Source of the DNA: a virus | Taxonomy: Duplodnaviria > Heunggongvirae > Uroviricota > Caudoviricetes | Length of the DNA stretch: 64,000 nt | Direction: 5' to 3' (one strand) | Virus record (IMG/VR): IMGVR_UViG_3300031760_000015 | Span: 43,641 to 107,640 of that record | Shown here: piece by piece, positions 1-64,000 of the stretch | How positions within the stretch are numbered: the stretch's first letter is position 1 | How the letters are laid out: each line of letters opens with the position of its first letter | The notes under the pieces: generated by a model | Databases searched by the model: none | Told to the model about the DNA's origin: nothing | Seen by the model: only the letters and a program-made list of their open reading frames with translations | Program-made: the position numbers and the translations under genes

Positions 1-82
1 GCTATCGCCTTTTGCGAGATTTGGGAGTAAAAAGAATTTTCTATACTACTACAAGAGGATTTGTAGAGGAGAAATTTAAGTA

Positions 83-304
83 ATGTGTGATTTTTGTGAG
101 AAAATGAAGCCTATTATGCGAACAACTTTTGAAGATGGAACTTATTTACAAGCGACTTTATGCCCAATTTCTTTTAAAGGTAAAGGGCCGTATATCTATA
201 TAGAACATACAACTCCAATAGATGAACATTGTAAAACTTCATACGCAGATGGTATGTTTATAAATTATTGCCCAATGTGCGGAAAGGAATTATGGAATGT
301 GTAA
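83..304 (+). CDS. small Zn-ribbon protein (CxxC ... NYCPxCG family), paralog of 297..485
   Basis: ORF track; CDFC and CPMCG cysteine pairs; tandem paralog shares the INYCPxCG C-terminus. Confidence 0.45.
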   Translation: MCDFCEKMKPIMRTTFEDGTYLQATLCPISFKGKGPYIYIEHTTPIDEHCKTSYADGMFINYCPMCGKELWNV

Positions 305-485
305 GTATTGCGAAAAAGAAAATATTCAGTATATTTTAAATGATGATATTATTTATCTTTATATTATGAATAATAAACATATTCCTCCTCAAATAGTATT
401 TGGAGATTATAATGGAGTAGATTCTTTTCATAGAAATATAACCATAAATTATTGTCCTATTTGTGGAGAAAGGTTGGTAAATTAA
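297..485 (+). CDS. small Zn-ribbon protein (CxxC ... NYCPxCG family)
   Basis: ORF track; CKYC and CPICG; 4-nt overlap with upstream paralog. Confidence 0.45.
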   Translation: MCKYCEKENIQYILNDDIIYLYIMNNKHIPPQIVFGDYNGVDSFHRNITINYCPICGERLVN

Positions 486-486
486 T

Positions 487-1212
487 ATGCTTGATGTAGG
501 TCATGTGTTATATGGTTCTCAAAATTATGGGTTAGATGGTCCAGATTCAGATAAAGATTATAAAGTTTTTCTTTGTCCTGAAGCAGAAGATTTTTATCAC
601 TATAAAAGAGTAGAAAAGAATGATGTTCCAGAATATTTAGATAAAGAACATTATTCTCCTATGGATGTACGAGCTTTTGATAGAAGTCTTTACGTAGGAA
701 ATCCTAATTGTTTGGAAATGCTTTGGAGTAAAGAAACTGAAGATCTTTTTCTTGGTCTTAGAGTATATATGAATGATGCGCGATGTATGTTCGAACAAGG
801 TTATCTTGTTACGGTTTTTCCACAGTTTTTAAGCGCGGTTAAGGGGACTATTTTTAATTCATTTAATCGTTATGATGTAAATCGTAAAAGTGCTTCTCGC
901 GCTACTTTTTGGATGAATTTTGTTCTTAAATTAATGGCAAATGATTTTAAAGTAGAATCTTCTTTTTGGTATGATGAGCCCGCGCGAAAAATGCGTTTTG
1001 ATGAAAGTGTATACTTACCAACATTAGAAGATTTTAAGAAAATGTTTGCTTCTCTTGAAAAACAAGCTTTATGTCAGGCTGAAGAAGTTTATCATAATTT
1101 ACATTCGGAACAACTTCGGGGTTATAAAGGTATGGCAAATAAACTTCAAAAGCAAATGAAAGAATTTGTTTTTGGTAATTTAGTTGAAGAATTAATTGAA
1201 AATGGCTATTAA
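487..1212 (+). CDS. Pol-beta superfamily nucleotidyltransferase (minimal NTase fold) with helical C-terminal half
   Basis: hG[GS]x9-13Dh[DE]h signature: YGSQNYGLDGPDSDKDYKVF near the N-terminus. Confidence 0.55.
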   Translation: MLDVGHVLYGSQNYGLDGPDSDKDYKVFLCPEAEDFYHYKRVEKNDVPEYLDKEHYSPMDVRAFDRSLYVGNPNCLEMLWSKETEDLFLGLRVYMNDARCMFEQGYLVTVFPQFLSAVKGTIFNSFNRYDVNRKSASRATFWMNFVLKLMANDFKVESSFWYDEPARKMRFDESVYLPTLEDFKKMFASLEKQALCQAEEVYHNLHSEQLRGYKGMANKLQKQMKEFVFGNLVEELIENGY

Positions 1213-1225
1213 GGAGTAATAAAAT

Positions 1226-1369
1226 ATGTTTTTAAGTAAAGAAACTATGTTAAAGAAAATTGAATATCGAATTAATCTACTCCGCGCGCGAAGTGAAATT
1301 GTAAATGAGCGTTTAATTAACGCACTAATTCGTGAAGCAAGAAATTTAAAGAATGAGGAGAATAAGTAA
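1226..1369 (+). CDS. small hypothetical protein (47 aa)
   Basis: RBS AAGGAG 8 nt upstream of ATG; below 60-aa track cutoff. Confidence 0.3.
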   Translation: MFLSKETMLKKIEYRINLLRARSEIVNERLINALIREARNLKNEENK

Positions 1370-1838
1370 AATGAGGTATAAGTTTAATAATCATCCAGAA
1401 GATTGTCATTATATTGTAAATGAAGATAAGCGAAAGGTTATTTGTATTATCGAAGATACTGATAGAATTTTTATAAATTTTGCCAATAATAATTTTAAGA
1501 TTCCTTATGATTGTACAGATACTTATATTGGTAATAAAAATAATTTACTTCCAAAGCTTCTTATGCCTAAGCGTTTTTGGGGCGTAGCTACTTGTAGCAA
1601 AAACGATGAATGGGATGAAGAAATAGGTAAGAAGATAGCTTTTTCTAAGGCTAAAGATAAACTAAATAAGAGTTTCGTTAAGCGTGCAAATTTATATGTA
1701 CATACATTTGATAAGTATCTTGATCGCGCAGTTGAAATGCTAAATGGCGTTTGTGGAAAGTTAAATGCTAGTACAGAACATCGTCATAATAAGCTTGATG
1801 CACTTTTAGGAGAAGCAGATGTCGTGTCGGAAAATTAA
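1353..1838 (+). CDS. hypothetical protein
   Basis: ORF track; compact operon spacing. Confidence 0.5.
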   Translation: MRRISKMRYKFNNHPEDCHYIVNEDKRKVICIIEDTDRIFINFANNNFKIPYDCTDTYIGNKNNLLPKLLMPKRFWGVATCSKNDEWDEEIGKKIAFSKAKDKLNKSFVKRANLYVHTFDKYLDRAVEMLNGVCGKLNASTEHRHNKLDALLGEADVVSEN

Positions 1839-2391
1839 TGATAGATATGCCAAGGAAGGTTATATTATTAAAGAAATTAATCTTGATGACTTTCCTTGGC
1901 GAACAGATAAAATGCCTAATTTTCCAAAAGATGGAAATCCAGATATTATTTATAAAATTTTTGAAGAATGTAATGTAAATAGTATAACTCAACAAGCAAT
2001 TATGCAACAATATAATGAGTTATATGTTTATAATGAAGCATCTCCTGAAGAAAGAGAAATTCTTGCTCCACAAGTTAAGGTTGTTTATTCTTTATTAAAT
2101 CTTCCAGATATTTATTATCCAAAGTTTCAACCTTTAATGGATGAAAAAGAAGTTTGGTCTTTAAACGAAAGAGATTTGAGTGTTAAATTAGGTACTAAAC
2201 TTCAATGGTTTGGAATTAATTTTGATAATTATAAAAAATTTGCTAATAAAGTATCTGAATTATGTGAAGAATTTAATTTGCGTGAAGATGATATTCTTTT
2301 AAATCCATCTAATATTGGCTATCATCCCATATTAGGTTTAAGAATAATTGATTATGGATTAACAAATGATAATCAATTATTTGACTTTTAA
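1819..2391 (+). CDS. hypothetical protein, possible kinase-like catalytic loop (NPSNIGYHP ... IIDYG)
   Basis: ORF track; weak motif resemblance only. Confidence 0.4.
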   Translation: MSCRKINDRYAKEGYIIKEINLDDFPWRTDKMPNFPKDGNPDIIYKIFEECNVNSITQQAIMQQYNELYVYNEASPEEREILAPQVKVVYSLLNLPDIYYPKFQPLMDEKEVWSLNERDLSVKLGTKLQWFGINFDNYKKFANKVSELCEEFNLREDDILLNPSNIGYHPILGLRIIDYGLTNDNQLFDF

Positions 2392-2458
2392 ACAATTTTA
2401 TGGTATCATAAACTCAAGATAAGAAATTATCTTTAAAAATACAATAAAGAGGAAAAAT

Positions 2459-2656
2459 ATGAAATTTAATAATGAAGAATCTTATCGTGCTTTTCAAGAA
2501 CCAGAAACTATTGTAACTGAAGAAGATTTTGGATGCGGTTTTTGCTGGGACAGAAAGAAAAAGAAAGAAAAAGAATTATTTTTCTTAGATGCTGCGAATA
2601 ATATGAGAATATGTAATTATTGTCCTTCTTGCGGCAGAAAGTATAATGAAGAGTAA
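2459..2656 (+). CDS. small Zn-ribbon protein (CGFC ... NYCPSCG)
   Basis: same C-terminal NYCPxCG motif as 83..304, 297..485 and 52028..52252. Confidence 0.45.
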   Translation: MKFNNEESYRAFQEPETIVTEEDFGCGFCWDRKKKKEKELFFLDAANNMRICNYCPSCGRKYNEE

Positions 2657-2731
2657 GATTTCTTCTTACTCTTCTTTTTTATTAAGAAGAAGAAAATAGA
2701 AAAATTTTCTTTATGATTACGCACTTTTCTT

Positions 2732-3259
2732 GTGAAAGATATTTCAATCTTGGAGGTTGCTATGAATAGTCTTAATCAAAATATCCCAAATACTGGCTTA
2801 TATAATAATGGTTTATTTAATAATGGAATGAATTATGGGAATTTTAATCCAACTCCTACTCAGGGAAATTTTAATGGAATGAATGCTTATAATTTACCTC
2901 ATTATAATATTATTCAAGTAAATGGCCAGAAAGGTGCTGAAACATTACAAATGGCACCAAATAGTAAAGTTTTACTTTTAGATGAAACAGACCCTTTAAT
3001 ATGGTTTGTTCAAACAGATGGAGCGGGCTATAAAACAGTTACTCCATATTCAATTACTCCATATCAACCCGCGCCTCCTGTAGATTTAAACTCTCTTGAA
3101 CAAAGACTTTCGGTATTGGAGGAAAAAATAAATGCCAAATCCTATTCTGGAACAAATAAACAACGGAAGCAAAACAACCGCAATGAACAATATATATCAG
3201 TTGAAGCAGCAGATACAACCAGCCAAGCAAGCATTGCGGCAAATAATGAGTTTAAGTAA
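2732..3259 (+). CDS. Asn/Gly-rich hypothetical protein
   Basis: ORF track; overlaps 3132..3425 by 128 nt in another frame. Confidence 0.4.
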   Translation: MKDISILEVAMNSLNQNIPNTGLYNNGLFNNGMNYGNFNPTPTQGNFNGMNAYNLPHYNIIQVNGQKGAETLQMAPNSKVLLLDETDPLIWFVQTDGAGYKTVTPYSITPYQPAPPVDLNSLEQRLSVLEEKINAKSYSGTNKQRKQNNRNEQYISVEAADTTSQASIAANNEFK

Positions 3260-3425
3260 TCCACAAATGATGATGAATCAAATGTTAATGAGCAATCCAA
3301 AAGTTCAACAAGCATTAAGTTTTATAAAGCAAACAGGGAATAACCCACAAGAAGCTTTTATAAATTTAGCAAAACAAAAAGGTATAGATCCACAAGAATT
3401 TATGAATGAATTAATGAGTCAGTAA
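3132..3425 (+). CDS. Gln/Asn/Met-rich hypothetical protein
   Basis: strong RBS GGAGG 9 nt upstream of ATG 3132, inside upstream ORF. Confidence 0.4.
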   Translation: MPNPILEQINNGSKTTAMNNIYQLKQQIQPAKQALRQIMSLSNPQMMMNQMLMSNPKVQQALSFIKQTGNNPQEAFINLAKQKGIDPQEFMNELMSQ

Positions 3426-3450
3426 TTAATACTGACTCTTTTATTATGCT

Positions 3451-3475
3451 TAAAATCCGCAATGCGGGTTTTTAT
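3451..3475 (+). terminator. weak rho-independent terminator hairpin (CCGC-AAT-GCGG + T-run)
   Basis: short GC stem followed by TTTTTATT. Confidence 0.35.
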
Positions 3476-3506
3476 TATATATAATAAAAATAAAGAGGTG
3501 TCCCTT

Positions 3507-4232
3507 ATGAATGGTAATGAAGGATTAACTGCTTCCGATGTTGCTTTACTAGCCGGTAATAATGACGGCGGTTTTGGTGGTAATGGTTGGGGCGGCATGA
3601 TTTGGTTATTCGCTATTCTAGCTCTTATGGGCGGCTGGGGTAACGGCGGTTGGGGTGGAAATAATAGCTTTGCTAATGCTATTGGTTATGAAAATCTAGC
3701 TACTTCTAGTGAAGTACAACGTGGTTTTGATAATCAAAATCAAATGGCTAATCAACGTGATATTCTAGCCGCAGTTAATGCCGGCACAGCTCAAGCCGTT
3801 TCCGCGACTAACCAAGCCAAGTATGATAATATTAATGTAGCCAAAGATATTCAAGCCGCGATTATTGCTCAAATTGGTGATGTTCGCAATAATCAAATGC
3901 AACTATTAGCTAATCAAAATGATTGTTGCTGCAGTACTAAAATGGCTTTAATGGACGGCTTCAATAATGTAAATGCTGGTATTGCTCAAGCTCGTTATGA
4001 AAACGCGATGAATACCGCTGCTATTAATCAGACTACCAATGCTGGAGTACAAAAAATTATTGATGCTATTACTGGTAATCGTATGGCTGATATGCAAAAT
4101 CAAATTGATGCTTTACAGCTACAGAATGCTTTAAATGGCGTAGTACGCTATCCTAATGGATGGACTTACAATGCTGGTAATAATCCTTTCTGCGGCAATA
4201 ATGGTTGCGGCTGTAATGGATTTAACATGTAA
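3507..4232 (+). CDS. Gly/Asn-rich protein with GGWG repeats, internal CCC and C-terminal CGNNGCGCNG; GC-biased codon usage
   Basis: ORF track (start moved to ATG 3507 with RBS AAGAGGTG; track start lies in the terminator hairpin); flanked by terminators. Confidence 0.5.
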   Translation: MNGNEGLTASDVALLAGNNDGGFGGNGWGGMIWLFAILALMGGWGNGGWGGNNSFANAIGYENLATSSEVQRGFDNQNQMANQRDILAAVNAGTAQAVSATNQAKYDNINVAKDIQAAIIAQIGDVRNNQMQLLANQNDCCCSTKMALMDGFNNVNAGIAQARYENAMNTAAINQTTNAGVQKIIDAITGNRMADMQNQIDALQLQNALNGVVRYPNGWTYNAGNNPFCGNNGCGCNGFNM

Positions 4233-4272
4233 TTTAAACACCGAACACATCTAGTGTGTCTAGTTTAATACA

Positions 4273-4308
4273 AGAGGCACTTGTTTTCGGGCAAGTGCCT
4301 CTTTTTTT
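4273..4308 (+). terminator. rho-independent terminator
   Basis: perfect 11-bp stem AGAGGCACTTG/CAAGTGCCTCT, loop TTTTCGGG, then TTTTTTT. Confidence 0.7.
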
Positions 4309-4323
4309 GTAGGAGGAATTAAA

Positions 4324-4737
4324 ATGATTCAAGCTTATAGTGATGGCGTAACTGTCGCCGCCAATGGAACTTATCCTTTAAATAATGTTGTTTTTTTAAA
4401 AGGAAATACTGCCGTTGTTGCCGGTGCTGGCGGAATTGCTTTAACAAAACGTGGTATTTATAATGTACATGTTGATGGTTTTGCTACTCTAGCTGCCGCT
4501 GGAGATTACTCTATTCAACTTACTCGTAATGGCGTACCACTACCTCAAGCTATTAGTACCACCACTCTCGCAGCCGCAGGTTCTGCTAACGGAGCTTTTA
4601 ATGCTCTTGTTGTAGTTGAAGAAAGTGATTGTCCTTGTAATTGGACTTCTGCAGCAGTTACTATTGGTATTCTTAATCCAAGTACAGTTGAGGCAACAGA
4701 TGCTCATATTAATATAATTGTTTCTAAACTAATTTAA
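4324..4737 (+). CDS. hypothetical protein, beta-rich (possible structural or jelly-roll domain)
   Basis: ORF track; RBS GGAGG. Confidence 0.5.
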   Translation: MIQAYSDGVTVAANGTYPLNNVVFLKGNTAVVAGAGGIALTKRGIYNVHVDGFATLAAAGDYSIQLTRNGVPLPQAISTTTLAAAGSANGAFNALVVVEESDCPCNWTSAAVTIGILNPSTVEATDAHINIIVSKLI

Positions 4738-4750
4738 GGAGGGATGAGTT

Positions 4751-5617
4751 ATGGCTCAAAATAATCAAGAACTACAAACTCTTTACTCCGAATTAATTAA
4801 TAGAATGAAGCAAGGAGTAGAAATGCATGAGCAATTAGCTGATTATTATGCTTTTCTAAATCTTCCTGGTTATCAAAAATGTCATGAATATCAAATGCTT
4901 TGTGAATTATTAACATATCGTAAAGCAAAAGATATGTATATGAAGGAGTATAATCAATTAGTTCAACCAACTTATATGGTTAGTGGCATGTTGTCTAATA
5001 TGGCTAATATGGCCAATAATAATAACATGGCTAATAATACAAATAATAATAATAACAATAATAACAATTCTAACCAAATGAATCAAAACAATATGAATCA
5101 TAATGGAATGACAAGTATGGCTAATTCAGGTAAAAATTATGCAAATAATGTTATTCCTCAGAATTGGTACAATTATACTCGCTACGATGTTGATGCAGGA
5201 ACTAAGCGTACCGCTGTAAAAGATGGTTTTAAAAAATGGTTAGAATATGAAAAAGAAACTCGTCAATATCTATCTGAAATGGCACAGCGTTTAGAACAAA
5301 TGAATGAACGTGAAGCTGCGAGAAAACTAGATCATTTAATTGAACATGTTGAAAAAGAAATTCAAACTGCTGAAAATAAAATGATGGATTTAGAAAGCAC
5401 TGGATATGATATGGCTTATATTTTACAACAACAAAATGAATTACAACATCATTATGCAGAAAAGATTCGTACAATGAATGATAAAAACTTACAATTCCGT
5501 CGTCGCGGAGAAGGAAATTATGCTAATTATAATTTAAGTGATTATGATGATGAAGAGGAAGATTTTGAATATTATACTCATGAATATCCTCGTTATTATC
5601 GTAGATATTATAAATAA
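4751..5617 (+). CDS. Asn-rich coiled-coil protein with poly-N tract and YYRRYYK C-terminus
   Basis: ORF track; low-complexity AAT codon run 4990-5110. Confidence 0.5.
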   Translation: MAQNNQELQTLYSELINRMKQGVEMHEQLADYYAFLNLPGYQKCHEYQMLCELLTYRKAKDMYMKEYNQLVQPTYMVSGMLSNMANMANNNNMANNTNNNNNNNNNSNQMNQNNMNHNGMTSMANSGKNYANNVIPQNWYNYTRYDVDAGTKRTAVKDGFKKWLEYEKETRQYLSEMAQRLEQMNEREAARKLDHLIEHVEKEIQTAENKMMDLESTGYDMAYILQQQNELQHHYAEKIRTMNDKNLQFRRRGEGNYANYNLSDYDDEEEDFEYYTHEYPRYYRRYYK

Positions 5618-5629
5618 GGTATATAAAAA

Positions 5630-6394
5630 ATGATTAGACTTATACAAAGACGTTTAATCATTCCTCGCGGCGATACTGGATCTTTTTCTGTTCCAATTTT
5701 AGGAACTATGTCTGAAACTGATATAGCAGTTTTTTCGATATTTGATCAACGTATCCGCAAAATAATCTTTTCAAAATATGCTGATTTAGAAGAGAATAAT
5801 TTAAAAATTGACTTTTCTCATATGGATACAGTTAATTTGAAGCCTGGTAAATATGTTTGGGATATAAAAATTTATAAAAATCCGCAATTTATTGATGATA
5901 ATTTAATTGGTGGAGATGAAATAAATTCTTATTATGCAGGTTTTTCTTTGCCAGTTTGTGAAGTAAAAGAAACTGCGGATACTTATTTATGCGGGAAAAA
6001 TAATAATATATTATTTCCTGATAAAATTAATTTTATTAATGATGTGCTAAACGAAGTTAAGGAAATAGCTGTTCAAGCAGAAGAAAGTTCTAAACATTAT
6101 CCAATTATTCAAAATAATTATTGGTATATTTGGGATATTAATCAACAAGGTTATATCAATACAGGGATTAAAGCTAATGGTGATGATAATGTTATTTCAG
6201 TTGACGTTATTGATGCAGATACAATTAAAATAACTTTTTCTAATGGCGGCTTTCAATATATTCCAATTTCAGGTATTGATTCCTTAATAATCGATAATGA
6301 TTTAATTTATGATGCTGGCTCTATAGATGATAATAACGAAGAACCTATTGAAGATTTAATTCTAGATGGTGGTTCTTTAGAAGGAGGGGATTAA
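5630..6394 (+). CDS. hypothetical (probable tail/baseplate-associated) protein
   Basis: ORF track; position upstream of fibre genes. Confidence 0.45.
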   Translation: MIRLIQRRLIIPRGDTGSFSVPILGTMSETDIAVFSIFDQRIRKIIFSKYADLEENNLKIDFSHMDTVNLKPGKYVWDIKIYKNPQFIDDNLIGGDEINSYYAGFSLPVCEVKETADTYLCGKNNNILFPDKINFINDVLNEVKEIAVQAEESSKHYPIIQNNYWYIWDINQQGYINTGIKANGDDNVISVDVIDADTIKITFSNGGFQYIPISGIDSLIIDNDLIYDAGSIDDNNEEPIEDLILDGGSLEGGD

Positions 6395-6395
6395 A

Positions 6396-6728
6396 ATGGC
6401 AGAAATAAAAAGAAATGTCAGAATCTTTCTAAAGAATGGTTTAGAAGAAAATTGGGAAAAAATTACTGATTTTATTCCTGGTAAAGGAGAAATGATTATC
6501 TATAATCCAGATGAACTTCATTCAAGACCAAGAATCAAAATTGGTAATGGAATAGATCTTCCCAAAGATTTACCTTTTGTTATGACAGAAAATGATATAG
6601 ATTTAGATAATATTGTTGCCAATAGGGTTAAAGGAAAATTAACCTTTGGATCAGATGGAGCTTTTGTTTATGATGGCTCTACTGATATAAATGTACCAGT
6701 TTATACTGGTAATTTTGATATAAATTAA
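6396..6728 (+). CDS. small tail-fibre N-terminal-domain protein
   Basis: N-terminal motif IKRNVRIFLKNGLEENW...IPGKGEMIIY...IKIGNG shared with 14674, 15627 and 18806 genes. Confidence 0.5.
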   Translation: MAEIKRNVRIFLKNGLEENWEKITDFIPGKGEMIIYNPDELHSRPRIKIGNGIDLPKDLPFVMTENDIDLDNIVANRVKGKLTFGSDGAFVYDGSTDINVPVYTGNFDIN

Positions 6729-6742
6729 TGGAGGGAAAAATT

Positions 6743-8470
6743 ATGTCTGATTTTATCGTAAAAAATATTGATGAAGAACCCACTTTTGTTTTAGAGCAAG
6801 TTGTTGATCAAGCTTTAGTTAATGATGGTCATATCTTAGTTGACGCAGCTACTAAAAATACTTTCGTAGATAAAAATATTCATATTGATTTAGAAGTTCC
6901 TAATGCTTCTGCTCCAGTACTAGATGTAACTGATATTACTGGTTCTATTACTATGGGAACCGCAACGGACGGTGTTTATTCTCCTGTGGCAAATCTTTCC
7001 GGTACAGTAAATGTAGCTAGTGCTGGTTGGATGTCTGCTGGCAATAAAAATGTTTCCGAAAATGGAGTAAAGATTGGTAAGGTCAATCAATCTACTTTAA
7101 AGAATGGTAATACTGCCATTGCTAGTGGCGCAGAAATTACTCCTTCTGACGAAGATCAAACAATTAATATTTCTGAAGGTTATAATGCTGCTCGTACTGT
7201 TGTTGTTAAAGCCGCAAGTGAAAGTGACCCAGCAACTGTTGTTTCTGGTAACGCTACTGTTTCTACTTTAACTTATACCGCTGATAGTACAAATCACACA
7301 TTTGATATTAGTGGTACTGAAACTATTCCAGCTCCTAGCGTAACTACTCCTGGTTTTATTTCTACAACTAAAGGCACTAAGACTGCTGGTACTGCTACTG
7401 TAGCAGCTACTGTTGATGAAGTTACTGTTGGCGTAATTGCTAGTGAAACTACTAAAAAGGTAAAGCCTGTTATTGCTCGTACAGCTAAGCCTTCTGGCGA
7501 TGCGTGGGTTGATGCTGCTTCTGGCGCCGCAACTACTTCTAAACCAAGTGCTGGAGCTTATGTTCGTGTAGATGCTGCCGCTATTGCTGAAAGCGTAACC
7601 GCAACTGGTAAAGTAAGCCAAGCTGGTTATGGTACTACTACAGATTATCAAGCAGATACTGCTACCACTATTAATGTTGGTTCTAATGCTGCTGATAGTA
7701 CTTATATACCAGTTACTGCTGGTACTGTAACTGCTAATGGCGCTACTGTTAGCTCTGTTGCTTTAGCTTATAATTCCACAGGTGGAAACTTTGATGTTAC
7801 TGGTTCTGCTAATATTCCTGCTCCTACTGTTGGAACTGCTGGTTATGTTGGTGACGGTGTTGGAGCAGCTAATGGTTTATCTAATGGTGCTCAAGTTGCA
7901 GCTACTGTAGCTAAAGTTGGTATTGCTGCTTCTGTTACTGGTGGAAATGCTGTAACTCCTGTTATTTCTAAAGATGCTGCCACTAATGTTGATGCTAGTG
8001 CTGCAACTACTTCTCAACCTTCTGCTGGATTCTATGTAGCTGTTAATACCGCGGCCGATTCCTCTACTGTTAATGCTGCTGCTGCAGTAACTAGCGCAGG
8101 TTATGGTACTACTACTGATGGTCAATATACTACTACTCCTGCTAGTAAGACTGTTACTGTCAATGCAGCTGGAACAACTTATGTACCAATTACTGCTGCT
8201 TCTTTTGCTAATGCAGCAACTAATGGTCAAACTTATACAGATATTTCTAGTACAGCTCCAATTTTAGTATCTGATGATTATCTATATATTAATAAAGGCT
8301 ATACTAATAACGTAAAAATTAGTCTTGCTCAATTAGTACCAGATGATGCTACTATTACTGCTGCGACTGGTGCAGCTTATATGTTAAGCGGACAAAGTGC
8401 TTATGATAGTCAAGGTAAGTTAGTTGTGGGTAGTATTCCAACTTATAGCGGATCTTATACAATTGGTTAA
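6743..8470 (+). CDS. tail fibre-like protein (S/T/A/G-rich, internal repeats SxPSAGxYVxV...AGYGTTTD)
   Basis: composition, internal repeats; C-terminal AYDSQGKLVVGSIPTYSGSYT motif shared with next gene. Confidence 0.55.
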   Translation: MSDFIVKNIDEEPTFVLEQVVDQALVNDGHILVDAATKNTFVDKNIHIDLEVPNASAPVLDVTDITGSITMGTATDGVYSPVANLSGTVNVASAGWMSAGNKNVSENGVKIGKVNQSTLKNGNTAIASGAEITPSDEDQTINISEGYNAARTVVVKAASESDPATVVSGNATVSTLTYTADSTNHTFDISGTETIPAPSVTTPGFISTTKGTKTAGTATVAATVDEVTVGVIASETTKKVKPVIARTAKPSGDAWVDAASGAATTSKPSAGAYVRVDAAAIAESVTATGKVSQAGYGTTTDYQADTATTINVGSNAADSTYIPVTAGTVTANGATVSSVALAYNSTGGNFDVTGSANIPAPTVGTAGYVGDGVGAANGLSNGAQVAATVAKVGIAASVTGGNAVTPVISKDAATNVDASAATTSQPSAGFYVAVNTAADSSTVNAAAAVTSAGYGTTTDGQYTTTPASKTVTVNAAGTTYVPITAASFANAATNGQTYTDISSTAPILVSDDYLYINKGYTNNVKISLAQLVPDDATITAATGAAYMLSGQSAYDSQGKLVVGSIPTYSGSYTIG

Positions 8471-8539
8471 TTATGATATGTGGTTAAGTTTTTAAAACTT
8501 AACCACATTTTTAAAATTATTGTTAAGAAGGTGAGAATA

Positions 8540-10645
8540 ATGCCTCAAATAGATAATATTGCTAATGAGCCTTGGACTTCATCAATAGTTTTAGACGGAA
8601 GTAATAGTAAAACTATTCTTTATAATACAGCAAATAAATATATGGATAGAGACTTTAAAGTAGAAGTTACTGCAAATGAAGGTTCTGTTAGTCCATATTT
8701 TGATAATACTAATATTAGTACTTATTTTAATAGCGGTTCAGCTGGCTCAAATTCAATTAGTATTACTCCTAAAGCGACTTCTACTGCTGGTTTTGTTGGA
8801 GCATATGATACGAGTAATGCTCTTACTGGAACCGCAGTTTATTATACAATAAAATCTGGTACTTCTAAAGCAGGTAGTGCTGATGTTAATATAGATACTA
8901 CTGATGGAAGTGCTAATGGTGTTAATATTTCTGCTATTGTTGGAACAAAAGTAACTTCTGAACCAACTAGTGGATATTATTTAGCATTTAAAGGTGAAGG
9001 TAATTCTAAAGTTAATGCAGCTGGCTGGTTTGCTGCAGATACTTCTTTAACTAAAACTACAAGCGGGACTAAATATTTCCCTATTACTGCTGCGGCAATT
9101 ACAGCTTCTTCAAGTGATGCCACAGCTACAACTACTGTGGCCCCTGGAACGGTTACTATTGCAAAAGATACTTCAACAGTTTCAGGTAAAACTCGTTTAG
9201 ACTATACTCCAAGTACTGCAACTTCTGGTATTGGAACTTATTATATTGCAGTTAAAGCTAATGCTGCGGCAAATACTACTGGTACAACATCTTCAATTAG
9301 TGGTACAACTACTGCAAGTGTAAGTACCGCAGGTTATGCTCCAACTACACTATCAGGCTCTGGTAGTGTTAGTGGCACTGCTACAGCAAAAACTTCTTCA
9401 AAAGATAGTTCAGTTTATTATATTCCAGTGCCTTCTGCTGTTGCTACAATTACTGGTACAAATACTGTTACTCCATCAGCTTCATTAAGCCAATCTAATG
9501 TTACATTTAGTGATACTAATAATGGTATTTCAGTAACTGCAACTGGCGGTGGTACTGCTTCAGTTACAGCAAAAACAAATGCTACTACAGCTGGTTATAT
9601 TCCTGCCGGTGATAGCTTTAGTACAACTCTTTCTGCTTCTAGTAATACTACAACTGCTACTAAATATATTACAGGTATTACAGTACCAAAAGATAAAGGA
9701 TTTACTGTAACTACAACGGCGGATACAACATTAGATACTACTTCAGATTTAGATGTTACTAATGCTGCTTATCGTAGAGTTGATATTACTAATGCAGCAA
9801 ATGGTAGTGTTATAGTAAGCAATGCTGGTAATATTACTGCTACACAAAGTGCTAAAACTGGTGATATTGTTATTAATGCTTATGATACATCAAGTTCTAG
9901 TAGTTTAGCCGGTGAAAAGGCTATTGTTCAAAGTGGAACTTGGAAAACAACTGCTGCTTCCGGTGCAAGTACTTATTATGGTCGTGTAACAGTTGGCGCA
10001 GTAAGTGGAAGTATTGGTGGTTCTGCTTCAGGTGGTTCAGCAACTGCTACTATTACAAATACCAATAGTATTACAACTATTTCAGATATATCAGGAAAAA
10101 CAGCGGGTACTGATTATTGGCAGATTAAAGCTACTGCAACTGGTTCTGCTGGCTCTTATACTCCTAAATATACAGTCAATACCGCTGGTTGGATAGGTTC
10201 TACGGTTACTGGAACCGCACAAACTGTTTCTGTTTCCAGTGATAGTACGGGTAAATCATTATATATTCCAAAAGCTACGTTTAGTGTTTCTGGTAATAAA
10301 GTTTATTGTTCTGCGGCAGGCTATATCCCAGCTGGTAGTGCAAGTAGTCCTATTGGAACTGTTTCAACAGGTTCTATTTCTGCTGTTGCTAGCGATCCTG
10401 GAACTGGATATACTGAAAATACTTCTACTGTTATTGCTTCTGGTGGGTGGTTAAAATTAACTGCTGGTTATTATGGAGCAACTAAAATTAGTCTTGCTAC
10501 ATTAGTTCCTAATGCTGCTAATATCAGTAATGTTAGTGGTTATTCTGATGCAATGCTTGCTGGAACTACTGCTTATGATATTGATGGCGCTTTAATAACT
10601 GGTAATATTGCAACTTATGATGGTAGTTATACTGTTGTAACTTAA
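8540..10645 (+). CDS. tail fibre-like protein
   Basis: S/T/G-rich; C-terminal AYDIDGALITGNIATYDGSYT matches upstream gene; RBS GGTGAG. Confidence 0.55.
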   Translation: MPQIDNIANEPWTSSIVLDGSNSKTILYNTANKYMDRDFKVEVTANEGSVSPYFDNTNISTYFNSGSAGSNSISITPKATSTAGFVGAYDTSNALTGTAVYYTIKSGTSKAGSADVNIDTTDGSANGVNISAIVGTKVTSEPTSGYYLAFKGEGNSKVNAAGWFAADTSLTKTTSGTKYFPITAAAITASSSDATATTTVAPGTVTIAKDTSTVSGKTRLDYTPSTATSGIGTYYIAVKANAAANTTGTTSSISGTTTASVSTAGYAPTTLSGSGSVSGTATAKTSSKDSSVYYIPVPSAVATITGTNTVTPSASLSQSNVTFSDTNNGISVTATGGGTASVTAKTNATTAGYIPAGDSFSTTLSASSNTTTATKYITGITVPKDKGFTVTTTADTTLDTTSDLDVTNAAYRRVDITNAANGSVIVSNAGNITATQSAKTGDIVINAYDTSSSSSLAGEKAIVQSGTWKTTAASGASTYYGRVTVGAVSGSIGGSASGGSATATITNTNSITTISDISGKTAGTDYWQIKATATGSAGSYTPKYTVNTAGWIGSTVTGTAQTVSVSSDSTGKSLYIPKATFSVSGNKVYCSAAGYIPAGSASSPIGTVSTGSISAVASDPGTGYTENTSTVIASGGWLKLTAGYYGATKISLATLVPNAANISNVSGYSDAMLAGTTAYDIDGALITGNIATYDGSYTVVT

Positions 10646-10719
10646 TATTTGACTTAAAAAAGAAAATATGTTAAACTAATTATAGGATTAGTATTAACTT
10701 AAAAGGGGTGAGTTTAAAT

Positions 10720-11682
10720 ATGAGTTCAACAGATTTTTATCTTGAAGAAGGAACTACTTATCTTGAAGATGAAATTTTAATAGAACAGCCATCAACACAA
10801 GTTGTTTTACATACAGAAGAAAAATATATTAATAATGATATTTCTTTAAATTTAAATGTAAAATCAGGAAGCGCAACAACTCCTACTACAACAATTACTT
10901 CAAATCCAACTATTGCAGTTGATAGTAATGGATTAATTACTGCTTCATATAATAGTAGTAAAAATATTACTCCTACTGTTAGTGCCGGATGGGTTTCATC
11001 TGGCACTGCAGGAACTGTTAGTACAAGTGGTAGTAATACAAAGCAATTAACCACTAAAGCGGCTGCAACTTATAATACTTCTACTAGTGATCAAACTATT
11101 GCAAGCGGTACCTATCTTACTGGAACACAAACTATTCGTAAAATAACTACAAGTGGTATTAGTGCCGCAAATATTAAAAGTGGTACAACTATTAAAGTTG
11201 GAGATGCAGGAGATGATGATAGAATAGCTGGCGTAACAGGTACTTTTACAAGTTCATCAACTGTATCTTCTGGCCAAACAGCTGCTGCAGCCGCACAAAT
11301 TCGTTCAGGTTATTCTGCTTGGGTTAATGGTACTGAAATTAAAGGTTCTATTGCAAATGGAACAATTACAAATAATACTTCTGGTGGAACTTCTTCTGGC
11401 ACAATTAATCGTGGTAGTCAAATTAAAATTGGCGCTGGATATTATGCAAGTGACACCTATTATACTGCTCAATCTAATAGTGGAACTCTAACTATTGATA
11501 CTTCTAAAAATAAAGGTACAATTAGTGTCAATGGATATGCTAATGTTAATATAACTGGTATTAATATTCCTAAACCATCAAGTGGAACAAATACTTTTCA
11601 AATTAAAGTACCTAATGGTGAAAATGATACAATTACTTTTACTTTTACTGTTGATAGTGATGGTAATACAACAATAAATTAA
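10720..11682 (+). CDS. tail fibre-like protein
   Basis: S/T/G-rich beta-rich protein in fibre array. Confidence 0.5.
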   Translation: MSSTDFYLEEGTTYLEDEILIEQPSTQVVLHTEEKYINNDISLNLNVKSGSATTPTTTITSNPTIAVDSNGLITASYNSSKNITPTVSAGWVSSGTAGTVSTSGSNTKQLTTKAAATYNTSTSDQTIASGTYLTGTQTIRKITTSGISAANIKSGTTIKVGDAGDDDRIAGVTGTFTSSSTVSSGQTAAAAAQIRSGYSAWVNGTEIKGSIANGTITNNTSGGTSSGTINRGSQIKIGAGYYASDTYYTAQSNSGTLTIDTSKNKGTISVNGYANVNITGINIPKPSSGTNTFQIKVPNGENDTITFTFTVDSDGNTTIN

Positions 11683-11696
11683 AGAGGTGATTTGTT

Positions 11697-14000
11697 TTGG
11701 CTAATATGACTTTTGGAGTAAACATAATACCTAAAGATAATACAGTTTCTTTAGGTACTAGTCAAAATAAATGGAAAATAAATGGGGTTGACAATCCTAA
11801 ATTAACGGATACTACATATTCTAATGCTACAACAAGTGCCGCTGGATTAATGAGCGCAGCTGATAAAACTAAAATAAATGATATGGGTATGATTTCATAT
11901 GGAACATGTTCTACAAGTGCTAGTGCTCAAGTTAAAGTAGTGACTATTTCCAACGATAATTGGCAGCTAAAAATTGGAAGTATTATTGGAGTTAAATATA
12001 GTAACACTAATACGTATAATGCAACTACATCTGATCCTGTAAAATTAAATGTTAATGGCACTGGAGAAAAACAAATCTACTATAATAGTTCAGCAACACC
12101 CACAGGTACTAATACAACGGCATTTGGCTATGCTAATCAATATCGGTATTATATGTATGACGGAACGTATTGGGTTTTTATGGGTCTTTCGTATCATGAT
12201 AACACTTTCCCTAGTGCATACTGTTCAACTAGCAGCGGGACAGCAGCTAAAACAGCGAGTTGTAGCGGGTATTCGCTATTAACAAAATCATATTTACATA
12301 TTGTCGTCACAAATGCAAATACTTCTGCAAGTGCTCTTACACTAAATGTCAATGGTAAAGGCGCAAAGTACATTTACATTAATGGTGTTAGATCCAGCTC
12401 ATCAAATTATACATTACCTGCTGGTAGCTATATTATATATTATGACGGAACTAGTTACTATTTCCGCACAGATGGAAAACTAACTGCCGATATTACTGGC
12501 ACAGCATCTAATGTTACTGGTACGATAGATATTGAGCATGGTGGCACAGGCGCAACAACTGCGCCAGATGCGCGGGCAAGTCTCGAAATCACTCCAACAA
12601 ATATTGGCGCGGTATCTAAATCAGGTGGCATAATGGAAGGAAATTTAGCTATTGAAAAGAAAGGTTCAGATTCTTCTATTACATTTAAATCTTCTCCGTC
12701 ATCTGACTTTCCAGTAATGTCTTCTTTAGAAATAGGTAATTTTTCTGGCCCTGATAGCACTAGAAGACAAGGACTTTATTCCTATAGTTATTTTCCAGAT
12801 GATACAAGTATGCATACAGATGCGAAATGGTTAATTTATCGAGATACTAATGGAGATGTAGTTGTAAATGGTTCGGCTATAGATAACGTAGCTAAATCTG
12901 GTGATACAATGACAGGTGATTTAAATGTAACTCGTCAAGGTAGCGCCACGATTACAGTAAACGATACTATACGAGGACATTCAATTCAATTAAGAAGTTT
13001 GAATAATGGATTGCAAGGTCTTTGGACACCAGGTTATTATAATGGTTCTTCTTTGGTAACAAATAGCGAAAAATGGCTTATTTATAGAAATACAGATGGA
13101 GATGTAGTTGTTGATAATACGCCTGTAAAAAATATTTTAACAAAAACAGGCGACACAATGACAGGGAATTTAACAATAGAAAAAAATGTTGATCCAGAAA
13201 TTACGTTAAAAACTAAACCAAGCAATGCGTCTCAAGATTATGCTTTATTGCAGTTAGGTAACTGGACTAATACTGGGCATCAAGGACTTTATTCTTATGG
13301 GTACTATGATCAGAATCAAATCTATCACAACGACCCATCTTGGTTAATTTATAGGAACGGTTCTGATGGAAAAGTGCATGTTAATGGTACAGCTTCAGAT
13401 AATGTAGCAAAATCTGGCGATACAATGACAGGGAATTTAGTTTTTGAAAGAAGCGCCGATTCAGGAATAACATTAAAGTCTAAACCAGGTAGTAGTTATT
13501 CGAATTATGCGACGCTACAATTAGGTAATTGGAGTTACGAAAGCAGCACTAAAGATCAAGGTCTTTATTCTACTAGTTATTATGACAATAATAATAATTA
13601 TCACGGCGAAACTACTGATAGAACTTGGTTAATTTATAGAAGCAGTACTGATGGAAAAGTATACGTGGAAAACCACTATAACAAGAGTGAAATTGATAAT
13701 AAATTCACAGATAGATTATCGAATTTTAAATTAATTAAAGTTCAACAGACTGTTACTATAACTGCAGGTAGTAGTGGCAATCCAGCTCAAACAACAATTA
13801 CTATAAATAATATACCGTCCGGCAAGAATATTTATGAAGTCGTGAGTATGTGGTTAGGTGGATATAGAATCCCATATATAACAAATAGTGGGGTTGTTCA
13901 TACATGGATTTCTGGAATAAATGGAAGTACTATTACGTTTAGTAATTTAGCAAATGCGTGGTCAAATTACGACCTTTCTGCAGTATTATTAATTTATTAA
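11697..14000 (+). CDS. tail fibre protein with about 4 tandem phage-fibre repeats
   Basis: repeated about 80-aa units: AKSGDTMTGNL...LQLGNW...QGLYS..YY...WLIYR..DGKV.VNG. Confidence 0.6.
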   Translation: MANMTFGVNIIPKDNTVSLGTSQNKWKINGVDNPKLTDTTYSNATTSAAGLMSAADKTKINDMGMISYGTCSTSASAQVKVVTISNDNWQLKIGSIIGVKYSNTNTYNATTSDPVKLNVNGTGEKQIYYNSSATPTGTNTTAFGYANQYRYYMYDGTYWVFMGLSYHDNTFPSAYCSTSSGTAAKTASCSGYSLLTKSYLHIVVTNANTSASALTLNVNGKGAKYIYINGVRSSSSNYTLPAGSYIIYYDGTSYYFRTDGKLTADITGTASNVTGTIDIEHGGTGATTAPDARASLEITPTNIGAVSKSGGIMEGNLAIEKKGSDSSITFKSSPSSDFPVMSSLEIGNFSGPDSTRRQGLYSYSYFPDDTSMHTDAKWLIYRDTNGDVVVNGSAIDNVAKSGDTMTGDLNVTRQGSATITVNDTIRGHSIQLRSLNNGLQGLWTPGYYNGSSLVTNSEKWLIYRNTDGDVVVDNTPVKNILTKTGDTMTGNLTIEKNVDPEITLKTKPSNASQDYALLQLGNWTNTGHQGLYSYGYYDQNQIYHNDPSWLIYRNGSDGKVHVNGTASDNVAKSGDTMTGNLVFERSADSGITLKSKPGSSYSNYATLQLGNWSYESSTKDQGLYSTSYYDNNNNYHGETTDRTWLIYRSSTDGKVYVENHYNKSEIDNKFTDRLSNFKLIKVQQTVTITAGSSGNPAQTTITINNIPSGKNIYEVVSMWLGGYRIPYITNSGVVHTWISGINGSTITFSNLANAWSNYDLSAVLLIY

Positions 14001-14022
14001 TATGTAAAAGGAGGAGACAAAT

Positions 14023-14265
14023 ATGTCTAGACTATTTACTACAATTGAAAATCAAGTTAGGAATGATGGTAGCAAAGGATTATTATACGATCATTTTGAT
14101 AATGAAAATCAGGCTTTAGCAAAATTTTATACTATTTGTGCTGCTGCGGCAATTAGCGAAATTCCTTATCATGCAGCATTTCTTCTTTATGAAGATGGTA
14201 GTATAATGCAACGAATTTTTGATAGACGCACAGAAGAACAAAATAATGAAGAATCACCAGAATAA
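14023..14265 (+). CDS. hypothetical protein
   Basis: ORF track. Confidence 0.4.
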   Translation: MSRLFTTIENQVRNDGSKGLLYDHFDNENQALAKFYTICAAAAISEIPYHAAFLLYEDGSIMQRIFDRRTEEQNNEESPE

Positions 14266-14293
14266 TCATAAGTAACTAAAAGGAGTGAGCTTT

Positions 14294-14674
14294 ATGTCTG
14301 AAAGAGCAAAAACAAGAGACTTACTTCTTGAATACAACAAAACAATTATACCTCCTAAACCTCGTGCTGCAGGTTTAGGAAGTATATATCCTTGGGAAAA
14401 TTTAACTTTATCAATTTTTTCTAAACAATTATTCACTCTTGCAGAAAATAGTGGATTTAATGGAACAGAAACAGATTTTTTCCAAAAATTTGGTTCTTTC
14501 CTATCAAATAAAAATATTACTTTTATGAATTTTATTGATTTCCCAGATGAAGGAGAAATTAATAAATTATATTTTGCTTTAGACGAAAAAATTTTGTATT
14601 ATTGGGATGATGAATATATTCCAGTTAATGCAATGCTTATTGCTAATACTACAATAAATGGAGGCGAAGCATAA
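14294..14674 (+). CDS. hypothetical protein (possible fibre assembly factor)
   Basis: ORF track; start moved to ATG 14294 behind AAAAGGAGTGA. Confidence 0.45.
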   Translation: MSERAKTRDLLLEYNKTIIPPKPRAAGLGSIYPWENLTLSIFSKQLFTLAENSGFNGTETDFFQKFGSFLSNKNITFMNFIDFPDEGEINKLYFALDEKILYYWDDEYIPVNAMLIANTTINGGEA

Positions 14675-15612
14675 TGGCAATAAATAGTGTAAGAGCAACT
14701 CTTATCCTCCGTAATGATTTAGCAGAAACTTGGGCTTCTAAAAATCCTATTTTAGCAAAAGGCGAAATTGGTGCTGAAATTGATACCGGTTTATTAAAAA
14801 TAGGCGATGGCTCTACCGCTTTTAATAATTTAAATTATATAAATCATGGAAAAGACGGCGATGGGGCTTTAATTACTACAGTTAATAATACTTTAACTAT
14901 TGCCAATTATGGAAGAAGTTATTGGATTTACGATACTGAAACAATGAGAGATATAGAAATTCAAGAAACTGATTTATCTAAATGGCCACAAACTTTAGAA
15001 TTAGAGATTAAAAATGGAGTTGCTCGTTGGGTAGTTCCTAAAATTAACTACAATAGAACACAAGGAAAGTTAGATGGAGCATTAGTCACCCTTGCGCGAG
15101 ACCCTATGTATTCAACAGAAGCAGCTACTAAAAATTATGTTGATACAGCCATTGCTAATGCTATTATTAACGCACCACATTTAAAAAGAGAAATTGTTAC
15201 TGAATTACCTCAAAATTATTTAGATCCTAATACAATTTATATGATTAAAGATGATTCAGTTAGTGATGGAGATAAATATAAAGAGTATTTAGTAATTAAT
15301 AATGAATTAGTACAAATCGGAGATACTTCTGTTGATTTAAGTAACTATATAGAAAAAGTATCAAATGCTACCGCGGGGAATATTCCTGTTTTAGCTGCAG
15401 ACGGTACTTTAATAGATAGTGGTATTGCTGCAAGTACGATACATAATATTCCAATAGCAACTTCAACTATTCTTGGAGGAGTTTATTCTTCTAATTTAGA
15501 TAACCATGTTTCAGTTACTAATCTTGGTTATTTACAAATTAATAGAGTTGCTACTGATAAATTATATGTTCCAACTGGAAGTGAATTTATATTAAATGGC
15601 GGTGGAGCATAA
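14674..15612 (+). CDS. tail fibre protein (conserved prophage tail-fibre N-terminal domain)
   Basis: N-terminus RATLILRNDLAETWASKNPILAKGEIGAEIDTGLLKIGDGSTAFNNL matches the classic phage fibre / hyaluronidase-type N-terminal motif. Confidence 0.6.
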   Translation: MAINSVRATLILRNDLAETWASKNPILAKGEIGAEIDTGLLKIGDGSTAFNNLNYINHGKDGDGALITTVNNTLTIANYGRSYWIYDTETMRDIEIQETDLSKWPQTLELEIKNGVARWVVPKINYNRTQGKLDGALVTLARDPMYSTEAATKNYVDTAIANAIINAPHLKREIVTELPQNYLDPNTIYMIKDDSVSDGDKYKEYLVINNELVQIGDTSVDLSNYIEKVSNATAGNIPVLAADGTLIDSGIAASTIHNIPIATSTILGGVYSSNLDNHVSVTNLGYLQINRVATDKLYVPTGSEFILNGGGA

Positions 15613-15626
15613 AGGAGGTGGGATAA

Positions 15627-16970
15627 ATGGCTTCTAATATTTTAAAGACAAGAATACAATCAAAATATGACACTTTAACCGCATGGAATAGTAGTACTTT
15701 TATTCCCCTTTCTGGTGAAATATGCGTAGCTATTATTCCTAATGGTCAATCTTCCCCTCGTGATATGGATGTAGGGAGTCCTGATTCTTCGGGCTTATCT
15801 CCTTATGCTATTGGAATTAAAGTTGGTGATAATATTCATAGGTTTTCTGAATTACCTTGGATACAAGCTATAGCTGGGGATGTCTATGGATGGGCAAAAG
15901 CTTCTACACCACCTTCTGCAAGTAATATTTCTGTTACTTATAATAATAATAATAATTCTGATGTACAAACAGCAATTTCTGGTATTGAATCTTCATTAGG
16001 AAGTATTGTTGCTAATGGCGTTGATCCTGCTACATTAGGTAGTGCTTTAGCTCAATTACAAGAACAATTAAGCGGAATTGAATCTGATGTTTTTATTTCT
16101 AATCCATTATCTGAACCAGAAGATCCAAATGAAGAACCAACGCCTACTTATCCTACTAGAATTATTAGAAATATTACTCAAAATGGTTTAACTATTACAG
16201 CTACTGGCTCTGCTATTGAAGTTGCTGATTTGCCAGATATTCCATTATCTAAAATTAGTAATTTAGCTTTCCCAAGCGGTCAAATTTATAATCAAACTTC
16301 TAATCCTATCGCTACAAAAGGTTACGTAGATAATCTAACTACTGAATTAAGTAATAAAATTACTGGAGCTATGCATTTTAAAGGAGAAGTTCAAACTTTA
16401 CCCGATGCTACGGATAATGGAACTTTTTCAACTTATATTTCTGGTGATGTAATTTTAGTAGGAACTAAAGAATATGTTTATAATAAGGGTATAAATGAAA
16501 ATACTTCTGAATGGATATTACTTGGAGATGAAGGTAGCTATGCTGTTAAAGGCAGTATAACTAAAGCAGATTTAACACAAGCGTTACAAACTGAAATTGA
16601 AGGAAAGTTAGACTCTGCTACCGCGGCAAATACTTATGTTGCTCAAAATGGTACAGATAGGTTAATGACCGCGGCAGAAGGCACTAAATTAGCCGCAATT
16701 GCTGAAGGGGCTCAAGCTAATGTAATTGAAAACGTTAAAGTTAATGGAACTGCACTTACTATTACTAACAAAGCAGTTGATGTTGATATTCCAATTATGA
16801 GTATTAAAAGTAATGAAACTTCTGGAGTAGTTACTAAAACACCCGACGCTAATCGTGCGATAACTTTTGACCCAATTGCTTTTAACGGAGAAGTAAAGCA
16901 TTTGAAACAAACTGATACTACTTATTTAGTTTTAGATTGTGGTAATGCTACAGATAAATTATACTCCTAA
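15627..16970 (+). CDS. tail fibre protein
   Basis: N-terminus ILKTRIQSKYDTLTAWNSS...SGEICVAI same motif; RBS AGGAGGTG. Confidence 0.6.
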   Translation: MASNILKTRIQSKYDTLTAWNSSTFIPLSGEICVAIIPNGQSSPRDMDVGSPDSSGLSPYAIGIKVGDNIHRFSELPWIQAIAGDVYGWAKASTPPSASNISVTYNNNNNSDVQTAISGIESSLGSIVANGVDPATLGSALAQLQEQLSGIESDVFISNPLSEPEDPNEEPTPTYPTRIIRNITQNGLTITATGSAIEVADLPDIPLSKISNLAFPSGQIYNQTSNPIATKGYVDNLTTELSNKITGAMHFKGEVQTLPDATDNGTFSTYISGDVILVGTKEYVYNKGINENTSEWILLGDEGSYAVKGSITKADLTQALQTEIEGKLDSATAANTYVAQNGTDRLMTAAEGTKLAAIAEGAQANVIENVKVNGTALTITNKAVDVDIPIMSIKSNETSGVVTKTPDANRAITFDPIAFNGEVKHLKQTDTTYLVLDCGNATDKLYS

Positions 16971-16990
16971 TTTAATGGAGGTAATAAATT

Positions 16991-17122
16991 ATGGAAGAAG
17001 TTTTAATTTATGAGCAAGAATGTGATATTCCCGAAGATTGGGAATCTAATACAATTTTAATTAAAGATGGTAAAGGCAACATTATAGAGCGTGAAATTCC
17101 TGACGATATAGAGGAGGAATGA
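16991..17122 (+). CDS. small acidic hypothetical protein (43 aa)
   Basis: RBS GGAGG 8 nt upstream; below track cutoff. Confidence 0.35.
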   Translation: MEEVLIYEQECDIPEDWESNTILIKDGKGNIIEREIPDDIEEE

Positions 17123-18774
17123 TTATGCTAAAAACTCTTCAAGTTAAAGATACTGATAAGCTAGTTGCCGTAGCCCAGTATTTAACTAAATATGCAAAAA
17201 TTTTAAAGGCGTCTGAAACTTTTGACGACGCCTTTAAAACTTTTATTATAAAATGGCAAAAAGAGCATAATTTAACTGCCAATGGAATTATTAATGATGA
17301 CGATTGGATTGCAATGGGGAAAGAATTACCAACTTGTTCTACCAGTAAGAATAAGAAAAGTGTTTATACTTGCGCAATTCAAATTCTAATTGGCGGATTA
17401 GATATAGATGGTGATTATGGCTCTAAAACTAAAAAAGCAGTTGCAGCTTTTCAAAGCGCTTGTGGTTTAAGTGTAGATGGTATTTGCGGGCCAAAGACTT
17501 GGGCCGCACTTATTGTTGGTAAAACTACAACTACATCAACAGATAAAGTTTTAAATGAGTGTGTTAAATATTTACAGGGCGATAAAAAATGGAAAAATAT
17601 TAAATACAGCACACATACTTCATCTCAAACTATTGGTAATAGTGGATGCGGTACTACTTCAATGGCAATGATACTCGCTACTTGGGAAGATTCTAAAATT
17701 ACTCCTGTTGAAACTAGTAAATGGGCTGTAGATAATGGCTATAGAACATATAATAATGGAACTGATTGGGACTTTTATAAATGGATTTTTAAAAAGTTTG
17801 ATTGTTTTGAAAAGTATATAGAAACATCAAGTATTACTACTCTTGAAGCAGCACTTCGTGAAGGCGCACTTGCCGTTTGTAGTATGAATTCAAATGATAA
17901 TAAATTTTGGACTTCTCAAGGTCATTTTATTGTTGCTCGTGGAGTAGATAATACATATTTTTATGCTAATGACCCTAATAATAATACCACACCAAGACAG
18001 CAAGAAAAAACTAAATTTAAAAAATGTTTGAAACAAGCATTTATTTTTTGGCCTTTACAAAAAATAATTCCTCCAAAAGATGAAATAGAAGTTAAAATAG
18101 AAGATTCAACTGATATTATTGAAATTCCAGATAAAGAAATTATCATTGATTCGTTTATTGAAAATTATAATTTAAATGGAAAAATAATTGATATTTCTAA
18201 ATGGCAAGGGAAAATTGATTTTAATAAATTAAAAGATGAAGTTTCTCTTGTTATTACTCGTGCATCTTGCGGTTCTGACAAAGATATTAAATTAGATGAA
18301 TATGCTAATGAAATGATTAAATATAATATTCCTTTTGGGGTTTATTGTTATTCTTATGCAAGTACTGCAGAAAAAGCTAAAGATGAAGTAAGAAAAATGA
18401 TTGAATATTCTTCTAAATATAATCCATTATTTTATGTAATGGATGCAGAAGAAGCAAAAATAACCAATTTAGCTATTAAAACTTTTGCAGAAGAACTTCG
18501 CGCGCAGAATATTAAAAAAATTGGTTGTTATATAGCACATAATCATTATAATGATTATAATTATTCATCTATCAGTAATTTATTTGACTTTACGTGGATT
18601 CCGCGGTATAATAAAAATGATGGTACTATAGAAGGTAGTAAAAAACCAGCTTTCGAATGTGATTTATGGCAATATACTAGCACAGGGAAAATTGCTGGCA
18701 TAAAAGGTAATGTTGATATGAACATTATTATAAGTAAAGATAAAGATATAAAATGGTTCTTAATGAACAAATAA
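17119..18774 (+). CDS. peptidoglycan hydrolase embedded in fibre cluster (PG-binding repeats + C39-like cysteine peptidase + GH25 muramidase)
   Basis: PG_binding_1-like GICGPKTWAAL; peptidase C39-like GNSGCGTTSMAMIL...GHFIVARG; GH25 IIDISKWQG...LWQYTSTGKIAGIKGNVDMN. Confidence 0.65.
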   Translation: MIMLKTLQVKDTDKLVAVAQYLTKYAKILKASETFDDAFKTFIIKWQKEHNLTANGIINDDDWIAMGKELPTCSTSKNKKSVYTCAIQILIGGLDIDGDYGSKTKKAVAAFQSACGLSVDGICGPKTWAALIVGKTTTTSTDKVLNECVKYLQGDKKWKNIKYSTHTSSQTIGNSGCGTTSMAMILATWEDSKITPVETSKWAVDNGYRTYNNGTDWDFYKWIFKKFDCFEKYIETSSITTLEAALREGALAVCSMNSNDNKFWTSQGHFIVARGVDNTYFYANDPNNNTTPRQQEKTKFKKCLKQAFIFWPLQKIIPPKDEIEVKIEDSTDIIEIPDKEIIIDSFIENYNLNGKIIDISKWQGKIDFNKLKDEVSLVITRASCGSDKDIKLDEYANEMIKYNIPFGVYCYSYASTAEKAKDEVRKMIEYSSKYNPLFYVMDAEEAKITNLAIKTFAEELRAQNIKKIGCYIAHNHYNDYNYSSISNLFDFTWIPRYNKNDGTIEGSKKPAFECDLWQYTSTGKIAGIKGNVDMNIIISKDKDIKWFLMNK

Positions 18775-18805
18775 TTGGCTGAAATGATGCCAAGTAGGTG
18801 AGTTT

Positions 18806-19285
18806 ATGGCGAGCAATACCATAAAAACGAGAATTCAGTTGAAAAATGATACTGAAGCGCATTGGGATTTAGCGAAAAACTTTATCCCAAAACAGGGTGA
18901 GGTCATCATTTATTCAACTGATGACTCTCACCCTTTTTCTCGTTTAAAGGTGGGAGATGGAAATACATCAGTAATTAATTTACCATTTATTGGCTCTCAT
19001 AATATTAATAATGTAATTTTAGAAGAAACTTACAATGATCTTCCTTCTATTGGTAATTCAAATATGTTATACGTTGTAATTGATACTTTAACAGTTTATC
19101 AATGGAGTCAAGGAAATTTTGTAAAATTATACGGTTTTCAAAAACAACAAATAACAAGTGTTTCTAATTGGGATGCAGGTACAATGACTGAATTATCAGT
19201 AGATAATGGAATATTAAATGTTAATAATGGAACTGCTCCTACATTAAATACTTCTAATATAAATGTTATTACTGATTTTTCTTAA
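18806..19285 (+). CDS. tail fibre N-terminal-domain protein
   Basis: IKTRIQLKNDTEAHW...IPKQGEVIIY...LKVGDG motif. Confidence 0.55.
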   Translation: MASNTIKTRIQLKNDTEAHWDLAKNFIPKQGEVIIYSTDDSHPFSRLKVGDGNTSVINLPFIGSHNINNVILEETYNDLPSIGNSNMLYVVIDTLTVYQWSQGNFVKLYGFQKQQITSVSNWDAGTMTELSVDNGILNVNNGTAPTLNTSNINVITDFS

Positions 19286-19300
19286 TAGGAGGAAATTAAT

Positions 19301-20773
19301 ATGGCAAAAGGAAGTTATATAGGTCAGGTTAAAATTGGTAGTGATACGTATCCAGTTGGTTCTATATTATATGGTACTGCTTCATATGATACTACCAATA
19401 ATTATTGGACTGTTAATAATAATAATTTAACAACTGCTACTTTTACTGATAATAGTTTAACTACTGGTGTTACAATTCATATTAAATTTAATGCTATTAA
19501 TAATGCAGATACACCAAAATTAAAAGTAGGTGCTGCAACAGAAAAACCGATAGTTAAATATGGAACCACTAATGTAGGTAAAAGTGCGGCCACATCTTGG
19601 GTTACAGACTCAATAGTAAGTTTTACTTTTGATGGAACTAGTTGGGTAATGAATACCGGTATTGATAGTAATGATATGCGTACTCCTGCTTCTGACACAC
19701 CATCAGATGTTTCTACTGCCGCAGCTGTTGGTGTAAGCACTAAATACGCGCGTGAAGATCACGTTCACAATATTGCATTAGCTACTGGTGATTCTGCAGG
19801 ACAGGTAAAAATTGCTGGTTCTAATGTATCTGTTAATGGTTGGGCTGATAAAGCACCATTAGCATCTCCAGCACTAACTGGTACGCCAACCGCGCCAACA
19901 GCTGATGCGGGCACTAATAGTACACAAATCGCAACAACTGCTTTTGTAGCAACCGCAATTTCAAATTCTTTCGCAGCTAATGATGCAATGGTTTTTAAAG
20001 GTACATTAGGTACTAATGGCACTATTGATAAGGTTCCAACAAATGGGTATAGCGCTGGTGCAACTTATAAAATTATTACTGCTGGTACTTATGCAGGAAT
20101 GAATTGTGAAGTTGGCGATATGTTAATTGCTATAAAAGATGGTCCCGCAAGTGGAACTTCTGTTATAAATGCGGACTGGACAGTAGTCCAAACTAATATT
20201 GATGGTGCAGTTACTGGCCCATCTTCTTCTACCGCAAATCATTTTGCTTTATTTGATGGCACAACCGGTAAAGTTATAAAAGATAGTGGCATAAAACTTG
20301 ATACTTCTTCTTCTGGCTCTACTACAAAATGGTTAACAGAAAAAGGTACTTGGACAACACCAAGCTTGGCGGATATAGGCGCAGCAGCATCAGGCCATAC
20401 TCAAGCTGTAAATAAAGGTGGTACTAATATTACTTCTTATACAAAAGGCGATATATTGTATGCTTCTGATACAACCATTTTAACCAGATTAGGTATTGGA
20501 GACACAAATCAAGTCTTAAAAGCTACTACTAATGGCCCTGCTTGGAGTACGCCAAGTGTTTCTGTAACTAACAATAATGACGGTAGTGTAGTAACCGGTG
20601 TAGGATTTAACGAAGGAACACAACCAACCTTTACACAAGGTACTAAAGCTTCAGCTTCTGTTTCTGATGGAACTTTAATTATTACAAATCAAGGAACAGA
20701 TACATTTACTGAAGGCACTTATCCATCACTTGGTACTATTTCAAAAGCTAATTTAAGTATATCATTATCATAG
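19301..20773 (+). CDS. tail fibre-like protein
   Basis: S/T/G/A-rich beta-rich protein in fibre array. Confidence 0.5.
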   Translation: MAKGSYIGQVKIGSDTYPVGSILYGTASYDTTNNYWTVNNNNLTTATFTDNSLTTGVTIHIKFNAINNADTPKLKVGAATEKPIVKYGTTNVGKSAATSWVTDSIVSFTFDGTSWVMNTGIDSNDMRTPASDTPSDVSTAAAVGVSTKYAREDHVHNIALATGDSAGQVKIAGSNVSVNGWADKAPLASPALTGTPTAPTADAGTNSTQIATTAFVATAISNSFAANDAMVFKGTLGTNGTIDKVPTNGYSAGATYKIITAGTYAGMNCEVGDMLIAIKDGPASGTSVINADWTVVQTNIDGAVTGPSSSTANHFALFDGTTGKVIKDSGIKLDTSSSGSTTKWLTEKGTWTTPSLADIGAAASGHTQAVNKGGTNITSYTKGDILYASDTTILTRLGIGDTNQVLKATTNGPAWSTPSVSVTNNNDGSVVTGVGFNEGTQPTFTQGTKASASVSDGTLIITNQGTDTFTEGTYPSLGTISKANLSISLS

Positions 20774-20784
20774 GCGGTGATTAA

Positions 20785-22920
20785 ATGGCTCATATAAAAG
20801 ATGTAAAAATAGGTAATAATACTTATTTAATAGAGCCAACAGTATATGCGGCAACTGCTGGCACAGCATCAGCCATAACTGCCGCAGTAAATAATTTTGC
20901 TCTTGGCACCGGCGTAGTTGTCACTTTAAAAATCACTACCACTAATGCCGCGAACGCTACATTAAACGTAAATAGTACAGGAGTAAAAACTTTAAGATAT
21001 GGTAACGTTAATTTAGCTGCCGACGTATTAAAAGTTAATAGGTTTTATTCTTTTGTGTATGATGGAACATATTGGCAACTAATTGGTGAATTAGATACTA
21101 ATACTAATACTTGGCGTGGCATACAAGATAATTTAACTTCTAGTACTAATACAACTGAATCATTAAGCGCAAAACAGGGATATTTACTTGCGCATGGTAG
21201 CGCAAGAGATGAGACAAAAGTTCTAAAGAAAGGCGACACGATGTCGGGAAACTTGTACATACAAGCATCAGAAGCAGTTGTCTCAGTAAAAAGCACATCA
21301 ACCAACCCGCATGACCCGCAAGAACTACAATTGGGAAGCTGGCCCAGCGGGAGGCAAGGTCTATGGTCAATAGGCTATCAGGCAAACCCCCAATGGTTGA
21401 TCTATAGGGAAACCACAGGTGATGTGATTGTTAATGGCTCAGTTAATGGCAACGCAACAACAGCAACAGGATTAGTAGATGCAGGAGACGACACTCATAC
21501 AATAACGATTCAGTATAATAATTCGGGTTTTAGTGTCCCGGCTTCAAATTGGCTTCCAATGTATGACGATAGCGGCAATCTTGTGTGTGTATCCGCAGAA
21601 AATCTAGCAAATAAGATTCAGGAAAAAGCCAATGGTGCCTGGAATATCACTACGGCAGGTTCAGCTGTTATTACTGTGAAAGATACCTTTTGTGGGCATG
21701 CCCTTCAATTAGGAAGTTGGCACAATGGTACACAGGGCCTCTGGTCGTTGGGCTATTACACTGGTTCAAAGTATGAGGAAAATGGAAAATGGCTAATCTA
21801 CAGAAATACTTCCGGTAATGTAATCGTTAATGGCACGGCTTCTGAGAACGTGACAAAGACTGGCGACACGATGACGGGAAATTTAAATATACAAAAGTCA
21901 TCTAGTCCCCAAATTGTCCTTACAAATACAACTACAGGAATTAGTTTATATTTGGGGAATTGGGGGACTGACGTTGACAGTGGAATTCATGGTCTTTGGT
22001 CAACTGGCTATTGGGCTGGTTCTACTCTGACAACTAGTGGGAAATACATGATTTATCGGAATAATTCTGGTAATGTAATCGTTAATGGCTCAGCAACAGG
22101 ATTAATAGACGCGGGAAAAAGTGATCATATAATAACAATTAAATACTATAATTCCGGCACAAATGTCGCTGCAACAGATTGGCTTCCAATGTATTATGGT
22201 AATGGCGATCTTATATGTGTATCATCAAGCAACCTTGCAAGTAAACTTGCAAACGAACTTCCAACCCCAAACTCGGGGCAATGGTGGCCAGATTCAAGTG
22301 CATCGAAGCTTGTGCCAAAGATTAAAGATGACGGAGTTATGGAAATTGGAAGGTATATCGATTTTCATACAACAAAAAACACTCAAACAGATTATGATAT
22401 ACGTTTTGACGCAAAAGATGCTGATACTCTATTAATAACAAAATATAACTCAGGAAATCCTCTTAAAGCAACATTAGACGCTTATATACCTGCTGCTAAT
22501 ATTACTGGAACTTTGTCTGTTGATCATGGAGGAACTGGAGGAACTTTGCCTATTGGTTATGGAGGAACTGGAGCAACTGAAAAGTACGCAGCTTGTCGGA
22601 ATTTAATGGCAACTTCTTATCTTTCTCTTACTACGTCAACTGCAGGTACTAGAAGTACATTAAAAGATCAATTAACTAATCTTTTAATAGGATATTCAGC
22701 GACTTTTTACGCACAGAGTGACGTTATTTCTTTAATGAGTAATGGAAAACTTAGTGACGGTATTTATGGAATTATAGCTAGAACAGCAGCCAATAAATGG
22801 AGGATATTTGCTTTTTTAGCTGGTTCTATGTACACTTGGGGAATTGAAGGCATAGATATCACAGCTGATACTACAACTATTACTAATCTTTATAAATATA
22901 CTACTAGTACAACTCTATAA
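20785..22920 (+). CDS. tail fibre protein with phage-fibre repeats
   Basis: KKGDTMSGNL / KTGDTMTGNL ... WLIYRETTGDVIVNG repeats as in 11697 gene; repeated LPMYDDSGNLVCVS units. Confidence 0.6.
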   Translation: MAHIKDVKIGNNTYLIEPTVYAATAGTASAITAAVNNFALGTGVVVTLKITTTNAANATLNVNSTGVKTLRYGNVNLAADVLKVNRFYSFVYDGTYWQLIGELDTNTNTWRGIQDNLTSSTNTTESLSAKQGYLLAHGSARDETKVLKKGDTMSGNLYIQASEAVVSVKSTSTNPHDPQELQLGSWPSGRQGLWSIGYQANPQWLIYRETTGDVIVNGSVNGNATTATGLVDAGDDTHTITIQYNNSGFSVPASNWLPMYDDSGNLVCVSAENLANKIQEKANGAWNITTAGSAVITVKDTFCGHALQLGSWHNGTQGLWSLGYYTGSKYEENGKWLIYRNTSGNVIVNGTASENVTKTGDTMTGNLNIQKSSSPQIVLTNTTTGISLYLGNWGTDVDSGIHGLWSTGYWAGSTLTTSGKYMIYRNNSGNVIVNGSATGLIDAGKSDHIITIKYYNSGTNVAATDWLPMYYGNGDLICVSSSNLASKLANELPTPNSGQWWPDSSASKLVPKIKDDGVMEIGRYIDFHTTKNTQTDYDIRFDAKDADTLLITKYNSGNPLKATLDAYIPAANITGTLSVDHGGTGGTLPIGYGGTGATEKYAACRNLMATSYLSLTTSTAGTRSTLKDQLTNLLIGYSATFYAQSDVISLMSNGKLSDGIYGIIARTAANKWRIFAFLAGSMYTWGIEGIDITADTTTITNLYKYTTSTTL

Positions 22921-22938
22921 AATAGAGGAGGAAATATT

Positions 22939-23037
22939 ATGGGTTTTATTCATGAAAAATACTCAAATAATCAAGGTGGTCTTACCGATATTTGGTTGTC
23001 AAAAAACTATTCCCAAGGATGGAAATTAATTGATTAA
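22939..23037 (+). CDS. small hypothetical protein (32 aa)
   Basis: RBS GAGGAGG upstream. Confidence 0.3.
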   Translation: MGFIHEKYSNNQGGLTDIWLSKNYSQGWKLID

Positions 23038-23134
23038 TCGAAGTAAAAGCCAGAATAACGTGCTAATAAACTCACTTCTTTTAAGAAGCATAAGTCGCTA
23101 TTCTGGCTTATTACTCTTAAAAGGAAGTGAGTTT

Positions 23135-23332
23135 ATGGCACATATAATGACAAAACGTGGTTCACAAGATAATATTATTACTTACGAACATTATTGTGAT
23201 ACAATGGAAGACCGAGCAAAAATTGATCCTGATTATATTACTTTAGGTTCGACGTGTATTGTTGTAGAAGGAGAAAGTGGAGGTCTTGAAGCTTATGTGG
23301 CTAATAGCCGCAAAGAGTGGAAAGAAATCTAA
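23135..23332 (+). CDS. hypothetical protein
   Basis: ATG behind AAAAGGAAGTGA; track ORF trimmed. Confidence 0.4.
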   Translation: MAHIMTKRGSQDNIITYEHYCDTMEDRAKIDPDYITLGSTCIVVEGESGGLEAYVANSRKEWKEI

Positions 23333-23344
23333 AGGAGGTAACTT

Positions 23345-25270
23345 ATGGATATTTTAGACATTCTAATAGCCAAAAAGAAATCCTTTACAGGAGAAACGGA
23401 GAAATTAACTCGTCAAGCAAACGAGGCTATGTCAAAAGCTAATGAAGTCGCGGCAAAATTAGACCAGGCTGAAGAAGTTCTTACTGCCGCGCAAGAAGCA
23501 CAATCTGCGGCTCAGGAAGCGAACACTCGCGCACAAGAAATTGCTTCAAGTTTAGAAAATATGAAAGAAGAAGTAACTTCTGCCGCGGGCGAAGTAGTTG
23601 ATGAAAAAATCGCCCAATCTGTTTTTGCTTTACAATCTGATATAAATAACGCAGTTACTGATATAACAATAGAAGATGAAAATACTTCTTCTTATAAAAA
23701 TAAGAAAGCAAAAGTGCGGAAAAAAGGCATTTTAAATTCTTTTAATATCATAAAGAATTATACCTCTACAGGTTCAAATGAAGATGGAGGTATGACTCAA
23801 AAAGCAATAACAAATGCTTTAAACAATCAAAAGACTGATTTAGAAAATAAAATTAATAATATTCAAATTTCTGACGGTGGTTCTGGAAATATTTCAGGTA
23901 ATATTTCAGCCGCGGACGAAGGCTCTATTGTTTCCGTAGATGAAAATGGCAATATTATTCCAAGTTCTATTACCGAAGCAGATGTTATTTTAACACAAAT
24001 TATTTCTGGAACTTATAAAAATAATAACATAGTTGGTCTTGAATTAGATTATGCTAATAAAACTTTTACTCGCTTACAAGGAGCAAAAGATTTAACTGCA
24101 GGTCAAGATTTTGATAAGTTTAAAATGTATGGCGGTCGCAAACGCTGTGTAGTAGATAGAGAAGGAAATATTCAACAATTTTTAACTGGAGAAGAAGACC
24201 CAGATACATTAATTAATCAACGTATTATGGTTTATCAACCAGCTTTCTATTATCTACGAGTTCCGCTATCTGTTTCTAAAGTTTCTAATGGCTTTAAAAT
24301 TAATAAAGAACAAATATATTTAGCTGACCAAAAATATGCTGGTTTTATTTTACATCCATTATTTAGAAATGAAGAAGGAAAGGCTTTACGTTATGTTTTA
24401 TTACCAGCTTTTGAAAGTGGAACTTATCGTGTAAATTCTAATTCTTATGAATTAAATGATTCTCAGAATGTTGATTTAGAAAATGATTGTTTAGTCTCTA
24501 TTATCAATACTAAACCAATTAGTGGCCAATCTCAAGAATTTACTTCTGCCGCGGCAAAACGTATGTGTGAAAATAATGGTGTTGGCTGGAAGATGACAAA
24601 TCTTGAATTTGAATCTGCTAATCAAATGTTAATGATGATTGAATATGGACAACCAAATATCCAATCTGCTTTTAATATAGGTATAACCAAATTATCTGCA
24701 ACTGTAGGACTAAATTATGCTTGTAATACTGGTTCTACTTTATCTTTAGGAAATAATTCTGGTCAAGCAGTTGCTACAATAAATATTCGTAATGGCAATT
24801 CTTCTACATATACTACTACAGGACAATGTGCTATCTCTTATAGAGGTATGGAAAATCCATTCGGTAATATGTGGAGATTTATTGACGGTATATCTATTAT
24901 AAATAATGTTGTAACTTATAAAGATAAAATTATAGACTTTAAATTAGCTTCTCAAGAAAATTGGATTAATGCTTTTGGTTATGATAAAAATCATCTTTGG
25001 GTGTTTTTACCAATAGACGCTTCTTCTAGCGCAAATAGTAATCTTCCAATTGGAGATTATTATTATCCTCCAGTATCTGAAAATGTTGAATATGAAGGAG
25101 TAATTGGCGGCCACTCTGTCTCTAACGCAAACGCAGGAATTTTTTATTATGGTTTTAACATTGAAAAGAATTTCCATTTCCAGCACGATACTGCGCGAGT
25201 AATGTATATTCCAACTCCAAATACTTTAATTGATAATCATAATTATAATTTATGGTATGAGGTGGTTTAA
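23345..25270 (+). CDS. tail protein with N-terminal coiled-coil (possible fibre/spike)
   Basis: heptad-rich N-terminus (AQEAQSAAQEANTRAQEIASSLENMKEE), beta-rich C-terminal two-thirds. Confidence 0.5.
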   Translation: MDILDILIAKKKSFTGETEKLTRQANEAMSKANEVAAKLDQAEEVLTAAQEAQSAAQEANTRAQEIASSLENMKEEVTSAAGEVVDEKIAQSVFALQSDINNAVTDITIEDENTSSYKNKKAKVRKKGILNSFNIIKNYTSTGSNEDGGMTQKAITNALNNQKTDLENKINNIQISDGGSGNISGNISAADEGSIVSVDENGNIIPSSITEADVILTQIISGTYKNNNIVGLELDYANKTFTRLQGAKDLTAGQDFDKFKMYGGRKRCVVDREGNIQQFLTGEEDPDTLINQRIMVYQPAFYYLRVPLSVSKVSNGFKINKEQIYLADQKYAGFILHPLFRNEEGKALRYVLLPAFESGTYRVNSNSYELNDSQNVDLENDCLVSIINTKPISGQSQEFTSAAAKRMCENNGVGWKMTNLEFESANQMLMMIEYGQPNIQSAFNIGITKLSATVGLNYACNTGSTLSLGNNSGQAVATINIRNGNSSTYTTTGQCAISYRGMENPFGNMWRFIDGISIINNVVTYKDKIIDFKLASQENWINAFGYDKNHLWVFLPIDASSSANSNLPIGDYYYPPVSENVEYEGVIGGHSVSNANAGIFYYGFNIEKNFHFQHDTARVMYIPTPNTLIDNHNYNLWYEVV

Positions 25271-25525
25271 ATGAAAATTTATGAGCATACTTATTCTATG
25301 AATAAGCCACCAGAAATTGAAACTACTTCTACAAAAGTTTTTGTTTCAACTGACATCAAAGAAATGCCTATAGAAGTAGAAGAAAATACTGTTAATTGTT
25401 TTTGTTATACTTTAGTAGAGTATGATAAAGATGAATATTTAGATATTCTTTTTAAACAACAAACAGATATTACTGCATTACAAGAAGAACTTCAAGCCGC
25501 AAAAATTTTATTGGGGGTAGAATAA
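25271..25525 (+). CDS. hypothetical protein
   Basis: ORF track, translational coupling. Confidence 0.45.
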   Translation: MKIYEHTYSMNKPPEIETTSTKVFVSTDIKEMPIEVEENTVNCFCYTLVEYDKDEYLDILFKQQTDITALQEELQAAKILLGVE

Positions 25526-25526
25526 T

Positions 25527-25928
25527 ATGGGAAAATTAGTTGATTTAGCAATCAAACTTCGCCCATATATTGAAAAAGCTGCTGCAAATTTAAATGATAC
25601 AGATGCACTTGAAGCAATTCAATTATTTCCTAAATGGGAGCCTAATATTAAATATGAGAAAGACGATAGAGTAAGATATGAAAGTATTTTATATCGTTGC
25701 TTACAACCACATAATTCTCAAGAATCTTGGACTCCACTCGCGGCCGCAAGCCTATGGGCTAAAGTTTTAATTCCAGATGAAAATGTTATTCCAGATTGGG
25801 AACAACCTGATAGCACAAATCCATACCAAATTGGAGATAAAGTAAGATTTGAAAATAAAATTTATGAATCTGTTATAGCAAATAATATTTGGGCTCCAAA
25901 TGTTTATGGGTGGAAAGAGGTACTATAA
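25527..25928 (+). CDS. carbohydrate-binding protein with two CBM5/12-like domains
   Basis: YEKDDRVRYESILYRCLQPHNSQESWTPLAAASLWAKV matches CBM5/12 chitin-binding signature (Y..GD.V.Y.G..Y.C.Q.HTS..W.P...ALW). Confidence 0.55.
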   Translation: MGKLVDLAIKLRPYIEKAAANLNDTDALEAIQLFPKWEPNIKYEKDDRVRYESILYRCLQPHNSQESWTPLAAASLWAKVLIPDENVIPDWEQPDSTNPYQIGDKVRFENKIYESVIANNIWAPNVYGWKEVL

Positions 25929-26626
25929 TGAATAATTATAAAGTTTATTGTCATACATCACCAAACGGAAAGCGGTATGTTGGAATTAGTAATAATCCAG
26001 AAAAAAGATGGAATAATGGCAAAGGATATATTAAAAATTATTTATTTTATCGAGCAATAGAAAAATATGGTTGGAATAATTTTAATCACGAAATTTTATA
26101 TGATAATTTGTCTATAGAAGAAGCCGGAGCGATTGAACAAGAATTAATCCAAAAATGGAATTTAATGAACCCAAATTTTGGATATAATTTACGAGAAGGA
26201 GGAAATGGTAAATTTTCTGATTATTCTCGTTATTTGATGTCTAAAAATCGTAAAGGTAATACTAATTCCGTGGGCCAATATCATTCATTAGAAAATCGTA
26301 AACAAATTTCTGAATCATTAAAAAAATATTATAAAGAGCATCCTGTTCAAAAATTAGATATGACTGATAATAAAGAATATCAAAAAATTATAGCAAAACG
26401 AAAAGAACTTACTCATCAGAAACTTTCATTAGCTACTAGTGGTGCAAATAATCCTAGTGCTCGTCCTATAAGACAGCTAGATAAAGAAGGTAATTTAATA
26501 GAAGAATTTGCATATGCCACTTTAGCTGCGAAAAAATATAATATTGATTTATCTAGTATTATTAAATATTGTAGAGGTAAACAAAAAACTTGTGGTGGAT
26601 ATAAATGGGAATATGTTAATATTTGA
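25928..26626 (+). CDS. GIY-YIG homing endonuclease with NUMOD-like DNA-binding C-terminus
   Basis: YKVYCHTSPNGKRYVGIS...YRAIEKYG...NLREGG; C-terminal ...RGKQKTCGGYKWEY; start set to ATG 25928 (RBS GAGG). Confidence 0.7.
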   Translation: MNNYKVYCHTSPNGKRYVGISNNPEKRWNNGKGYIKNYLFYRAIEKYGWNNFNHEILYDNLSIEEAGAIEQELIQKWNLMNPNFGYNLREGGNGKFSDYSRYLMSKNRKGNTNSVGQYHSLENRKQISESLKKYYKEHPVQKLDMTDNKEYQKIIAKRKELTHQKLSLATSGANNPSARPIRQLDKEGNLIEEFAYATLAAKKYNIDLSSIIKYCRGKQKTCGGYKWEYVNI

Positions 26627-26651
26627 CTTCAATATAATTTTATGATATAAT
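26623..26651 (+). promoter_or_regulatory. sigma-A-type promoter TTGACT-N17-TATAAT
   Basis: -35 26623-26628, TG-extended -10 26646-26651. Confidence 0.5.
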
Positions 26652-26716
26652 AAATATATCAAAGGGAGAAAGGAATTCCTTTGAAATATAATTAAAATAT
26701 AAGGAGAGGAACTTAT

Positions 26717-27070
26717 ATGAAATTTTATTCAGATGTAACAAAGCAATTTTATGACACTGAGAAGGCTTGTTTAGAAGCTGAGTTTAAGGTAAAGGAAAAG
26801 CAAAATCGAGAAAAGATTTTACGTGAAAAGGCTGAACGCGAAGCTAAGGAAAAGCAAGAAGCTCTTGCTGCTGAACGTAAGACTCGCGCGCAGGAAGTAG
26901 AGGATGCTCGTAAAGCTATGGTAACAGCACAACATAAGTATAGTGAATTACTTGAGGTTTTCTGTAAAGATTATGGAACTTTTCATCAAACTCTAACTGG
27001 TGAAGATGCCAAGGGTATTATTCCTACTCTATTTGATATTTTCAATCCTTTATTCTTTGACTTTAAGTAA
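26717..27070 (+). CDS. coiled-coil K/E-rich hypothetical protein
   Basis: ORF track, RBS AAGGAGAGG. Confidence 0.5.
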   Translation: MKFYSDVTKQFYDTEKACLEAEFKVKEKQNREKILREKAEREAKEKQEALAAERKTRAQEVEDARKAMVTAQHKYSELLEVFCKDYGTFHQTLTGEDAKGIIPTLFDIFNPLFFDFK

Positions 27071-27121
27071 AAAATCTGGTATAATATTTATGTAAGGTTG
27101 AGGGAATACCTCACCTTATAG

Positions 27122-27194
27122 GTCATCATAGTTCAGTTGGTAGAACACTTCATTGGTAATGAAGAGGTCCCGAGTCCGATTCTCGGTGGTGGCT
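27122..27194 (+). tRNA. tRNA-Thr(GGT)
   Basis: hand-folded cloverleaf; anticodon loop TTGGTAA; T-loop TCCGATT. Confidence 0.55.
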
Positions 27195-27198
27195 CTTA

Positions 27199-27376
27199 TA
27201 GACCTGTAACAGCAATATAAAATTGGACTGTAAATCCCGAAAGATTGTGGGTTCGACTCCCACTCAGCCCCACCATTTATATGGGGCTGTGGCGCAACGG
27301 TTGACGCACGTGAAAAATTGGGTCTAGCATGTGCTGTAACGGGGAGAGGAGCACATTAATATCCCCTTTCCACCAT
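27199..27376 (+). ncRNA. E1: YACAGCAAU-motif element containing a circularly permuted tRNA-like core (T-arm + 3' acceptor CAGCCCC-A-CCA, 7-nt spacer, 5' acceptor GGGGCTG + D-arm) followed by two long hairpins
   Basis: motif TGTAACAGCAAT 27206-27216; T-arm 27247-27263; acceptor halves 27265-27271 and 27283-27289 perfectly complementary; CTGTAAC repeated at 27204 and 27344. Confidence 0.5.
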
Positions 27377-27450
27377 CGGAATGTAGCACAGTTGGTTAGT
27401 GCAATGGTCCGATAAACCAGAGATCGTTGGTTCAAATCCAACCATTCCGA
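27377..27450 (+). tRNA. tRNA-Ile(GAT)
   Basis: acceptor CGGAATG/CATTCCG, D-arm GCAC..GTGC, anticodon loop CCGATAA, T-arm GTTGGTTCAAATCCAAC. Confidence 0.7.
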
Positions 27451-27663
27451 CTTAGTATCAAATCCATCCGATATGGCTGTGGCTACAAGGTGCAGAAGGA
27501 TGGCGGTTGTCTAACGCCTATATGAGTTGAAACGATATATACTATATAGGATGAAATAAAGCAAAAAGCAAGAGAGTTAGAACACGTTAGTTTTACTGAT
27601 ATGAAAATGTAGCTGTGCTACCAGTGGCGCATACCGACATAACTTATGGACACTGGTTTATAA

Positions 27664-27737
27664 GCAGGTATAGTATAGTGGTAATACGGCTGCTTGCCAA
27701 GCAGCAATCACGGGTTCGAATCCCGTTACTTGCTCCA
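27664..27737 (+). tRNA. tRNA-Gly(GCC)
   Basis: anticodon arm GCTGC-TTGCCAA-GCAGC, T-arm ACGGGTTCGAATCCCGT, encoded CCA. Confidence 0.7.
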
Positions 27738-27850
27738 AATAAGGCTATACAGGGTTACGACTCGCGTATAGGATACCAAAAGGTAGCGCGGCGTGTGAAG
27801 AACACGTACTTTCTCGTTGGATTAGGTTGCTAATCTAACGAGAAGAATAT

Positions 27851-27926
27851 GGCCAGGTAGCTTAAAGGGTGAGAGCAACGGACTGAAAATCCGTAGAGGG
27901 TGGCTCGACTCCACCCCTGGCCACCA
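27851..27926 (+). tRNA. tRNA-Phe(GAA)
   Basis: acceptor GGCCAGG/CCTGGCC, anticodon loop CTGAAAA, encoded CCA. Confidence 0.7.
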
Positions 27927-27929
27927 TAT

Positions 27930-28001
27930 GGGTTTCTGGCGTAATGGTAGCGTAGCAGATTCTTAATCTGTCTGGTCAGGGTTCGAATCCCTGGAGACCT
28001 A
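27930..28001 (+). tRNA. tRNA-Lys(CTT), imperfect D-stem
   Basis: anticodon arm GCAGA-TTCTTAA-TCTGT, T-arm CAGGGTTCGAATCCCTG. Confidence 0.5.
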
Positions 28002-28004
28002 TTT

Positions 28005-28114
28005 TAAGACAGTTACAGCAAATTCAATTAGATTATTAGTATAGTGGATAATACATTAAACTTCCAATTTAAAAATCGTCAGTTCGACTCTGACATAATC
28101 GAAAAAACTGTCTT
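28005..28114 (+). ncRNA. E2: long-range 9-bp stem (AAGACAGTT/AACTGTCTT) + ACAGCAAATT motif enclosing an intact tRNA-Gly(TCC)
   Basis: stem strands 28005-28013 and 28106-28114; motif 28014-28023. Confidence 0.55.
28030..28102 (+). tRNA. tRNA-Gly(TCC)
   Basis: D-arm GTAT..ATAC, anticodon arm TTAAA-CTTCCAA-TTTAA, T-arm GTCAGTTCGACTCTGAC; 1-72 A/G mismatch. Confidence 0.55.
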
Positions 28115-28122
28115 GTTATTAT

Positions 28123-28194
28123 GCCGGTATAGTTTAACGGATAGAACATGAAACTTCTAATTTCAATGTCGAGGTTCAATTCCTCGTACCGGTG
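28123..28194 (+). tRNA. tRNA-Arg(TCT)
   Basis: anticodon arm TGAAA-CTTCTAA-TTTCA, T-arm CGAGGTTCAATTCCTCG. Confidence 0.65.
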
Positions 28195-28215
28195 CTTTAT
28201 TAAAAGGAGCTTAAT

Positions 28216-28341
28216 ATGATTTATTGTTATGAGTGTATTTTTTATGATTCTGAATGGGAAAGATGCCTTGAAAAAAATTTTCAATGTAAAATTAATCCAG
28301 AGGAGCATAAAAATTGCCCTTATAGGGAACATTGGAATTAA
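28216..28341 (+). CDS. small Cys-rich protein (41 aa, CYEC ... C..C) embedded in tRNA cluster
   Basis: RBS AAAAGGAG 9 nt upstream; below track cutoff. Confidence 0.35.
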   Translation: MIYCYECIFYDSEWERCLEKNFQCKINPEEHKNCPYREHWN

Positions 28342-28344
28342 TAT

Positions 28345-28434
28345 GCGGGTTTACTCAAGTCTGGTGAAGAGGTCTGATTCGAAATCAGATAGGATGTAAA
28401 AGTCGCAAGGGTTCAAATCCCTTAGCCCGCGCCA
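28345..28434 (+). tRNA. tRNA-Ser(CGA), type II
   Basis: anticodon arm TCTGA-TTCGAAA-TCAGA, long variable arm, T-arm AGGGTTCAAATCCCT, CCA. Confidence 0.65.
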
Positions 28435-28441
28435 TTAATAT

Positions 28442-28529
28442 GTAGGGTTGACCGAGAGGCTGATGGTGCTCGCCTGGAAAGCGAGTTGTCTGAAATATTG
28501 GCACACAGGTTCAAATCCTGTACCCTACG
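28442..28529 (+). tRNA. tRNA-Ser(GGA), type II
   Basis: acceptor GTAGGGT/ACCCTAC, anticodon arm CTCGC-CTGGAAA-GCGAG, T-arm ACAGGTTCAAATCCTGT. Confidence 0.65.
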
Positions 28530-28536
28530 CTTATAG

Positions 28537-28655
28537 AGTCGCTCACAGCAATTGTTCTTATAGAACATATGGGTTCAAATCCCATAATACGCACAGCGTA
28601 TTTAGCCAAATGGTCAAGGCAGATGTCTAACAAACATCCTTCTATTAAAGCGACT
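28537..28655 (+). ncRNA. E3: stem-framed (AGTCGCT/AGCGACT) CACAGCAAT element enclosing a circularly permuted tRNA (T-arm + 3' acceptor AATACGC-ACA-GCGTATT 5' acceptor + D-arm + anticodon arm with loop CTAACAA)
   Basis: T-arm ATGGGTTCAAATCCCAT 28568-28584; acceptor halves 28585-28591 and 28595-28601 perfectly complementary; no T-arm follows the 5' half. Confidence 0.55.
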
Positions 28656-28668
28656 TGTTATATTTTAT

Positions 28669-28700
28669 AAGAGTTTGATTTTAATCAAACTCTTTTTTAT
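28669..28700 (+). terminator. rho-independent terminator closing the first tRNA island
   Basis: 12-bp stem AAGAGTTTGATT/AATCAAACTCTT then TTTTTT. Confidence 0.65.
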
Positions 28701-28723
28701 ACTTCCAAAAAGAAGGTGAGATT

Positions 28724-30421
28724 ATGGGTAAAATAGCAGATATTTTTGAAGGAGATTATCCTATTAATTGGGATTTAGCACGCACTGAACTTGATTTAAT
28801 AATTTTTCGCGCAACTGTAGGACTAAAAGAAGATAAGCGTTATATTAAATATGCAAAAGATAGTAAAGTTCCATATGGTGTATATCATTATGTAACTGCT
28901 ACTACAGCAGAAGATTCGCGCGAACAGGCACGTTTTTTTGTAGAACATGCTAATAAAGCATATAAAAAACCATTATTTTATATCGCTGATATTGAAGGAG
29001 ATAGATTTAATTCAACTAATACTGAACCAGTTTGTATTGCTTTTTTAGAAGAATTGCGCAAATTAGGTTGCGAAAAAATTGGAATGTATATTAACAGAAA
29101 ATACAAGTATGCGGGAAAAGCAATAGAAATGTGTGATATAATGTGGATACCACATTGGGGTAAAGATGATGGAAATATCCCACCAGACTCTTCTAAACCA
29201 AAACATTATAATGATTTATGGCAATACACTAGTAATGGCACATTAGCAGGACTTAATGAAGATGTTGATTTAAATTTAATAAATGGAGATAAGCCATTAG
29301 AATGGTTTATAGAAGGATGGGAGTCAGATAAGGAGGAAGAAAAATCTATGTATGATAAATTTTCTAATATGCATTTTGTAGAATTTTGTAAAAAATTTGT
29401 AGGAATGCCTTATTGGTATGCAACTTGTGTTTATCCTTGCACAGAGTCTAAATTAAATTCTAAAACTAAAAATTATCCAGACCATTATACTTCCGATAGA
29501 ATGTCTCGTTATCGTGCTGATATTGCCGCACATAAAATTTGTGCTGATTGCGTTGGTCTTATGAAAGGTTATGCTTGGACTAATGCTGGTGAAAATGTAA
29601 TTGAATCTATTGGCAAAGAAAAACCTTTATTTACTAATAGTTATAAAAGTAATAATATGCCTGATAAATCTGCTAATGGTATGTTCTCTTATGCTAAAAA
29701 GCAAGGTTTAGATTGGGGAAATATTGATACATTACCCGAAATTCCAGGTCTAGGCTTACATATGGATGGTCATGTTGGAGTTTATATTGGTAATGGTGAA
29801 GCAATTGAAGAACGCGGCTTTAAGTATGGCTGTGTTAAAACTAAAATGAAAGATAGAAAATGGCTTCATTGGTTTAAGATTCCAACTATAATTTATCAAG
29901 AAAATCAAGTTATTCCTTCAGCAGAAATACTTGGCGAAACTTCTTTAAAGAACGGTTCTAAAGGAAATGCTGTTAAAGAGCTTCAAAAAAATTTAAATCT
30001 TTTATTAGGTCTTAATTTAGAAGTTGATGGTATTTTTGGAAAGAAAACAGAACTTGCGGTTAAAACTTTCCAAAATGAATATGGTTTAGAAATAGATGGA
30101 ATTTATAGTGAGCAAACTCATATTGCTTTAATGGCTGCTCTTTCTGATTTAACTACAGAGGAAGAAAAACAGCAAGAAGAAGTTGTTATGCCAGAACCTA
30201 TAAATAATGAAAACAAGTATATTACTAAAGCTTCTGTAAATGTAAGAACTGGTGATGGAACTTCTTATGAAAAAATTACTCATTTAGAAAAAAATATTCC
30301 AATAAATGTAGTATTAGATAAAGATAACAAACCAATTATTTCTTCAAATGGCTGGTATGCTATTTATATAATGGATAAAATTGGCTGGTTAAGCGGAAAT
30401 TATGTAAAGAAAAATACTTGA
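28724..30421 (+). CDS. endolysin: GH25 muramidase + NlpC/P60 peptidase + PG-binding repeats + SH3b
   Basis: GH25 ...LWQYTSNGTLAGLNEDVDLN; NlpC/P60 CADCVGLMKGY ... GHVGVYIGNG; PG_binding GIFGKKTELAVKTFQ; SH3-like C-terminus. Confidence 0.75.
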   Translation: MGKIADIFEGDYPINWDLARTELDLIIFRATVGLKEDKRYIKYAKDSKVPYGVYHYVTATTAEDSREQARFFVEHANKAYKKPLFYIADIEGDRFNSTNTEPVCIAFLEELRKLGCEKIGMYINRKYKYAGKAIEMCDIMWIPHWGKDDGNIPPDSSKPKHYNDLWQYTSNGTLAGLNEDVDLNLINGDKPLEWFIEGWESDKEEEKSMYDKFSNMHFVEFCKKFVGMPYWYATCVYPCTESKLNSKTKNYPDHYTSDRMSRYRADIAAHKICADCVGLMKGYAWTNAGENVIESIGKEKPLFTNSYKSNNMPDKSANGMFSYAKKQGLDWGNIDTLPEIPGLGLHMDGHVGVYIGNGEAIEERGFKYGCVKTKMKDRKWLHWFKIPTIIYQENQVIPSAEILGETSLKNGSKGNAVKELQKNLNLLLGLNLEVDGIFGKKTELAVKTFQNEYGLEIDGIYSEQTHIALMAALSDLTTEEEKQQEEVVMPEPINNENKYITKASVNVRTGDGTSYEKITHLEKNIPINVVLDKDNKPIISSNGWYAIYIMDKIGWLSGNYVKKNT

Positions 30422-30446
30422 CTTTTCCCCAAAATTATATTATAAT
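30418..30446 (+). promoter_or_regulatory. sigma-A-type promoter TTGACT-N17-TATAAT driving the 4-tRNA cluster
   Basis: -35 30418-30423, -10 30441-30446. Confidence 0.55.
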
Positions 30447-30559
30447 AAATATGTTGAGAGGATGACTGGGGAGCAACATTAAGCGGAGTCATGACCGCAC
30501 TCCTTTCCCGTGTCAATATCCTACCTTTCCACACGATAAATAAAGATGGTAGGACGCGT

Positions 30560-30634
30560 GCGCCGGTAGGCTAACGGATAGACCATGGGGCTACGGACTC
30601 CAGAGTGAGGGTTCGATTCCTTCTCGGCGCGCCA
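30560..30634 (+). tRNA. tRNA-Arg(ACG)
   Basis: acceptor GCGCCGG/TCGGCGC, anticodon loop CTACGGA, T-arm GAGGGTTCGATTCCTTC, CCA. Confidence 0.7.
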
Positions 30635-30639
30635 ATTAT

Positions 30640-30726
30640 GCGTCGGTATGCCTAGCAGCGAGAGCACTTGGCTGTAGACCAAGTACGTTAGAAACACCGT
30701 GGGTGCAACTCCTACCCGGCGCACCA
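30640..30726 (+). tRNA. tRNA-Tyr(GTA), type II
   Basis: anticodon arm CTTGG-CTGTAGA-CCAAG, long variable arm, CCA. Confidence 0.65.
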
Positions 30727-30730
30727 ATAT

Positions 30731-30803
30731 GGACCGGTAGCCCAATGGCAGAGGCACTAGCCTAAGGAGCTAGCAAGTGTGGGTTCAAATCCCACCCGGT
30801 CTA
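30731..30803 (+). tRNA. tRNA with anticodon AAG (Leu by anticodon) but class I (5-nt variable loop), A73
   Basis: anticodon arm CTAGC-CTAAGGA-GCTAG; T-arm GTGGGTTCAAATCCCAC. Confidence 0.55.
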
Positions 30804-30811
30804 CTAAAATT

Positions 30812-30882
30812 GCCGCATTAGTTTAATGGTAGAACAATATACTCGTAATATATAAACGCTTGTTCAAATCAAGTATGCGGCT
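30812..30882 (+). tRNA. tRNA-Thr(CGT)
   Basis: acceptor GCCGCAT/ATGCGGC, anticodon arm ATATA-CTCGTAA-TATAT, T-arm GCTTGTTCAAATCAAGT. Confidence 0.65.
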
Positions 30883-30899
30883 TCATAGGAGAGATAAAT

Positions 30900-33797
30900 A
30901 TGAAAAAGGGAATAGTATATTTTATACTATTGACTTTTTTATTTTTTATATTTCCAAGTTTTTCTGAAGAATTGGAAATAGAAATAGAAGAGCCAATAGA
31001 TGTTATTTTTCCAGTAGAAGAAAATGAAATAAACTTAGAAGATAATTTAGATTTAATTTCTATAAATGAACTTCAAGCTAACAATTTAGAAATACCAGAA
31101 GAACAAGAAGTAGAAATTCCAGACCTCCCAAAAGAATATAATTTTAATATAGAATTATCTAATTTAACTGGTTATTCTATTATAGCTTTAAATAATGCTT
31201 TTATTGACTCACATATTAGAGGTTCTTTATGGATTGGAAATACATTAACTAGTAATGAATGGTGCGGTTCAGACGACGGTTCAATTAATCACATACCTTC
31301 TGGAACAGAAAGTTATATATATAATAATGAATCTTCAATGTATTTTCAAGGTCGCACTGAAAATCAAAGTAAAGATGCTTATAAAAAATTAAGCGCGGCC
31401 GCAGTTGAAACTACAAAAGATTATTGGACTAATATAATAAACTCATTGCCTAACGATGAAGAACAATGGATTTATGTAAAACCTGATGAAAATGGTTATG
31501 TTAATTTAACAAAATGGGATTATCAAACTCAAGGAAGCGATGAATCCCAGGAATCTATTGAAAAAATATATTGGACAAACGCGTCTAAAGTAGATATGGG
31601 CGGCTTAGCCGGCCATTTAATTGCTCCATTCGCAGAAATTGATATTACTTGGTGTAATCATAGAGGAGCAATTGTAGGATGGAATATTACTACGCACGGT
31701 GAAGCCCATATTAATTATTGGACTCCCGAAATTATAGAGCCAACCTCTTCACCTACCGAAACACCTTCTCCAACAGCAACACCAGCTCCAGGCAAAATTA
31801 TTCTACAAAAAACATTAGTAAATGACGTTTGGCATATTCGTTGTGATGTTATGGATGGAACAACTTTCCAAGCTGGCGGCGGAATATGGAAAACTGATGT
31901 TATTATGAATCCAAATAAAAAAACAAGTAAAGAAGGACATAGGTCTAACAAATGCGGCGATGCCGACCATTGGATTATATGGTTAGATAATACAGGGACT
32001 CCATTTAGAATGGATGAAATAAAATCTGGAGCAACTGGTGGCACTTTACCCACTATGATATTTGAAGAAGTATATTCACCGCAAGATTTAGGATTTTCTG
32101 GTTGGGGAGAATTAGAACCAGAAATGACTGACAAAGTTGAATTATATAAAGAAAACTTTAAAATTCAAAAAGATATTACAACTGTAAAACCAGGAGAAAG
32201 AATATATTGGATTACTTGGAATAAAGACCAACGATGGTATCACAGTGGTGTGCCATATATTGCACCACCAACTTTTACTTTTTATATTGATGGAGAACCA
32301 TATCCTATTGTTGCTGGTAATTATCTTGAATTGGATGATGTATTGCCGGGCGCGCACGAAATTAGAGAAGATGTAAGCCTTGATGACTATATTATTACAA
32401 TATTTGGCAGTGATGAAGTTGAAGGCACAAAGTCTATAATTAATATTATAGATGGAGAAACTATAGAAGTAGAATATGTAAATGAAATTATTACTCCACC
32501 AACTGAACAACCTTCTACTCCTCCTGCACTACCTACTCCAACTCCAACATCTACACCTACAGTTGTTCCAACACCTACACCCACACCTACAGCGGTGCCT
32601 ACGATTGCTCCAACTATAAAACCAACGGATACTCCTATACCAACATCTACCCCTATTCCTACTGAAATACCCACTATAACTCCTACAGAAAAACCAACCA
32701 TACAACCAACATCTACCCCAACAATTAAACCTACTATCGCGCCAACTAAAACTCCTACTCCTACTGAAACATCACCAATAAAATCAACTGAAAATCCTAC
32801 CCCAATAGAAACTTTAACTCCAACTATTTCTCCTACGCTAGAAATAACTATAACTCCAACAATAATGCCTACGGAGGAACCTACACATGAACCAACAGAA
32901 AAGCCTACAGCAAAGCCAACACCAACTCCCAGTCCCGCACCCACTTCAATACCAGCAAGCCCAACTCCACCAACAGAGCCCAGTCCCGCGCCAACTATCA
33001 CCATCACTCCAACAGTTGAGCCCACCACAGTTCCTACAATACGACCAACTGATACACCAGTTGTTACAGCTACCCCTGGAAAGCCTAGTGAGTCTCCTCG
33101 ACCTAAACCAACACCTACCGAAACAATAAAACCTACGGAGGAGCCTACAAATGAACCGACTACAATTCCTACAGTGGTGCCGACAACAGAACCTACAGTT
33201 AAGCCTACTGCAACGTCTACAAATACTCCTACTGTGGCCCCTACCAATACGCCGCGGCCTACTCGTAAGCCAACGCTAACACCAGTAAAACCCACGAAAA
33301 CTCCAAAACCTACAAATACTCCTACTCCAACAAATACGCTAAGTATTAAACCAACAATAATTCCAACGCCAAAACCTACTAAAACCCCTGAAATTCTTAT
33401 TCCTTCATTAAAACCAACAGAAATAATACCTACTGAAACTCCTACAATTAGTCCGGCGCCAACAAGGACACCAAAACCAACCGAATTAATTATTATAGTA
33501 GATTTACCAACATTTACTCCCACACCAACTGCAACCCCAACTCCTAGACCTACAGTTCCACCCGAAGTAATAGAAGAAATTATTATTAATCCTCCACCAC
33601 CAGTTTCTAATAGACCAGATTTTTCTCAATATACTGATGAAGAATTAGAAGAATTATTTGATTTCTGGGGCTATCAAACTCCTTTATATGGTATATTCCA
33701 AACAGGTGACGAAATACCAATAGGAATAATAATAGCTGGATTGGCTGGATTATTGTGTTTAATTTTATATTTTATATTAAGAAAATATAATATTTGA
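30900..33797 (+). CDS. secreted/membrane-anchored surface protein: signal peptide, globular domain, about 350-aa Pro/Thr-rich linker, C-terminal TM helix
   Basis: MKKGIVYFILLTFLFFIFPSFS signal; PTPTPT repeats; C-terminal IIIAGLAGLLCLILYFILRKYNI. Confidence 0.65.
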   Translation: MKKGIVYFILLTFLFFIFPSFSEELEIEIEEPIDVIFPVEENEINLEDNLDLISINELQANNLEIPEEQEVEIPDLPKEYNFNIELSNLTGYSIIALNNAFIDSHIRGSLWIGNTLTSNEWCGSDDGSINHIPSGTESYIYNNESSMYFQGRTENQSKDAYKKLSAAAVETTKDYWTNIINSLPNDEEQWIYVKPDENGYVNLTKWDYQTQGSDESQESIEKIYWTNASKVDMGGLAGHLIAPFAEIDITWCNHRGAIVGWNITTHGEAHINYWTPEIIEPTSSPTETPSPTATPAPGKIILQKTLVNDVWHIRCDVMDGTTFQAGGGIWKTDVIMNPNKKTSKEGHRSNKCGDADHWIIWLDNTGTPFRMDEIKSGATGGTLPTMIFEEVYSPQDLGFSGWGELEPEMTDKVELYKENFKIQKDITTVKPGERIYWITWNKDQRWYHSGVPYIAPPTFTFYIDGEPYPIVAGNYLELDDVLPGAHEIREDVSLDDYIITIFGSDEVEGTKSIINIIDGETIEVEYVNEIITPPTEQPSTPPALPTPTPTSTPTVVPTPTPTPTAVPTIAPTIKPTDTPIPTSTPIPTEIPTITPTEKPTIQPTSTPTIKPTIAPTKTPTPTETSPIKSTENPTPIETLTPTISPTLEITITPTIMPTEEPTHEPTEKPTAKPTPTPSPAPTSIPASPTPPTEPSPAPTITITPTVEPTTVPTIRPTDTPVVTATPGKPSESPRPKPTPTETIKPTEEPTNEPTTIPTVVPTTEPTVKPTATSTNTPTVAPTNTPRPTRKPTLTPVKPTKTPKPTNTPTPTNTLSIKPTIIPTPKPTKTPEILIPSLKPTEIIPTETPTISPAPTRTPKPTELIIIVDLPTFTPTPTATPTPRPTVPPEVIEEIIINPPPPVSNRPDFSQYTDEELEELFDFWGYQTPLYGIFQTGDEIPIGIIIAGLAGLLCLILYFILRKYNI
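32500..33560 (+). repeat. low-complexity Pro/Thr(/Glu/Lys) codon repeat inside 30900..33797
   Basis: recurrent CCAAC(A/T)CC units; generates spurious minus-strand ORFs. Confidence 0.7.
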
Positions 33798-33822
33798 CTT
33801 TCTTTTAAAATTTTGCTATAAT
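33794..33822 (+). promoter_or_regulatory. sigma-A-type promoter TTGACT-N17-TATAAT
   Basis: -35 33794-33799, -10 33817-33822. Confidence 0.55.
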
Positions 33823-33866
33823 ATATACATAAGGTAAGGAAATAAAAAATTTTCTTACCTTAATAT

Positions 33867-33937
33867 AGGAGTTTAGTGTAATGGTAGCACAGCAGCCTCC
33901 AAATCTGTTTGTGAGGGTTCAAATCCTTCAACTCCTG
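33867..33937 (+). tRNA. tRNA-Trp(CCA)
   Basis: acceptor AGGAGTT/AACTCCT, anticodon loop CTCCAAA, T-arm GAGGGTTCAAATCCTTC. Confidence 0.6.
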
Positions 33938-33939
33938 CT

Positions 33940-34376
33940 TTAGGTTCCTCCTGTAAAAATCCTTCTGTTCGCGACAGTGAAAAGGAGTGGTTGTGGCTAG
34001 TAATATAGAAAAAGCAGAATTTATATTATGTGTTCGCCATTAAAGAACGCCGGGAGTTCTCTTACCCCGTAAGGTAGTCCGGAATACACATAAGATTCGC
34101 TCGGCGATTAGATTACGTCGTAAGACAATAAGGTGTCAGTCTAGCGGAAATTGAACTCGTTAGTGTCAATCGTGTAGCATACGAATAATGCTCGCTTGCC
34201 TGCCGTGTGACCGAAGGTGAGGTACGCTGCAAACCAAGAGTAGAAATTGCAGATTAGGGAATGTGTGCTTCGCGGGCACAGGTATTCCCGCGTGAGACTC
34301 GCGGTGAAATCGAGTGGCGGCTCCAATGGATTGAGGCCCAGAAGATGCCAATAGGAGAAGAAACCGCGAGATTTAT
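33940..34376 (+). ncRNA. GC-rich (about 48%) ORF-free structured block upstream of split tRNA-Met; contains GCGGG...CCCGC...GAGACT...TAGTCC motifs reminiscent of group I intron core elements
   Basis: no ORF >30 codons in a 30% GC genome; multiple GC helices. Confidence 0.35.
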
Positions 34377-34414
34377 GGGCGTCTAGCACAGTTGGTCAGT
34401 GCCTTCGGCTCATA
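34377..34414 (+). tRNA. tRNA-Met(CAT) 5' exon (acceptor, D-arm, anticodon stem + CTCATA)
   Basis: GGGCGTC-TA-GCACAGTTGGTCAGTGC-C-TTCGG-CTCATA; 3' partner at 34869-34904. Confidence 0.55.
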
Positions 34415-34442
34415 TCAAGCAAAATCATATCTATAAATTATT

Positions 34443-34853
34443 ATGGATACAAATATTAAAGGTATTATTACCGAATTAAAATGTAAAACTTATTTTTTAG
34501 AATTGGGATATACTGTCTCAACTCCAGAAAATCCAACGAGGTATGATTTTATTTTAGACACTGGAAATAAACTTATAAAAATTCAGGTTAAAACTTGTAC
34601 TTCAGATGGAGAAAAATTAAGTTTTGCTACTTGTTCTAGTCATTTTGTAAATGGAAAAGTTACTCATACTCATTATCAAAATGATAATATTGATTATTTT
34701 TGTACTTGGTATAATAATGAATGTTATCTAATTCCTGTATCAGAGTGTGGGAAAACTGAAAAAAAATTACGATTAGTTCCCACACGAAATGGACAAGTAA
34801 AAAAAATTAGTTTTGCTAAGGATTATATTGCTAAGGAGGTTTTAAATAGATAA
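34443..34853 (+). CDS. PD-(D/E)XK-like homing endonuclease within the tRNA-Met intervening sequence
   Basis: YDFILD ... KIQVKT motifs; paralog of 50608 gene; located between the tRNA halves. Confidence 0.45.
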   Translation: MDTNIKGIITELKCKTYFLELGYTVSTPENPTRYDFILDTGNKLIKIQVKTCTSDGEKLSFATCSSHFVNGKVTHTHYQNDNIDYFCTWYNNECYLIPVSECGKTEKKLRLVPTRNGQVKKISFAKDYIAKEVLNR

Positions 34854-34868
34854 GTGAGCTAGATATGA

Positions 34869-34904
34869 ACCGAATGGTCTTGGGTTCGAGCCCCAAGGCG
34901 CCCA
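34869..34904 (+). tRNA. tRNA-Met(CAT) 3' exon (A38, anticodon stem CCGAA, variable loop, T-arm, acceptor GGCGCCC)
   Basis: T-arm TTGGGTTCGAGCCCCAA; acceptor complementary to 34377-34383; flanking GATATGA pairs with the CTCATATC end of exon 1. Confidence 0.55.
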
Positions 34905-34926
34905 TTTAATAAAAAGGAGTTATATA

Positions 34927-35094
34927 ATGAAACTTGAAGAAATTTTAAAAAAAGATATTGATACTCTTTTAATTTATTTAGAATTTTCTTTAACTATGCT
35001 TTTAACTTCAGAAGGATATACTTACGATAAATGGGCTTTTCTTTTTAAAGCTATTCGTGAAGAAATTATTAGACGAACTGGAGAACATAAATAA
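34927..35094 (+). CDS. small hypothetical protein (55 aa)
   Basis: RBS AAAAGGAG; below cutoff. Confidence 0.35.
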   Translation: MKLEEILKKDIDTLLIYLEFSLTMLLTSEGYTYDKWAFLFKAIREEIIRRTGEHK

Positions 35095-35391
35095 TTGACT
35101 TTTTATTTAAATTATAATATGATAAATATATCAAGCAAGAAAGGAAAATTATTTATGAATTTTGTATTAATTAATGCTCAAGGAACTTTAGAAAAGAAAA
35201 TTGAAGTTAATACAGTTGAAGAAATAATGAATTTAATTAAAGAATATAATAATGCAGTTATATTTTACCCTGAACATGATTATTATAGCTCTCTTTATAA
35301 TTATCCAGTTATACAAATTTATGATGATTATATAGAATAAATAAATGTGTTTAAATAATTTACTTTTGGAAACAACACATTTTAGAAAGGT

Positions 35392-35847
35392 TTGATGATT
35401 ATGAGATTATGGCATACTAAACTTATTGAAGTTCTTCCGCGAGAGCAACTTGTAGCTCAATGGAGAGAATTAAGTGCAATTGCTGGGACAATTCAAAAGA
35501 AAGGCGCTCCAAATCATCTTTTAGTAAATTTTGTAATGGATTATGATTTTGATCATTTTATTTCTTATGCTTATTATGTGCGCGCGGAAATGACTAAACG
35601 TGGTTATCGCACTATGAATAATGTATGGGATAAGATTGTTTCTCTAAAACCTAATTATAATATTTTATCTTTTGAAGAAATTTATAAAGAAAAAATGAAT
35701 CAAGATTATTATGAAATTTGTTGGGATAATTTAAGAGAAAAATATTTGTGTGGTGGAATTAGTCAAGAAGATTGGTCTAAAATTAAAGAGCCTTATAAAA
35801 TGCTTCCTGATTATGAAGAAGAGGAAGAAGAAGAAATATGTTTTTAA
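35392..35847 (+). CDS. pyrimidine-dimer DNA glycosylase (T4 endonuclease V / Pyr_excise family)
   Basis: MRLWHTKLIEVLPREQLVAQWRELSAIAG resembles the T4 endoV N-terminus [24 protein letters not shown] and the family consensus MRLWH..LI..LPR.QL.GQHRE. Confidence 0.55.
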   Translation: MMIMRLWHTKLIEVLPREQLVAQWRELSAIAGTIQKKGAPNHLLVNFVMDYDFDHFISYAYYVRAEMTKRGYRTMNNVWDKIVSLKPNYNILSFEEIYKEKMNQDYYEICWDNLREKYLCGGISQEDWSKIKEPYKMLPDYEEEEEEEICF

Positions 35848-35969
35848 AACTTTATTTAATAATTGGTAATTTTATTGCTTTATGGGTATTGCCAGTTTGG
35901 ATATTTTGGTGCTTAATTCCTAATAAAAGTCTTATTGAAGGTTTTTCAGATTGGCTTAATGAAGATTAA
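35838..35969 (+). CDS. small hydrophobic peptide (43 aa)
   Basis: ATG overlapping upstream stop; single TM helix. Confidence 0.25.
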   Translation: MFLKLYLIIGNFIALWVLPVWIFWCLIPNKSLIEGFSDWLNED

Positions 35970-35970
35970 T

Positions 35971-36045
35971 GCGCTCGTGGGAGAATGGCTTATCCGGAAG
36001 TCTGCAAAACTTCATATGCCAGTTCAATTCTGGCCGAGCGCTCCA
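35971..36045 (+). tRNA. tRNA-Cys(GCA), solitary
   Basis: acceptor GCGCTCG/CGAGCGC, anticodon arm GAAGT-CTGCAAA-ACTTC, T-arm GCCAGTTCAATTCTGGC, CCA. Confidence 0.7.
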
Positions 36046-36072
36046 TTATAATATAAAGGGAGTTAAAGGAGT

Positions 36073-36984
36073 ATGAAAAAAATTAAAAAGAATGGTTTAT
36101 CTTTTGGAATTTTTGGTGCTATTGCCGCAATTCTTGTTGTTCTATTATTTATAGACTTGACTACGCCACAATATGGATTTTTTGCAAAAGTTAATGCAGG
36201 TTATGTGGGTATTAGAGAATATTTTGGCAAAGTGCCTGATGAACCGTTACAACCAGGTTTTCATGTGACTCGTTTTTTTGAGCATGTTCATCCTGTCGAT
36301 GTTAGAACTCAACGCAACACTTATAAAATGGAAGCATTTAGTTCCGATATTCAGCAAGTAATTGTTACAGTTGCAGTAAATAGTAATATTTCATCTGAAT
36401 CTGCGGGAACCTTATATAAAACTGTTGGTATGAATTATCTTACTACTCTAATGGAACCTCGTCTATTAGAAAATGTAAAAGTTGTAATTAGTCAATATAC
36501 CGCAGAATCTTTAATTGCTCAACGAGAAACTTTATCTAAACAAGTTTTAGAATTAATGCAACAAGATTTAAAGTCTTATGGAATTGTTATTAGTAATATT
36601 TCTGTAGAAAATATAGATTTTACAGATGCTTTTGAATCAAGTGTAGAAGCTAAACAAGTTGCTACTCAAGAAAAACAAAGAGCTAAAACCATTCAAGAAC
36701 AGCAAACTATGGAAGCTCAACAAGCAGCAGAGCGTCAAAAGATTGCTGCGCAAGCAGAAGCAGAAGTAGCTAAAACAAAAGCAGATGCAGAAGCATATGT
36801 TGTTCGCGCAAAGGCAGAAGCAGAGGCAGAAGCTAATAAGAAAATCAATGAATCTTTAACTCGCGATTTAATTGATTATACACAAGTTCAAACTTGGGAT
36901 GGTAAGTTACCTACTTTTGTAGGCGGAGATTCTAGTATTCCTATTTTTAATATTGAAACAGAAACTACGTCAACTCAGGAATAA
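36073..36984 (+). CDS. SPFH/band-7 (prohibitin/HflK-like) membrane protein
   Basis: N-terminal TM, SPFH core, C-terminal QA/EA-rich coiled coil. Confidence 0.6.
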   Translation: MKKIKKNGLSFGIFGAIAAILVVLLFIDLTTPQYGFFAKVNAGYVGIREYFGKVPDEPLQPGFHVTRFFEHVHPVDVRTQRNTYKMEAFSSDIQQVIVTVAVNSNISSESAGTLYKTVGMNYLTTLMEPRLLENVKVVISQYTAESLIAQRETLSKQVLELMQQDLKSYGIVISNISVENIDFTDAFESSVEAKQVATQEKQRAKTIQEQQTMEAQQAAERQKIAAQAEAEVAKTKADAEAYVVRAKAEAEAEANKKINESLTRDLIDYTQVQTWDGKLPTFVGGDSSIPIFNIETETTSTQE

Positions 36985-36998
36985 TATGAATACATATA

Positions 36999-37024
36999 AA
37001 CGCACGGGAAACCGTGCGTTTTTC
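36999..37024 (+). terminator. rho-independent terminator
   Basis: AACGCACGG-GAAA-CCGTGCGTT then TTTTT. Confidence 0.7.
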
Positions 37025-37027
37025 TAT

Positions 37028-37056
37028 TTGACTTGGTATAAAAATTATGATATAAT
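37028..37056 (+). promoter_or_regulatory. sigma-A-type promoter TTGACT-N17-TATAAT
   Basis: -35 37028-37033, -10 37051-37056. Confidence 0.55.
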
Positions 37057-37080
37057 ATGTTTAGACAAGGAGGAGATAAT

Positions 37081-46107: not shown

Positions 46108-46195
46108 GCCGCGGTGGTGCAACTGGCGAGACACAGCAGACTTAAAATCTGCCACGCAAGATACATTACCGGTTCAAATCCGGTTCGCGGCACCA
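46108..46195 (+). tRNA. tRNA-Leu(TAA), type II
   Basis: anticodon arm GCAGA-CTTAAAA-TCTGC, long variable arm, T-arm CCGGTTCAAATCCGG, CCA. Confidence 0.6.
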
Positions 46196-46250
46196 AGGAC
46201 TACTGTTCTCACTTCATACGTCCTATATAAACATTCTAGAAGTGAATTAT

Positions 46251-46335
46251 GGGGCATTGGACTTAGGCGAACATGGCACAGCCGGCGGACTCAAAATCCG
46301 CGTCTTTCGGGGTTCGAATCCCCGATGCCCTACCA
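46251..46335 (+). tRNA. atypical tRNA-like, anticodon CAA, with about 8 extra nt in the D region (contains CACAGCC)
   Basis: acceptor GGGGCAT/ATGCCCT, anticodon arm GCGGA-CTCAAAA-TCCGC, T-arm CGGGGTTCGAATCCCCG, CCA. Confidence 0.4.
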
Positions 46336-46336
46336 C

Positions 46337-46365
46337 TTGACTTTCTTTTAAAATTATAGTATAAT
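46337..46365 (+). promoter_or_regulatory. sigma-A-type promoter TTGACT-N17-TATAAT
   Basis: -35 46337-46342, -10 46360-46365. Confidence 0.5.
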
Positions 46366-46395
46366 AATTACAGTAAAGAGAAAGGAACTAATTAA

Positions 46396-46596
46396 ATGGA
46401 TTTAATTGAACAACTTGAAACCTTACGAATTTCTGATAATGATTTTTTTGGACAAAGTTATGAAAAACAATGCGCTTATGCTCGCGCGAATGCGATGTTA
46501 GACGATTGCCTAGAAATCGTTTGGAAATGGTTATTAGATAATAATGCACTAGATAAAGTAGAATACCTTAGAAAAAGAGTTCATTTTAATACTTGA
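46396..46596 (+). CDS. hypothetical protein
   Basis: ORF track. Confidence 0.45.
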   Translation: MDLIEQLETLRISDNDFFGQSYEKQCAYARANAMLDDCLEIVWKWLLDNNALDKVEYLRKRVHFNT

Positions 46597-46621
46597 CTTA
46601 TAATAAAAAATTTGTTATAAT
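46593..46621 (+). promoter_or_regulatory. sigma-A-type promoter TTGACT-N17-TATAAT
   Basis: -35 46593-46598, -10 46616-46621. Confidence 0.5.
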
Positions 46622-46623
46622 AA

Positions 46624-46688
46624 ATATGTAAGAACGACGATTACAGCAATTAATAAGTAAACATAGCTATTGGAGTTATTTCTACTGT
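46624..46688 (+). ncRNA. E4a: stem (ACGACG/CGTCGT) + ATTACAGCAATT motif hairpin element, no tRNA inside
   Basis: motif 46632-46643 directly 3' of the stem 5' strand. Confidence 0.45.
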
Positions 46689-46702
46689 TCGTCGTGCTGA
46701 TT

Positions 46703-46777
46703 GAAATTAAAGGCGGATACAGCAATTTTATATTTTAAGTAATAATCTGTTAAATTATCGCACTTAATAATAACCGC
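46703..46777 (+). ncRNA. E4b: stem (AGGCGG/CCGCCT) + ATACAGCAATT motif hairpin element
   Basis: motif 46709-46719. Confidence 0.45.
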
Positions 46778-46786
46778 CTAGAAATT

Positions 46787-46864
46787 ATGGGCTTGTGACG
46801 TAACTTGGCAAACGTACGGCGTTTAGACCGCCGGTTCTGAAGGTTCAACTCCTTTCAAGCCCAC
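46787..46864 (+). tRNA. tRNA with anticodon TAG (Leu) but class I (5-nt variable loop), A73
   Basis: D-arm ACGT..ACGT, anticodon arm CGGCG-TTTAGAC-CGCCG, T-arm GAAGGTTCAACTCCTTT, CCA. Confidence 0.6.
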
Positions 46865-47384
46865 CAGTCACCTCCCGCTAATGTGACAACCGTTAACATT
46901 TGTTTGATAGTTTCTGTTGGAAAACGGTATATAAAGAAGCAACAGCACATATCAATCGGACGAGTTGCTACGCCGGTATGATTGAAACTATCGTGGCATC
47001 ATTGAAGAGCCTTCACGCGGCGATGCTGTTTAAACTAATCTTCAACTTGCTGGCGATTTGTCGTAAGTCAGCGCCAACCAAATATTGAAGAGCGGCCCAT
47101 CCTTTACTTGCAAGACTGTGATGGGACTTGAACCGCAAGGGAGATTTGTCGAGTCGGAACTCGTATAAGAGAAGCCGGGGTGCGCAAGAAAGCCAGGATA
47201 AGAGTTGGACCGGCCTGGATGAAAGACGTTCACTTCAATATTTAAGTTATCCGCTGACCAATATGCGGGATATAAATAGTTGGGTATAAATTAAGATATT
47301 TTAAGGTAGCATTGGTGTCATGAGCCAATGAGATAAGATGCTCCTACATCAGCTTAAAATATAAATATAAATAAAATCATAGGA
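46865..47384 (+). ncRNA. GC-rich ORF-free structured block between tRNA and HNH gene
   Basis: hairpins GTCAC..GTGAC, GCAAC..GTTGC; no convincing ORF. Confidence 0.3.
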
Positions 47385-47954
47385 GTGATTATTATGAAAA
47401 AATGGGAAAGGTTTTCTGATGAAGAGTTGCAAGAAATTGCTTATAGAAGTTCTTGCTTAGGAGACTACGCTAAAAATTTAGGCTATTCTATAAAAGGTAC
47501 TAGTGGTAATAGTGCTCGTTCTTCTGTAAAAGCAATGATTGAACTTAAACAAATAAATGTAATGCATTTTAAAGGTTATAAAGATAAATCTACACAATTT
47601 AATTATAAACATGTTAATGAAAATTATAATGTTAGTAATTTATTTATAGAAAATAGCTTCGCAGAAAGAAAACTTATTAGACGTTATTTATTAGCATATA
47701 ATTTAATTCCATATAAATGTGCTTTTTGTGGTAATGAAGGGGAATGGCGAGGAAAGCAGATTAGTTTAGAATTAGACCATATTAATGGCAAGCATAATGA
47801 TAATAGATTAGAAAATCTTCGTTGGCTTTGTCCAAATTGTCACGCTACTACTCCTACATACTGCGGTAAAAATATAACTTATCAATGTGAACAAGCCCTG
47901 TTAGCTCAGTCGGTAGAGCATTCGGCTGGTCAGATAGAAACAAGTCCTAGTTGA
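47385..47954 (+). CDS. HNH homing endonuclease
   Basis: CAFCG ... DHINGKHNDNRLENLRWLCPNCH; 3' end overlaps tRNA-Thr exon 1. Confidence 0.7.
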   Translation: MIIMKKWERFSDEELQEIAYRSSCLGDYAKNLGYSIKGTSGNSARSSVKAMIELKQINVMHFKGYKDKSTQFNYKHVNENYNVSNLFIENSFAERKLIRRYLLAYNLIPYKCAFCGNEGEWRGKQISLELDHINGKHNDNRLENLRWLCPNCHATTPTYCGKNITYQCEQALLAQSVEHSAGQIETSPS

Positions 47955-48020
47955 GTGCAAGACTCAAATCTGGCACCATTAACCGAAGTGTCGGCAGTTC
48001 AAGTCTGTCACAGGGCGCCA
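47895..48020 (+). tRNA. tRNA-Thr(GGT) interrupted by a 50-nt insert in the anticodon loop (insert 47931-47980, between nt 36 and 37)
   Basis: acceptor GCCCTGT/ACAGGGC, D-arm GCTCAGTCGGTAGAGC, anticodon stem TTCGG/CCGAA, T-arm GGCAGTTCAAGTCTGTC, CCA; insert folds into CAGAT/ATCTG and TTGAGT/ACTCAA helices. Confidence 0.55.
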
Positions 48021-48095
48021 GCCTGAGCAAATGTGGAAAGTCGTATGTGCGGTTAGCTGACCTTAAAGCTATTCTAATCTAGAGGAGAATAAAAT

Positions 48096-48635
48096 ATGGA
48101 TAATGTACGTTTAAAGATTCTACCACCTTGGACAATTGTAATTCGTAAGTTTGAGGCTCTATTTGATGGTGACCCACAAATTGCTTGTAATTGTAACTTC
48201 AATGGTTCTAATCCTTCTATTGTTCTTGCTTGTAATAATGGCGATAAGGTTGCCGCACTCCAGAAGATTCTTCCTTCTGATATCTCCTTCGGCAATGTGA
48301 AGTTGAACGTTGTCGTGGATGGTATTCCTTCCAATCGAGCTTTTACTAGCAAGGTAGAATTATTTGATATCGCTTTTAAGGGCAATCCAGCATACGCTTA
48401 TTCTGTGTGCCCAGCTGAAGATGGTTATATGTGGATTGGAACTACTTATGTAGTATTTAAGAATTGTGTTGTACAGTTCGCCGCAGATAATCTAAATGAT
48501 TGCCACGGTATCATTAGCACTCTATATCAAACTATCGCAGAAGAACTTCTACGTGGTGAAGCTACCGAAGGTGTTTTCTATAATACTGATGTAGAGCGCG
48601 CAAATCTTGGTAAGCCTCTAGGTGAGTGGCCATAA
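48096..48635 (+). CDS. hypothetical protein with GC-biased codon usage
   Basis: ORF track; RBS GAGGAG. Confidence 0.5.
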   Translation: MDNVRLKILPPWTIVIRKFEALFDGDPQIACNCNFNGSNPSIVLACNNGDKVAALQKILPSDISFGNVKLNVVVDGIPSNRAFTSKVELFDIAFKGNPAYAYSVCPAEDGYMWIGTTYVVFKNCVVQFAADNLNDCHGIISTLYQTIAEELLRGEATEGVFYNTDVERANLGKPLGEWP

Positions 48636-48648
48636 TCCACTCAATTAT

Positions 48649-48723
48649 GACCCTATGGTGTAGTTGGTCTAACATATTAGCCTGTCACGCTAAAGATCAC
48701 GGGTTCAAATCCCGTTAGGGTCG
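48649..48723 (+). tRNA. tRNA-Asp(GTC)
   Basis: acceptor GACCCTA/TAGGGTC, anticodon loop CTGTCAC, T-arm ACGGGTTCAAATCCCGT. Confidence 0.65.
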
Positions 48724-48726
48724 CTT

Positions 48727-48850
48727 TTAGACTCAGCCAGCATATTTTTTACTTACGCATTGAGGAGCGAGTAGCATTGGTTCGAATCCAATTCTTCCCA
48801 CTATATGGGAAGATAGTGTAATGGTAGCACGCTTAATAGTATGAGTCTAG
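48727..48850 (+). ncRNA. E7: stem-framed (TAGACTCA/TGAGTCTA) element with degenerate motif (GCCAGCATAT) enclosing a circularly permuted tRNA-like core (T-arm + 3' acceptor TCTTCCC ... 5' acceptor GGGAAGA + D-arm)
   Basis: T-arm ATTGGTTCGAATCCAAT; acceptor halves perfectly complementary; D-arm GTGTAATGGTAGCAC. Confidence 0.45.
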
Positions 48851-48856
48851 TTTTAT

Positions 48857-48933
<77 letters not shown>

Positions 48934-48934
48934 T

Positions 48935-48963
48935 TTGACATCTTTTCAAAATTCTGTTATAAT
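48935..48963 (+). promoter_or_regulatory. sigma-A-type promoter TTGACA-N17-TATAAT
   Basis: -35 48935-48940, -10 48958-48963. Confidence 0.5.
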
Positions 48964-48993
48964 ATATACAGAAAGAATGAAAGGAATATAATT

Positions 48994-49218
48994 ATGAAAG
49001 AAGTATTAAACGCAAACAAAGCCAAAGCAGAATTTGTAAAATCAATTCATAATTGGTTAATGCGTACTCTTGAACAAAATAATAAAACAGAATATAAAAA
49101 TTGTTTTACTATTGAAGGTTCGAGTATTATGTGTGAGCTTCCTACTGATTATTTCAATTTATTTGATATTCCCGCAGGAACAAAAATTGAAATGAAATTT
49201 ATTTCTAAGAAATCTTAA
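48994..49218 (+). CDS. hypothetical protein (74 aa)
   Basis: ATG behind GAAAGGAA; the track ORF start overlaps tRNA-Pro. Confidence 0.45.
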   Translation: MKEVLNANKAKAEFVKSIHNWLMRTLEQNNKTEYKNCFTIEGSSIMCELPTDYFNLFDIPAGTKIEMKFISKKS

Positions 49219-49221
49219 TAA

Positions 49222-49313
49222 TAAGCCTTTACAGCAATTTTTAAATGGTTAAATTATTTTGTTTAAAGTACAGAGTAAGAGAAGGTTCGAGCCCTTCATA
49301 ATTAAAAGGCTTA
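49222..49313 (+). ncRNA. E5: 9-bp stem (TAAGCCTTT/AAAGGCTTA) + ACAGCAATTT motif element containing a T-arm-like hairpin (GAAGGTTCGAGCCCTTC)
   Basis: motif 49231-49240; T-arm-like 49281-49297. Confidence 0.45.
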
Positions 49314-49319
49314 GTATTT

Positions 49320-49396
49320 GCCGGTTTAGCTTAGTTGGTTAAAGCACTCGCCTTGTAAGCGAGAGACCTTCGGTCCGAATCCGAAAACCGGCCCCA
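49320..49396 (+). tRNA. tRNA-Thr(TGT)
   Basis: acceptor GCCGGTT/AACCGGC, anticodon arm CTCGC-CTTGTAA-GCGAG, T-arm TTCGGTCCGAATCCGAA, CCA. Confidence 0.7.
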
Positions 49397-49414
49397 CTTA
49401 AAAGGAGTAGTAAA

Positions 49415-49864
49415 ATGGGATTTTTTAATCGGTCTAAGAATACAAAAACAGAAAATTTAGAACTTAAACCGGTATCGTCTCCGTCAAAAAAATGTAATCA
49501 TAAATTTCAAGATTTTCCTTGGTATGTAGAAGGAACAGAAAATGATGATATTTATTCTAGACATTGGTATCATTTAACTATCAAAGAACCGTATGTTTGT
49601 ATTTATTGCGGAGAAAGACAAGATAAAATATTATGGGAAATAAAGCGTTATGGTCCACATAAAGAAGCAATACAAGGTTTAGATGATATTAATGAAAAAT
49701 TTAAAGACCATATTAGGCATCGTGCTGAAATTGAAGATATGATAAATGATATGCAATTAGTTGATCCACAATATTTACAATATTATCATATGCTTCAAGG
49801 AACTAAAGACCCATCTACTTCAAGACTATATGAAAAAGAAATAAAACCAAAATTAAAAGTTTAA
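49415..49864 (+). CDS. hypothetical protein (contains CIYCG Zn-ribbon-like motif)
   Basis: ORF track. Confidence 0.5.
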   Translation: MGFFNRSKNTKTENLELKPVSSPSKKCNHKFQDFPWYVEGTENDDIYSRHWYHLTIKEPYVCIYCGERQDKILWEIKRYGPHKEAIQGLDDINEKFKDHIRHRAEIEDMINDMQLVDPQYLQYYHMLQGTKDPSTSRLYEKEIKPKLKV

Positions 49865-49866
49865 TT

Positions 49867-49986
49867 TATGCGGTCACAGCAATTTTAGATATTAATCTAA
49901 GTGTCATCGGTTCGATTCCGATTATTCCAGCCATTTAATTTGGAGTGTAGCTCAATTGGTAGAGCATTAGACTTTATAACCGCATA
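49867..49986 (+). ncRNA. E6: 8-bp stem (TATGCGGT/ACCGCATA) + CACAGCAATT motif enclosing a circularly permuted tRNA (3' anticodon-stem strand TCTAA, variable loop, T-arm, 3' acceptor TATTCCA-G-CCA, spacer, 5' acceptor TGGAGTG, D-arm, 5' anticodon-stem strand TTAGA)
   Basis: T-arm ATCGGTTCGATTCCGAT 49906-49922; encoded CCA 49931-49933; D-arm GCTCAATTGGTAGAGC 49950-49965; no T-arm downstream of the 5' half. Confidence 0.6.
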
Positions 49987-50002
49987 GTACAAATATTTAT
50001 AG

Positions 50003-50061
50003 AGACTCTTTCAGCAAAAGTAAATTTATAAGTCCTTACATTATAAAAAGAATATGAGTCT
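50003..50061 (+). ncRNA. stem (AGACTC/GAGTCT) + degenerate motif TTTCAGCAAAAG hairpin element
   Basis: same arrangement as E2-E9, motif diverged. Confidence 0.3.
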
Positions 50062-50075
50062 TGTAATTAAACTTT

Positions 50076-50176
50076 AAGTCCGTTACAGCAATTTTATATA
50101 AAAATTTAGAATTAATTTAATATGTTGGTTTATTAAAAATTTTGAAAATTTATTGATACGGACTTGATTTTTTTAT
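50076..50176 (+). ncRNA. E8: 8-bp stem (AAGTCCGT/ACGGACTT) + TACAGCAATT motif element with AT-rich loop, followed by a T-run (terminator-like)
   Basis: motif 50084-50093; T-run 50168-50176. Confidence 0.45.
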
Positions 50177-50191
50177 TTGAAAGGTTAAAAT

Positions 50192-50551
50192 ATGAATGAC
50201 GCAAATTATGAATGGCTTTTTCTAATTCCTGAAGGTTGGGTACAGATTGCTCAACAAATGATTGAAGAATGTGAAGCTATCAATCCTTCTTATCAAATTG
50301 AAGATTTAAAAGAAAAATGGGGAGAATTGCGCGTTGTTAGTTATATTAAAGACTACAATGATACTGAATGGCTTCTTCCCGCCTCCAATGATAAAGAAAT
50401 AGAAGAAATAGAAAATAAATATATAGAACAAAGTCGTAAAACTTGTTGCATTTGCGGCAAATCTGCTACGAAAATATCTACTGGTTGGATTTGTCCTTAT
50501 TGTGATGATTGCGGAGATAAGGATGAGAGGTTTTATAAAAGGTTTAAATAA
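50192..50551 (+). CDS. Cys-rich (CCICG ... CPYCDDCG) hypothetical protein
   Basis: ORF track. Confidence 0.5.
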   Translation: MNDANYEWLFLIPEGWVQIAQQMIEECEAINPSYQIEDLKEKWGELRVVSYIKDYNDTEWLLPASNDKEIEEIENKYIEQSRKTCCICGKSATKISTGWICPYCDDCGDKDERFYKRFK

Positions 50552-50587
50552 GGCGGGTTAAGCCTAATGGTAAGGCAGGAGATTGCT
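50552..50587 (+). tRNA. tRNA-Ser(GCT) 5' exon
   Basis: GGCGGGT-TA-AGCCTAATGGTAAGGC-A-GGAGA-TTGCT; partner exon at 51251-51309. Confidence 0.5.
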
Positions 50588-50607
50588 TTTTTACTTAATT
50601 AAACTTA

Positions 50608-51225
50608 ATGGTAGAAACAAAGATTAAAGGGCTTACGACAGAATTATTATGTCAGGCATATCTTACTTCTTTAGGATATAATATTTCTATTCCTATTGGC
50701 GAAGATTGTAGATATGATATGATTCTGGATTTAAATGGAAAACTTTTGCGTATACAAGTTAAAACTTGTCAAGAAGAAGAAAATAGAATATCTTTTCGTA
50801 CTTGTAGTATTACAACATCCGGAAAAGAAAATATTATTCATAAATATACTAAAGACCAAATTGATTTAATAGCTACTTATTATAATGACCAATGTTATTT
50901 AATTCCAATTGAAGAATGTGAAGGAATGAAAGGTAGAAGTTTAGTTTTTTCACCAGAAAAAACAAATGCTATTAAACCTTTATATATTAAAGATTATACA
51001 GCAGAAATCATTTTAAATAAAATCCTTAATAATGAACAAATTAAAAAGGAGGATGATTTTATTGTGTATCAATATGATTTAAATAATAACTTACTTAATC
51101 AATTTTCTTCATACGCAGAAGCAGGAACTTCCATTAACAAACCTTCTAGTCATATAAGTCAATGTGCTAGAGGATTAAGAAAAACCGCATATGGTTTTAT
51201 TTGGTCATTAACATTAAAGGATTAA
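50608..51225 (+). CDS. PD-(D/E)XK-like homing endonuclease with NUMOD-like C-terminus, inside the tRNA-Ser intervening sequence
   Basis: YDMILD ... RIQVKT; C-terminal ...CARGLRKTAYGFIWS; paralog of 34443 gene. Confidence 0.45.
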   Translation: MVETKIKGLTTELLCQAYLTSLGYNISIPIGEDCRYDMILDLNGKLLRIQVKTCQEEENRISFRTCSITTSGKENIIHKYTKDQIDLIATYYNDQCYLIPIEECEGMKGRSLVFSPEKTNAIKPLYIKDYTAEIILNKILNNEQIKKEDDFIVYQYDLNNNLLNQFSSYAEAGTSINKPSSHISQCARGLRKTAYGFIWSLTLKD

Positions 51226-51250
51226 GAAAGAAAAAAAGCAATCTCCCAGT

Positions 51251-51309
51251 AATCGACGTATGTCGGTGTTTCGGTTCAAGTCCGAAACCCGTCGCCAATT
51301 GTGGACTGT
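51251..51309 (+). tRNA. tRNA-Ser(GCT) 3' exon (AA, anticodon stem TCTCC, variable-arm hairpin CGAC-GTAT-GTCG, T-arm, acceptor ACCCGTC, G, CCA)
   Basis: acceptor complementary to 50552-50558; intron-proximal AAAAGCAA pairs with TTGCTTTT of exon 1. Confidence 0.5.
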
Positions 51310-51773
51310 TGGCTTAGAAGCAGCCATTCAGCTAAGGAGTTCTTAATTTCTCTATTAGTGCAAAATGTATTGTGGGCTACATTTGTTATAATGACCCACG
51401 AGTATGATGTGCTGATAGATAATAGAAATATGAGATTTGGCGTAATAGCACACCACAAATATTGAGCTGGTCAGTGTAGCGTGCAGAAAGTTCAAGAAAA
51501 TAAACACGGGGTTACTACACAATAGAATTAGAGCGTTGGAACGGGCAGCCACGAGTCTTAGTAACTGATGGAAGAATGTCAACTTCCCTAATTCTATATA
51601 ATGCGGTGGCGGAATAGGTAGACGCATAGACCGTAAGAGCCTGTGAAATTACGGATAACAACTTGCTCATGTAAGGTGCAAATCCTTACCCGCATAAATA
51701 GACTTGCCCACGCCTCTTAATAATGCGTACCTTGGGGAGCGCGTGTTCCGCGACGTTTAACTGCGGGTTATAT

Positions 51774-51848
51774 GCGGGTGTAGTTCAACGGCTCGAATAC
51801 CTGGCTTCCACCCAGGAGATGAGGTTTCGACTACCTCTACTCGCACCA
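51774..51848 (+). tRNA. tRNA-Gly(TCC)
   Basis: anticodon arm CCTGG-CTTCCAC-CCAGG, T-arm GAGGTTTCGACTACCTC, CCA. Confidence 0.55.
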
Positions 51849-51851
51849 TAT

Positions 51852-51925
51852 AGGGGATTAGCGTAATGGCAGCGCCGCGGGCTTTGAACCCGTCTGTTGT
51901 AAAGGTTCGATTCCTTTATCCCCTG
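51852..51925 (+). tRNA. tRNA-Gln(TTG)
   Basis: acceptor AGGGGAT/ATCCCCT, anticodon arm GCGGG-CTTTGAA-CCCGT, T-arm AAAGGTTCGATTCCTTT. Confidence 0.55.
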
Positions 51926-51930
51926 CTTAT

Positions 51931-52010
51931 TTTAGACATTCACAGCAATAATAAGCAATGCCATTATTTAAATTTAAATCAAAAGATTATTGCAACTTTT
52001 GTAGTGTCTA
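51931..52010 (+). ncRNA. E9: stem (TAGACA/TGTCTA) + TTCACAGCAATAAT motif element with AT-rich loop
   Basis: motif 51939-51952. Confidence 0.45.
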
Positions 52011-52027
52011 GTTTATAGGAGAAAAAT

Positions 52028-52252
52028 ATGAAAATGAAAAGAGGAACAGACCATTCTTGGGATATAAGAAGATATAAAGGTGATACTGCTTTATACGCGC
52101 ACTGCAATTGTGGATTTGATTATAATTGTTCGCGCACCGAATATAGCAAAGAAGAAGGCTTTATTACAAAAATCTTTTGTATTTATCGCTATTGTCCCAA
52201 TTGCGGCGCTCGCAAGAAATGGTATAATGAAGTTCCTCATAAAATGTTCTAG
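52028..52252 (+). CDS. small Zn-ribbon protein (CNCG ... YRYCPNCGARK)
   Basis: same YCPxCG C-terminal motif as 83, 297 and 2459 genes. Confidence 0.5.
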   Translation: MKMKRGTDHSWDIRRYKGDTALYAHCNCGFDYNCSRTEYSKEEGFITKIFCIYRYCPNCGARKKWYNEVPHKMF

Positions 52253-52263
52253 GAGGTTATCGG

Positions 52264-52602
52264 ATGAACTCAAATACAATTTATGGTCCAGAGCTAAATA
52301 AAGATATTTTAGATTTTATCAATCGCCGTTTTCCTATTGATAAAGATTGCAATTGGATGAGCGGTAATTGTTATTATTTTGCTCGAATTTTAAAGACAAG
52401 ATTTAAAGGTGAAATTTGGTATGATTTGGTTAATGGTCATTTTCTCTTCCGTCGCGGCGATTACTTTTTTGATTGGACTGGGATTAGACTAGAATATGAT
52501 TTGGATAAGCCTGAAACAGTTGATAATCTAGTTAAATGGTCTACTTATAAGAAAGTTGACCCAGCTCATTATGAAAGAATTGTTAGAGATGTAATTGAAT
52601 AA
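52264..52602 (+). CDS. hypothetical protein
   Basis: ORF track. Confidence 0.5.
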   Translation: MNSNTIYGPELNKDILDFINRRFPIDKDCNWMSGNCYYFARILKTRFKGEIWYDLVNGHFLFRRGDYFFDWTGIRLEYDLDKPETVDNLVKWSTYKKVDPAHYERIVRDVIE

Positions 52603-52613
52603 AGGAGAGAATT

Positions 52614-52859
52614 ATGAGTAAGTTTTTAAGTAATATTCAAGATGTTGAAGCTTTTCGTGCAGCAGTAAGGCAATGTAAGGGAGATGTAATTCTTCGTAGC
52701 ACTGATGGCACTGAAGAATTTAATTTAAAAAGTCGTTTATCAGAATTTATTGCTCTTAGTAAATTAGCTGATATGCATGGAGATCAATATGAAATATTTT
52801 GTATGAATTATGCTGACGAAGCTATTCTTTTAAAATATTTTTATGATAAAACTCATTAA
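52614..52859 (+). CDS. hypothetical protein
   Basis: ORF track. Confidence 0.5.
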   Translation: MSKFLSNIQDVEAFRAAVRQCKGDVILRSTDGTEEFNLKSRLSEFIALSKLADMHGDQYEIFCMNYADEAILLKYFYDKTH

Positions 52860-52866
52860 TAAATAT

Positions 52867-52894
52867 AAACCTGCGAAAGCAGGTTTATTTTTTT
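52867..52894 (+). terminator. rho-independent terminator
   Basis: AAACCTGC-GAAA-GCAGGTTT then ATTTTTTT. Confidence 0.75.
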
Positions 52895-52908
52895 AGGTGG
52901 TGAATTAT

Positions 52909-55743
52909 ATGAAATTGGGAAAATTAAATAAAAATTTTAAATCAAAAAGAAGAACAAATAATAGACCTTTTATTTTTCCAAATTTTGGTAATTTAATATA
53001 TTATGATAGTTTACAACCAAATTACTTTTATTTTGGCTCATTATTATCAGATTATGAAAGAAATGAACCTAATCCAAGATATGCGCAAATAGCAAATAAT
53101 ATCGGAAATAACGCAAAAGCTATGCTTTCTCAAATTCCAGGAATAGGATTTGAAAATAGTGAAGATAAAAGTGATTTTTATTCTCAATATAAACAAATTA
53201 TTAGTCTTATAGAAGAAGGAATTGCTACAGAAAGAGAAAATGAAGTAAAATTTATTAAAGATAAATTAGCTATGCTAGAAAAAAGTTTTAATCCTAAATA
53301 TATAAAAAGTCATAAGCAAGACCTTACAGTAATAAGAAATTTATTATCAACATTAGGTGAAGGTGAAGGTATTGATTACAACAAACTTATTTCAATAATT
53401 AATATAATACAACAAGGCTTACAAAATACTAAAAGTATTTTTAAATTTGAAGCAGAACATTTACAGAAATTGGAAACAGCTCGCCAAATGAATGCTCAAG
53501 CTCTAGAAAACCAAATGAGAGGATGGGCTCATAAACAAGGAATTGAACAAGAAGCTGATGAAATAGTAAATAAAGCTTTATCAAAACGAAATAAATTAAG
53601 AATTAATACTTATTTAGAAAAGCATAATATTGTAAATTTGCATGGCTTTAAAAAATATATGAAAAATATGGAAACATCTGAAACAATGGTTGCAAAATGG
53701 ATGATGAAAGAAATAAAAAAACAATTAGAAAAAAATTATATTAAATATGATGAAAAAATTTTAATTAATGGTGATCCTCGTTCTAATGGAGAAATCATTA
53801 AAGAATATTTAGTTAATGCTTTAATATTAAAAAGAGAAGAATTACTTCCTAAAATTTTAAAAACTTTATCAGATAATAGTATCGATCATCGCAGCTTAGA
53901 AAGAGATTTATTAAAAAATTTTGATCAAGATTTAAGAATAGAAATTACTGGAACTCCAGAAAATTTTGGAGTTAATAAAAAAAAATTAGCCCTTTTTAAA
54001 GACAGAATTACTCAAAATAATGCTGATACCAGATCTGCACAAGAACTATATAACATTACACAAGATATTATAAAAAGTTTAATGAAAAAAAATCAAGCAG
54101 ATTTATCACCTGAACAACAAGATATAGTGGATAATTTAGGAGATTTTTATCAAGAAGAAATTCAACCTATTGAACAATTAATGAATAAATTGGAAAAAAT
54201 TAATAACCAATTAACAAAAGAAGATGATGTAAAATTTTCCAGAGAAAATAATCAAAAAGATGGTAAATTAATATTAACAATATCTACTAAAGATAAAGGC
54301 AATATTAAAACAAGTACTTTTAATTTAGGTGATGAATTTGAACAAGTCGGATTAGATATTTTTCAAAGTAAACGTGGAAGTTTACCTACAAATTTAAAAT
54401 CTGTTATTACAACTATGAAAAGTGCCTCAAGTAAAAAAATTCGAGATGAAATCGTTAATTTATTAATTAATCAAGAAGATCCAACTGTAAAAAAAGAATT
54501 AGAAGATAATTTAAGTCAAACTTTTCAAAAAATTGAAGTTGCTGTAAAAGGTTCTAGTTTAGAAGAAATAGTTCAAGGTATGGATCATACTTTAACTAAA
54601 AAATTATATACTGGGGGGACTTACGTAAAAAATGATTTTATAGAAATTATAGTTGGTATGCCCAAACTTGAAAATACAAAAGAATTAATGGTAAGAGCTT
54701 TGACTAATCAACTTGAAACTTTAGAACAAAAACCAAGTAAAACATTTAATATATTTTCAGATGTAATGACAGAATTTCAACAAAAATACGCCGATGCGGT
54801 TGAACAAAATATGAAAGAAGTTAGAAGTAAAAAGAAATATACTGATTATGAATTTATGGCAAAACAATTTATTGAAACACAAAAATTAAAAGTTGAAGCT
54901 ATTAAAAAAATTCAAAAAGAATATGAAAAATTAGAAAAAGCTTTTAAAGAAAAATATAAAGACTCAGAAAAACAAGAAAAAAATTTAGAATTATTAAATA
55001 AAGCAAGAGACATGTTTTTACAATCTATTCAAGAAACAATATATGAAAGTTCCACAATGAAAGCCTTTAGAACGTATCAAAATGATATTGGTTTTATTGG
55101 TGGTGATCTAGGCTCAACAGTAAGCAATCAAATTCAATCTTTTAAACAGCTTTTTGAAGCTGGCGGAGTTAATGTTCCAGAAGATTTATGGGATTGGTTA
55201 ACAAGTGCTATTATTAACTGCTCTACAAAAAGTGTAATAGGAGAAAAAAATAAAGATTTTATTGAAAATTATTTAGGTAGTTTAGCATTATTTAGTTTAT
55301 TTAATGAAGGTGGAGCAGAATTAACTTTTTTAAAAGAGCAACTAGAAGGGAAAGATAGTTCTACAAACACAATTATGCATTTATATAAATTAAATGGTAT
55401 ATATTATCCTGGTTCATTTGTTCTAAAACAAGCTTTAAAAAACTTAGTACCTTTTATGGATATAATACAGCAAAAAGATATGGAATTTAAAAATAAAAAT
55501 GTAATGATTTACAATCCTGCTTCATACGATATGCTTCCAAATGGAAAATTTACTAATAAAAAATTCTCAAAGGGTTCAGGGAAAGATAAAGTTGTAAAAA
55601 AACAAGGAGATACTCATCCTTGGCAGACAGTTAGTGAAGAAGTATCTCACGGTACAAAAATAAAAATATTATTTTTAGCTGGATTATTCGATGTCGTCCA
55701 AACATTACAACAAAATTTAGAAAAAATAGAATTGCCTAATTAA
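52909..55743 (+). CDS. large K/E/N-rich alpha-helical protein (944 aa), function unknown
   Basis: ORF track; start moved to ATG 52909 behind AGGTGGTG. Confidence 0.5.
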   Translation: MKLGKLNKNFKSKRRTNNRPFIFPNFGNLIYYDSLQPNYFYFGSLLSDYERNEPNPRYAQIANNIGNNAKAMLSQIPGIGFENSEDKSDFYSQYKQIISLIEEGIATERENEVKFIKDKLAMLEKSFNPKYIKSHKQDLTVIRNLLSTLGEGEGIDYNKLISIINIIQQGLQNTKSIFKFEAEHLQKLETARQMNAQALENQMRGWAHKQGIEQEADEIVNKALSKRNKLRINTYLEKHNIVNLHGFKKYMKNMETSETMVAKWMMKEIKKQLEKNYIKYDEKILINGDPRSNGEIIKEYLVNALILKREELLPKILKTLSDNSIDHRSLERDLLKNFDQDLRIEITGTPENFGVNKKKLALFKDRITQNNADTRSAQELYNITQDIIKSLMKKNQADLSPEQQDIVDNLGDFYQEEIQPIEQLMNKLEKINNQLTKEDDVKFSRENNQKDGKLILTISTKDKGNIKTSTFNLGDEFEQVGLDIFQSKRGSLPTNLKSVITTMKSASSKKIRDEIVNLLINQEDPTVKKELEDNLSQTFQKIEVAVKGSSLEEIVQGMDHTLTKKLYTGGTYVKNDFIEIIVGMPKLENTKELMVRALTNQLETLEQKPSKTFNIFSDVMTEFQQKYADAVEQNMKEVRSKKKYTDYEFMAKQFIETQKLKVEAIKKIQKEYEKLEKAFKEKYKDSEKQEKNLELLNKARDMFLQSIQETIYESSTMKAFRTYQNDIGFIGGDLGSTVSNQIQSFKQLFEAGGVNVPEDLWDWLTSAIINCSTKSVIGEKNKDFIENYLGSLALFSLFNEGGAELTFLKEQLEGKDSSTNTIMHLYKLNGIYYPGSFVLKQALKNLVPFMDIIQQKDMEFKNKNVMIYNPASYDMLPNGKFTNKKFSKGSGKDKVVKKQGDTHPWQTVSEEVSHGTKIKILFLAGLFDVVQTLQQNLEKIELPN

Positions 55744-55832
55744 TAATTTTTTACTTAATTTTATAATTAGTTTTATTACATATCTATAAGGAAGAAATTA
55801 TTTCTTCCATCTTATTGAGGAGGTATGGGCCA

Positions 55833-56258
55833 ATGCAGCAAGTTGTAGAATGGATAGGCAAAAATCTGTGGACAATAATAATTATTGTCTCCATTTTTAT
55901 TCAAATTACACCTATCAAAGTTAATCCCTGGTCTGCCCTTTTCAAATGGATTGGTAAAGCTATAACTGGCAACGCTTGTAGTAAAATTGACGGTTTAATG
56001 GAAAAAGTTGAAAAAATTGAAAAAGATGTTAAAACTAATGAAAAAGATCGCATACGTTGGGAGATTCTAGATTTTGCCAATTCATGCCGCAATGATCGCA
56101 AGCATACAAGAGATGAATTTCAACATATAGTCGCATTAAATGATAAATATAAACGACTATTAAAAGAAACAAATGATAGTAATGGCGTTTTTGAAGTTGA
56201 ATATAATTACATTCAAGATTTGTATGCTGAACGATTAGAAAAAAATGATTTTCTATAA
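55833..56258 (+). CDS. membrane protein (N-terminal TM + coiled coil), possibly lysis-associated
   Basis: ATG 9 nt after GAGGAGG; immediately upstream of holin-like gene. Confidence 0.4.
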
Positions 56259-56272
56259 GGAAGGTGAATATT

Positions 56273-56482
56273 ATGGTCTTTACTAAACAATGGTTTAAAG
56301 CCGCAGCTATTCGTGCAATAAGAACTATTGCTCAAACTGCTATTGCAACTATTGGTTCTAGTGCCGCAATAGGTGACGTAAATTGGACCATGGTAGCTTC
56401 CGCTTCTGCGTTAGCTGGCATTTTAAGCCTTCTAACTAGTGTTGCGGGCTTACCAGAAGTAAAAGAAAAGGAAGAGGCTTAA
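56273..56482 (+). CDS. holin-like protein (phi-LC3-type holin family)
   Basis: 69 aa, [22 protein letters not shown] ... two hydrophobic segments, charged C-terminus KEKEEA. Confidence 0.5.
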
Positions 56483-56492
56483 TAGCTTCTTC

Positions 56493-56521
56493 CTTGACTT
56501 TTTTTATTTTTTATAGTATAA
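56493..56521 (+). promoter_or_regulatory. sigma-A-type promoter TTGACT-N17-TATAAT
   Basis: -35 56493-56498, -10 56516-56521. Confidence 0.5.
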
Positions 56522-56552
56522 TATTTTTAAAGAATATAAGGAGGACAATATT

Positions 56553-57071
56553 TTGGAAAAACATAGTAAAGAACGAGTAATTAATTTAGAAGTTTATACA
56601 GATGGTTCTTTAAAGAAAACAGGCGCACAATCTACTTTTGGTGGTTGGGCTTATATTGTTACTCAAGACGGCAAAGAATTATATTTTGCTTCAGGAAATG
56701 AACCAAACACTACTAATCAACGAATGGAATTAATTGCTATTAAAGAAGCTTTAAACTATGTAAAAACTGTCCGACGTAATTCAGAAAAAGTTATTATATA
56801 TAGTGATTCTGCTTATGCAATTAATTGTTATTTACAAGAATGGTACGTAAATTGGCAGTCAAATGGATGGCGAAATGCTAATAAAAAAGAAGTCGCTAAT
56901 CAGGATTTATGGCGAGAAATTATTCCATTTTTTGATAATTTTTGGTATGATTTTAGAAAAGTAGAAGGGCATACAGGGAATTATTGGAATGAAGAATGTG
57001 ATAAACTCGCGCAGAATGAAGCTGATCAATTAAAGAAAACTTGGCGAGGTAATAAAAATGATGATAGATAA
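56553..57071 (+). CDS. rnhA: ribonuclease HI
   Basis: VYTDGS ... RMELIAIKEAL ... YSDSAY ... W..NGW catalytic DEDD arrangement. Confidence 0.7.
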   Translation: MEKHSKERVINLEVYTDGSLKKTGAQSTFGGWAYIVTQDGKELYFASGNEPNTTNQRMELIAIKEALNYVKTVRRNSEKVIIYSDSAYAINCYLQEWYVNWQSNGWRNANKKEVANQDLWREIIPFFDNFWYDFRKVEGHTGNYWNEECDKLAQNEADQLKKTWRGNKNDDR

Positions 57072-57411
57072 AAGTCTTTATGAAGTATCCCGAAATGAAT
57101 ACAAAGGTTTTGTTGAACAAATTAAACCTGAATATAGACGAATTGAAATTGAAAAAGTAGATAAAGAACATACAGCAACAAAAATTTTTAGTATTAATAC
57201 TGGAAAATGTCTTTGTAGTAGGGTTACTTATTCTGCCGATTATGGAGAACCTGAACCAGAAAAATATTATGTTTTTGAAATGCCTGAAAAATATGAACGA
57301 CAAGCTCCTATTCCAAAACAACAATTAATTTTAGAAACAAAAGAAGAAGTTCAAGCTTTTTTTGACTTTCTAGCTAAAAAAATAAAAGAGGAGAATAATA
57401 AAAATGATTGA
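57058..57411 (+). CDS. hypothetical protein
   Basis: ORF track. Confidence 0.45.
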   Translation: MMIDKSLYEVSRNEYKGFVEQIKPEYRRIEIEKVDKEHTATKIFSINTGKCLCSRVTYSADYGEPEPEKYYVFEMPEKYERQAPIPKQQLILETKEEVQAFFDFLAKKIKEENNKND

Positions 57412-57631
57412 ACTTTTTACAAACATTCCTAAAGAAATTAAAACTCAAACAGAATTGGTTGCTAATTTTATTTTTAATACTTTTGATCCGGAATCTGGTT
57501 TAAAATTTATGCAAAGTTATATTTCTTCTTGTCAAGACGAAGAAGAAAGAGATTTTGTCCGTTTTTATTTTAATATGCGTTTAGAACAACTTTTAAATGA
57601 AGGAGAATCTAATGAACAACAATTTATTTGA
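57404..57631 (+). CDS. hypothetical protein
   Basis: ORF track. Confidence 0.45.
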   Translation: MIELFTNIPKEIKTQTELVANFIFNTFDPESGLKFMQSYISSCQDEEERDFVRFYFNMRLEQLLNEGESNEQQFI

Positions 57632-58742
57632 AATGGAACCAATGCGCTATTGGGCTCCTGCTTCATCTATGTCTCCAGAAATAAAACGAGAACATTTAGA
57701 ACAAATGGCTGCAAGTGGTAATTATATTTGGAGTCAAAAATATGATGGTAATTGGTCGCGCGCAGTTATAACTCCAAATAAAGCTGTATTACAAACTCGT
57801 GGTATTTCAAAGAAAACAGGAACTTATGGAGAAATTCAAAATAAAGTTTTCTTTTGGGAAGATGTTATAAAAGGTTTTTATGAAGACACAGTAATTCTTG
57901 GTGAAGTTTATCTTCCTGGTGGAATTGATAAAGATGTCGGTTCAATTCTGCGTTGTTTAGATGATAAAGCTCGTGCACGACAAAAAAATACTAAACTTGA
58001 ATGGAGAATTTTTGATGTTTTAGTGCTAGATGGAATAGATATGATGGACACACCAGTCGAAGAACGTATTAAACATATTCCAGAAGTAGTAAAACGAATG
58101 AATTGCCCATTAATTCGTGGTATTGAATATCACGAAATGAACGAAAACTTCTTTGAGGAATTAAATGATATTTTTGCCGCTGGTGGCGAAGGTGTAGTTT
58201 GTTATAAAAAAACTAGTATTTATGTTCCTGGCAAACGCGGCCCTCATTCTTGGGATACCGTCAAAGTAAAACAAGAAATCTCTGCCGACATTGATTGTTT
58301 TATTACTGGTATTGAACCTGCTGTGCGCGATTATACTGGAAAAGATATTGAAACTTGGAATTTATGGGAAGATGAGCGTACAGGAGAAAAAATAATTGGT
58401 GATTTATATACAGAATATCGTATGGGTCGCGCGATTAGACCAATTTCTAAAGGTTATTATTATGGATGGCCAGGTGCTATATACACTAGTGTTTATGATA
58501 ATAATGGTAATATAATTCCTCTTTGTAAAGTAGCTGGTCTTACTGAAGATTTTAAAACTAAATTGAGAGATAATTTTGATGAATGGAATATGTGTCCATT
58601 AACTATTGGTGGAATGATGGTTTCAACTGCACAAGCAGGAAATGATGGGACCGGTATTTCAATTCGACACCCATATATAAAGAATATTAGAAAGAACGAT
58701 ATTGATATAAAAGATTGTAATTTAGCAAAAATTCTTTCTTAA
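57612..58742 (+). CDS. ATP-dependent DNA ligase
   Basis: motif I SQKYDGNW, motif IV GGEGVVCYK, motif V WDTVKVK; start moved to ATG 57612 behind AAGGAG. Confidence 0.6.
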   Translation: MNNNLFEMEPMRYWAPASSMSPEIKREHLEQMAASGNYIWSQKYDGNWSRAVITPNKAVLQTRGISKKTGTYGEIQNKVFFWEDVIKGFYEDTVILGEVYLPGGIDKDVGSILRCLDDKARARQKNTKLEWRIFDVLVLDGIDMMDTPVEERIKHIPEVVKRMNCPLIRGIEYHEMNENFFEELNDIFAAGGEGVVCYKKTSIYVPGKRGPHSWDTVKVKQEISADIDCFITGIEPAVRDYTGKDIETWNLWEDERTGEKIIGDLYTEYRMGRAIRPISKGYYYGWPGAIYTSVYDNNGNIIPLCKVAGLTEDFKTKLRDNFDEWNMCPLTIGGMMVSTAQAGNDGTGISIRHPYIKNIRKNDIDIKDCNLAKILS

Positions 58743-58791
58743 TATAAATAAATAAAGTCTAAGCCATATAAAATATGGCGAGGAGGAGCTA

Positions 58792-59400
58792 ATGAGTGAC
58801 TTGGAATTTTTAGGGTTTGCTAACGAAGTTAGTACTCTTGATCCTATAATGTACCAATACTTTAATCAACTTTTAAAAAATAGAACTATTGTTTTAAATG
58901 CAGAAATTGATGAAAGTATTTTAGAAACAATAGTATTACCTTTAAAGAATTTTGAACAAGATGGAGATATTATTAATCCTATTAAATTAATTTTAAATAC
59001 CCCAGGGGGCTCTGTGGCTGATGGTTTAATGTTATGTAATGTTATTGACAATTATAAAAAACCATTAGAAATTATTGTCCCTTCTTATGCTTGTAGTATG
59101 GGAACAATTATTCTTTGTTCTGGTAATAATAATCCTAATGTTATTAAAAAATGTTATCCTTTTTCTTTTGCTTTATTTCATTCTGGACAAACTTACGTAG
59201 GTGGAGAATCTACTTCTGTTGACGATGTAATTGATTTTAACCGCGGAGTAGATAATAAAATTAAAGAATATATTATTAAAAATACTAATATTACAGAAGA
59301 ACTTTATGATAAACATCATAGAAAACAATGGTATTTAACCGCAGAAGAAATGTTACAGTATCATCTTGTCGATGAAATAATTGGTAAGGAAAGTGATTAA
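58792..59400 (+). CDS. clpP: ClpP-family serine protease
   Basis: NTPGGSVADGLMLCNVIDNYKKPLEIIVPSYACSMGTIIL matches ClpP core incl. catalytic Ser. Confidence 0.6.
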   Translation: MSDLEFLGFANEVSTLDPIMYQYFNQLLKNRTIVLNAEIDESILETIVLPLKNFEQDGDIINPIKLILNTPGGSVADGLMLCNVIDNYKKPLEIIVPSYACSMGTIILCSGNNNPNVIKKCYPFSFALFHSGQTYVGGESTSVDDVIDFNRGVDNKIKEYIIKNTNITEELYDKHHRKQWYLTAEEMLQYHLVDEIIGKESD

Positions 59401-60616
59401 TGTGATTTATTTTATTGATACAAGCGCCGTATTGGAAGGCGCTTTATCTTTATACGACCATAGTCATATTTATTTAAGCCCATTGGTATTAATGGAATTA
59501 GAAAATTTAAAAACTAATGGTAATGAACATATTAAATTTTGCGCGCGAGAAGCTATTCGTACAATTATTCAATCAGAAATTGCTATGACAACAATTTCCC
59601 AAAGAAAAATTTTAAATGTATTGAAAAAAAATAATTGTTTAATGGACATTAACGATCATAAAATGATCTGTGAAGCTTTAATCTTGAATAATTATAATGA
59701 AGTTATTTTTATAACAAGTGATTGCGCTCAATTATTATTTGCTCGTACTTTAGGATTAAAAACTAATTATTTTATTCCTAAAGAAGAAAAAAAGCAGGAA
59801 GAATATTGCGGTTGGAAAAAATATACTCCATCTGAAGATGAATTAATTTCTTTATATTCTAAACCAAATGAAAATGTTTTAAACGCAAATATTAATGAAT
59901 ATTGTGAAATTTATGAGGAAAAAGAATTAAAAGATGTTCTTCGTTGGACTGGAGAAAAATATACTTCATTAAAATGGTCTAATTTTAAAAATAATTTTTT
60001 AAATAAAAAAATTTCTCCATTAAATTTAGAACAAAAAATGGCTTTTGATTTATTACAAAATAATGATATTGCTGTAAAAATACTTGTTGGATATCCTGGC
60101 ACTGGTAAAGATTACCTAATGTTACTTCATGCTTTAGATTTAATTCAAAAAGGAATTATGGATAAAATTATATTCGTAAGAAATCTTGTTCCATTTAAAG
60201 ACGCCCCTGAAATTGGTTATCTTGCAGGAGATTTACAACAAAAAATTTCTTGGGGACTTGGACCATTAAGTGGTATTCTTGGAGAAGAAGGATTAAATCA
60301 ATATATTGATGAAGGTATAATTGAAGCTGTTAATTTAGGTTTTATTCGTGGCTGTTCTTGGGATAAAACAATTATTTATGTTTCAGAAGGACAAAATATT
60401 ACTGGCGGCGGCTATAAATTATTAATTAGTAGATGCGGTCAAGGCAGTCAATTATGGGTTAATGGAGATATTTTACAAACTGATAGCAAAGAATTTGAAA
60501 AAAATAATGGACTATTAAGACTAAGTAATTCATTAAAAAATAATCCACTTGCAGGAACTGTTAAATTAATTAAAACAGAACGTAGTCCTGTAGCGGAATT
60601 AGCAAAAATTATCTAA
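59381..60616 (+). CDS. phoH: PhoH-like ATPase with N-terminal PIN-like domain (atypical Walker A GYPGTGKD)
   Basis: FIDTSAVLEG N-terminus; GTGK P-loop; phage phoH-like architecture. Confidence 0.45.
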   Translation: MVRKVINVIYFIDTSAVLEGALSLYDHSHIYLSPLVLMELENLKTNGNEHIKFCAREAIRTIIQSEIAMTTISQRKILNVLKKNNCLMDINDHKMICEALILNNYNEVIFITSDCAQLLFARTLGLKTNYFIPKEEKKQEEYCGWKKYTPSEDELISLYSKPNENVLNANINEYCEIYEEKELKDVLRWTGEKYTSLKWSNFKNNFLNKKISPLNLEQKMAFDLLQNNDIAVKILVGYPGTGKDYLMLLHALDLIQKGIMDKIIFVRNLVPFKDAPEIGYLAGDLQQKISWGLGPLSGILGEEGLNQYIDEGIIEAVNLGFIRGCSWDKTIIYVSEGQNITGGGYKLLISRCGQGSQLWVNGDILQTDSKEFEKNNGLLRLSNSLKNNPLAGTVKLIKTERSPVAELAKII

Positions 60617-60645
60617 GAGGGAGATTTCTCCCTCTTTTATTTTTT
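60616..60645 (+). terminator. rho-independent terminator
   Basis: AGAGGGAG-ATTT-CTCCCTCT then TTTATTTTTT. Confidence 0.7.
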
Positions 60646-60672
60646 GACTTTTTTTAAATTTTATGATATAAT
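60644..60672 (+). promoter_or_regulatory. sigma-A-type promoter TTGACT-N17-TATAAT
   Basis: -35 60644-60649, -10 60667-60672. Confidence 0.5.
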
Positions 60673-60683
60673 AAAAGAAAAAG

Positions 60684-60866
60684 GTGAAATATATGAATTT
60701 AAAAAAACAAATTTTAGAATTATTTAGACAGTATTATAATCAAAATGCAGGTCAAACCTATTTAGGATGTAGTAATGAAGAAAAATATAAACTAATTGCT
60801 AAAAGTTTTGATGATCTATTAATGGATATTTATACTTTAGTAAAAAATTATGAAGAAAATATTTAA
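60684..60866 (+). CDS. hypothetical protein
   Basis: ORF track. Confidence 0.45.
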   Translation: MKYMNLKKQILELFRQYYNQNAGQTYLGCSNEEKYKLIAKSFDDLLMDIYTLVKNYEENI

Positions 60867-61560
60867 TCAAACAGTATTATATTCTTCAAAAGAAATTATT
60901 CAAAAATGTGAAGAATTATCTAAAAAATCTTGGAGGAAAAATATGGCGAATAAAACTCAAATACTTAAAATACTCGGCGATTGGCAAGATGTAGTAGATG
61001 ATTGCCGAGCGACAGTTAGTAAACCACCACTTGGTAAAGAACCTTCTACAAAATTTAAGAAAAGTATTTTAATATCGGAACATAGTCCAATTCGTGATAT
61101 TATTTTTCGTTGGAAATGGAGCGGAATTAAATCTTGGGTAGCAACACATTGGGTTCGTCATCATTGGGAGTGTCGTGTATCTACACAACGTAATGATAGA
61201 CAAGATAAATATGATAGAAATAAAGCACCTCAAGATGCTCCAGTTGATTTTGTTGGGCAAGCTAATACACAAAGTTTAATTGATACAGAACGTAAACGTT
61301 TATGTACTATGGCCGCAAAAGAAACCCGTGAACAAGCAGAAGATTTAAAATGTACAATTCATGAAGTTCAGCCAGAAATTGGTGATGTTTTAGTTCCTAA
61401 TTGTATTTATAGAGGTGGTTGTCCAGAAGGAGAAAATAATTGTCATTGGTATGACCATCCAGAGCGTGGCTTCCTTGCGCGACATCCAGAAATTACACCT
61501 TTTACAACATTACAAGAACGTTATGATATTTATAATAAAGAATTTTATGAATCACATTGA
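60850..61560 (+). CDS. ThyX-like (flavin-dependent thymidylate synthase-like) protein with degenerate motif
   Basis: THWVRHHWECRVSTQRN resembles ThyX THQxVRHRxxSxxxxSQRY. Confidence 0.4.
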   Translation: MKKIFNQTVLYSSKEIIQKCEELSKKSWRKNMANKTQILKILGDWQDVVDDCRATVSKPPLGKEPSTKFKKSILISEHSPIRDIIFRWKWSGIKSWVATHWVRHHWECRVSTQRNDRQDKYDRNKAPQDAPVDFVGQANTQSLIDTERKRLCTMAAKETREQAEDLKCTIHEVQPEIGDVLVPNCIYRGGCPEGENNCHWYDHPERGFLARHPEITPFTTLQERYDIYNKEFYESH

Positions 61561-61879
61561 TTTTTCTAATTTTGAAGAAGTTAAAAAAGCTTTTCCAGTT
61601 GATTCTACAATAAAAATTTGTGGTCGAACTATTTTAATTACCGGCTATTATTATGATACATATAATTGGTGGCCTATTAATGTTGTTGAAGGCTTTAATG
61701 AAGAAATTAAAAAGGATTTATTAAAAAATAATTGGTTTAATAAACTATTATCAATTCAAAATGGAGACTACGGTTTTTCAATAAAAGAAAATGTAGAACA
61801 ATATTTAAAAAATTCAAAAATATTAGATATTTTTCTAAAAGAAAATTTAGAAGGAACTTCTGCTCCTCCTTTATTTTAA
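61548..61879 (+). CDS. hypothetical protein
   Basis: internal ATG overlapping upstream stop; the track ORF would overlap ThyX-like by 146 nt. Confidence 0.4.
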
Positions 61880-61902
61880 TTTTTATTTGGAGGTATAATA
61901 TT

Positions 61903-62172
61903 ATGGAAACAAATACTGCACAAATCAAATTTAAAGATTTAACTAGAGATTTCCTAGAAGATTTTATTTCAAAAATGAATAAAGAAGATAAGAAAAAATT
62001 AAAAGAATATATTGAAGATAATCCTAAAGACTCATCTAGCGCTTTTTTTAGTATGGTAAAAAGTTATATTTATAATTATTATTTCCGCGCTAAGCCAACC
62101 TCACAAACAAAAAAGAATAATTTTGTTGATGTTATAGATAATTTATTGGCAGATGTAGAAAATGAAGAATAA
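61903..62172 (+). CDS. hypothetical protein
   Basis: ORF track; RBS GGAGG. Confidence 0.5.
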   Translation: METNTAQIKFKDLTRDFLEDFISKMNKEDKKKLKEYIEDNPKDSSSAFFSMVKSYIYNYYFRAKPTSQTKKNNFVDVIDNLLADVENEE

Positions 62173-63010
62173 TTTTGTTAAAAGTCCTATGAATTGGCCA
62201 GGTGGAAAATATAAACTTTTACCACAAATAATCCCACTTTTCCCTCCGCAAATAAATAATTTTATTGATTTATTTGCGGGAGGGCTTGATGTATCTTGTA
62301 ATGTTTTAGCAAATCATATTTTTTCTAATGATATTGATAGTTCTATAATCAGTATTTATAAAGCTTTTCAAACTATAAAATATGAAGATTTAATTAAGTT
62401 TATAGAAAAACGAATTAAAGAATTTAATTTAACTAAGTGGAATTATGAAGGATATATTAAATATAGAAGCTTATATAATAAAGGCGAAGAATATTGTACA
62501 CCATTAGATTTATTTGTTTTATCACGTTTTTCTTATAATAATTTAATTGAAATTAAAAATAATAAATGTAATAGTGCTTTCGGTTATGATCATTCTGATT
62601 TCAATTTAACTCAAAAAGCACATACAAAATTTTTACATCAAAAAATACAAAATTTTACTTTTTCATCTTTAAATTTTTCAGATTATAATCTTGATCCTTT
62701 TGGGAAAAATGATTTTTTATATGTAGACCCACCATATTTAACAAGTGGAAATGTGTATAAAAATATTATAAAATGGGATGAAAATAAAGAATATGAATTA
62801 TATAAATATTTAGATGAAGCAAATAAAAGAGGAATTAAATGGGGATTATCTAATTTAATTTCTCATAAAGGAGAAGTGAATGAAATATTAGAAAAATGGT
62901 CCTATAATTATAATATTCATGATGTTTATTCTAATTATTCTAATTCTTTTCATAATCATAAAAAAACTAAAGATGATTTTACTATAGAAATTTTTGTAAC
63001 AAATTATTAA
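62162..63010 (+). CDS. dam: DNA adenine (N6) methyltransferase, Dam/D12 class
   Basis: NWPGGKYKLLPQI (motif I-like) and DPPY motif IV. Confidence 0.75.
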   Translation: MKNNFVKSPMNWPGGKYKLLPQIIPLFPPQINNFIDLFAGGLDVSCNVLANHIFSNDIDSSIISIYKAFQTIKYEDLIKFIEKRIKEFNLTKWNYEGYIKYRSLYNKGEEYCTPLDLFVLSRFSYNNLIEIKNNKCNSAFGYDHSDFNLTQKAHTKFLHQKIQNFTFSSLNFSDYNLDPFGKNDFLYVDPPYLTSGNVYKNIIKWDENKEYELYKYLDEANKRGIKWGLSNLISHKGEVNEILEKWSYNYNIHDVYSNYSNSFHNHKKTKDDFTIEIFVTNY

Positions 63011-63029
63011 TATATTTAGGAGAAAAAAA

Positions 63030-63206
63030 ATGATTTGTGAAAATTGTCCCTATGGGAAACTAGTACAAATTGATTCATTAATTTGGATGGTACAATGTTC
63101 TATTGAAGATGTCTTAATGGCGCGCGAAGATGAGTGTTTTTTTCCTGACAACACTTTAAAAGAGAGTAATTATGCAATTAAACGAAAAACACATGAAAAC
63201 AATTAA
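63030..63206 (+). CDS. small Cys-containing hypothetical protein (58 aa)
   Basis: RBS AGGAGAAAAAAAATG. Confidence 0.35.
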   Translation: MICENCPYGKLVQIDSLIWMVQCSIEDVLMAREDECFFPDNTLKESNYAIKRKTHENN

Positions 63207-63344
63207 AATGTTTAATCAAGCATTTTACCGTTCAGGTTTTCATAAAAAAAGAAAAATAAGAAAGAAAAATCGTCAACGAGCTTTATATATGTTAAGAAGA
63301 GGAAATCAAATCCCGAGAAAAGAATGGAGGAAATATATTAAAAA

Positions 63345-63746
63345 ATGAATTTTTTTCAGCGTCTTTTAATTTTATTTATTATGATCTTCTGTCATTTAAT
63401 TGATGATTATAAACTTCAAGGTATTCTCGCAAATATGAAGCAGCATCAATGGTGGAAAGAAAATGCTAATAAATACATATATCGAAATGATTATAAAGTA
63501 GCTTTAGTAGAGCATGCTTTTAGTTGGTCTTTTATGATAACCTTACCATTTTTAATTATTTCTTTTATTCAGAATAATTCATTCTTAATGATTTTATTAA
63601 TTATTAGTTATTTTATAAATACTATAATTCACGCTTTTATTGATAACTTAAAAGCTAATAAATATGTAATTAATTTAATAGAAGATCAATTCGCGCATTT
63701 AATACAAATTATTTGTACTTGGATTATTTTAATGGCAGTAATTTAA
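63345..63746 (+). CDS. integral membrane protein (3-4 TM helices)
   Basis: ORF track; hydrophobic segments. Confidence 0.5.
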   Translation: MNFFQRLLILFIMIFCHLIDDYKLQGILANMKQHQWWKENANKYIYRNDYKVALVEHAFSWSFMITLPFLIISFIQNNSFLMILLIISYFINTIIHAFIDNLKANKYVINLIEDQFAHLIQIICTWIILMAVI

Positions 63747-63812
63747 AAAATAGAAATATACTTATCTAAAAAAGATAAGAATATTTCTTTTTATCAGAGG
63801 TGTGGGAATATT

Positions 63813-64000: not shown

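Follow-up and report, generated by a model that had tools for sequence, protein, structure and literature searches.

The window analysed here comprises 64,000 nt of a Caudoviricetes virus (positions 43,641-107,640 of IMG/VR record IMGVR_UViG_3300031760_000015). Five genes on its plus strand encode homing endonucleases: two belong to the GIY-YIG family, one to HNH, and two to the I-Ssp6803I family of PD-(D/E)XK nucleases. A sequence-only reading had proposed five such genes in three families, concentrated in tRNA islands. Each ORF lies where it was proposed, Pfam and PHROGs return the same families, and the concentration in the tRNA islands is borne out. Searches for these three families across the 64-kb window found no paralogues beyond the five. 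Presence/absence polymorphism in related phages is seen for each gene, and all five are mobile: relatives either lack them or have a different gene at the same site.

Nuclease genes and their domains

The GIY-YIG domain of GIY1 (25928..26626, +) scores barely above the Pfam cutoff, at 22.8 bits, and is accompanied by NUMOD3 and a weak I-HmuI-type NUMOD; the protein matches PHROG 314, 'homing endonuclease', with an E-value of 4e-29. The gene is free-standing, with g25527 on one side and the g26717 promoter on the other. It forms a clean indel of about 700 bp, carried only by the window and L210, with the flanking genes abutting in about 60 relatives. GIY2 (43971..44612, +), likewise free-standing and recognized by both Pfam and PHROGs, combines GIY-YIG (Pfam, E 3e-12) with NUMOD1 (E 6e-7). 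Its cassette of about 750 bp is located immediately 3' of the discriminator base of tRNA-Ala (43818-43892) and is a clean indel relative to L202, while copies 99% identical occur in L198 and L203.

PD1 (34443..34853, +; 136 aa) matches PF11645 (PDDEXK_5) with E 7e-24 and has no extra DNA-binding domain. PD2 (50608..51225, +; 205 aa) is a fusion of PDDEXK_5 (E 4e-24) to NUMOD1 (E 2e-7). Both proteins match PDB entry 2OST, which is I-Ssp6803I, and 2OST is also the best Foldseek match to the AlphaFold model of PD2 (pLDDT 90; E 3.6e-9). Comparison of homologues shows that the catalytic E/D/QxK is kept, with E12, D37, Q50 and K52 invariant. The HNH gene (47385..47954, +, with a likely ATG start at 47394) is recognized by the HNH model at E 3e-5 and by PHROG 10822 at E 6e-41. 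A copy 98-99% identical is found in L182 and L202; in L199 the same slot is occupied by a GIY-YIG gene, with an intact tRNA-Asn behind it.

A C-terminal NUMOD-type module had been described as shared across the nuclease families, and as a sign of shuffling within this genome. The sharing holds for PD2 and GIY2, which have 42% identity across 57 aa (E 3e-10) in a region that includes RG(K/L)RKTAYGF(K/I)W, and is weaker for GIY1. Recent exchange between the GIY-YIG and PD-(D/E)XK genes of this genome would fit that identity but is highly improbable. About 100 protein clusters, with identities as low as roughly 35-40%, have kept the PDDEXK_5 plus NUMOD1 architecture, so the fusion is far older than this genome. 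The NUMOD1 of PD2 is nearer to modules from unrelated viral contigs (up to 61%) than to that of GIY2, and the C-terminal domain varies among relatives, from none in PD1 to a zinc ribbon with a helix-turn-helix in L109. The pattern is that of long-term modular evolution, and the shared NUMOD1 is an ancient, generic DNA-binding module of homing endonucleases. Modular evolution of these enzymes was reportedly described already by Sitbon and Pietrokovski in 2003, a study cited in PMC3943268.

Three interrupted tRNA genes

Default ARAGORN missed three interrupted tRNA genes, for Met, Ser(GCU) and Asn, that ARAGORN with introns allowed and Rfam recover; the earlier proposal that three of the nuclease genes interrupt or overlap tRNA genes is thereby confirmed. 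After splicing in silico, the products are recognized as Met(cat), Ser(gct) and Asn(gtt). The tRNA-Met(CAT) gene spans 34377-34905 (+). Exon 1 (34377..34413) provides the acceptor 5' strand, D arm, anticodon stem 5' strand and nucleotides 32-36, a 454-nt intron at position 36/37 (34414..34867) consists of 29 nt, the PD1 ORF and 14 nt, and exon 2 follows at 34868..34905. The last 6 nt of the intron (GATATG) pair with the anticodon CAT and intron nucleotides 1-3. The tRNA-Ser(GCT) gene (50552-51297, +) has exon 1 at 50552..50587, a 652-nt intron at 36/37 (50588..51239; 20 nt, the PD2 ORF and 14 nt), and an exon 2 (51240..51297) with a long variable arm, T arm, acceptor and CCA; the class II variable arm identifies this host tRNA as Ser. 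Here the anticodon plus 5 intron nucleotides pair with the intron 3' end in the helix GCTTTTTT/AAAAAAGC.

On unrelated contigs, homologues of the PD genes occupy position 36/37 of Met, Ser-GCU, Ser-UGA, Thr-UGU, Asp, Asn, Pro and Gln tRNAs, the Asn case (L155) being seen at its 5' junction only, in a truncated locus. At 14 loci in seven tRNA species, all with the intron at 36/37, the last 6-10 nt of the intron pair, with covariation, with the anticodon and first intron bases. These 14 loci were picked by protein homology alone. The first six pairs are present in 11-14 of the 14, 76% of cells are paired versus 33-45% with the partner slid, and none of 500 shuffles reaches 76%; on the sense strand, G-U occurs 9 times versus 2 for A-C. 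Homologues of PD1 with 65-90% identity occupy the identical tRNA-Met position in L081, L083 and L084. In L196 and L202, intron-less tRNA-Met orthologues stand in the same place, identical to the window outside the anticodon stem and different within it, and the anticodon stem is common to intron-bearing alleles of distant phages. Such comparisons show intron mobility with co-conversion of the anticodon stem. Similarly, the tRNA-Pro gene has a PD intron in L200 and none in the window.

Sequence outside the ORFs amounts to 29+14 nt in the PD1 intron and 20+14 nt in the PD2 intron, or 34-43 nt, while group I introns in bacterial tRNAs are 184-894 nt long (PMC13011429); the PD introns therefore cannot hold a group I ribozyme. 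No Rfam intron family was matched, even with the intron alone as query, and no P7-type motif was found in the 64-kb window. The Rfam negative is weak because, at gathering threshold, Rfam also missed introns of L183 and L193 that are presumed group I from a P7-like motif, so the size argument carries the case. Self-splicing by a missed ribozyme, whether very compact, novel, or lying partly within the ORF or adjacent GC-rich non-coding blocks, could draw on this insensitivity and on the conservation of such blocks next to all three interrupted tRNAs. It is nevertheless very unlikely, given that the ORFs are AT-rich, coding and conserved at the protein level, that block B1 is just as conserved in the intron-less L196 and L202, and that folding z-scores for the blocks are only -0.6 to -1.2.

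The third gene, tRNA-Asn(GTT) (47895-48020, +), scores 51.8 bits against the Rfam tRNA model with its insertion. Its first 60 nt also belong to the HNH ORF, whose last 20 or so codons run through exon 1 into a mini-intron. Exon 1 (47895..47928) extends through G34, the 50-nt mini-intron (47929..47978) splits the anticodon at 34/35, and exon 2 (47979..48020) begins with T35 and encodes CCA. The gene is syntenic with tRNA-Asn of L199 and L200, and in the D arm and anticodon arm it shares 95-97% identity with common tRNA-Asn genes. The mini-intron resembles the top half of a tRNA, with a 7-bp acceptor-like stem (GTCAGAT/ATCTGGC), a 15-nt linker, a T-arm-like hairpin (TTGAG-TGCAAGA-CTCAA) and a terminal ACCA, and in isolation it folds into a tRNA-like minihelix. 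Seven distinct sequences of this type from six tRNA species, chosen in part through a filter demanding pairing, show 96% pairing; the G53-C61-like pair, the C56 A57 A58-like loop and the ACCA end are all invariant. Joined at the predicted junctions, the exons give the same loops as intron-less Leu-UAA, Glu-UUC and Asn orthologues. The minimum-free-energy fold of the Asn precursor differs from the proposed structure (-41.3 vs -35.6 kcal/mol). Neither the ribozyme-less tRNA introns with PD-(D/E)XK cargo nor the tRNA-like mini-intron beside the HNH gene had been recognized in the sequence-only reading; these are the unusual features of the region.

Proposed protein-dependent splicing and its alternatives

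We propose that the phage tRNA islands act as landing sites for the five mobile genes, in three arrangements. GIY1 and GIY2 are free-standing, Seg-like cassettes between genes; PD1 and PD2 are cargo of introns inserted exactly between nucleotides 36 and 37 of tRNA-Met(CAU) and tRNA-Ser(GCU); and the free-standing HNH gene adjoins a tRNA-Asn(GUU) whose anticodon is split by the 50-nt intron. The tRNAs would become functional by protein-dependent splicing. Pairing of the PD intron 3' end with the anticodon and first intron bases lengthens the anticodon stem, forming a long helix with the 5' splice site 3 bp inside it and the 3' splice site at its base, where a nuclease attacking both strands could cut. 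Release of the mini-intron at its tRNA-like ends would involve RNase P on the 5' side and, on the 3' side, cleavage exactly behind CCA that leaves the downstream exon whole. Both routes would leave a 3'-OH and a 5'-phosphate for the phage ATP-dependent RNA ligase to seal.

The candidate sealing enzyme (PF09414, E 3e-17; 41746..42396, +) is distant from Rnl2 and DRB0094, and its NCBIfam matches are weak. It occurs in each of the loci L195-L209, which were found with the ligase as query and hence reflect a widespread family rather than an independent association. On the contigs of L081-L084 it was not found among the best 80 matches, so outside this clade its link to the introns is at most putative. 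A nearby gene with a cREC_REC (cyclic-phosphate-processing receiver) domain (40356..40721, +; Pfam E 8e-17) belongs to an RNA-repair gene cluster.

The PD insertions might instead have disrupted dispensable tRNA genes, leaving halves that are young pseudogenes, with the helix stabilising or processing a selfish-gene mRNA in a highly transcribed tRNA operon. No bacterial splicing machinery is known for such introns, and decayed or rearranged forms exist among relatives: the anticodon arm is missing in L088 and L089, the 5' half is truncated in L082, and L102 has a free-standing PD gene upstream of an intact tRNA-Ser. The window has a second tRNA-Met(cat) at 42714, and homing with co-conversion can supply intact-looking exon flanks without selection. 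We consider this explanation rather improbable. Exons are intact in 13 of about 17 loci in seven tRNA species, with four paired stems and with T33 and a purine at 37 kept, and stem differences between phages are compensatory or G-U-compatible. The intron 3' end tracks the adjoining anticodon, whichever the tRNA, a match that mRNA stabilisation alone does not need. Finally, the interrupted isoacceptor has no intact duplicate in the vicinity; it is the sole copy in the available sequence of each locus, except for Met, where several CAU species are normal.

An improbable account of the mini-intron makes it a scar or immunity insert that keeps the adjacent HNH enzyme from cutting, in a tRNA that is non-functional or a decoy, its tRNA-like shape having been copied from another tRNA during repair. 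That the insert splits the anticodon itself and, as happens in collaborative homing, has a free-standing endonuclease gene for a neighbour would suit this account, as would the failure of minimum-free-energy folding to recover the minihelix and a 3' cut without an assigned enzyme. Set against it are the covariation that keeps the 7-bp stem and the T-arm hallmarks across the seven sequences, and a minihelix that in each example starts at the first intron nucleotide and ends, with ACCA, at the last. The exons are still canonical, this is the sole tRNA-Asn of the window, and the same Glu intron is flanked by exon anticodon stems TTGGC/GCCAG in one case and CCGGC/GCCGG in another, a compensatory pair.

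The full reading, five mobile genes in three arrangements with tRNAs made functional by protein-dependent splicing, is probable; it builds on family membership, positions, mobility, covarying helices and tRNAs that are canonical after in-silico intron removal, all directly supported. We know of no bacterial or phage enzyme that cleaves at the PD-intron or mini-intron sites, nor, to our knowledge, are protein-spliced tRNA introns known from bacterial systems. Because the two PD introns, which lie in tRNA anticodon loops, have no self-splicing RNA, the phage may use proteins to splice its tRNAs.

Nuclease genes in and around the tRNA islands

The five open reading frames that the sequence-only reading had assigned to homing endonucleases of three families are all present, and Pfam and PHROGs agree on two GIY-YIG genes, two PDDEXK_5 genes and one HNH gene. 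Its PD-(D/E)XK-like proteins, PD1 (34443-34853) and PD2 (50608-51225), both fall by domain search into the nuclease family PDDEXK_5 (PF11645), scoring 84.9 and 85.6 bits where the cutoff is 26.1, each with E near 1e-24. The two are 43% identical to each other, and the catalytic E ... D ... Q-x-K residues (E12, D37, Q50, K52) are invariant in an alignment of 24 family members that includes them both. Searches with phmmer against PDB entry 2OST, I-Ssp6803I, give E 5e-6 for PD2 and 0.019 for PD1. The AlphaFold model of PD2 (pLDDT 90) has chains A-D of 2OST as its best Foldseek matches (E 3.6e-9, target-normalised TM 0.76), followed by Hjc resolvases. As in the I-Ssp6803I family, both genes lie in introns that interrupt the anticodon loop of a tRNA.

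GIY1 (25928-26626) has a GIY-YIG domain barely above threshold (22.8 bits, cutoff 22.6) together with NUMOD3, and GIY2 (43971-44612) has a GIY-YIG domain of 47.1 bits (E 3e-12) together with NUMOD1. Both match PHROG 314, 'homing endonuclease' (E 4e-29 for GIY1, below 1e-28 for GIY2), and both join a GIY-YIG catalytic domain to a NUMOD/IENR-type DNA-binding region in the manner of Seg proteins. The HNH protein, encoded at 47385-47954, scores 24.3 bits for HNH (cutoff 21.4) and matches PHROG 10822 with E 6e-41. A search of all window ORFs returned no further paralogues of the three nuclease families, and no close relatives were found among deposited phage genomes. Homing endonucleases in phage tRNA clusters are already familiar, and the presence of five such genes in tRNA islands is an ordinary finding.

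A NUMOD-like C-terminal module had been proposed as common to PD2 and both GIY-YIG proteins. The proposal holds for GIY2 and PD2, whose C-terminal regions both match NUMOD1 (29.9 and 31.6 bits, cutoff 22.8), and more weakly for GIY1, in which only a sub-threshold I-HmuI_NUMOD-like match is seen (15.4 against 27). The accompanying suggestion, domain shuffling between nuclease families inside this genome, is not supported, on several counts: the PD+NUMOD1 fusion is conserved over the whole PD2 family, unrelated contigs contain closer NUMOD modules, and relatives carry other C-terminal domains or none. Judged from these domain matches, the common NUMOD1 is an expression of the long-known modularity of homing-endonuclease DNA-binding domains.

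Comparison of tRNA alleles in related phages, where presence/absence polymorphism had been anticipated, shows presence or absence, or a different occupant, for all five genes, which are mobile. The tRNA-Met gene between tRNA-Trp and tRNA-Cys is uninterrupted in L196 and L202 (L numbers designate viral contig loci compared with the window). These two genes are identical to the window exons except in and beside the anticodon stem, where the window has the stem of intron-bearing alleles from distant phages, a pattern that fits the expectation for homing with co-conversion. A PD intron, as we term the introns carrying PD genes, occurs in tRNA-Pro of L200 and not in that of the window. GIY2 represents a clean indel of about 750 bp straight after the tRNA-Ala discriminator, with copies 99% identical in L198 and L203. 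Of about 60 relatives in which the two neighbours of GIY1 abut, only L210 has the gene besides the window. Both GIY-YIG genes are intergenic cassettes, present or absent among otherwise collinear relatives. In L199 a GIY-YIG gene occupies the site upstream of tRNA-Asn, and in L200 the site has neither an HNH nor a GIY-YIG gene; the HNH protein combines an HNH/ββα-metal motif with polymorphic site occupancy. The encoded CCA of tRNA-Ala is lost in GIY2-bearing alleles and present in the empty allele (43880-43895 compared with L202 9930-9945).

Interrupted tRNAs and the introns that carry PD-(D/E)XK genes

Default ARAGORN finds 26 tRNAs in the window, none of which overlaps a nuclease gene. Rfam detects a tRNA at 47895-48017 whose anticodon loop is enlarged by an insertion of 54 nt, reading of the flanking sequence places tRNA halves on either side of both PD ORFs, and ARAGORN with introns allowed returns three interrupted tRNAs. 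After in-silico removal of 34414-34867, 50588-51239 and 47929-47978, the joined sequences are recognised by ARAGORN as tRNA-Met(cat), as tRNA-Ser(gct), whose variable arm is of class II, and as tRNA-Asn(gtt), respectively; PD1 and PD2 therefore each lie inside a tRNA intron. The claim that three of the nuclease genes interrupt or overlap tRNA genes thus stands: PD1 and PD2 are intronic, and the HNH ORF crosses exon 1 of tRNA-Asn and stops within its 50-nt intron, hereafter the mini-intron. GIY1 and GIY2 overlap no tRNA, and GIY2 starts 79 nt past tRNA-Ala. The predicted spliced junctions are TTCGGCTCATAACCGAA for Met, GGAGATTGCTAATCTCC in the full Ser context, and GCATTCGGCTGTTAACCGAAGTGTCGGCAG for Asn, which has a phage-specific T arm.

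ARAGORN's reading of the mini-intron tRNA as Thr(GGU) was rejected in favour of Asn(GUU) by synteny and by the minihelix boundaries described below, and D and anticodon arms 95-97% identical to tRNA-Asn genes also speak for Asn. A Gly(GCC) reading of the PD2 tRNA is ruled out by the class II variable arm. The exons of the interrupted tRNAs are canonical, with stem changes that are compensatory or G-U-compatible, and no second copy of the interrupted isoacceptor, Met excepted, occurs in the sequence examined for each locus. From their sequences, the interrupted tRNAs look functional. Three of about 30 tRNAs in the window are missed by standard finders, and phage tRNA repertoires are therefore undercounted.

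Three further elements bear on the tRNA count. Rfam adds a tRNA at 30640-30723 (38.2 bits) that is absent from the ARAGORN calls, and the tRNA-Phe(aaa) called by ARAGORN at 49235-49305 is weak in Rfam (20.9 bits). A tRNA-like element at 51600-51695, called by neither program, has a D arm of Leu/Tyr type (GGCGGAATAGGTAGACGC), a T-arm-like hairpin GTAAGG-TGCAAAT-CCTTAC, a 6-bp acceptor and an aberrant anticodon region.

Sequence outside the ORF amounts to 29+14 nt (43 nt) in the PD1 intron and 20+14 nt (34 nt) in the PD2 intron. Homologues of PD1 with 65-90% identity lie inside tRNA-Met(CAU) in three of four viral contigs, and the PD2-type family comprises 116 metagenome clusters, nearly all of them PDDEXK_5+NUMOD1. 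Among loci with PD homologues, retrieved by protein similarity alone, the interrupted genes are tRNA-Ser(GCU) in L085-87, L090 and L103, tRNA-Ser(UGA) in L105, tRNA-Thr(UGU) in L104 and L106-108, tRNA-Asp in L114, tRNA-Asn in L155 (a partial locus showing the 5' junction only), tRNA-Pro in L200, and tRNA-Gln in L109, whose C-terminal domain differs. The PD-homologue introns are always at nt 36/37 and ORF-only. A pattern scan for the PD domain over 185,579 representative bacterial and archaeal genomes yielded NUMOD-only matches and no PD domain.

The last 6-10 nt of the PD introns are complementary to a stretch made up of anticodon bases (nt 34-36 or 35-36) and the beginning of the intron. The resulting helix extends the anticodon stem; its base marks the 3' splice site, and the 5' splice site is found 3 bp further in. 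In a test on 14 loci, chosen without regard to pairing, each of the first six helix pairs is formed in 11-14 of them. Overall, 76% of cells are paired, compared with 33-45% when the partner is slid, and none of 500 shuffles reached the observed pairing. On the sense strand G-U exceeds A-C by 9 to 2, which points to RNA structure.

The 5' part of the Met intron (34414-34442; also in L081 and L084) repeats TCATATC 12 nt downstream from the copy at the junction. Either of the two can pair with the intron's 3' end; in L083 good pairing is limited to the internal one. As read from sequence, the two copies may form an alternative-helix switch. Decayed or rearranged PD cases occur in L088/L089, L082 and L102, and these are evidence against obligatory splicing. 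In L102 (1192-1930), an intact tRNA-Ser(GCT) shares its first 10 nt with a free-standing PD2-type gene. These 10 nt (GGAGCGGTAA) occur again upstream of the gene, as from insertion with a short duplication. In L085-L087 the PD2-type ORF has an in-frame TAG at codon 3, rendered as Q in the database protein. Suppressor genes for tRNA(CTA) occur in relatives (L204 12085-12174, L206 4918-4991, L207 13555-13628), and some phages of this group probably recode TAG.

Self-splicing introns of group I need a P3-P9 core of about 180 nt or more and a P7, the guanosine-binding motif; here the PD introns offer 43 and 34 nt outside the ORF and the mini-intron 50 nt in total. The known group I introns of bacterial tRNAs range in length from 184 to 894 nt (PMC13011429). 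Group I and group II ribozymes are rejected mainly on size, and the Rfam and P7-motif searches came up empty: no Rfam intron family was found in the region or in single introns, from the gathering threshold to E up to 10, and no P7-like motif in the window. The intended positive control for Rfam failed, in that the presumed group I introns of L183 and L193, taken as such from a AAGATATAGTCC-type P7 motif, went unflagged at the gathering threshold. The Rfam negative is thus weak evidence, and it is because of their size that the PD introns are considered to be without a ribozyme.

Protein-spliced architectures were weighed as well. The bulge-helix-bulge, with two 3-nt bulges on opposite strands and a 4-bp helix, is absent by inspection, as the PD helix is continuous from the anticodon stem and the 7-bp stem of the mini-intron begins at the splice site. 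RNase III is unlikely for the PD introns, with a splice-site stagger of 3 nt (5 nt at the alternative Met junction) rather than 2 nt, and RNase P or Z logic is rejected for them, as T-arm and CCA are absent. GC-rich non-coding blocks were considered as trans or split ribozymes and rejected; those adjoining the interrupted tRNAs, at 33939-34376, 46867-47384 and 51298-51773, show no mutual similarity and no significant folding (z of -0.6 to -1.2), and one of the blocks, B1, is equally conserved in relatives with an intron-less tRNA-Met, so they are not intron-specific. Such blocks, 440-640 nt long, lie between tRNA genes, with a fourth at 45469-46107. Related phages conserve them (for B1 the identity is 89% with L202 and 83% with L196), no Rfam family matches them, and they are candidates for structured or processed RNAs.

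A tRNA-like minihelix in tRNA-Asn

The mini-intron (47929-47978, at 34/35 of tRNA-Asn(GUU)) opens with GTCAGAT, and ATCTGGC is its partner in a 7-bp stem. The latter strand directly continues the hairpin TTGAG-TGCAAGA-CTCAA, and ACCA follows as the last four intron bases. In the element, an acceptor stem of 7 bp runs on into a T stem of 5 bp, with a 7-nt T loop (G53-C61, C56, A58) and a single-stranded NCCA, the plan of the minihelices that serve as model substrates of RNase P. The same plan is found in six more introns, in Glu(UUC), Leu(UAA), Thr(UGU), Ile(UAU, two kinds) and Gly(UCC) tRNAs; these minihelix introns are 44-88 nt long and shaped as the top half of a tRNA. In the seven distinct introns, whose pairing was partly imposed by the search filter, all 7 acceptor-like pairs covary. 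All seven share bases that the filter did not impose, namely invariant G-C and A-T closing pairs and C-A-A in the 7-nt loop of the hairpin, as in a T arm, and the terminal ACCA; position 55 is G in two of the seven.

Independent checks of loop boundaries support the minihelix rule. With the minihelix setting the boundaries, the loops become CTTAAAA and CTTTCAA, as in the Leu(UAA) and Glu(UUC) orthologues of the window, which lack the intron; for Asn the loop is CTGTTAA, in agreement with synteny in L199 and L200. A matching Asn anticodon arm occurs in over 120 viral contigs. By minimum free energy the whole Asn precursor prefers another structure, and the intron alone folds as the minihelix. 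The predicted free mini-intron RNA, of about 50 nt, is GUCAGAU...AUCUGGCACCA.

An HNH or GIY-YIG gene lies beside several other minihelix-intron tRNAs, and relatives of the HNH protein are encoded in or beside tRNA introns with a group I P7-like motif. Introns of 176-690 nt with P7-like motifs (AAGATATAGTCC and variants) interrupt tRNAs in L205 (17364-17789), L183 (1388-2169), L193 (1165-1467) and L278 (3887-4153). Group I-like tRNA introns are easily missed, since the Rfam gathering threshold flagged neither L183 nor L193, the two that were run. A further class of tRNA insertions, of about 45 nt, is seen in L081 (1506-1630), L084 (2273-2390 and 3899-4031) and L083 (42-163). They have a common hairpin followed by CGAC(A/T)GCAAT, and lie seemingly on the 5' side of the anticodon stem/loop rather than inside the anticodon; one of the tRNAs has the anticodon TTA of an ochre suppressor.

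Candidate splicing routes and known systems

If the interrupted tRNAs are functional, they must be spliced by proteins. As the tRNA-like ends of the minihelix introns coincide with the splice sites, we infer that RNase P would cut at the 5' end and that an endonucleolytic cut after CCA would release the 3' end. In the PD introns, the anticodon-pairing helix would expose the two splice sites on opposite strands, at a distance of 3 bp, to a nuclease that cuts duplexes; the intron's own PD-(D/E)XK enzyme is one candidate. The archaeal splicing endonuclease belongs to the PD-(D/E)XK fold superfamily (PMC3424549). One idea is that the RNA helix of the PD introns mimics the DNA cleavage geometry of I-Ssp6803I. 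Both excision routes would leave 3'-OH and 5'-phosphate ends, which the phage RNA ligase would join. That minihelix introns are cut by tRNA end-processing, PD introns by a duplex-cutting nuclease, and the halves joined by a phage ligase we offer tentatively, as possible rather than probable.

The ATP-dependent RNA ligase (PF09414, 41746-42396) is encoded near a cyclic-phosphate-processing domain, a Ro-like protein and PTH2. The surrounding RNA-repair-type cluster (37057-42396) comprises DUF5662, PTH2, a DUF2828/DUF7788 vWA (Ro-like) protein, cREC_REC and the ligase. The ligase family is widespread in related contigs, in a set retrieved with the ligase itself as query; no PD1-type contig is among the best 80 matches listed. 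Other features of the window include a sub-threshold YrlA (Y RNA-like) match at 49898-49972 (30.6 bits), adjoining tRNA-like sequence, and a full-length drum RNA (RF02958) at 43192-43303 (70.8 bits, gathering threshold 43). The drum RNA lies within a conserved non-coding block between tRNA-Met and tRNA-Glu that is 77-96% identical in L197-L203. The 965-aa protein encoded at 30900-33797 has an N-terminus resembling a signal peptide and Pro/Thr-rich repeats over about 450 residues; these give rise to a spurious long ORF on the other strand and reverse the GC skew locally.

Bacteria are not known to have tRNA introns other than self-splicing ones. What is unusual here is a known tRNA-targeting endonuclease family inside ribozyme-free introns, with a covarying anticodon-intron helix across many phages. 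The novelty lies in the intron architectures, and would possibly be greater if splicing were demonstrated. If true, the proposal would describe a tRNA splicing pathway that depends on proteins, the first in a bacterial system. If the tRNAs are functional, phages would run a protein-based tRNA splicing in which their RNA ligases gain a role beyond repair, with a bearing on the origin of protein-spliced introns from mobile self-splicing ones.

A literature search for ribozyme-free, endonuclease-bearing phage tRNA introns found nothing, the only related report being that on Lak megaphage tRNAs, with 'enigmatic' short, conserved, non-classifiable introns, one of which may encode a tRNA, in alleles with and without the intron (bioRxiv 10.1101/356790). 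The present proposal, if true, would explain these introns. The Lak report concerns Prevotella phages; it offers neither a structural rule nor a mechanism, and does not connect the introns with endonuclease genes (bioRxiv 10.1101/356790).

The nearest precedent for the PD genes is I-Ssp6803I, encoded in a 655-nt self-splicing group I intron of Synechocystis PCC 6803 tRNA-fMet (PMC1995217), at position 33/34 (PMC13011429). PD1 and PD2 resemble it in family and in the catalytic E/D/QxK residues, and the PD2 model also in fold. The genes of both lie inside the tRNA anticodon loop, right beside the anticodon, and the presumed target of both enzymes is the naturally palindromic anticodon stem-loop. 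Unlike the Synechocystis intron, the phage PD introns are at 36/37, ribozyme-free, phage-borne, and found in at least seven tRNA species, and many of their proteins add NUMOD1 or another DNA-binding domain.

T4 SegB and other Seg/Mob endonucleases are free-standing and preferentially inherited. SegB is likewise associated with tRNA loci (PMC13096335). GIY1 and GIY2 are similar as free-standing GIY-YIG genes in a phage tRNA cluster, polymorphic among relatives, and the HNH layout fits too. They differ from SegB in phage lineage and host, and in that GIY2 sits exactly at the tRNA-Ala 3' end, removing the encoded CCA. Zeng, Bonocora and Shub reportedly described in 2009 a free-standing endonuclease, F-CphI, beside an ORF-less group I intron in cyanophage psbA, with collaborative homing. 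The HNH gene similarly adjoins a tRNA-Asn interrupted by an ORF-less mini-intron, which by analogy would shield that allele from HNH cleavage and be co-inherited. Unlike the psbA intron, the mini-intron is 50 nt long, lacks a ribozyme, and interrupts a tRNA. HNH endonuclease genes of Patescibacteria occur in group I introns at 35/36 of tRNA-Asn(GUU) (PMC13011429), which again link this family to the tRNA-Asn anticodon. There the gene is inside the intron, whereas in the window it lies outside an intron that forms a tRNA-like minihelix of 50 nt at 34/35. In L183 and L193, HNH homologues lie in or next to tRNA introns presumed to be of group I, in contrast to the window, where the HNH gene is beside a minihelix intron.

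Protein-spliced tRNA introns of archaea and eukaryotes present a bulge-helix-bulge to the EndA/Sen endonuclease, followed by a ligase (PMC4090602, PMC3424549). The phage introns resemble these as short anticodon-loop introns that pair with the anticodon and for which we propose a need for endonuclease and ligase. They differ in the continuous PD helix without bulge-helix-bulge, in positions 36/37, 34/35 or 35/36 rather than 37/38, and in the expected ends, 3'-OH and 5'-phosphate instead of cyclic phosphate and 5'-OH. We know of no bacteria with EndA. In the production of mascRNA from MALAT1 and in mitochondrial tRNA punctuation, RNase P and RNase Z excise tRNA-like elements. As proposed for the minihelix introns, the embedded tRNA-like fold there sets both cut sites. 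Unlike the flanks in those systems, which stay unjoined, those of the minihelix introns would require ligation, and this would make minihelix excision splicing.

Follow-up and report, generated by a model that had tools for sequence, protein, structure and literature searches.

Y RNAs possess a terminal stem and carry a motif at the 5′ side of an internal loop, and their genes lie beside that of Ro60 on the same strand, with at least one tRNA-like member per species (PMC4201824, PMC12135203). The bacterial YrlA and YrlB (Rfam RF02553; Chen et al. 2014, PMC4201824), together with Yrl1 and Yrl2 of phage phiLo (PMC12135203), form the comparison set for the elements described here. Metazoan Y RNAs are U-tailed Pol III transcripts that contain a GGUCCGA/bulged-C helix and lack a tRNA-like domain; the Ro60 ring protein recognises their terminal stem, while a large variable internal loop is the effector module. 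A second system of relevance is the permuted tRNA gene of Cyanidioschyzon merolae and some archaea, in which the halves are swapped, the 3′ half preceding the 5′ half, and a short linker separates the two acceptor strands. Permuted genes and archaeal bulge-helix-bulge introns show leader-trailer pairing and variable break positions, and one structural module serves permuted and interrupted genes (PMC3978253, PMC3218864).

The window analysed here, a stretch of 64,000 nt from a virus of the Caudoviricetes, contains between 27199 and 52010 eleven plus-strand copies of a small-RNA module that share one fixed layout (Table 1). The module is a previously undescribed structured-RNA family, consisting of a 7–8 bp end-to-end stem and the loop motif ACAGCAAU; a search of Rfam 15 with the module gave zero matching families, in agreement with the sequence-only reading, which knew of no such element. 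Positions 1–5 of the element read W-A-G-N-C, the stem comprises 6–9 bp with its partner strand at the far end of the element, and the 3′ strand is usually followed by an unpaired G. The single-stranded ACAGCAAW starts at about position 10, where the enclosed loop begins on its 5′ side. The window contains ACAGCAAT 10 times, compared to 3.06 ± 1.83 times in shuffled sequences (10 or more in 0 of 100 shuffles), with nine copies on the plus strand and eight within 27.2–52.0 kb. The elements lie 3–9 nt from a tRNA gene or directly after a promoter, within promoter-to-terminator tRNA units. For example, the −10 box of a strong promoter stands 12 nt before the start of E4a, tRNA-Leu follows E4b by 9 nt, and E8 starts 6 nt past tRNA-Gln. 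The window also holds 26 canonical tRNAs and three interrupted tRNA genes without a group I intron signature.

Table 1. Positions of the RNA elements and associated features in the window.
Feature	Position	Strand	Stem (5′/3′)	Motif	Interior or annotation
E1	27199–27326	+	TAGACC (27199–27204)/GGTCTA (27321–27326)	27209–27216	circularly permuted tRNA-Tyr(GUA)-like body
E2	28006–28114	+	AAGACAGTT/AACTGTCTT	ACAGCAAA, 28015–28022	intact tRNA-Gly(UCC), 28029–28103
E3	28536–28656 (core 28537–28655)	+	(G)AGTCGCT/AGCGACT(T)	28545–28552	circularly permuted tRNA-like body
Intrinsic terminator	28669–28694				3′ of E3
Ro60-like protein gene	38483–40111	+			Pfam DUF2828 + DUF7788/vWA; putative partner of the elements
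cREC domain protein gene	40356–40721	+			cyclic-phosphate-processing; adjoins Ro60-like gene
RNA ligase gene	41746–42396	+			PF09414; near Ro60-like gene
Strong promoter	46593–46621				upstream of E4a
E4a	46634–46695	+	ACGACGA/TCGTCGT	46643–46650	short, AT-rich
E4b	46711–46779	+	AGGCGG/CCGCCT	46719–46726	AT-rich
E10 (degenerate)	48728–48849	+	TAGACTCA/TGAGTCTA	CCAGCATA	circularly permuted tRNA-Val(UAC)-like body
E5	49222–49313	+	TAAGCCTTT/AAAGGCTTA	49231–49238	tRNA-like body
E6	49867–49986	+	TATGCGGT/ACCGCATA	49876–49883	permuted tRNA-like body
E11 (degenerate)	50002–50062	+	GAGACTC/GAGTCTT	TCAGCAAA	short, AT-rich
E7	50076–50165	+	AAGTCCGT/ACGGACTT	50085–50092	AT-rich
E8	51933–52010	+	TAGACA/TGTCTA	51942–51949	AT-rich; inner helix GCAATAAT/ATTATTGC

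All closing stems quoted in the sequence-only reading (E2, E3, E4a, E4b, E5, E6, E7, and E8) are present, and several details of that reading could be refined. E4a and E4b are real, with true starts about 10 nt further downstream than the proposed 46624 and 46703, and E2 has the proposed stem but a motif other than the ACAGCAAT ascribed to it. Among the copies regarded as degenerate, E10 and E11 are indeed so, but the copy at 27206 (E1), for which no closing stem had been found, has one. The stem had been called non-conserved, which overstates its variability; the inner 2–3 pairs vary freely and covary, but the outer five are semi-conserved as 5′-WAGRC/GYCUW-3′.

The interiors fall into the classes already proposed, namely an intact tRNA, permuted tRNAs, a T-arm-bearing tRNA-like body, and AT-rich loops. 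E1, E3, E6, and E10 share the order of a circularly permuted tRNA, that is, T arm, acceptor 3′ strand, linker, acceptor 5′ strand, and D arm. In E1 the anticodon arm precedes this series, the acceptor 3′ strand has an encoded CCA, and the linker is 7 nt long. E3 runs from a V hairpin through the T arm, an acceptor stem closed by an ACA triloop, and the D arm to a complete anticodon arm (loop CUAACAA), and its chain break lies within the variable region. CCA is also encoded in E6, whose halves, restored to tRNA order in silico, give a full-length, end-to-end alignment with ordinary phage tRNA genes. The E5 body comprises an anticodon-like hairpin and a T arm, and its orthologues from five related phages show compensatory changes.

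The family is widespread, with approximately 170 distinct copies on approximately 100 uncultivated viral contigs, co-oriented with neighbouring genes. Element lengths are bimodal (50–70 nt and 90–130 nt), and a T-loop motif is found in 44 of 171 elements. At loci oriented by the protein gene, 33 exact-motif copies with a stem are located on the gene strand versus 2 on the opposite strand. In a DNA-only scan with AAGACNNNNACAGCAATT, the stem was present in 38% of viral pattern matches, compared to 5.8% in cellular genomes (7 of 121 matches), which is the chance rate. Stem pair 7, which played no part in selecting the elements, forms a base pair in 134 of 148 elements, compared to 73 ± 4.5 expected from shuffles; all four Watson-Crick types occur, and pairs of the G-U type outnumber those of the A-C type by 12 to 5. 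The strand bias, the pairing at position 7, the excess of G-U over A-C, and the location in promoter-to-terminator tRNA units collectively indicate structure at the RNA level. The earlier view of a structured RNA rather than a DNA repeat is thus upheld by the strand specificity, the viral stem excess, and the covariation.

The protein encoded by the Ro60-like gene is predicted to adopt the fold of full-length Ro60, with a TROVE ring and a vWA domain. Its AlphaFold model (pLDDT 80, pTM 0.75) aligns with Xenopus Ro60 (1yvr) over 572 columns (E 4e-10, TM 0.57–0.59) and also matches the Ro60 of phage phiLo (9l5y, 9kop), and none of the DxSxS MIDAS residues D345, T346, S347, and S349 varies among 35 homologues. 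A peptidyl-tRNA hydrolase is adjacent to the gene, as is the cREC domain protein. The end-healing and sealing genes from 40356 to 42396 are context, outside the RNA family.

The RNA and the Ro60-like gene are genomically linked. Ro-like loci at 32–38% protein identity carry co-oriented arrays of 2–5 short elements at a distance of 20–75 nt from the gene (e.g., L026, L037, L038, L070, L077, and L116), and several of these have no tRNA within 7–15 kb. Conversely, the DNA-only scan recovered a Ro-like gene in 10 of 43 viral loci with stem-bearing matches. Among cellular genomes, 8-bp stems occur only in L236 and L258; with L181, these are exactly the three protein-encoding loci, and real elements are found only there. 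The protein neighbours vary from locus to locus, leaving the RNA as the only constant partner, and an Rfam comparison of the Ro-like loci revealed no other RNA in common. The window and its closest relatives have no element within 6.5 kb of the Ro-like gene, and the nearest one is always among tRNAs; the evidence for a link in this phage therefore comes from more distant relatives.

Since the Ro60-like gene adjoins the module in many phages, the module most likely represents a novel type of Y RNA, joined in this phage to bodies shaped like normal or rearranged tRNAs. We consider it probable that the elements constitute a Y-RNA-like family, in which stem and motif would be a handle for the Ro60-like protein and a short loop or a tRNA-like body fills the interior. 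The sequence-only reading had not named bacterial Y RNAs as a comparison. Like YrlA and YrlB, the elements have paired 5′ and 3′ ends and, on the 5′ side of the loop thus enclosed, a short conserved motif, lie near a gene of Ro60 type in the same orientation, frequently as a run of several, and include one class with a tRNA-like domain of V, T, closed acceptor, and D and another without it; an RNA repair gene context and the existence of phage members are further common features. As in metazoan Y RNAs, a ring protein may recognise the terminal stem and a large variable internal loop may act as effector module, although the sequences are unrelated.

There are, however, clear differences from YrlA and YrlB. 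The motif is ACAGCAAW instead of GNCGAAN0-1G (or CGAA), the known bacterial Ro60-contact motif, which is found in just 2 of 171 elements and thus counts against a Y-RNA-like family; the stem has its own semi-conserved pairs; and the partner protein belongs to Pfam DUF2828/DUF7788 and not to Pfam TROVE. The eleven copies per genome, scattered through tRNA operons, exceed any described Ro60 system, which likewise speaks against this assignment. Some interiors are whole tRNAs, or carry an encoded CCA and entire anticodon arms whose loops are well formed (CUGUAAA, CUUACGC); simple mimicry would require neither. The junction between handle and tRNA varies (26/27, 31/32, ~38/39, and the variable region), whereas in YrlA the handle invariably stands in place of the anticodon stem. 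Of all copies, only E6 is hit by the Rfam YrlA model, and only in its tRNA-like part (model positions 23–88, 30.6 bits), far below the gathering threshold.

The main rival explanation, which we regard as doubtful, is that the module is a position-independent processing signal with a role like that of the archaeal and eukaryal bulge-helix-bulge. The module would be cut out and the flanking halves of permuted or interrupted tRNA genes joined by the cREC protein and the RNA ligase, both close to the Ro-like gene, with the Ro60-like protein as a possible platform; E1, E3, E6, E10, and the interrupted genes would then give functional tRNAs. When the ends of E1, E3, E6, and E10 are joined, ARAGORN predicts a complete tRNA in each (Tyr-GUA, Val, Lys, and Val-UAC, respectively) and treats the module as an 'intron'. 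All four identities (Tyr, Val, Lys-UUU) are absent from the canonical set of the window, which also counts against a Y-RNA-like family, as does the occurrence of the same module as a closed hairpin in otherwise continuous tRNA-like genes (L034, L236, L033, and L037). The module thus resides at several tRNA positions in two topologies, open frame and closed hairpin, which parallel the permuted and intron-bearing tRNA genes of Cyanidioschyzon (PMC3978253). The order of the halves, the short linker, the mutual pairing of leader and trailer, and the varying break positions are further points of agreement with permuted tRNA genes. The encoded CCA, the alignment of re-ordered E6, and the interrupted genes of the window also fit excision. 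Nevertheless, tRNA halves are absent from most members, and from nearly all of those beside Ro-like genes, and in some members the framed tRNA is intact to begin with. Unlike the permuted genes and archaeal introns, the elements reside in a bacteriophage, and by inspection a canonical 3-4-3 bulge-helix-bulge cannot be drawn and the distances from module to presumed exon ends vary; no splicing-type endonuclease was found among the annotated genes of the region. Among 24 permuted elements, the tendency to fill gaps is weak (4 duplicate a canonical anticodon, whereas ~7 would by chance), several of the anticodons predicted (ATA, ACA, AGT, and AAA) are implausible, and the RNA ligase of the window has no relative in other element-bearing loci.

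It is quite improbable that the elements are general tRNA-operon hairpins unrelated to the Ro60-like protein, such as entry or stop sites for host or phage ribonucleases, stabilisers, or spacers, whose proximity to the gene would simply reflect a shared location in tRNA islands. The tight spacing to tRNA genes and promoters in the window would suit such hairpins, as would the 12 tRNAs per 10 kb in element loci compared to 1 per 10 kb in loci without elements. However, arrays flank the Ro-like gene at the tRNA-less loci, the real elements of cellular genomes are confined to gene-bearing loci, and an invariant 8-nt loop motif with five semi-conserved pairs exceeds the needs of a stabilising hairpin. 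A DNA-level element (miniature inverted-repeat mobile element, recombination site, or homing endonuclease target) is very unlikely and is disfavoured. It is suggested by dispersed copies with inverted-repeat ends in a region with many homing endonuclease genes (GIY-YIG, HNH, and two PD-(D/E)XK), but every copy lies on the transcribed strand, the repeats differ among copies yet stay complementary, and the interiors are otherwise unrelated, with tRNA-like folds organised relative to the stem. Moreover, no endonuclease or recombinase co-varies with the element among the loci compared, and no target-site duplications were seen around the copies.

Of the three roles previously proposed, namely a protein-binding site, a processing signal, and a circularisation or ligation guide, binding of the Ro60-like protein is best supported, because this protein is a full-length structural homologue of Ro60 and the elements cluster by its gene even without tRNAs. 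In the Y-RNA-like reading, the elements would be genes for structured RNAs of ~45–130 nt with a handle in common. In each RNA, the two ends would pair in a terminal helix of 7–8 bp with an unpaired G after it, ACAGCAAW would begin at nucleotide 10, and this handle most likely docks the ring protein. The interior could be a short AT-rich loop, as in YrlB, a tRNA-shaped V-T-acceptor-D domain, as in YrlA, or a whole tRNA. Since the element genes lie inside tRNA operons, the enzymes that trim the adjacent tRNAs would also release these RNAs. Alongside the peptidyl-tRNA hydrolase, the RNA ligase, and the cyclic-phosphate-processing protein, the resulting particle would probably help to monitor or repair tRNAs.

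The small-RNA element of the window, composed of an end-to-end closing stem (the handle) and the loop motif ACAGCAAW, is present in 11 copies when the degenerate copies E10 and E11 are counted, and a stem of 6-9 bp closes all 11. The sequence ACAGCAAT occurs 10 times in the window, compared to 3.1 ± 1.8 times in shuffled sequences, and eight of these occurrences lie on the + strand within the tRNA island. The element opens with W-A-G-N-C (positions 1-5) and reaches the motif at position 10 (range 9-11), and the 3′ strand ends in G-N-C-U-W, usually followed by a G. The elements described in the sequence-only reading are thus real, and their layout is stricter than it had seen, with the WAGNC start, the motif position and the 3′ end fixed. 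All the stems that it had listed were found at, or within ~10 nt of, the places assigned to them, whereas E1, to which it had attributed no closing stem, is closed by TAGACC (27199-27204) and GGTCTA (27321-27326). The elements are spaced 3-9 nt from tRNA genes. Regular pairing between the motif's AAU and the nucleotides immediately preceding the 3′ strand was rejected (mean helix 2.95 nt vs 2.96 nt with permuted partners); such an extension of the helix does form in some subfamilies (L012, L013, E1, E7, and E8, where L-numbers denote related loci from viral contigs or cellular genomes).

Elements, genes and other features of the window, and framed or closed-hairpin tRNA-like genes of related loci
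Feature	Coordinates	Strand	Remarks
E1	27199-27326	+	
E2	28006-28114	+	
E3	28536-28656	+	
E4a	46634-46695	+	
E4b	46711-46779	+	
E5	49222-49313	+	
E6	49867-49986	+	
E7	50076-50165	+	
E8	51933-52010	+	
E10	48728-48849	+	degenerate
E11	50002-50062	+	degenerate
Promoter	27057-27085		upstream of E1-E3 block
Terminator	28669-28694		after E3
Promoter	46593-46621		ends 12 nt before E4a
RNA-repair/tRNA-related cluster	36073-42396		
SPFH/Band-7 gene	36073-36984		in cluster
DUF5662 gene	37057-37542		in cluster
Peptidyl-tRNA hydrolase PTH2	37605-38108		neighbour of Ro60-like gene
Ro60-like gene	38483-40111	+	in cluster
cREC cyclic-phosphate-processing domain protein	40356-40721		neighbour of Ro60-like gene
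183-aa ORF	40666-41217		in cluster; no family named
RNA ligase	41746-42396		neighbour of Ro60-like gene
Drum RNA (Rfam RF02958)	43192-43303		70.8 bits vs threshold 43; between RNA ligase gene and tRNA-Glu
Interrupted tRNA Met-CAU	34376-34905		454-nt insert at 37/38, nearly all PD-(D/E)XK endonuclease ORF 34443-34853
Interrupted tRNA Asn-GUU or Thr-GGU	47895-48020		50-nt insert
Interrupted class II tRNA, probably Ser-GCU	50552-51297		652-nt insert with PD-(D/E)XK+NUMOD1 ORF 50608-51225
Framed tRNA, L011	7626-7738		
Framed tRNA, L012	4138-4244		
Framed tRNA, L013	2510-2616		
Framed tRNA, L021	8117-8229		
Closed-hairpin tRNA-like gene, L034	3789-3911	-	
Closed-hairpin tRNA-like gene, L236	5938-6052		
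Closed-hairpin tRNA-like gene, L236	6210-6343		
Closed-hairpin tRNA-like gene, L033	1499-1615		
Closed-hairpin tRNA-like gene, L037	3490-3615	-	

The element also belongs to a family outside the window. A covariance model search with 108 non-window 'mini' elements (stem, motif and flanks) matched the motif alone (E 0.08-10); the model was useless for this architecture because it does not bridge the variable interior of 20-110 nt, and our own pattern-plus-stem scripts, with strand and shuffle controls, were therefore used for detection. Of the covariance model and the database search proposed in the sequence-only reading, the former thus failed and the latter, in its pattern-plus-stem form, found the family elsewhere. 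Relaxed searches take in false positives within coding regions. In 28 viral loci collected via the protein encoded by the Ro60-like gene, the exact motif with a stem of at least 6 bp occurs 33 times on the strand of the Ro-like gene and twice on the opposite strand. A DNA-only scan of IMG/VR with AAGACNNNNACAGCAATT returned at least 120 loci, and among the 130 matches listed, 49 carry a perfect stem of at least 6 bp starting exactly at position 1, against ~6 expected by chance. The same DNA pattern in cellular genomes is accompanied by a stem in 7 of 121 cases, which is the chance rate. One contig labelled GVMAG (giant-virus bin; L032, 10584-11175, - strand) holds three tandem 50-nt copies, ~250-290 nt apart, that read AAGACACTA ACAGCAATT ... 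GTGTCTT; this contig may be a mis-binned phage.

Covariation was assessed in 148 distinct elements selected on pairs 1-6 only. Pair 7 is formed in 134 of them, compared to 73 ± 4.5 in shuffled sets, and all four Watson-Crick types are represented there; 87 elements form pair 8 (62 expected), and pair 9 is at chance. The types at pair 6 are AU (61), GC (36), UA (28) and CG (23), the near-pairs at pair 7 are of the G-U type in 12 cases and of the A-C type in 5, and in 117 elements a G follows the helix. By these counts, the stem comprises 7-8 bp, of which the five outer pairs are semi-conserved and the inner ones covary freely. In the 108 non-window elements, the paired fraction is 94.8%, compared to 69.9% after shuffling and 34-50% with the partner column slid, values that are illustrative as this set was chosen for seven pairs. 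The compensatory stem changes that the sequence-only reading had expected in related genomes are seen both at pair 7 and in the orthologues of E5 in five phages (L012, L013, L014, L017, and L027), which keep the closing stem, the anticodon-like hairpin and the T arm of this tRNA-like body through compensatory changes. In the anticodon-like loop of the E5 type, C32, U33, G34, A37, and A38 are kept and the two middle bases vary (GUU, GUA, GCG, GCA); what is constrained is the frame of the loop rather than a particular anticodon.

The lengths of the elements are bimodal (50-70 nt and 90-130 nt), and a T-loop motif is found in 44 of 171 elements. The interior of short elements is an AT-rich loop, in which any hairpin is weak, and long elements contain tRNA-shaped bodies, as in E2, which encloses an intact tRNA-Gly. 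In E1, E3, E6, and E10, an optional hairpin is followed by the T arm, the acceptor 3′ strand, a short linker, the acceptor 5′ strand and the D arm, an order (V/T/closed acceptor-like stem/D) that is not seen in the other seven window copies. When these four elements were duplicated in tandem, ARAGORN recovered complete cloverleaves across the junction, with the handle as the 'intron' and the identities Tyr-GUA (E1), Val-AAC (E3), Lys (E6), and Val-UAC (E10). The tRNA body joins the handle at 26/27 in E1, at 31/32 in E10, beside the anticodon loop in E6 and in the variable region in E3. E6, reset to tRNA order, aligns over its full length with ordinary phage tRNA genes, whereas E1 matches in the T arm only. 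Typical anticodon loops (CUGUAAA, CUUACGC) are found in long elements, E1 and E6 have a CCA encoded behind the acceptor strand, and the identities of the long elements match the Tyr, Val, and Lys-UUU genes missing from the canonical tRNA set of the window. Several of the long elements resemble genuine tRNAs more closely than mimics.

The same three classes of interior are shown by related phages. An extra conserved hairpin, CTCGCT-CTT-AGCGAG, separates the D arm from the acceptor 5′ strand in the framed tRNAs of L011, L012, L013, and L021. The acceptor stem of two of them, L012 and L013, is AATTAGG/CCTAATT; its first three bases are the motif's AAT, and its helix stacks directly onto the closing stem, leaving ACAGC as a 5-nt bulge. 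The module also occurs as a closed hairpin, in which the 3′ strand, a loop, the 5′ strand and two bases precede ACAGCAAW (for example, GTGTCT-GGAT-AGACAC-CT-ACAGCAAA). This form lies in or beside the anticodon region of otherwise continuous tRNA-like genes of 113-134 nt adjoining a Ro-like gene, and it amounts to the window's frame in circularly permuted form.

The product of the Ro60-like gene (542 aa) matches DUF2828 and DUF7788 in Pfam, together with a weak VWA_2 (vWA) match; it has no match to TROVE (PF05731), and a PDB sequence search found nothing, including Ro60. An AlphaFold model built from 35 homologues (pLDDT 80, pTM 0.75) gave full-length Foldseek matches to 1yvr (E 4e-10, TM 0.57-0.59), 2i91, 9nep, 9kop, and 9l5y, the last two being Ro60 of Thermus phage phiLo, with E values of 4e-10 to 1e-7 and TM scores of ~0.5-0.59. 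The predicted fold shows the Ro60 hallmark, which is a ring of helical repeats with a C-terminal vWA domain bearing a MIDAS site, and the DxSxS residues of this metal site are invariant in the homologues. On the basis of the model, the product is a structural homologue of Ro60, from a clade that sequence profiles do not link to TROVE.

This gene is located in an RNA-repair/tRNA-related cluster, a setting of the kind described for phage TROVE proteins (PMC7824862). The closest metagenomic relatives of this uncultivated tailed phage are contigs of ~105-181 kb; no close relative was found among 50,697 deposited phage genomes or cultured phages, in which just a tRNA-Pro gene matches. The 26 canonical tRNA genes, all on the + strand, occupy 27.1-51.9 kb, a region that also holds a drum RNA and several homing-endonuclease genes. 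Rfam calls a further tRNA at 30640-30723 (38.2 bits), between tRNA-Arg and tRNA-Leu, which ARAGORN did not report. Near-consensus promoters (TTGACT-17-TATAAT, often with an extended -10 TG) are found at 26623, 27057, 46337, 46593, and 48935, and the same type was seen by eye at 38375 and 40157; their recurrence ahead of tRNA blocks and small ORFs suggests many short transcription units of the host polymerase. The three interrupted tRNA genes have no group I intron signature in Rfam, and the insert ends in the one at 50552-51297 form a perfect 15-bp helix that prolongs the anticodon stem. Two GC-richer stretches of 450-480 nt within the tRNA island (46870-47330 and 51290-51770), without a convincing ORF, may be more structured RNAs; the latter has sub-threshold Rfam matches to skipping-rope RNA (51524-51595, 29.3 bits vs 36.7) and abiF RNA (51707-51736).

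Judged from genome sequences, the linkage between the RNA and the protein gene is the decisive evidence for their pairing. Bacterial Y RNAs were identified by the same kind of position, beside the Ro60 gene and on the same strand (PMC4201824). Loci whose Ro-like protein shares 32-38% identity with that of the window contain two to five short elements in tandem on the gene's own strand, 20-75 nt before or after it. This arrangement is seen in L026, L037, L038, L070, L077, and L116, several of which have no tRNA in 7-15 kb, and in L025, L033, L034, and L048; in these divergent relatives and in L093, L236, and L258, the element lies 20-500 nt from the gene. Among the listed viral matches to the DNA pattern with a confirmed stem, the gene is present in 10 of 43 loci, of which a few kb each are covered, making absence nearby uninformative. 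In the cellular loci, the gene is present in 3 of 120 (L181, L236, and L258), and both cellular matches with an 8-bp stem fall in those three, 60 and 178 nt from the gene. The nearest copies in the window lie 6.5 kb and 9.8 kb from the gene, on the same strand. As the elements of the window's clade have shifted 2-10 kb away into tRNA operons, the RNA-protein link for this phage is drawn from its relatives. No constant protein neighbour, such as a ligase or nuclease, was found, neighbours differing from locus to locus, and the RNA ligase and Band-7 protein of the window have almost no relatives in other element-bearing loci. No known Rfam family is common to the Ro-like loci, and the drum RNA was rejected as the real partner of the Ro-like protein, being absent from 14 other Ro-like loci.

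Conservation of Ro60 and its Y RNAs extends from bacteria to humans. In known Y RNAs, a terminal stem is combined with a variable effector module and with a short conserved motif (GNCGAAN0-1G or CGAA) that Ro60 contacts where the internal loop begins, and bacteria have at least one Y RNA per species with a tRNA-like effector module (PMC4201824, PMC12135203). The element has the same three parts with another motif and other conserved stem pairs. Its 5′ and 3′ ends pair as in the terminal stem of YrlA (RF02553), and E1, E3, E6, and E10 have the YrlA-like order of (V), T, closed acceptor-like stem and D, whereas the other seven copies are like YrlB in lacking this domain order. Unlike in YrlA, GNCGAAN0-1G is missing near the 5′ end, as just 2 of 171 elements have G.CGAA within their initial 30 nt. 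The Rfam YrlA model aligns with the T, acceptor and D part of E6 (model positions 23-88), leaving the handle unaligned, at 30.6 bits, which is below the gathering threshold of 69 bits, and it has no hit to the other window copies at E up to 5. YrlA is encoded within ~4 kb of the Ro60 gene on the same strand, a distance at least 6.5 kb for the window copies and 20-500 nt in divergent relatives, and the putative partner protein, unlike those of described systems, is outside Pfam TROVE. By this analogy, the element probably works like a Y RNA, yet falls outside the YrlA family as described. The sequence-only reading had taken it to be undescribed, and indeed the module has no match among Rfam 15 families, either in the window or in 14 related loci, and a literature search found neither this motif nor an RNA that partners DUF2828 proteins described.

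We infer the whole mechanism from the likeness to Y RNAs. The stem and ACAGCAAW are predicted to be the docking site for the Ro60-like protein, and the interiors may serve as YrlB-like or YrlA-like modules; a new motif and new stem pairs would be expected of an RNA partner evolving together with a strongly divergent Ro60. The position of the elements, apparently inside tRNA transcription units and 3-9 nt from tRNA genes, suggests that they could be released by RNase P and 3′ tRNA-trimming enzymes, and the resulting RNA-protein particle would act in tRNA surveillance or repair.

The other possibility to be weighed is that the module directs excision and ligation of permuted or interrupted phage tRNA genes, from which joins of ...CGUGA + CUGUAAA... 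(E1), ...UUAAU + CUUACGC... (E10), and ...CUUU + UAAUCUAA... (E6) would be expected. The order of E1, E3, E6, and E10, with the 3′ half upstream of the 5′ half, is that of circularly permuted tRNA genes, and circular joining recovers a cloverleaf; typical anticodon loops (CUGUAAA, CUUACGC), encoded CCA (E1, E6) and identities absent from the canonical set occur among them. The varying positions at which the handle meets the tRNA body also favour splicing, as does the closed hairpin inside continuous tRNA-like genes (L034, L236, L033, and L037). Permuted and intron-bearing tRNA genes stand in the same relation in systems whose splicing is directed by a bulge-helix-bulge (PMC3978253), and the explanation keeps some weight because the open frame and the closed hairpin mirror it. 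However, most family members have no tRNA halves and some frame tRNAs that are already intact. Unlike in the known permuted genes, a bulge-helix-bulge (3-nt bulge, 4-bp helix, 3-nt bulge) could not be drawn at the junctions by inspection, one joining strand being 4-7 nt and the other 18-30 nt. Among 20 window ORFs scanned against Pfam, several small ones match no family and none was identified as a tRNA splicing endonuclease. Permuted tRNAs as gap fillers, a pattern striking in the window, were rejected, as the pattern is not significant over 24 permuted elements and several predicted anticodons are implausible.

It is rather improbable that the module is a portable processing and ligation tag, whereby the Ro60-like ring would capture precursors from permuted and interrupted tRNA genes, which, once cut, would be rejoined by the neighbouring end-healing (cREC-type) and ligase enzymes. 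If true, neither protein-dependent tRNA splicing nor permuted tRNA genes would have an earlier example in the bacterial world, and Ro60-type proteins would gain a concrete biochemical task. Copies with complete anticodon arms, an encoded CCA and isoacceptor identities that are otherwise missing may in some cases be genuine tRNAs from rearranged genes, of which a literature search found no report in bacteria or their viruses.

The Y-RNA-like interpretation would define a second, very divergent Ro60-like clade, so far known just as 'DUF2828', that is paired with its own RNA partner, in which a different recognition motif serves the same two-module logic of a handle and a tRNA-like body. It could thereby provide an independent system for asking what the tRNA-like module is for, and a likely function for a large protein family of unknown function, of which more than 6,700 homologues were scored.

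What the first reader, a model, noticed from the sequence alone, without database searches (positions are those of the whole stretch)
27199..27376. E1: permuted tRNA-like core with encoded CCA plus duplicated CTGTAAC junction words
T-arm GTGGG-TTCGACT-CCCAC is followed by CAGCCCC-A-CCA, TTTATAT, GGGGCTG-TG and a D-arm-like GCGCAACGGTTGACGC (acceptor halves 7/7 complementary). Downstream there are two long hairpins instead of a normal anticodon arm. The heptamer CTGTAAC occurs at both the 5' edge (27204, fused to AGCAAT) and the 3' side (27344), which suggests a joining or circularisation site. A 1-nt irregularity (extra T between T-stem and acceptor) makes this the least clean example.
Basis: seen in the sequence. 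Interest (0 to 1): 0.65.

Follow-up and report, generated by a model that had tools for sequence, protein, structure and literature searches.

The report
Phage permuted tRNA-like Y RNA
The spacer between two phage tRNA genes encodes a complete tRNA-Tyr-like RNA with its two halves in swapped order, one of a large and apparently undescribed phage family that has the architecture of bacterial tRNA-mimicking Y RNAs and sits next to genes for a Ro60-like protein.

Summary
Bases 27247-27307 read T arm, acceptor 3' strand, ACCA, 7-nt linker, acceptor 5' strand, D arm. The anticodon arm is not missing: GGA-CUGUAAA-UCCCG (GUA, Tyr) lies upstream at 27225-27239, and C27-G28 after the D arm (27309-10) complete its stem. 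Rejoined in silico, E1 is called tRNA-Tyr by ARAGORN.

E1 (27196-27327) is closed by a leader-trailer helix (27199-27206 with 27319-27326), followed by a conserved CAGCAAU (27210-16). I found over 100 elements with this design in uncultivated phages, including three more in this window. Covariation is strong in the closing, T, acceptor and D helices.

The CTGTAAC "junction words" are chance. They are absent from orthologues, and the second copy (really 27334) lies in a separate pseudoknot motif.

The layout is that of YrlA, the tRNA-like Y RNA bound by Ro60. The window's ORF 38483-40111 (DUF2828) models as a Ro60 fold, and its homologues sit beside these elements, on the same strand, in divergent phages.

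Best reading: a phage YrlA-like Y RNA, probably cut by RNase P to expose its encoded CCA. It differs from YrlA in having a real anticodon loop, many copies per genome and a different conserved motif. Maturation into a working tRNA is not excluded.

The parts
27057..27085 (+). Sigma-70-type promoter-like site (TTGACT-17-TGnTATAAT) ahead of the tRNA operon that contains E1
   Evidence: 11 of 12 matches, with TG extension. A consensus match only.
27199..27206 (+). Leader strand of the closing helix (UAGACCUG)
   Evidence: Pairs with 27319-27326. Family-wide the helix averages 8.3 bp against 5.0 in shuffled trailers, and all 7 modelled pairs show changes on both sides.
27210..27216 (+). Conserved single-stranded word CAGCAAU, 10-11 nt from the base of the helix
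   Evidence: Proposed protein-binding motif; this is an inference.
27225..27239 (+). Anticodon hairpin G29-G43: GGA CUGUAAA UCCCG. The anticodon GUA (Tyr) is at 27230-27232.
   Evidence: U33 and A37 are canonical. The orthologues L133 and L144 carry GAA here.
27240..27246 (+). Variable region AAAGAUU; its last U can pair with A15
   Evidence: direct reading
27247..27263 (+). T arm GUGGG-UUCGACU-CCCAC
27264..27264 (+). Extra U between the T stem and the acceptor strand
   Evidence: Conserved in L133, absent in L144.
27265..27275 (+). Acceptor 3' strand CAGCCCC, discriminator A, and encoded CCA
   Evidence: N-CCA follows the acceptor 3' strand in 22 of 73 family members.
27276..27282 (+). AU-rich linker UUUAUAU capping the acceptor stem. 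Predicted to be removed by RNase P, with the cut 5' of G27283.
   Evidence: Direct reading. The cleavage is inferred from M. smegmatis YrlA (PMC4201824).
27283..27310 (+). Acceptor 5' strand GGGGCUG, U8 G9, D arm (27292-27307), A26, and C27 G28, which pair with C42 G43 (27238-39)
27311..27318 (+). A-rich trailer spacer UGAAAAAU
   Evidence: Aligns with the A-rich 3' strand of the YrlA internal loop.
27319..27327 (+). Trailer strand of the closing helix (UGGGUCUA) plus the conserved G
28533..28660 (+). Sister element E2. Its complete anticodon arm (AAC) lies in the 5' piece, and the junction falls in the variable region. It is followed by a terminator-like hairpin at 28669-28703.
   Evidence: (56 bits; not used to build the model)
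48725..48853 (+). Sister element E4, with an 8-nt anticodon loop. Its relative L123 carries GUG at the same place.
   Evidence: 99.8 bits
49864..49990 (+). Sister element E5, with loop AUAUUAA (anticodon AUU) and encoded G-CCA
   Evidence: 85.7 bits
38483..40111 (+). Gene for a Ro60-like (TROVE + vWA fold) protein, the proposed protein partner
   Evidence: Pfam DUF2828 + DUF7788. AF2 model pLDDT 76.7. The top 8 Foldseek PDB hits are all Ro60, E 4e-7 to 1e-5. Linkage to the RNA elements.

Best explanation
E1 is a phage-encoded, tRNA-mimicking Y-RNA-like RNA of the YrlA type, that is, a circularly permuted tRNA.

Proposed course of events:
1. It is transcribed with the flanking tRNAs from the promoter at about 27057-27085 and set free when tRNA-Thr and tRNA-Ile are processed.
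2. It folds into a full tRNA L-shape. The acceptor stem is capped by ACCA-UUUAUAU. The anticodon stem is completed by two nucleotides from the far end of the RNA.
3. Its own 5' and 3' ends form an 8-bp helix that projects from the anticodon stem.
4. That helix, the adjacent CAGCAAU and the A-rich opposite strand are the docking site for the phage's Ro60-like ring protein (ORF 38483-40111).
5. RNase P probably cuts before G27283, so the encoded ACCA becomes a free 3' end. This would give a two-piece tRNA-like particle held together by the acceptor stem, the tertiary core and the terminal helix, as shown for M. smegmatis YrlA.
6. The tRNA-like half then presents a tRNA-Tyr look-alike to tRNA-binding factors, as a tether or a decoy.

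Shown here: the anatomy, the family, the covariation, the Ro60 fold of the protein, and the genomic linkage.
Inferred: protein binding, RNase P cleavage, and the tether or decoy function.
For: **Architecture**
- The order of parts equals the Rfam YrlA consensus: terminal stem, internal loop, stem, T arm, capped acceptor, UA, D arm, stem.
- YrlA is the only Rfam family that aligns full-length to family members, with sub-threshold scores of 37, 33, 32 and 31 bits in a 53-kb search.
- M. smegmatis YrlA, which has a 7-bp acceptor stem, is cut by RNase P and receives CCA in vivo. Both halves were recovered with Rsr in the immunoprecipitate (PMC4201824).

**Protein partner**
- ORF 38483-40111 models as Ro60. 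The top 8 PDB hits are all Ro60, including a phage Ro60; probability 1.0, 516-586 aligned columns.
- The MIDAS motif DxSxS is invariant in the family alignment.

**Linkage**
- Homologues of the protein (30-39% identity) lie in 16 of the 120 loci fetched by the RNA pattern alone. In 13 of the 15 of these scanned with the model, elements lie within about 0.7 kb on the same strand.
- Of 80 loci fetched by the protein alone, 25 hold permuted elements, all on the gene's strand.
- The covariance model finds 41 hits at E<=1e-6 in 75 loci not used for training, all on the gene's strand.
- Density is 0.25 per kb upstream on the same strand, against 0.03 downstream and 0.017 on the opposite strand.

**Structure is real**
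- 96.7% of cells are paired, against 61.6% when shuffled and 35-50% when slid.
- This was replicated on independent sequences: 95.5% against 64.7% and 32-45%.

**Not ordinary decoders**
- 14 of 47 anticodons duplicate a canonical tRNA in the same locus. The random expectation is 16.6-19.4; canonical tRNAs duplicate each other in 58 of 569 cases.
- The window already has a class-II tRNA-Tyr(GUA) at 30640-30723.
- Orthologues of one body carry different anticodons.
Against: - E1 itself scores only 13.5 bits against Rfam YrlA, where the gathering score is 69.
- The published Ro60-binding motif GNCGAAN0-1G (CGAA) is absent; CAGCAAU stands in its place.
- The Ro60-like gene is 11 kb from E1, and the protein is not recognised as TROVE by Pfam.
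- The same wrapper also surrounds normal-order tRNAs, such as tRNA-Gly at 28030-28103, and short AT-rich cargo. It may therefore be a general pre-tRNA element rather than a Y-RNA stem.
- Ten or more wrapped units in one window is far more than the one to four Y RNAs known per genome.
- Canonical anticodon loops are kept (U33 in 52 of 63 parsed elements, purine 37 in 58 of 63), and CCA is strongly enriched. These look like selection for real tRNA function.
- No binding, cleavage or expression data exist.
Confidence: 0.55

Rival explanations
1. E1 is a genuine circularly permuted tRNA-Tyr gene. The leader-trailer helix juxtaposes G28 and G29 on the 3' strand of the anticodon stem. The flaps are removed and the nick is sealed, for example by the phage Rnl2-type RNA ligase at 41746-42396. 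RNase P and 3' processing then open the acceptor loop, yielding a working tRNA. A variant of this idea is that the RNA works unligated, as a two-piece tRNA.
For: - All tRNA hallmarks are present, and the in-silico rejoined sequence is called tRNA-Tyr(gta). 71 of 73 elements can be rejoined into sequences that ARAGORN calls as tRNAs.
- In the n = 2-3 subgroup examined by eye, the 2-3 nt after N26 complete the anticodon stem perfectly.
- N-CCA is present in 22 of 73 members, against about 1 expected by chance.
- U33 and purine 37 are conserved.
- An RNA ligase is encoded nearby (Pfam PF09414).
- In this window, anticodons for Val (AAC) and Asn (AUU) are seen only in permuted elements.
- The wrapper also flanks normal tRNAs.
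Against: - No bulge-helix-bulge motif is present, and no bacterial or phage enzyme is known that would excise such flaps.
- The junction position varies widely: 26/27, 28/29, 29/30, 31/32 and the variable region.
- Anticodons duplicate canonical ones at close to the random rate. A canonical tRNA-Tyr already exists in the window.
- A34 anticodons and 8-nt loops are frequent.
- The ligase is found in only 12 of 80 related loci.
- Some subfamilies keep a conserved capping loop, UUGGUC, instead of CCA.
- An unligated helix protruding from positions 28-30 should clash with the ribosomal P site; this rests on general knowledge, not on a test here.
Confidence: 0.25
2. The helix plus CAGCAAU wrapper is a general precursor-RNA element, for example a stability clamp or a site for some other nuclease or chaperone. 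It has no connection with the Ro60-like protein. The co-location only reflects the fact that both lie in the tRNA region of one phage lineage.
For: - The wrapper surrounds normal tRNAs, tRNA-like cargo and AT-rich cargo.
- In the window's own clade the elements are spread over 0.5-10 kb upstream of the gene and are not adjacent to it.
Against: - In clades where the protein is only 30-39% identical, the elements directly flank the gene on the same strand in 13 of 15 loci.
- The terminal stem with a conserved 5'-strand motif opposite an A-rich strand matches the layout of a Y-RNA Ro-binding module.
Confidence: 0.12
3. E1 is a DNA-level relic: inverted repeats of a small mobile cassette, or debris from recombination between tandem tRNA genes, with no function as RNA.
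For: - The element is flanked by inverted repeats with conserved outer bases (TTAGAC...GTCTAG).
- Homing endonuclease genes are abundant in the region.
Against: - Inner helix positions vary freely but stay complementary, G-U pairs included. Acceptor, T and D stems covary.
- All elements lie on the transcribed strand of the tRNA operons.
- The order of the conserved bases is the mirror image of an integron attC site; this comes from direct reading against the known attC consensus.
Confidence: 0.05
4. E1 is a miniature two-piece (permuted) tmRNA.
For: Rfam tmRNA_permuted gives a partial match of 22.7 bits over the T arm, acceptor, CCA, linker and acceptor. Phage-encoded permuted tmRNAs do exist in relatives, for example L040 at 7967-8218 with 116 bits.
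Against: - The score is below the gathering score of 47, and only 58 of 213 model positions are matched.
- E1 has G3-C70, not G3-U70.
- There is no tag reading frame and no pseudoknots within the 132 nt.
- ARAGORN finds no tmRNA.
- A real D stem and a real anticodon loop are present.
Confidence: 0.02

Closest known systems
YrlA (Rfam RF02553), the tRNA-like Y RNA bound by bacterial Ro60/Rsr (Chen et al. 2014, PMC4201824; Wang et al. 2018, 10.1101/312249)
   Same: - The order of parts is the same: a terminal 5'/3' stem, an internal loop with a conserved 5'-strand motif opposite an A-rich strand, T arm, loop-capped acceptor stem, UA, D arm.
- The tRNA tertiary nucleotides are conserved.
- It is encoded on the same strand next to a Ro60-fold gene.
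- The M. smegmatis member has a 7-bp acceptor stem, is cut by RNase P and ends in CCA.
   Different: - E1 has a genuine 7-nt anticodon loop (GUA). YrlA 'lacks the anticodon loop'.
- CCA is encoded in full.
- The conserved motif is CAGCAAU, not GNCGAAN0-1G.
- The terminal helix leaves the body at variable points: anticodon stem positions 26-31 or the variable region.
- There are four or more copies, plus six or more wrapper-only units, in one 64-kb window.
- The partner protein belongs to DUF2828/DUF7788, not to Pfam TROVE.
- The Rfam score is 13.5 bits against a gathering score of 69.
Yrl1 and Yrl2 of Thermus phage phiLo with the phage Ro60 (PMC12135203)
   Same: These are phage-encoded Y-like RNAs upstream of a phage Ro60 gene, with a stem-bulge-stem layout and a conserved motif in the bulge. 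The phage Ro60 structures (9KOP, 9L5Y) are among the best fold matches to the window's protein.
   Different: The Yrl RNAs were defined by a CGAA motif, and the passages I read do not describe them as tRNA-like. That paper proposes hijacking of the host PNPase, which I could not test here.
Circularly permuted tRNA genes of Cyanidioschyzon merolae and some archaea (from my own knowledge; not checked in the papers here)
   Same: The 3' half lies upstream of the 5' half. A short linker joins the CCA end to the 5' end. Leader and trailer pair with each other. The junction falls at variable positions in the tRNA.
   Different: - Those use a bulge-helix-bulge motif, the tRNA splicing endonuclease and a circular intermediate. 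E1 has no such motif, and no such enzyme is known in bacteria or phages.
- Here the anticodons are redundant with canonical tRNAs, and the elements are linked to a Ro60-like gene.
Two-piece (permuted) tmRNA
   Same: A permuted gene with T arm, acceptor, CCA, linker and acceptor. The two pieces stay paired without ligation.
   Different: E1 has no tag reading frame, no pseudoknots and no G3-U70. It has a full D stem and an anticodon loop, and it is only about 130 nt long.

Membership tests
YrlA / tRNA-like Y RNA | tRNA-like domain in permuted order: T arm, loop-capped acceptor stem, UA, D arm, with the conserved tertiary nucleotides | tested here: met
   Direct reading. YrlA model alignment. 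ARAGORN call on the rejoined sequence. U8, A14, G18G19, A15:U48, T54-Psi55-C56 and A58 are all present.
YrlA / tRNA-like Y RNA | Score at or above the Rfam RF02553 gathering score (69 bits) | tested here: not met
   E1 scores 13.5 bits. The best family members score 37, 33, 32 and 31 bits.
YrlA / tRNA-like Y RNA | Terminal 5'/3' stem carrying the Ro60-binding motif GNCGAAN0-1G | tested here: not met
   The stem is present and covaries. The conserved word is CAGCAAU, and there is no CGAA.
YrlA / tRNA-like Y RNA | Encoded next to, and on the same strand as, a Ro60 orthologue | tested here: inconclusive
   A gene with the Ro60 fold is present, but it is 11 kb from E1 and is not a Pfam TROVE protein. 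Across the family the linkage is tight.
YrlA / tRNA-like Y RNA | Bound by Ro60 in vivo | not testable with these tools
   Needs immunoprecipitation or a gel-shift assay.
YrlA / tRNA-like Y RNA | No anticodon loop and no free CCA end (S. Typhimurium type) | tested here: not met
   E1 has the loop CUGUAAA and an encoded ACCA. Only the M. smegmatis member is known to acquire CCA.
Circularly permuted tRNA gene (C. merolae / archaeal type) | The 3' half lies upstream of the 5' half of one and the same tRNA | tested here: met
   Acceptor halves are 7/7 complementary. The rejoined sequence is called tRNA-Tyr.
Circularly permuted tRNA gene (C. merolae / archaeal type) | Bulge-helix-bulge motif at the leader/trailer-exon boundaries | tested here: not met
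   The junction is an asymmetric three-way junction with single strands of 8 and about 18 nt. There is no 3-nt bulge / 4-bp / 3-nt bulge arrangement.
Circularly permuted tRNA gene (C. merolae / archaeal type) | Circular RNA intermediate and a contiguous mature tRNA | not testable with these tools
   Needs RNA-seq or RT-PCR across the junction.
Circularly permuted tRNA gene (C. merolae / archaeal type) | Supplies a decoding function that canonical genes do not | tested here: inconclusive
   For E1 this is not met, because a canonical tRNA-Tyr(GUA) lies at 30640-30723. Family-wide, duplication is close to the random rate. However, the AAC and AUU anticodons of E2 and E5 are unique in the window.
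Two-piece tmRNA | G3-U70 pair, tag reading frame, pseudoknots, and Rfam or ARAGORN detection | tested here: not met
   E1 has G3-C70. ARAGORN finds no tmRNA. RF04321 gives a partial match of 22.7 bits against a gathering score of 47.
Ro60 / TROVE protein (for ORF 38483-40111) | HEAT-repeat ring plus a vWA domain with a MIDAS motif | tested here: met
   The AF2 model has full-length Foldseek matches to 1YVR, 2NVO, 9KOP and 9L5Y. D345, S347 and S349 are invariant. Sequence-level searches of Pfam TROVE and PDB chains find nothing.

The most novel reading that the evidence does not exclude
These are the first circularly permuted tRNA genes found in bacteriophages. On this reading, their two halves are assembled into aminoacylatable tRNAs, either ligated across the anticodon stem or variable region or working as two-piece molecules. 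A Ro60-like chaperone docks on the leader-trailer helix and helps, together with an RNA ligase. That would make bacterial YrlA Y RNAs decayed relatives of a tRNA-assembly system, and would give Ro60 a role in tRNA biogenesis or repair.
Probability: 0.2. Interest if true: 0.9.

Novelty: new variant of a known kind. Interest (0 to 1): 0.62.

Why it matters
**An unexplained RNA class.** Why bacterial Y RNAs mimic tRNA, and what the tRNA-like half of YrlA binds, is still open. This phage family supplies over 100 natural variants that keep a complete cloverleaf. Anticodon loops, and often an encoded CCA, are retained. The Ro-docking stem leaves the body at different points. That gives an experimentally tractable series for asking whether Ro60-type proteins act on tRNAs or tRNA-binding factors.

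**A protein family gains a likely identity.** The large DUF2828/DUF7788 family (thousands of members) can now be proposed as Ro60-like, with a candidate RNA partner and binding motif.

**Annotation.** ARAGORN misses these elements, and no Rfam family reaches its gathering score on them. Phage tRNA repertoires may therefore be mis-counted.

**If the rival is right.** If the elements mature into working tRNAs, they would be a new route of tRNA biogenesis in the bacterial world.

Tried and rejected
- **CTGTAAC as a junction signal:** rejected.
- **tmRNA:** rejected.
- **Known self-cleaving ribozymes.** I considered hammerhead, HDV-like/theta, twister, pistol and hatchet, flanking or inside the wrapper. 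No Rfam match appears at E<=10 in 27196-27376, and by my own reading the junction topology does not fit a hammerhead or HDV-like fold.
- **Group I permuted intron-exon arrangement:** rejected, because only about 30 nt of leader lie between tRNA-Thr and the element.
- **Integron attC-like site:** the conserved outer bases are in mirror order.
- **Promoter or terminator reading of the motif:** rejected, because the variable bases between TTAGA and CAGCAAT covary with the trailer.
- **Cultured relatives:** a search of cultured phages found only tRNA-level matches.
- **Literature:** searches for permuted tRNA genes in phages found nothing. DUF2828 has no functional literature in the library.
- **T arms at 34880 and 51270:** these turned out to be 3' halves of intron-split tRNAs, not permuted elements.
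- **RNA ligase co-occurrence with the Ro60-like gene:** weak, 12 of 80 loci.
- **Complementarity of anticodon sets:** tested and found close to random.
- **Caveat on method:** my generic wrapper finder is noisy (449 real against 254 shuffled). Only the stricter version and the covariance model were used for conclusions.
Full report
**1. What is in the sequence**

The window is a phage-like region with 26 ARAGORN tRNAs, plus further ones found only by Rfam, all on the + strand. The finding fills the 181-nt gap between tRNA-Thr (27122-27195) and tRNA-Ile (27377-27451).

Direct reading confirms the following:
- T arm GTGGG-TTCGACT-CCCAC, 27247-63
- one extra T, 27264
- CAGCCCC, A-CCA, TTTATAT, then GGGGCTG (7/7 complementary)
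- TG, then a D arm, 27292-27307

A window-wide scan for this 'acceptor-CCA-loop-acceptor' arrangement behind a T arm finds only this site.

- The anticodon arm is present, but upstream: GGA-CUGUAAA-UCCCG at 27225-39, with anticodon GUA, U33 and A37.
- The two nucleotides after A26 (C27 G28, 27309-10) pair with C42 G43. The 5-bp anticodon stem is therefore built from both ends of the element.
- The outermost sequences pair with each other: UAGACCUG (27199-206) with UGGGUCUA (27319-326).

Joining 27283-27310 to 27225-27275 gives a 79-nt sequence that ARAGORN calls tRNA-Tyr(gta).

**2. The CTGTAAC words**

A repeated heptamer occurs in 47% of shuffles of this 181-nt stretch.

The orthologues L133:2472-2602 and L144:2907-3036 share the core at about 86% identity, but their leader reads CAAGACCCATACAGCAAT, with no CTGTAAC.

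The 27334 copy lies in a separate motif, 27328-27376. This is a hairpin (AUGUGCU/AGCACAU) whose loop GGAGAGG can pair with the downstream CCUUUCC. It has one homologue, L057:6559-6605, also just upstream of a tRNA, and every stem position there has changed in a compensatory way. The joining-site idea is therefore not supported.

**3. A family, not a one-off**

A T-arm scan found the same layout at 28569 (E2), 48776 (E4) and 49906 (E5). All share a leader-trailer helix and the word CAGCAAT just 3' of the leader strand.

A pattern scan of IMG/VR (CAGCAAT, 15-45 nt, T loop) returned 120 loci. Together with the loci fetched later by the protein, I parsed 73 distinct elements.

The consensus is:
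- 5'-(U)UA-AG-R-N5-7 as the helix strand
- then 0-4 nt and CAGCAAU, which sits 10-11 nt from the base of the helix
- a U/A-rich spacer
- the 3' part of a tRNA, the acceptor 3' strand, a 3-12-nt cap, the acceptor 5' strand, the D arm and N26
- 0-5 nt of anticodon stem, or a whole anticodon arm
- an A-rich spacer
- the helix strand ending Y-C-U-(A/U)-G, followed by UU

The closing helix averages 8.3 bp, against 5.0 with shuffled trailers; 96% are at least 7 bp, against 14%.

RNAalifold on a plain MAFFT alignment of 34 members recovers the closing helix, T arm, capped acceptor stem and D stem. Of 22 pairs, 21 change on both sides. 96.7% of cells are paired, against 61.6% when shuffled and 35-50% when slid. 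One caveat: the members were selected partly for pairing.

A covariance model built from that alignment (R1) gave these results:
- E4 scores 99.8 bits, E5 85.7 and E1 75.3.
- E2, which was not used for training, scores 56 bits.
- In 75 loci not used for training, it finds 41 full-length hits at E<=1e-6, all on one strand.
- Covariation is reproduced there: 95.5% paired, against 64.7% and 32-45%.

**4. tRNA character of the cargo**

- Parsed anticodon loops are canonical: U33 in 52 of 63, purine 37 in 58 of 63. They span many specificities.
- 71 of 73 elements can be rejoined into sequences that ARAGORN calls as tRNAs, although that search is permissive.
- N-CCA follows the acceptor 3' strand in 22 of 73, where about 1 is expected. 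In E1-type members the linker ends in U before G+1, as RNase P prefers; that preference is general knowledge.
- The point where the terminal helix leaves the tRNA body varies: 26/27, 28/29 (E1, E4), 29/30, 31/32, or the start of the variable region (E2 and 14 others).

**5. Do they behave as decoders?**

- In the same loci, 14 of 47 clean anticodons duplicate a canonical tRNA. The random expectation is 16.6-19.4, whereas canonical tRNAs duplicate one another in only 58 of 569 cases.
- The window already holds a class-II tRNA-Tyr(GUA) at 30640-30723.
- Bodies that are clearly orthologous carry different anticodons. E1 has GUA where L133 and L144 have GAA. One 'UCUUU-CUNNNAA-AAAGA' body carries GAA, ACG, AUG, UAG or GUA.
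- A34 anticodons and 8-nt loops are common.
- On the other side, AAC (E2) and AUU (E5) occur nowhere else in the window.

**6. The wrapper is not restricted to permuted cargo**

The same helix plus CAGCAA(A/U) surrounds other cargo too:
- a normal-order tRNA-Gly(UCC) (wrapper 28005-28115, tRNA 28030-28103), and about 20 further normal tRNAs elsewhere
- a tRNA-like cargo without an acceptor stem (49222-49313, which ARAGORN calls 'Phe aaa')
- short AT-rich cargo (46634-46695, 46707-46784, 50002-50062, 50074-50167, 51932-52011)

**7. The link to Ro60**

I searched the RNA-pattern loci with all of the window's proteins. One stood out: ORF 38483-40111 (Pfam DUF2828 + DUF7788 + weak VWA_2) has homologues in 16 of those 120 loci.

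Its AlphaFold model (pLDDT 76.7, pTM 0.69) matches Ro60 in the top eight Foldseek PDB hits. These include X. laevis 1YVR, 2I91 and 1YVP, D. radiodurans Rsr 2NVO, and Thermus phage phiLo Ro60 9KOP and 9L5Y. E-values run from 4e-7 to 1e-5, with 516-586 aligned columns. The MIDAS motif DxSxS is invariant. Sequence-level searches do not see the relationship.

The reverse test also holds. Of 80 loci fetched by the protein alone (48-91% identity), 25 hold permuted elements, all on the gene's strand. Strict wrappers occur at 0.25 per kb upstream on the same strand, against 0.03 downstream and 0.017 on the other strand.

In clades where the protein is only 30-39% identical, elements flank the gene within about 0.7 kb on the same strand in 13 of 15 loci.

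**8. Comparison with what is known**

Ro60 proteins bind Y RNAs through a stem formed by the RNA's 5' and 3' ends. Bacterial YrlA Y RNAs carry a tRNA-like domain in exactly this order (Rfam consensus).

[quoted passage not shown] M. smegmatis YrlA, with its 7-bp acceptor stem, is cut by RNase P and gains CCA in vivo. Both halves were recovered with Rsr in the immunoprecipitate (PMC4201824). Phage Ro60 with Y-like RNAs upstream of its gene has been described for Thermus phage phiLo (PMC12135203).

YrlA is the only Rfam family that aligns full-length to members of the present family. The scores are sub-threshold: 36.9, 32.3 and 30.8 bits full-length and 32.9 bits for a partial match, against a gathering score of 69. 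E1 itself reaches only 13.5 bits.

E1 therefore works like a YrlA but fails formal membership:
- the score is too low
- the published GNCGAAN0-1G motif is replaced by CAGCAAU
- a real anticodon loop and an encoded CCA are present
- the partner protein belongs to a different sequence family
- copy number is far higher

**9. Mechanism**

Most likely (about 0.55), E1 is co-transcribed with nine tRNAs from a promoter-like site at 27057-85 and ends at a terminator-like hairpin at 28669-28703. It is released by processing of its neighbours and folds as a tRNA with a capped acceptor stem. It docks on the Ro60-like ring through the terminal helix and CAGCAAU. RNase P opens it at G27283, so that the ACCA is exposed. 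The result is a two-piece tRNA-Tyr look-alike, acting as a tether or decoy for tRNA-binding factors.

Anatomy, family, covariation, protein fold and linkage are shown. Binding, cleavage and function are inferred.

The main rival (about 0.25) is a true permuted tRNA gene that matures by flap removal and nick sealing on the anticodon-stem splint. An Rnl2-type ligase is encoded at 41746-42396, but it is found in only 12 of 80 related loci.

Lesser rivals are a Ro60-independent precursor element, a DNA-level relic, and a mini tmRNA.

**10. Context**

No cultured phage is similar beyond the tRNAs. The closest relatives are IMG/VR contigs of about 140-200 kb. A few hits in MAG contigs labelled Clostridia or Lachnospiraceae, from herbivore guts, hint at the host.

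**11. Verdict**

The 'permuted tRNA-like' reading is right. The 'CTGTAAC junction' reading is wrong. The element belongs to a large, apparently undescribed phage variant of the tRNA-mimicking Y-RNA class and is linked to a Ro60-like protein family of previously unknown function.

Noticed in passing
window 27328-27376; L057:6559-6605: A conserved motif of about 50 nt lies immediately upstream of tRNA-Ile. It is a hairpin (AUGUGCU/AGCACAU) whose loop GUAACGGGGAGAGG can pair with the downstream CCCCUUUCC, forming an H-type pseudoknot. The single homologue also precedes a tRNA, and all its stem positions have changed in a compensatory way. There is no Rfam match.
   Followed up: partly
window 28003-28118: A normal-order tRNA-Gly(UCC) (28030-28103) is enclosed by the same leader-trailer helix (TAAGACAGTT / AACTGTCTTG) plus CAGCAAA. 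About 20 more normal tRNAs are wrapped this way in related loci.
   Followed up: partly
window 46634-46695, 46707-46784, 49219-49317, 50002-50062, 50073-50169, 51930-52014: These are wrapper units (helix + CAGCAA[AU]) with short AT-rich cargo. In one case (49219-49317) the cargo is a tRNA-like RNA that lacks an acceptor stem, which ARAGORN reports as 'tRNA-Phe(aaa)'. They may correspond to the simpler YrlB-type Y RNAs.
   Followed up: partly
window 38483-40111: The DUF2828/DUF7788 protein is predicted to have a Ro60 (TROVE + vWA) fold. The family has more than 6,700 detectable relatives, and I found no functional literature for it.
   Followed up: yes
window 34377-34904: tRNA-Met/Ile(CAU) is split in its anticodon loop by an intron of about 450 nt. 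The intron carries a PD-(D/E)XK homing-endonuclease ORF (34443-34853).
   Followed up: partly
window 50552-51297: A class-II tRNA-Ser(GCU) is split by an intron of about 650 nt. The intron carries a PD-(D/E)XK + NUMOD1 endonuclease ORF (50608-51225). Its 3' half was one of the un-annotated T arms.
   Followed up: partly
window 47895-48017: A tRNA found only by Rfam (51.8 bits) carries an insert of about 50 nt in the anticodon loop. This is too short for a group I intron. The tRNA overlaps the end of an HNH endonuclease ORF (47385-47954).
   Followed up: no
window 30640-30723: A class-II tRNA-Tyr(GUA) is missed by ARAGORN but found by Rfam (38.2 bits). It makes E1's anticodon redundant.
   Followed up: yes
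window 42788-43665: An 880-nt stretch without ORFs, richer in G+C, lies between tRNA-Met and tRNA-Glu. It contains a drum RNA (43192-43303, 70.8 bits) and is possibly part of a larger structured RNA.
   Followed up: no
window 36073-42396: Several genes cluster around the Ro60-like gene: SPFH/Band-7 (36073-36984), DUF5662 (37057-37542), peptidyl-tRNA hydrolase PTH2 (37605-38108) and an Rnl2-type RNA ligase (41746-42396). The set has the flavour of RNA repair or quality control.
   Followed up: partly
L040:7967-8218: A related phage contig encodes a permuted (two-piece) tmRNA (cyano_tmRNA 116 bits, tmRNA_permuted 81 bits) about 230 nt upstream of its Ro60-like gene.
   Followed up: no
family-wide: Permuted elements often carry A34 anticodons (AUG, AGG, AAC, AUU, AAU, AGA) and sometimes 8-nt anticodon loops (E4, L057). 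Both are unusual for bacterial decoders.
   Followed up: partly
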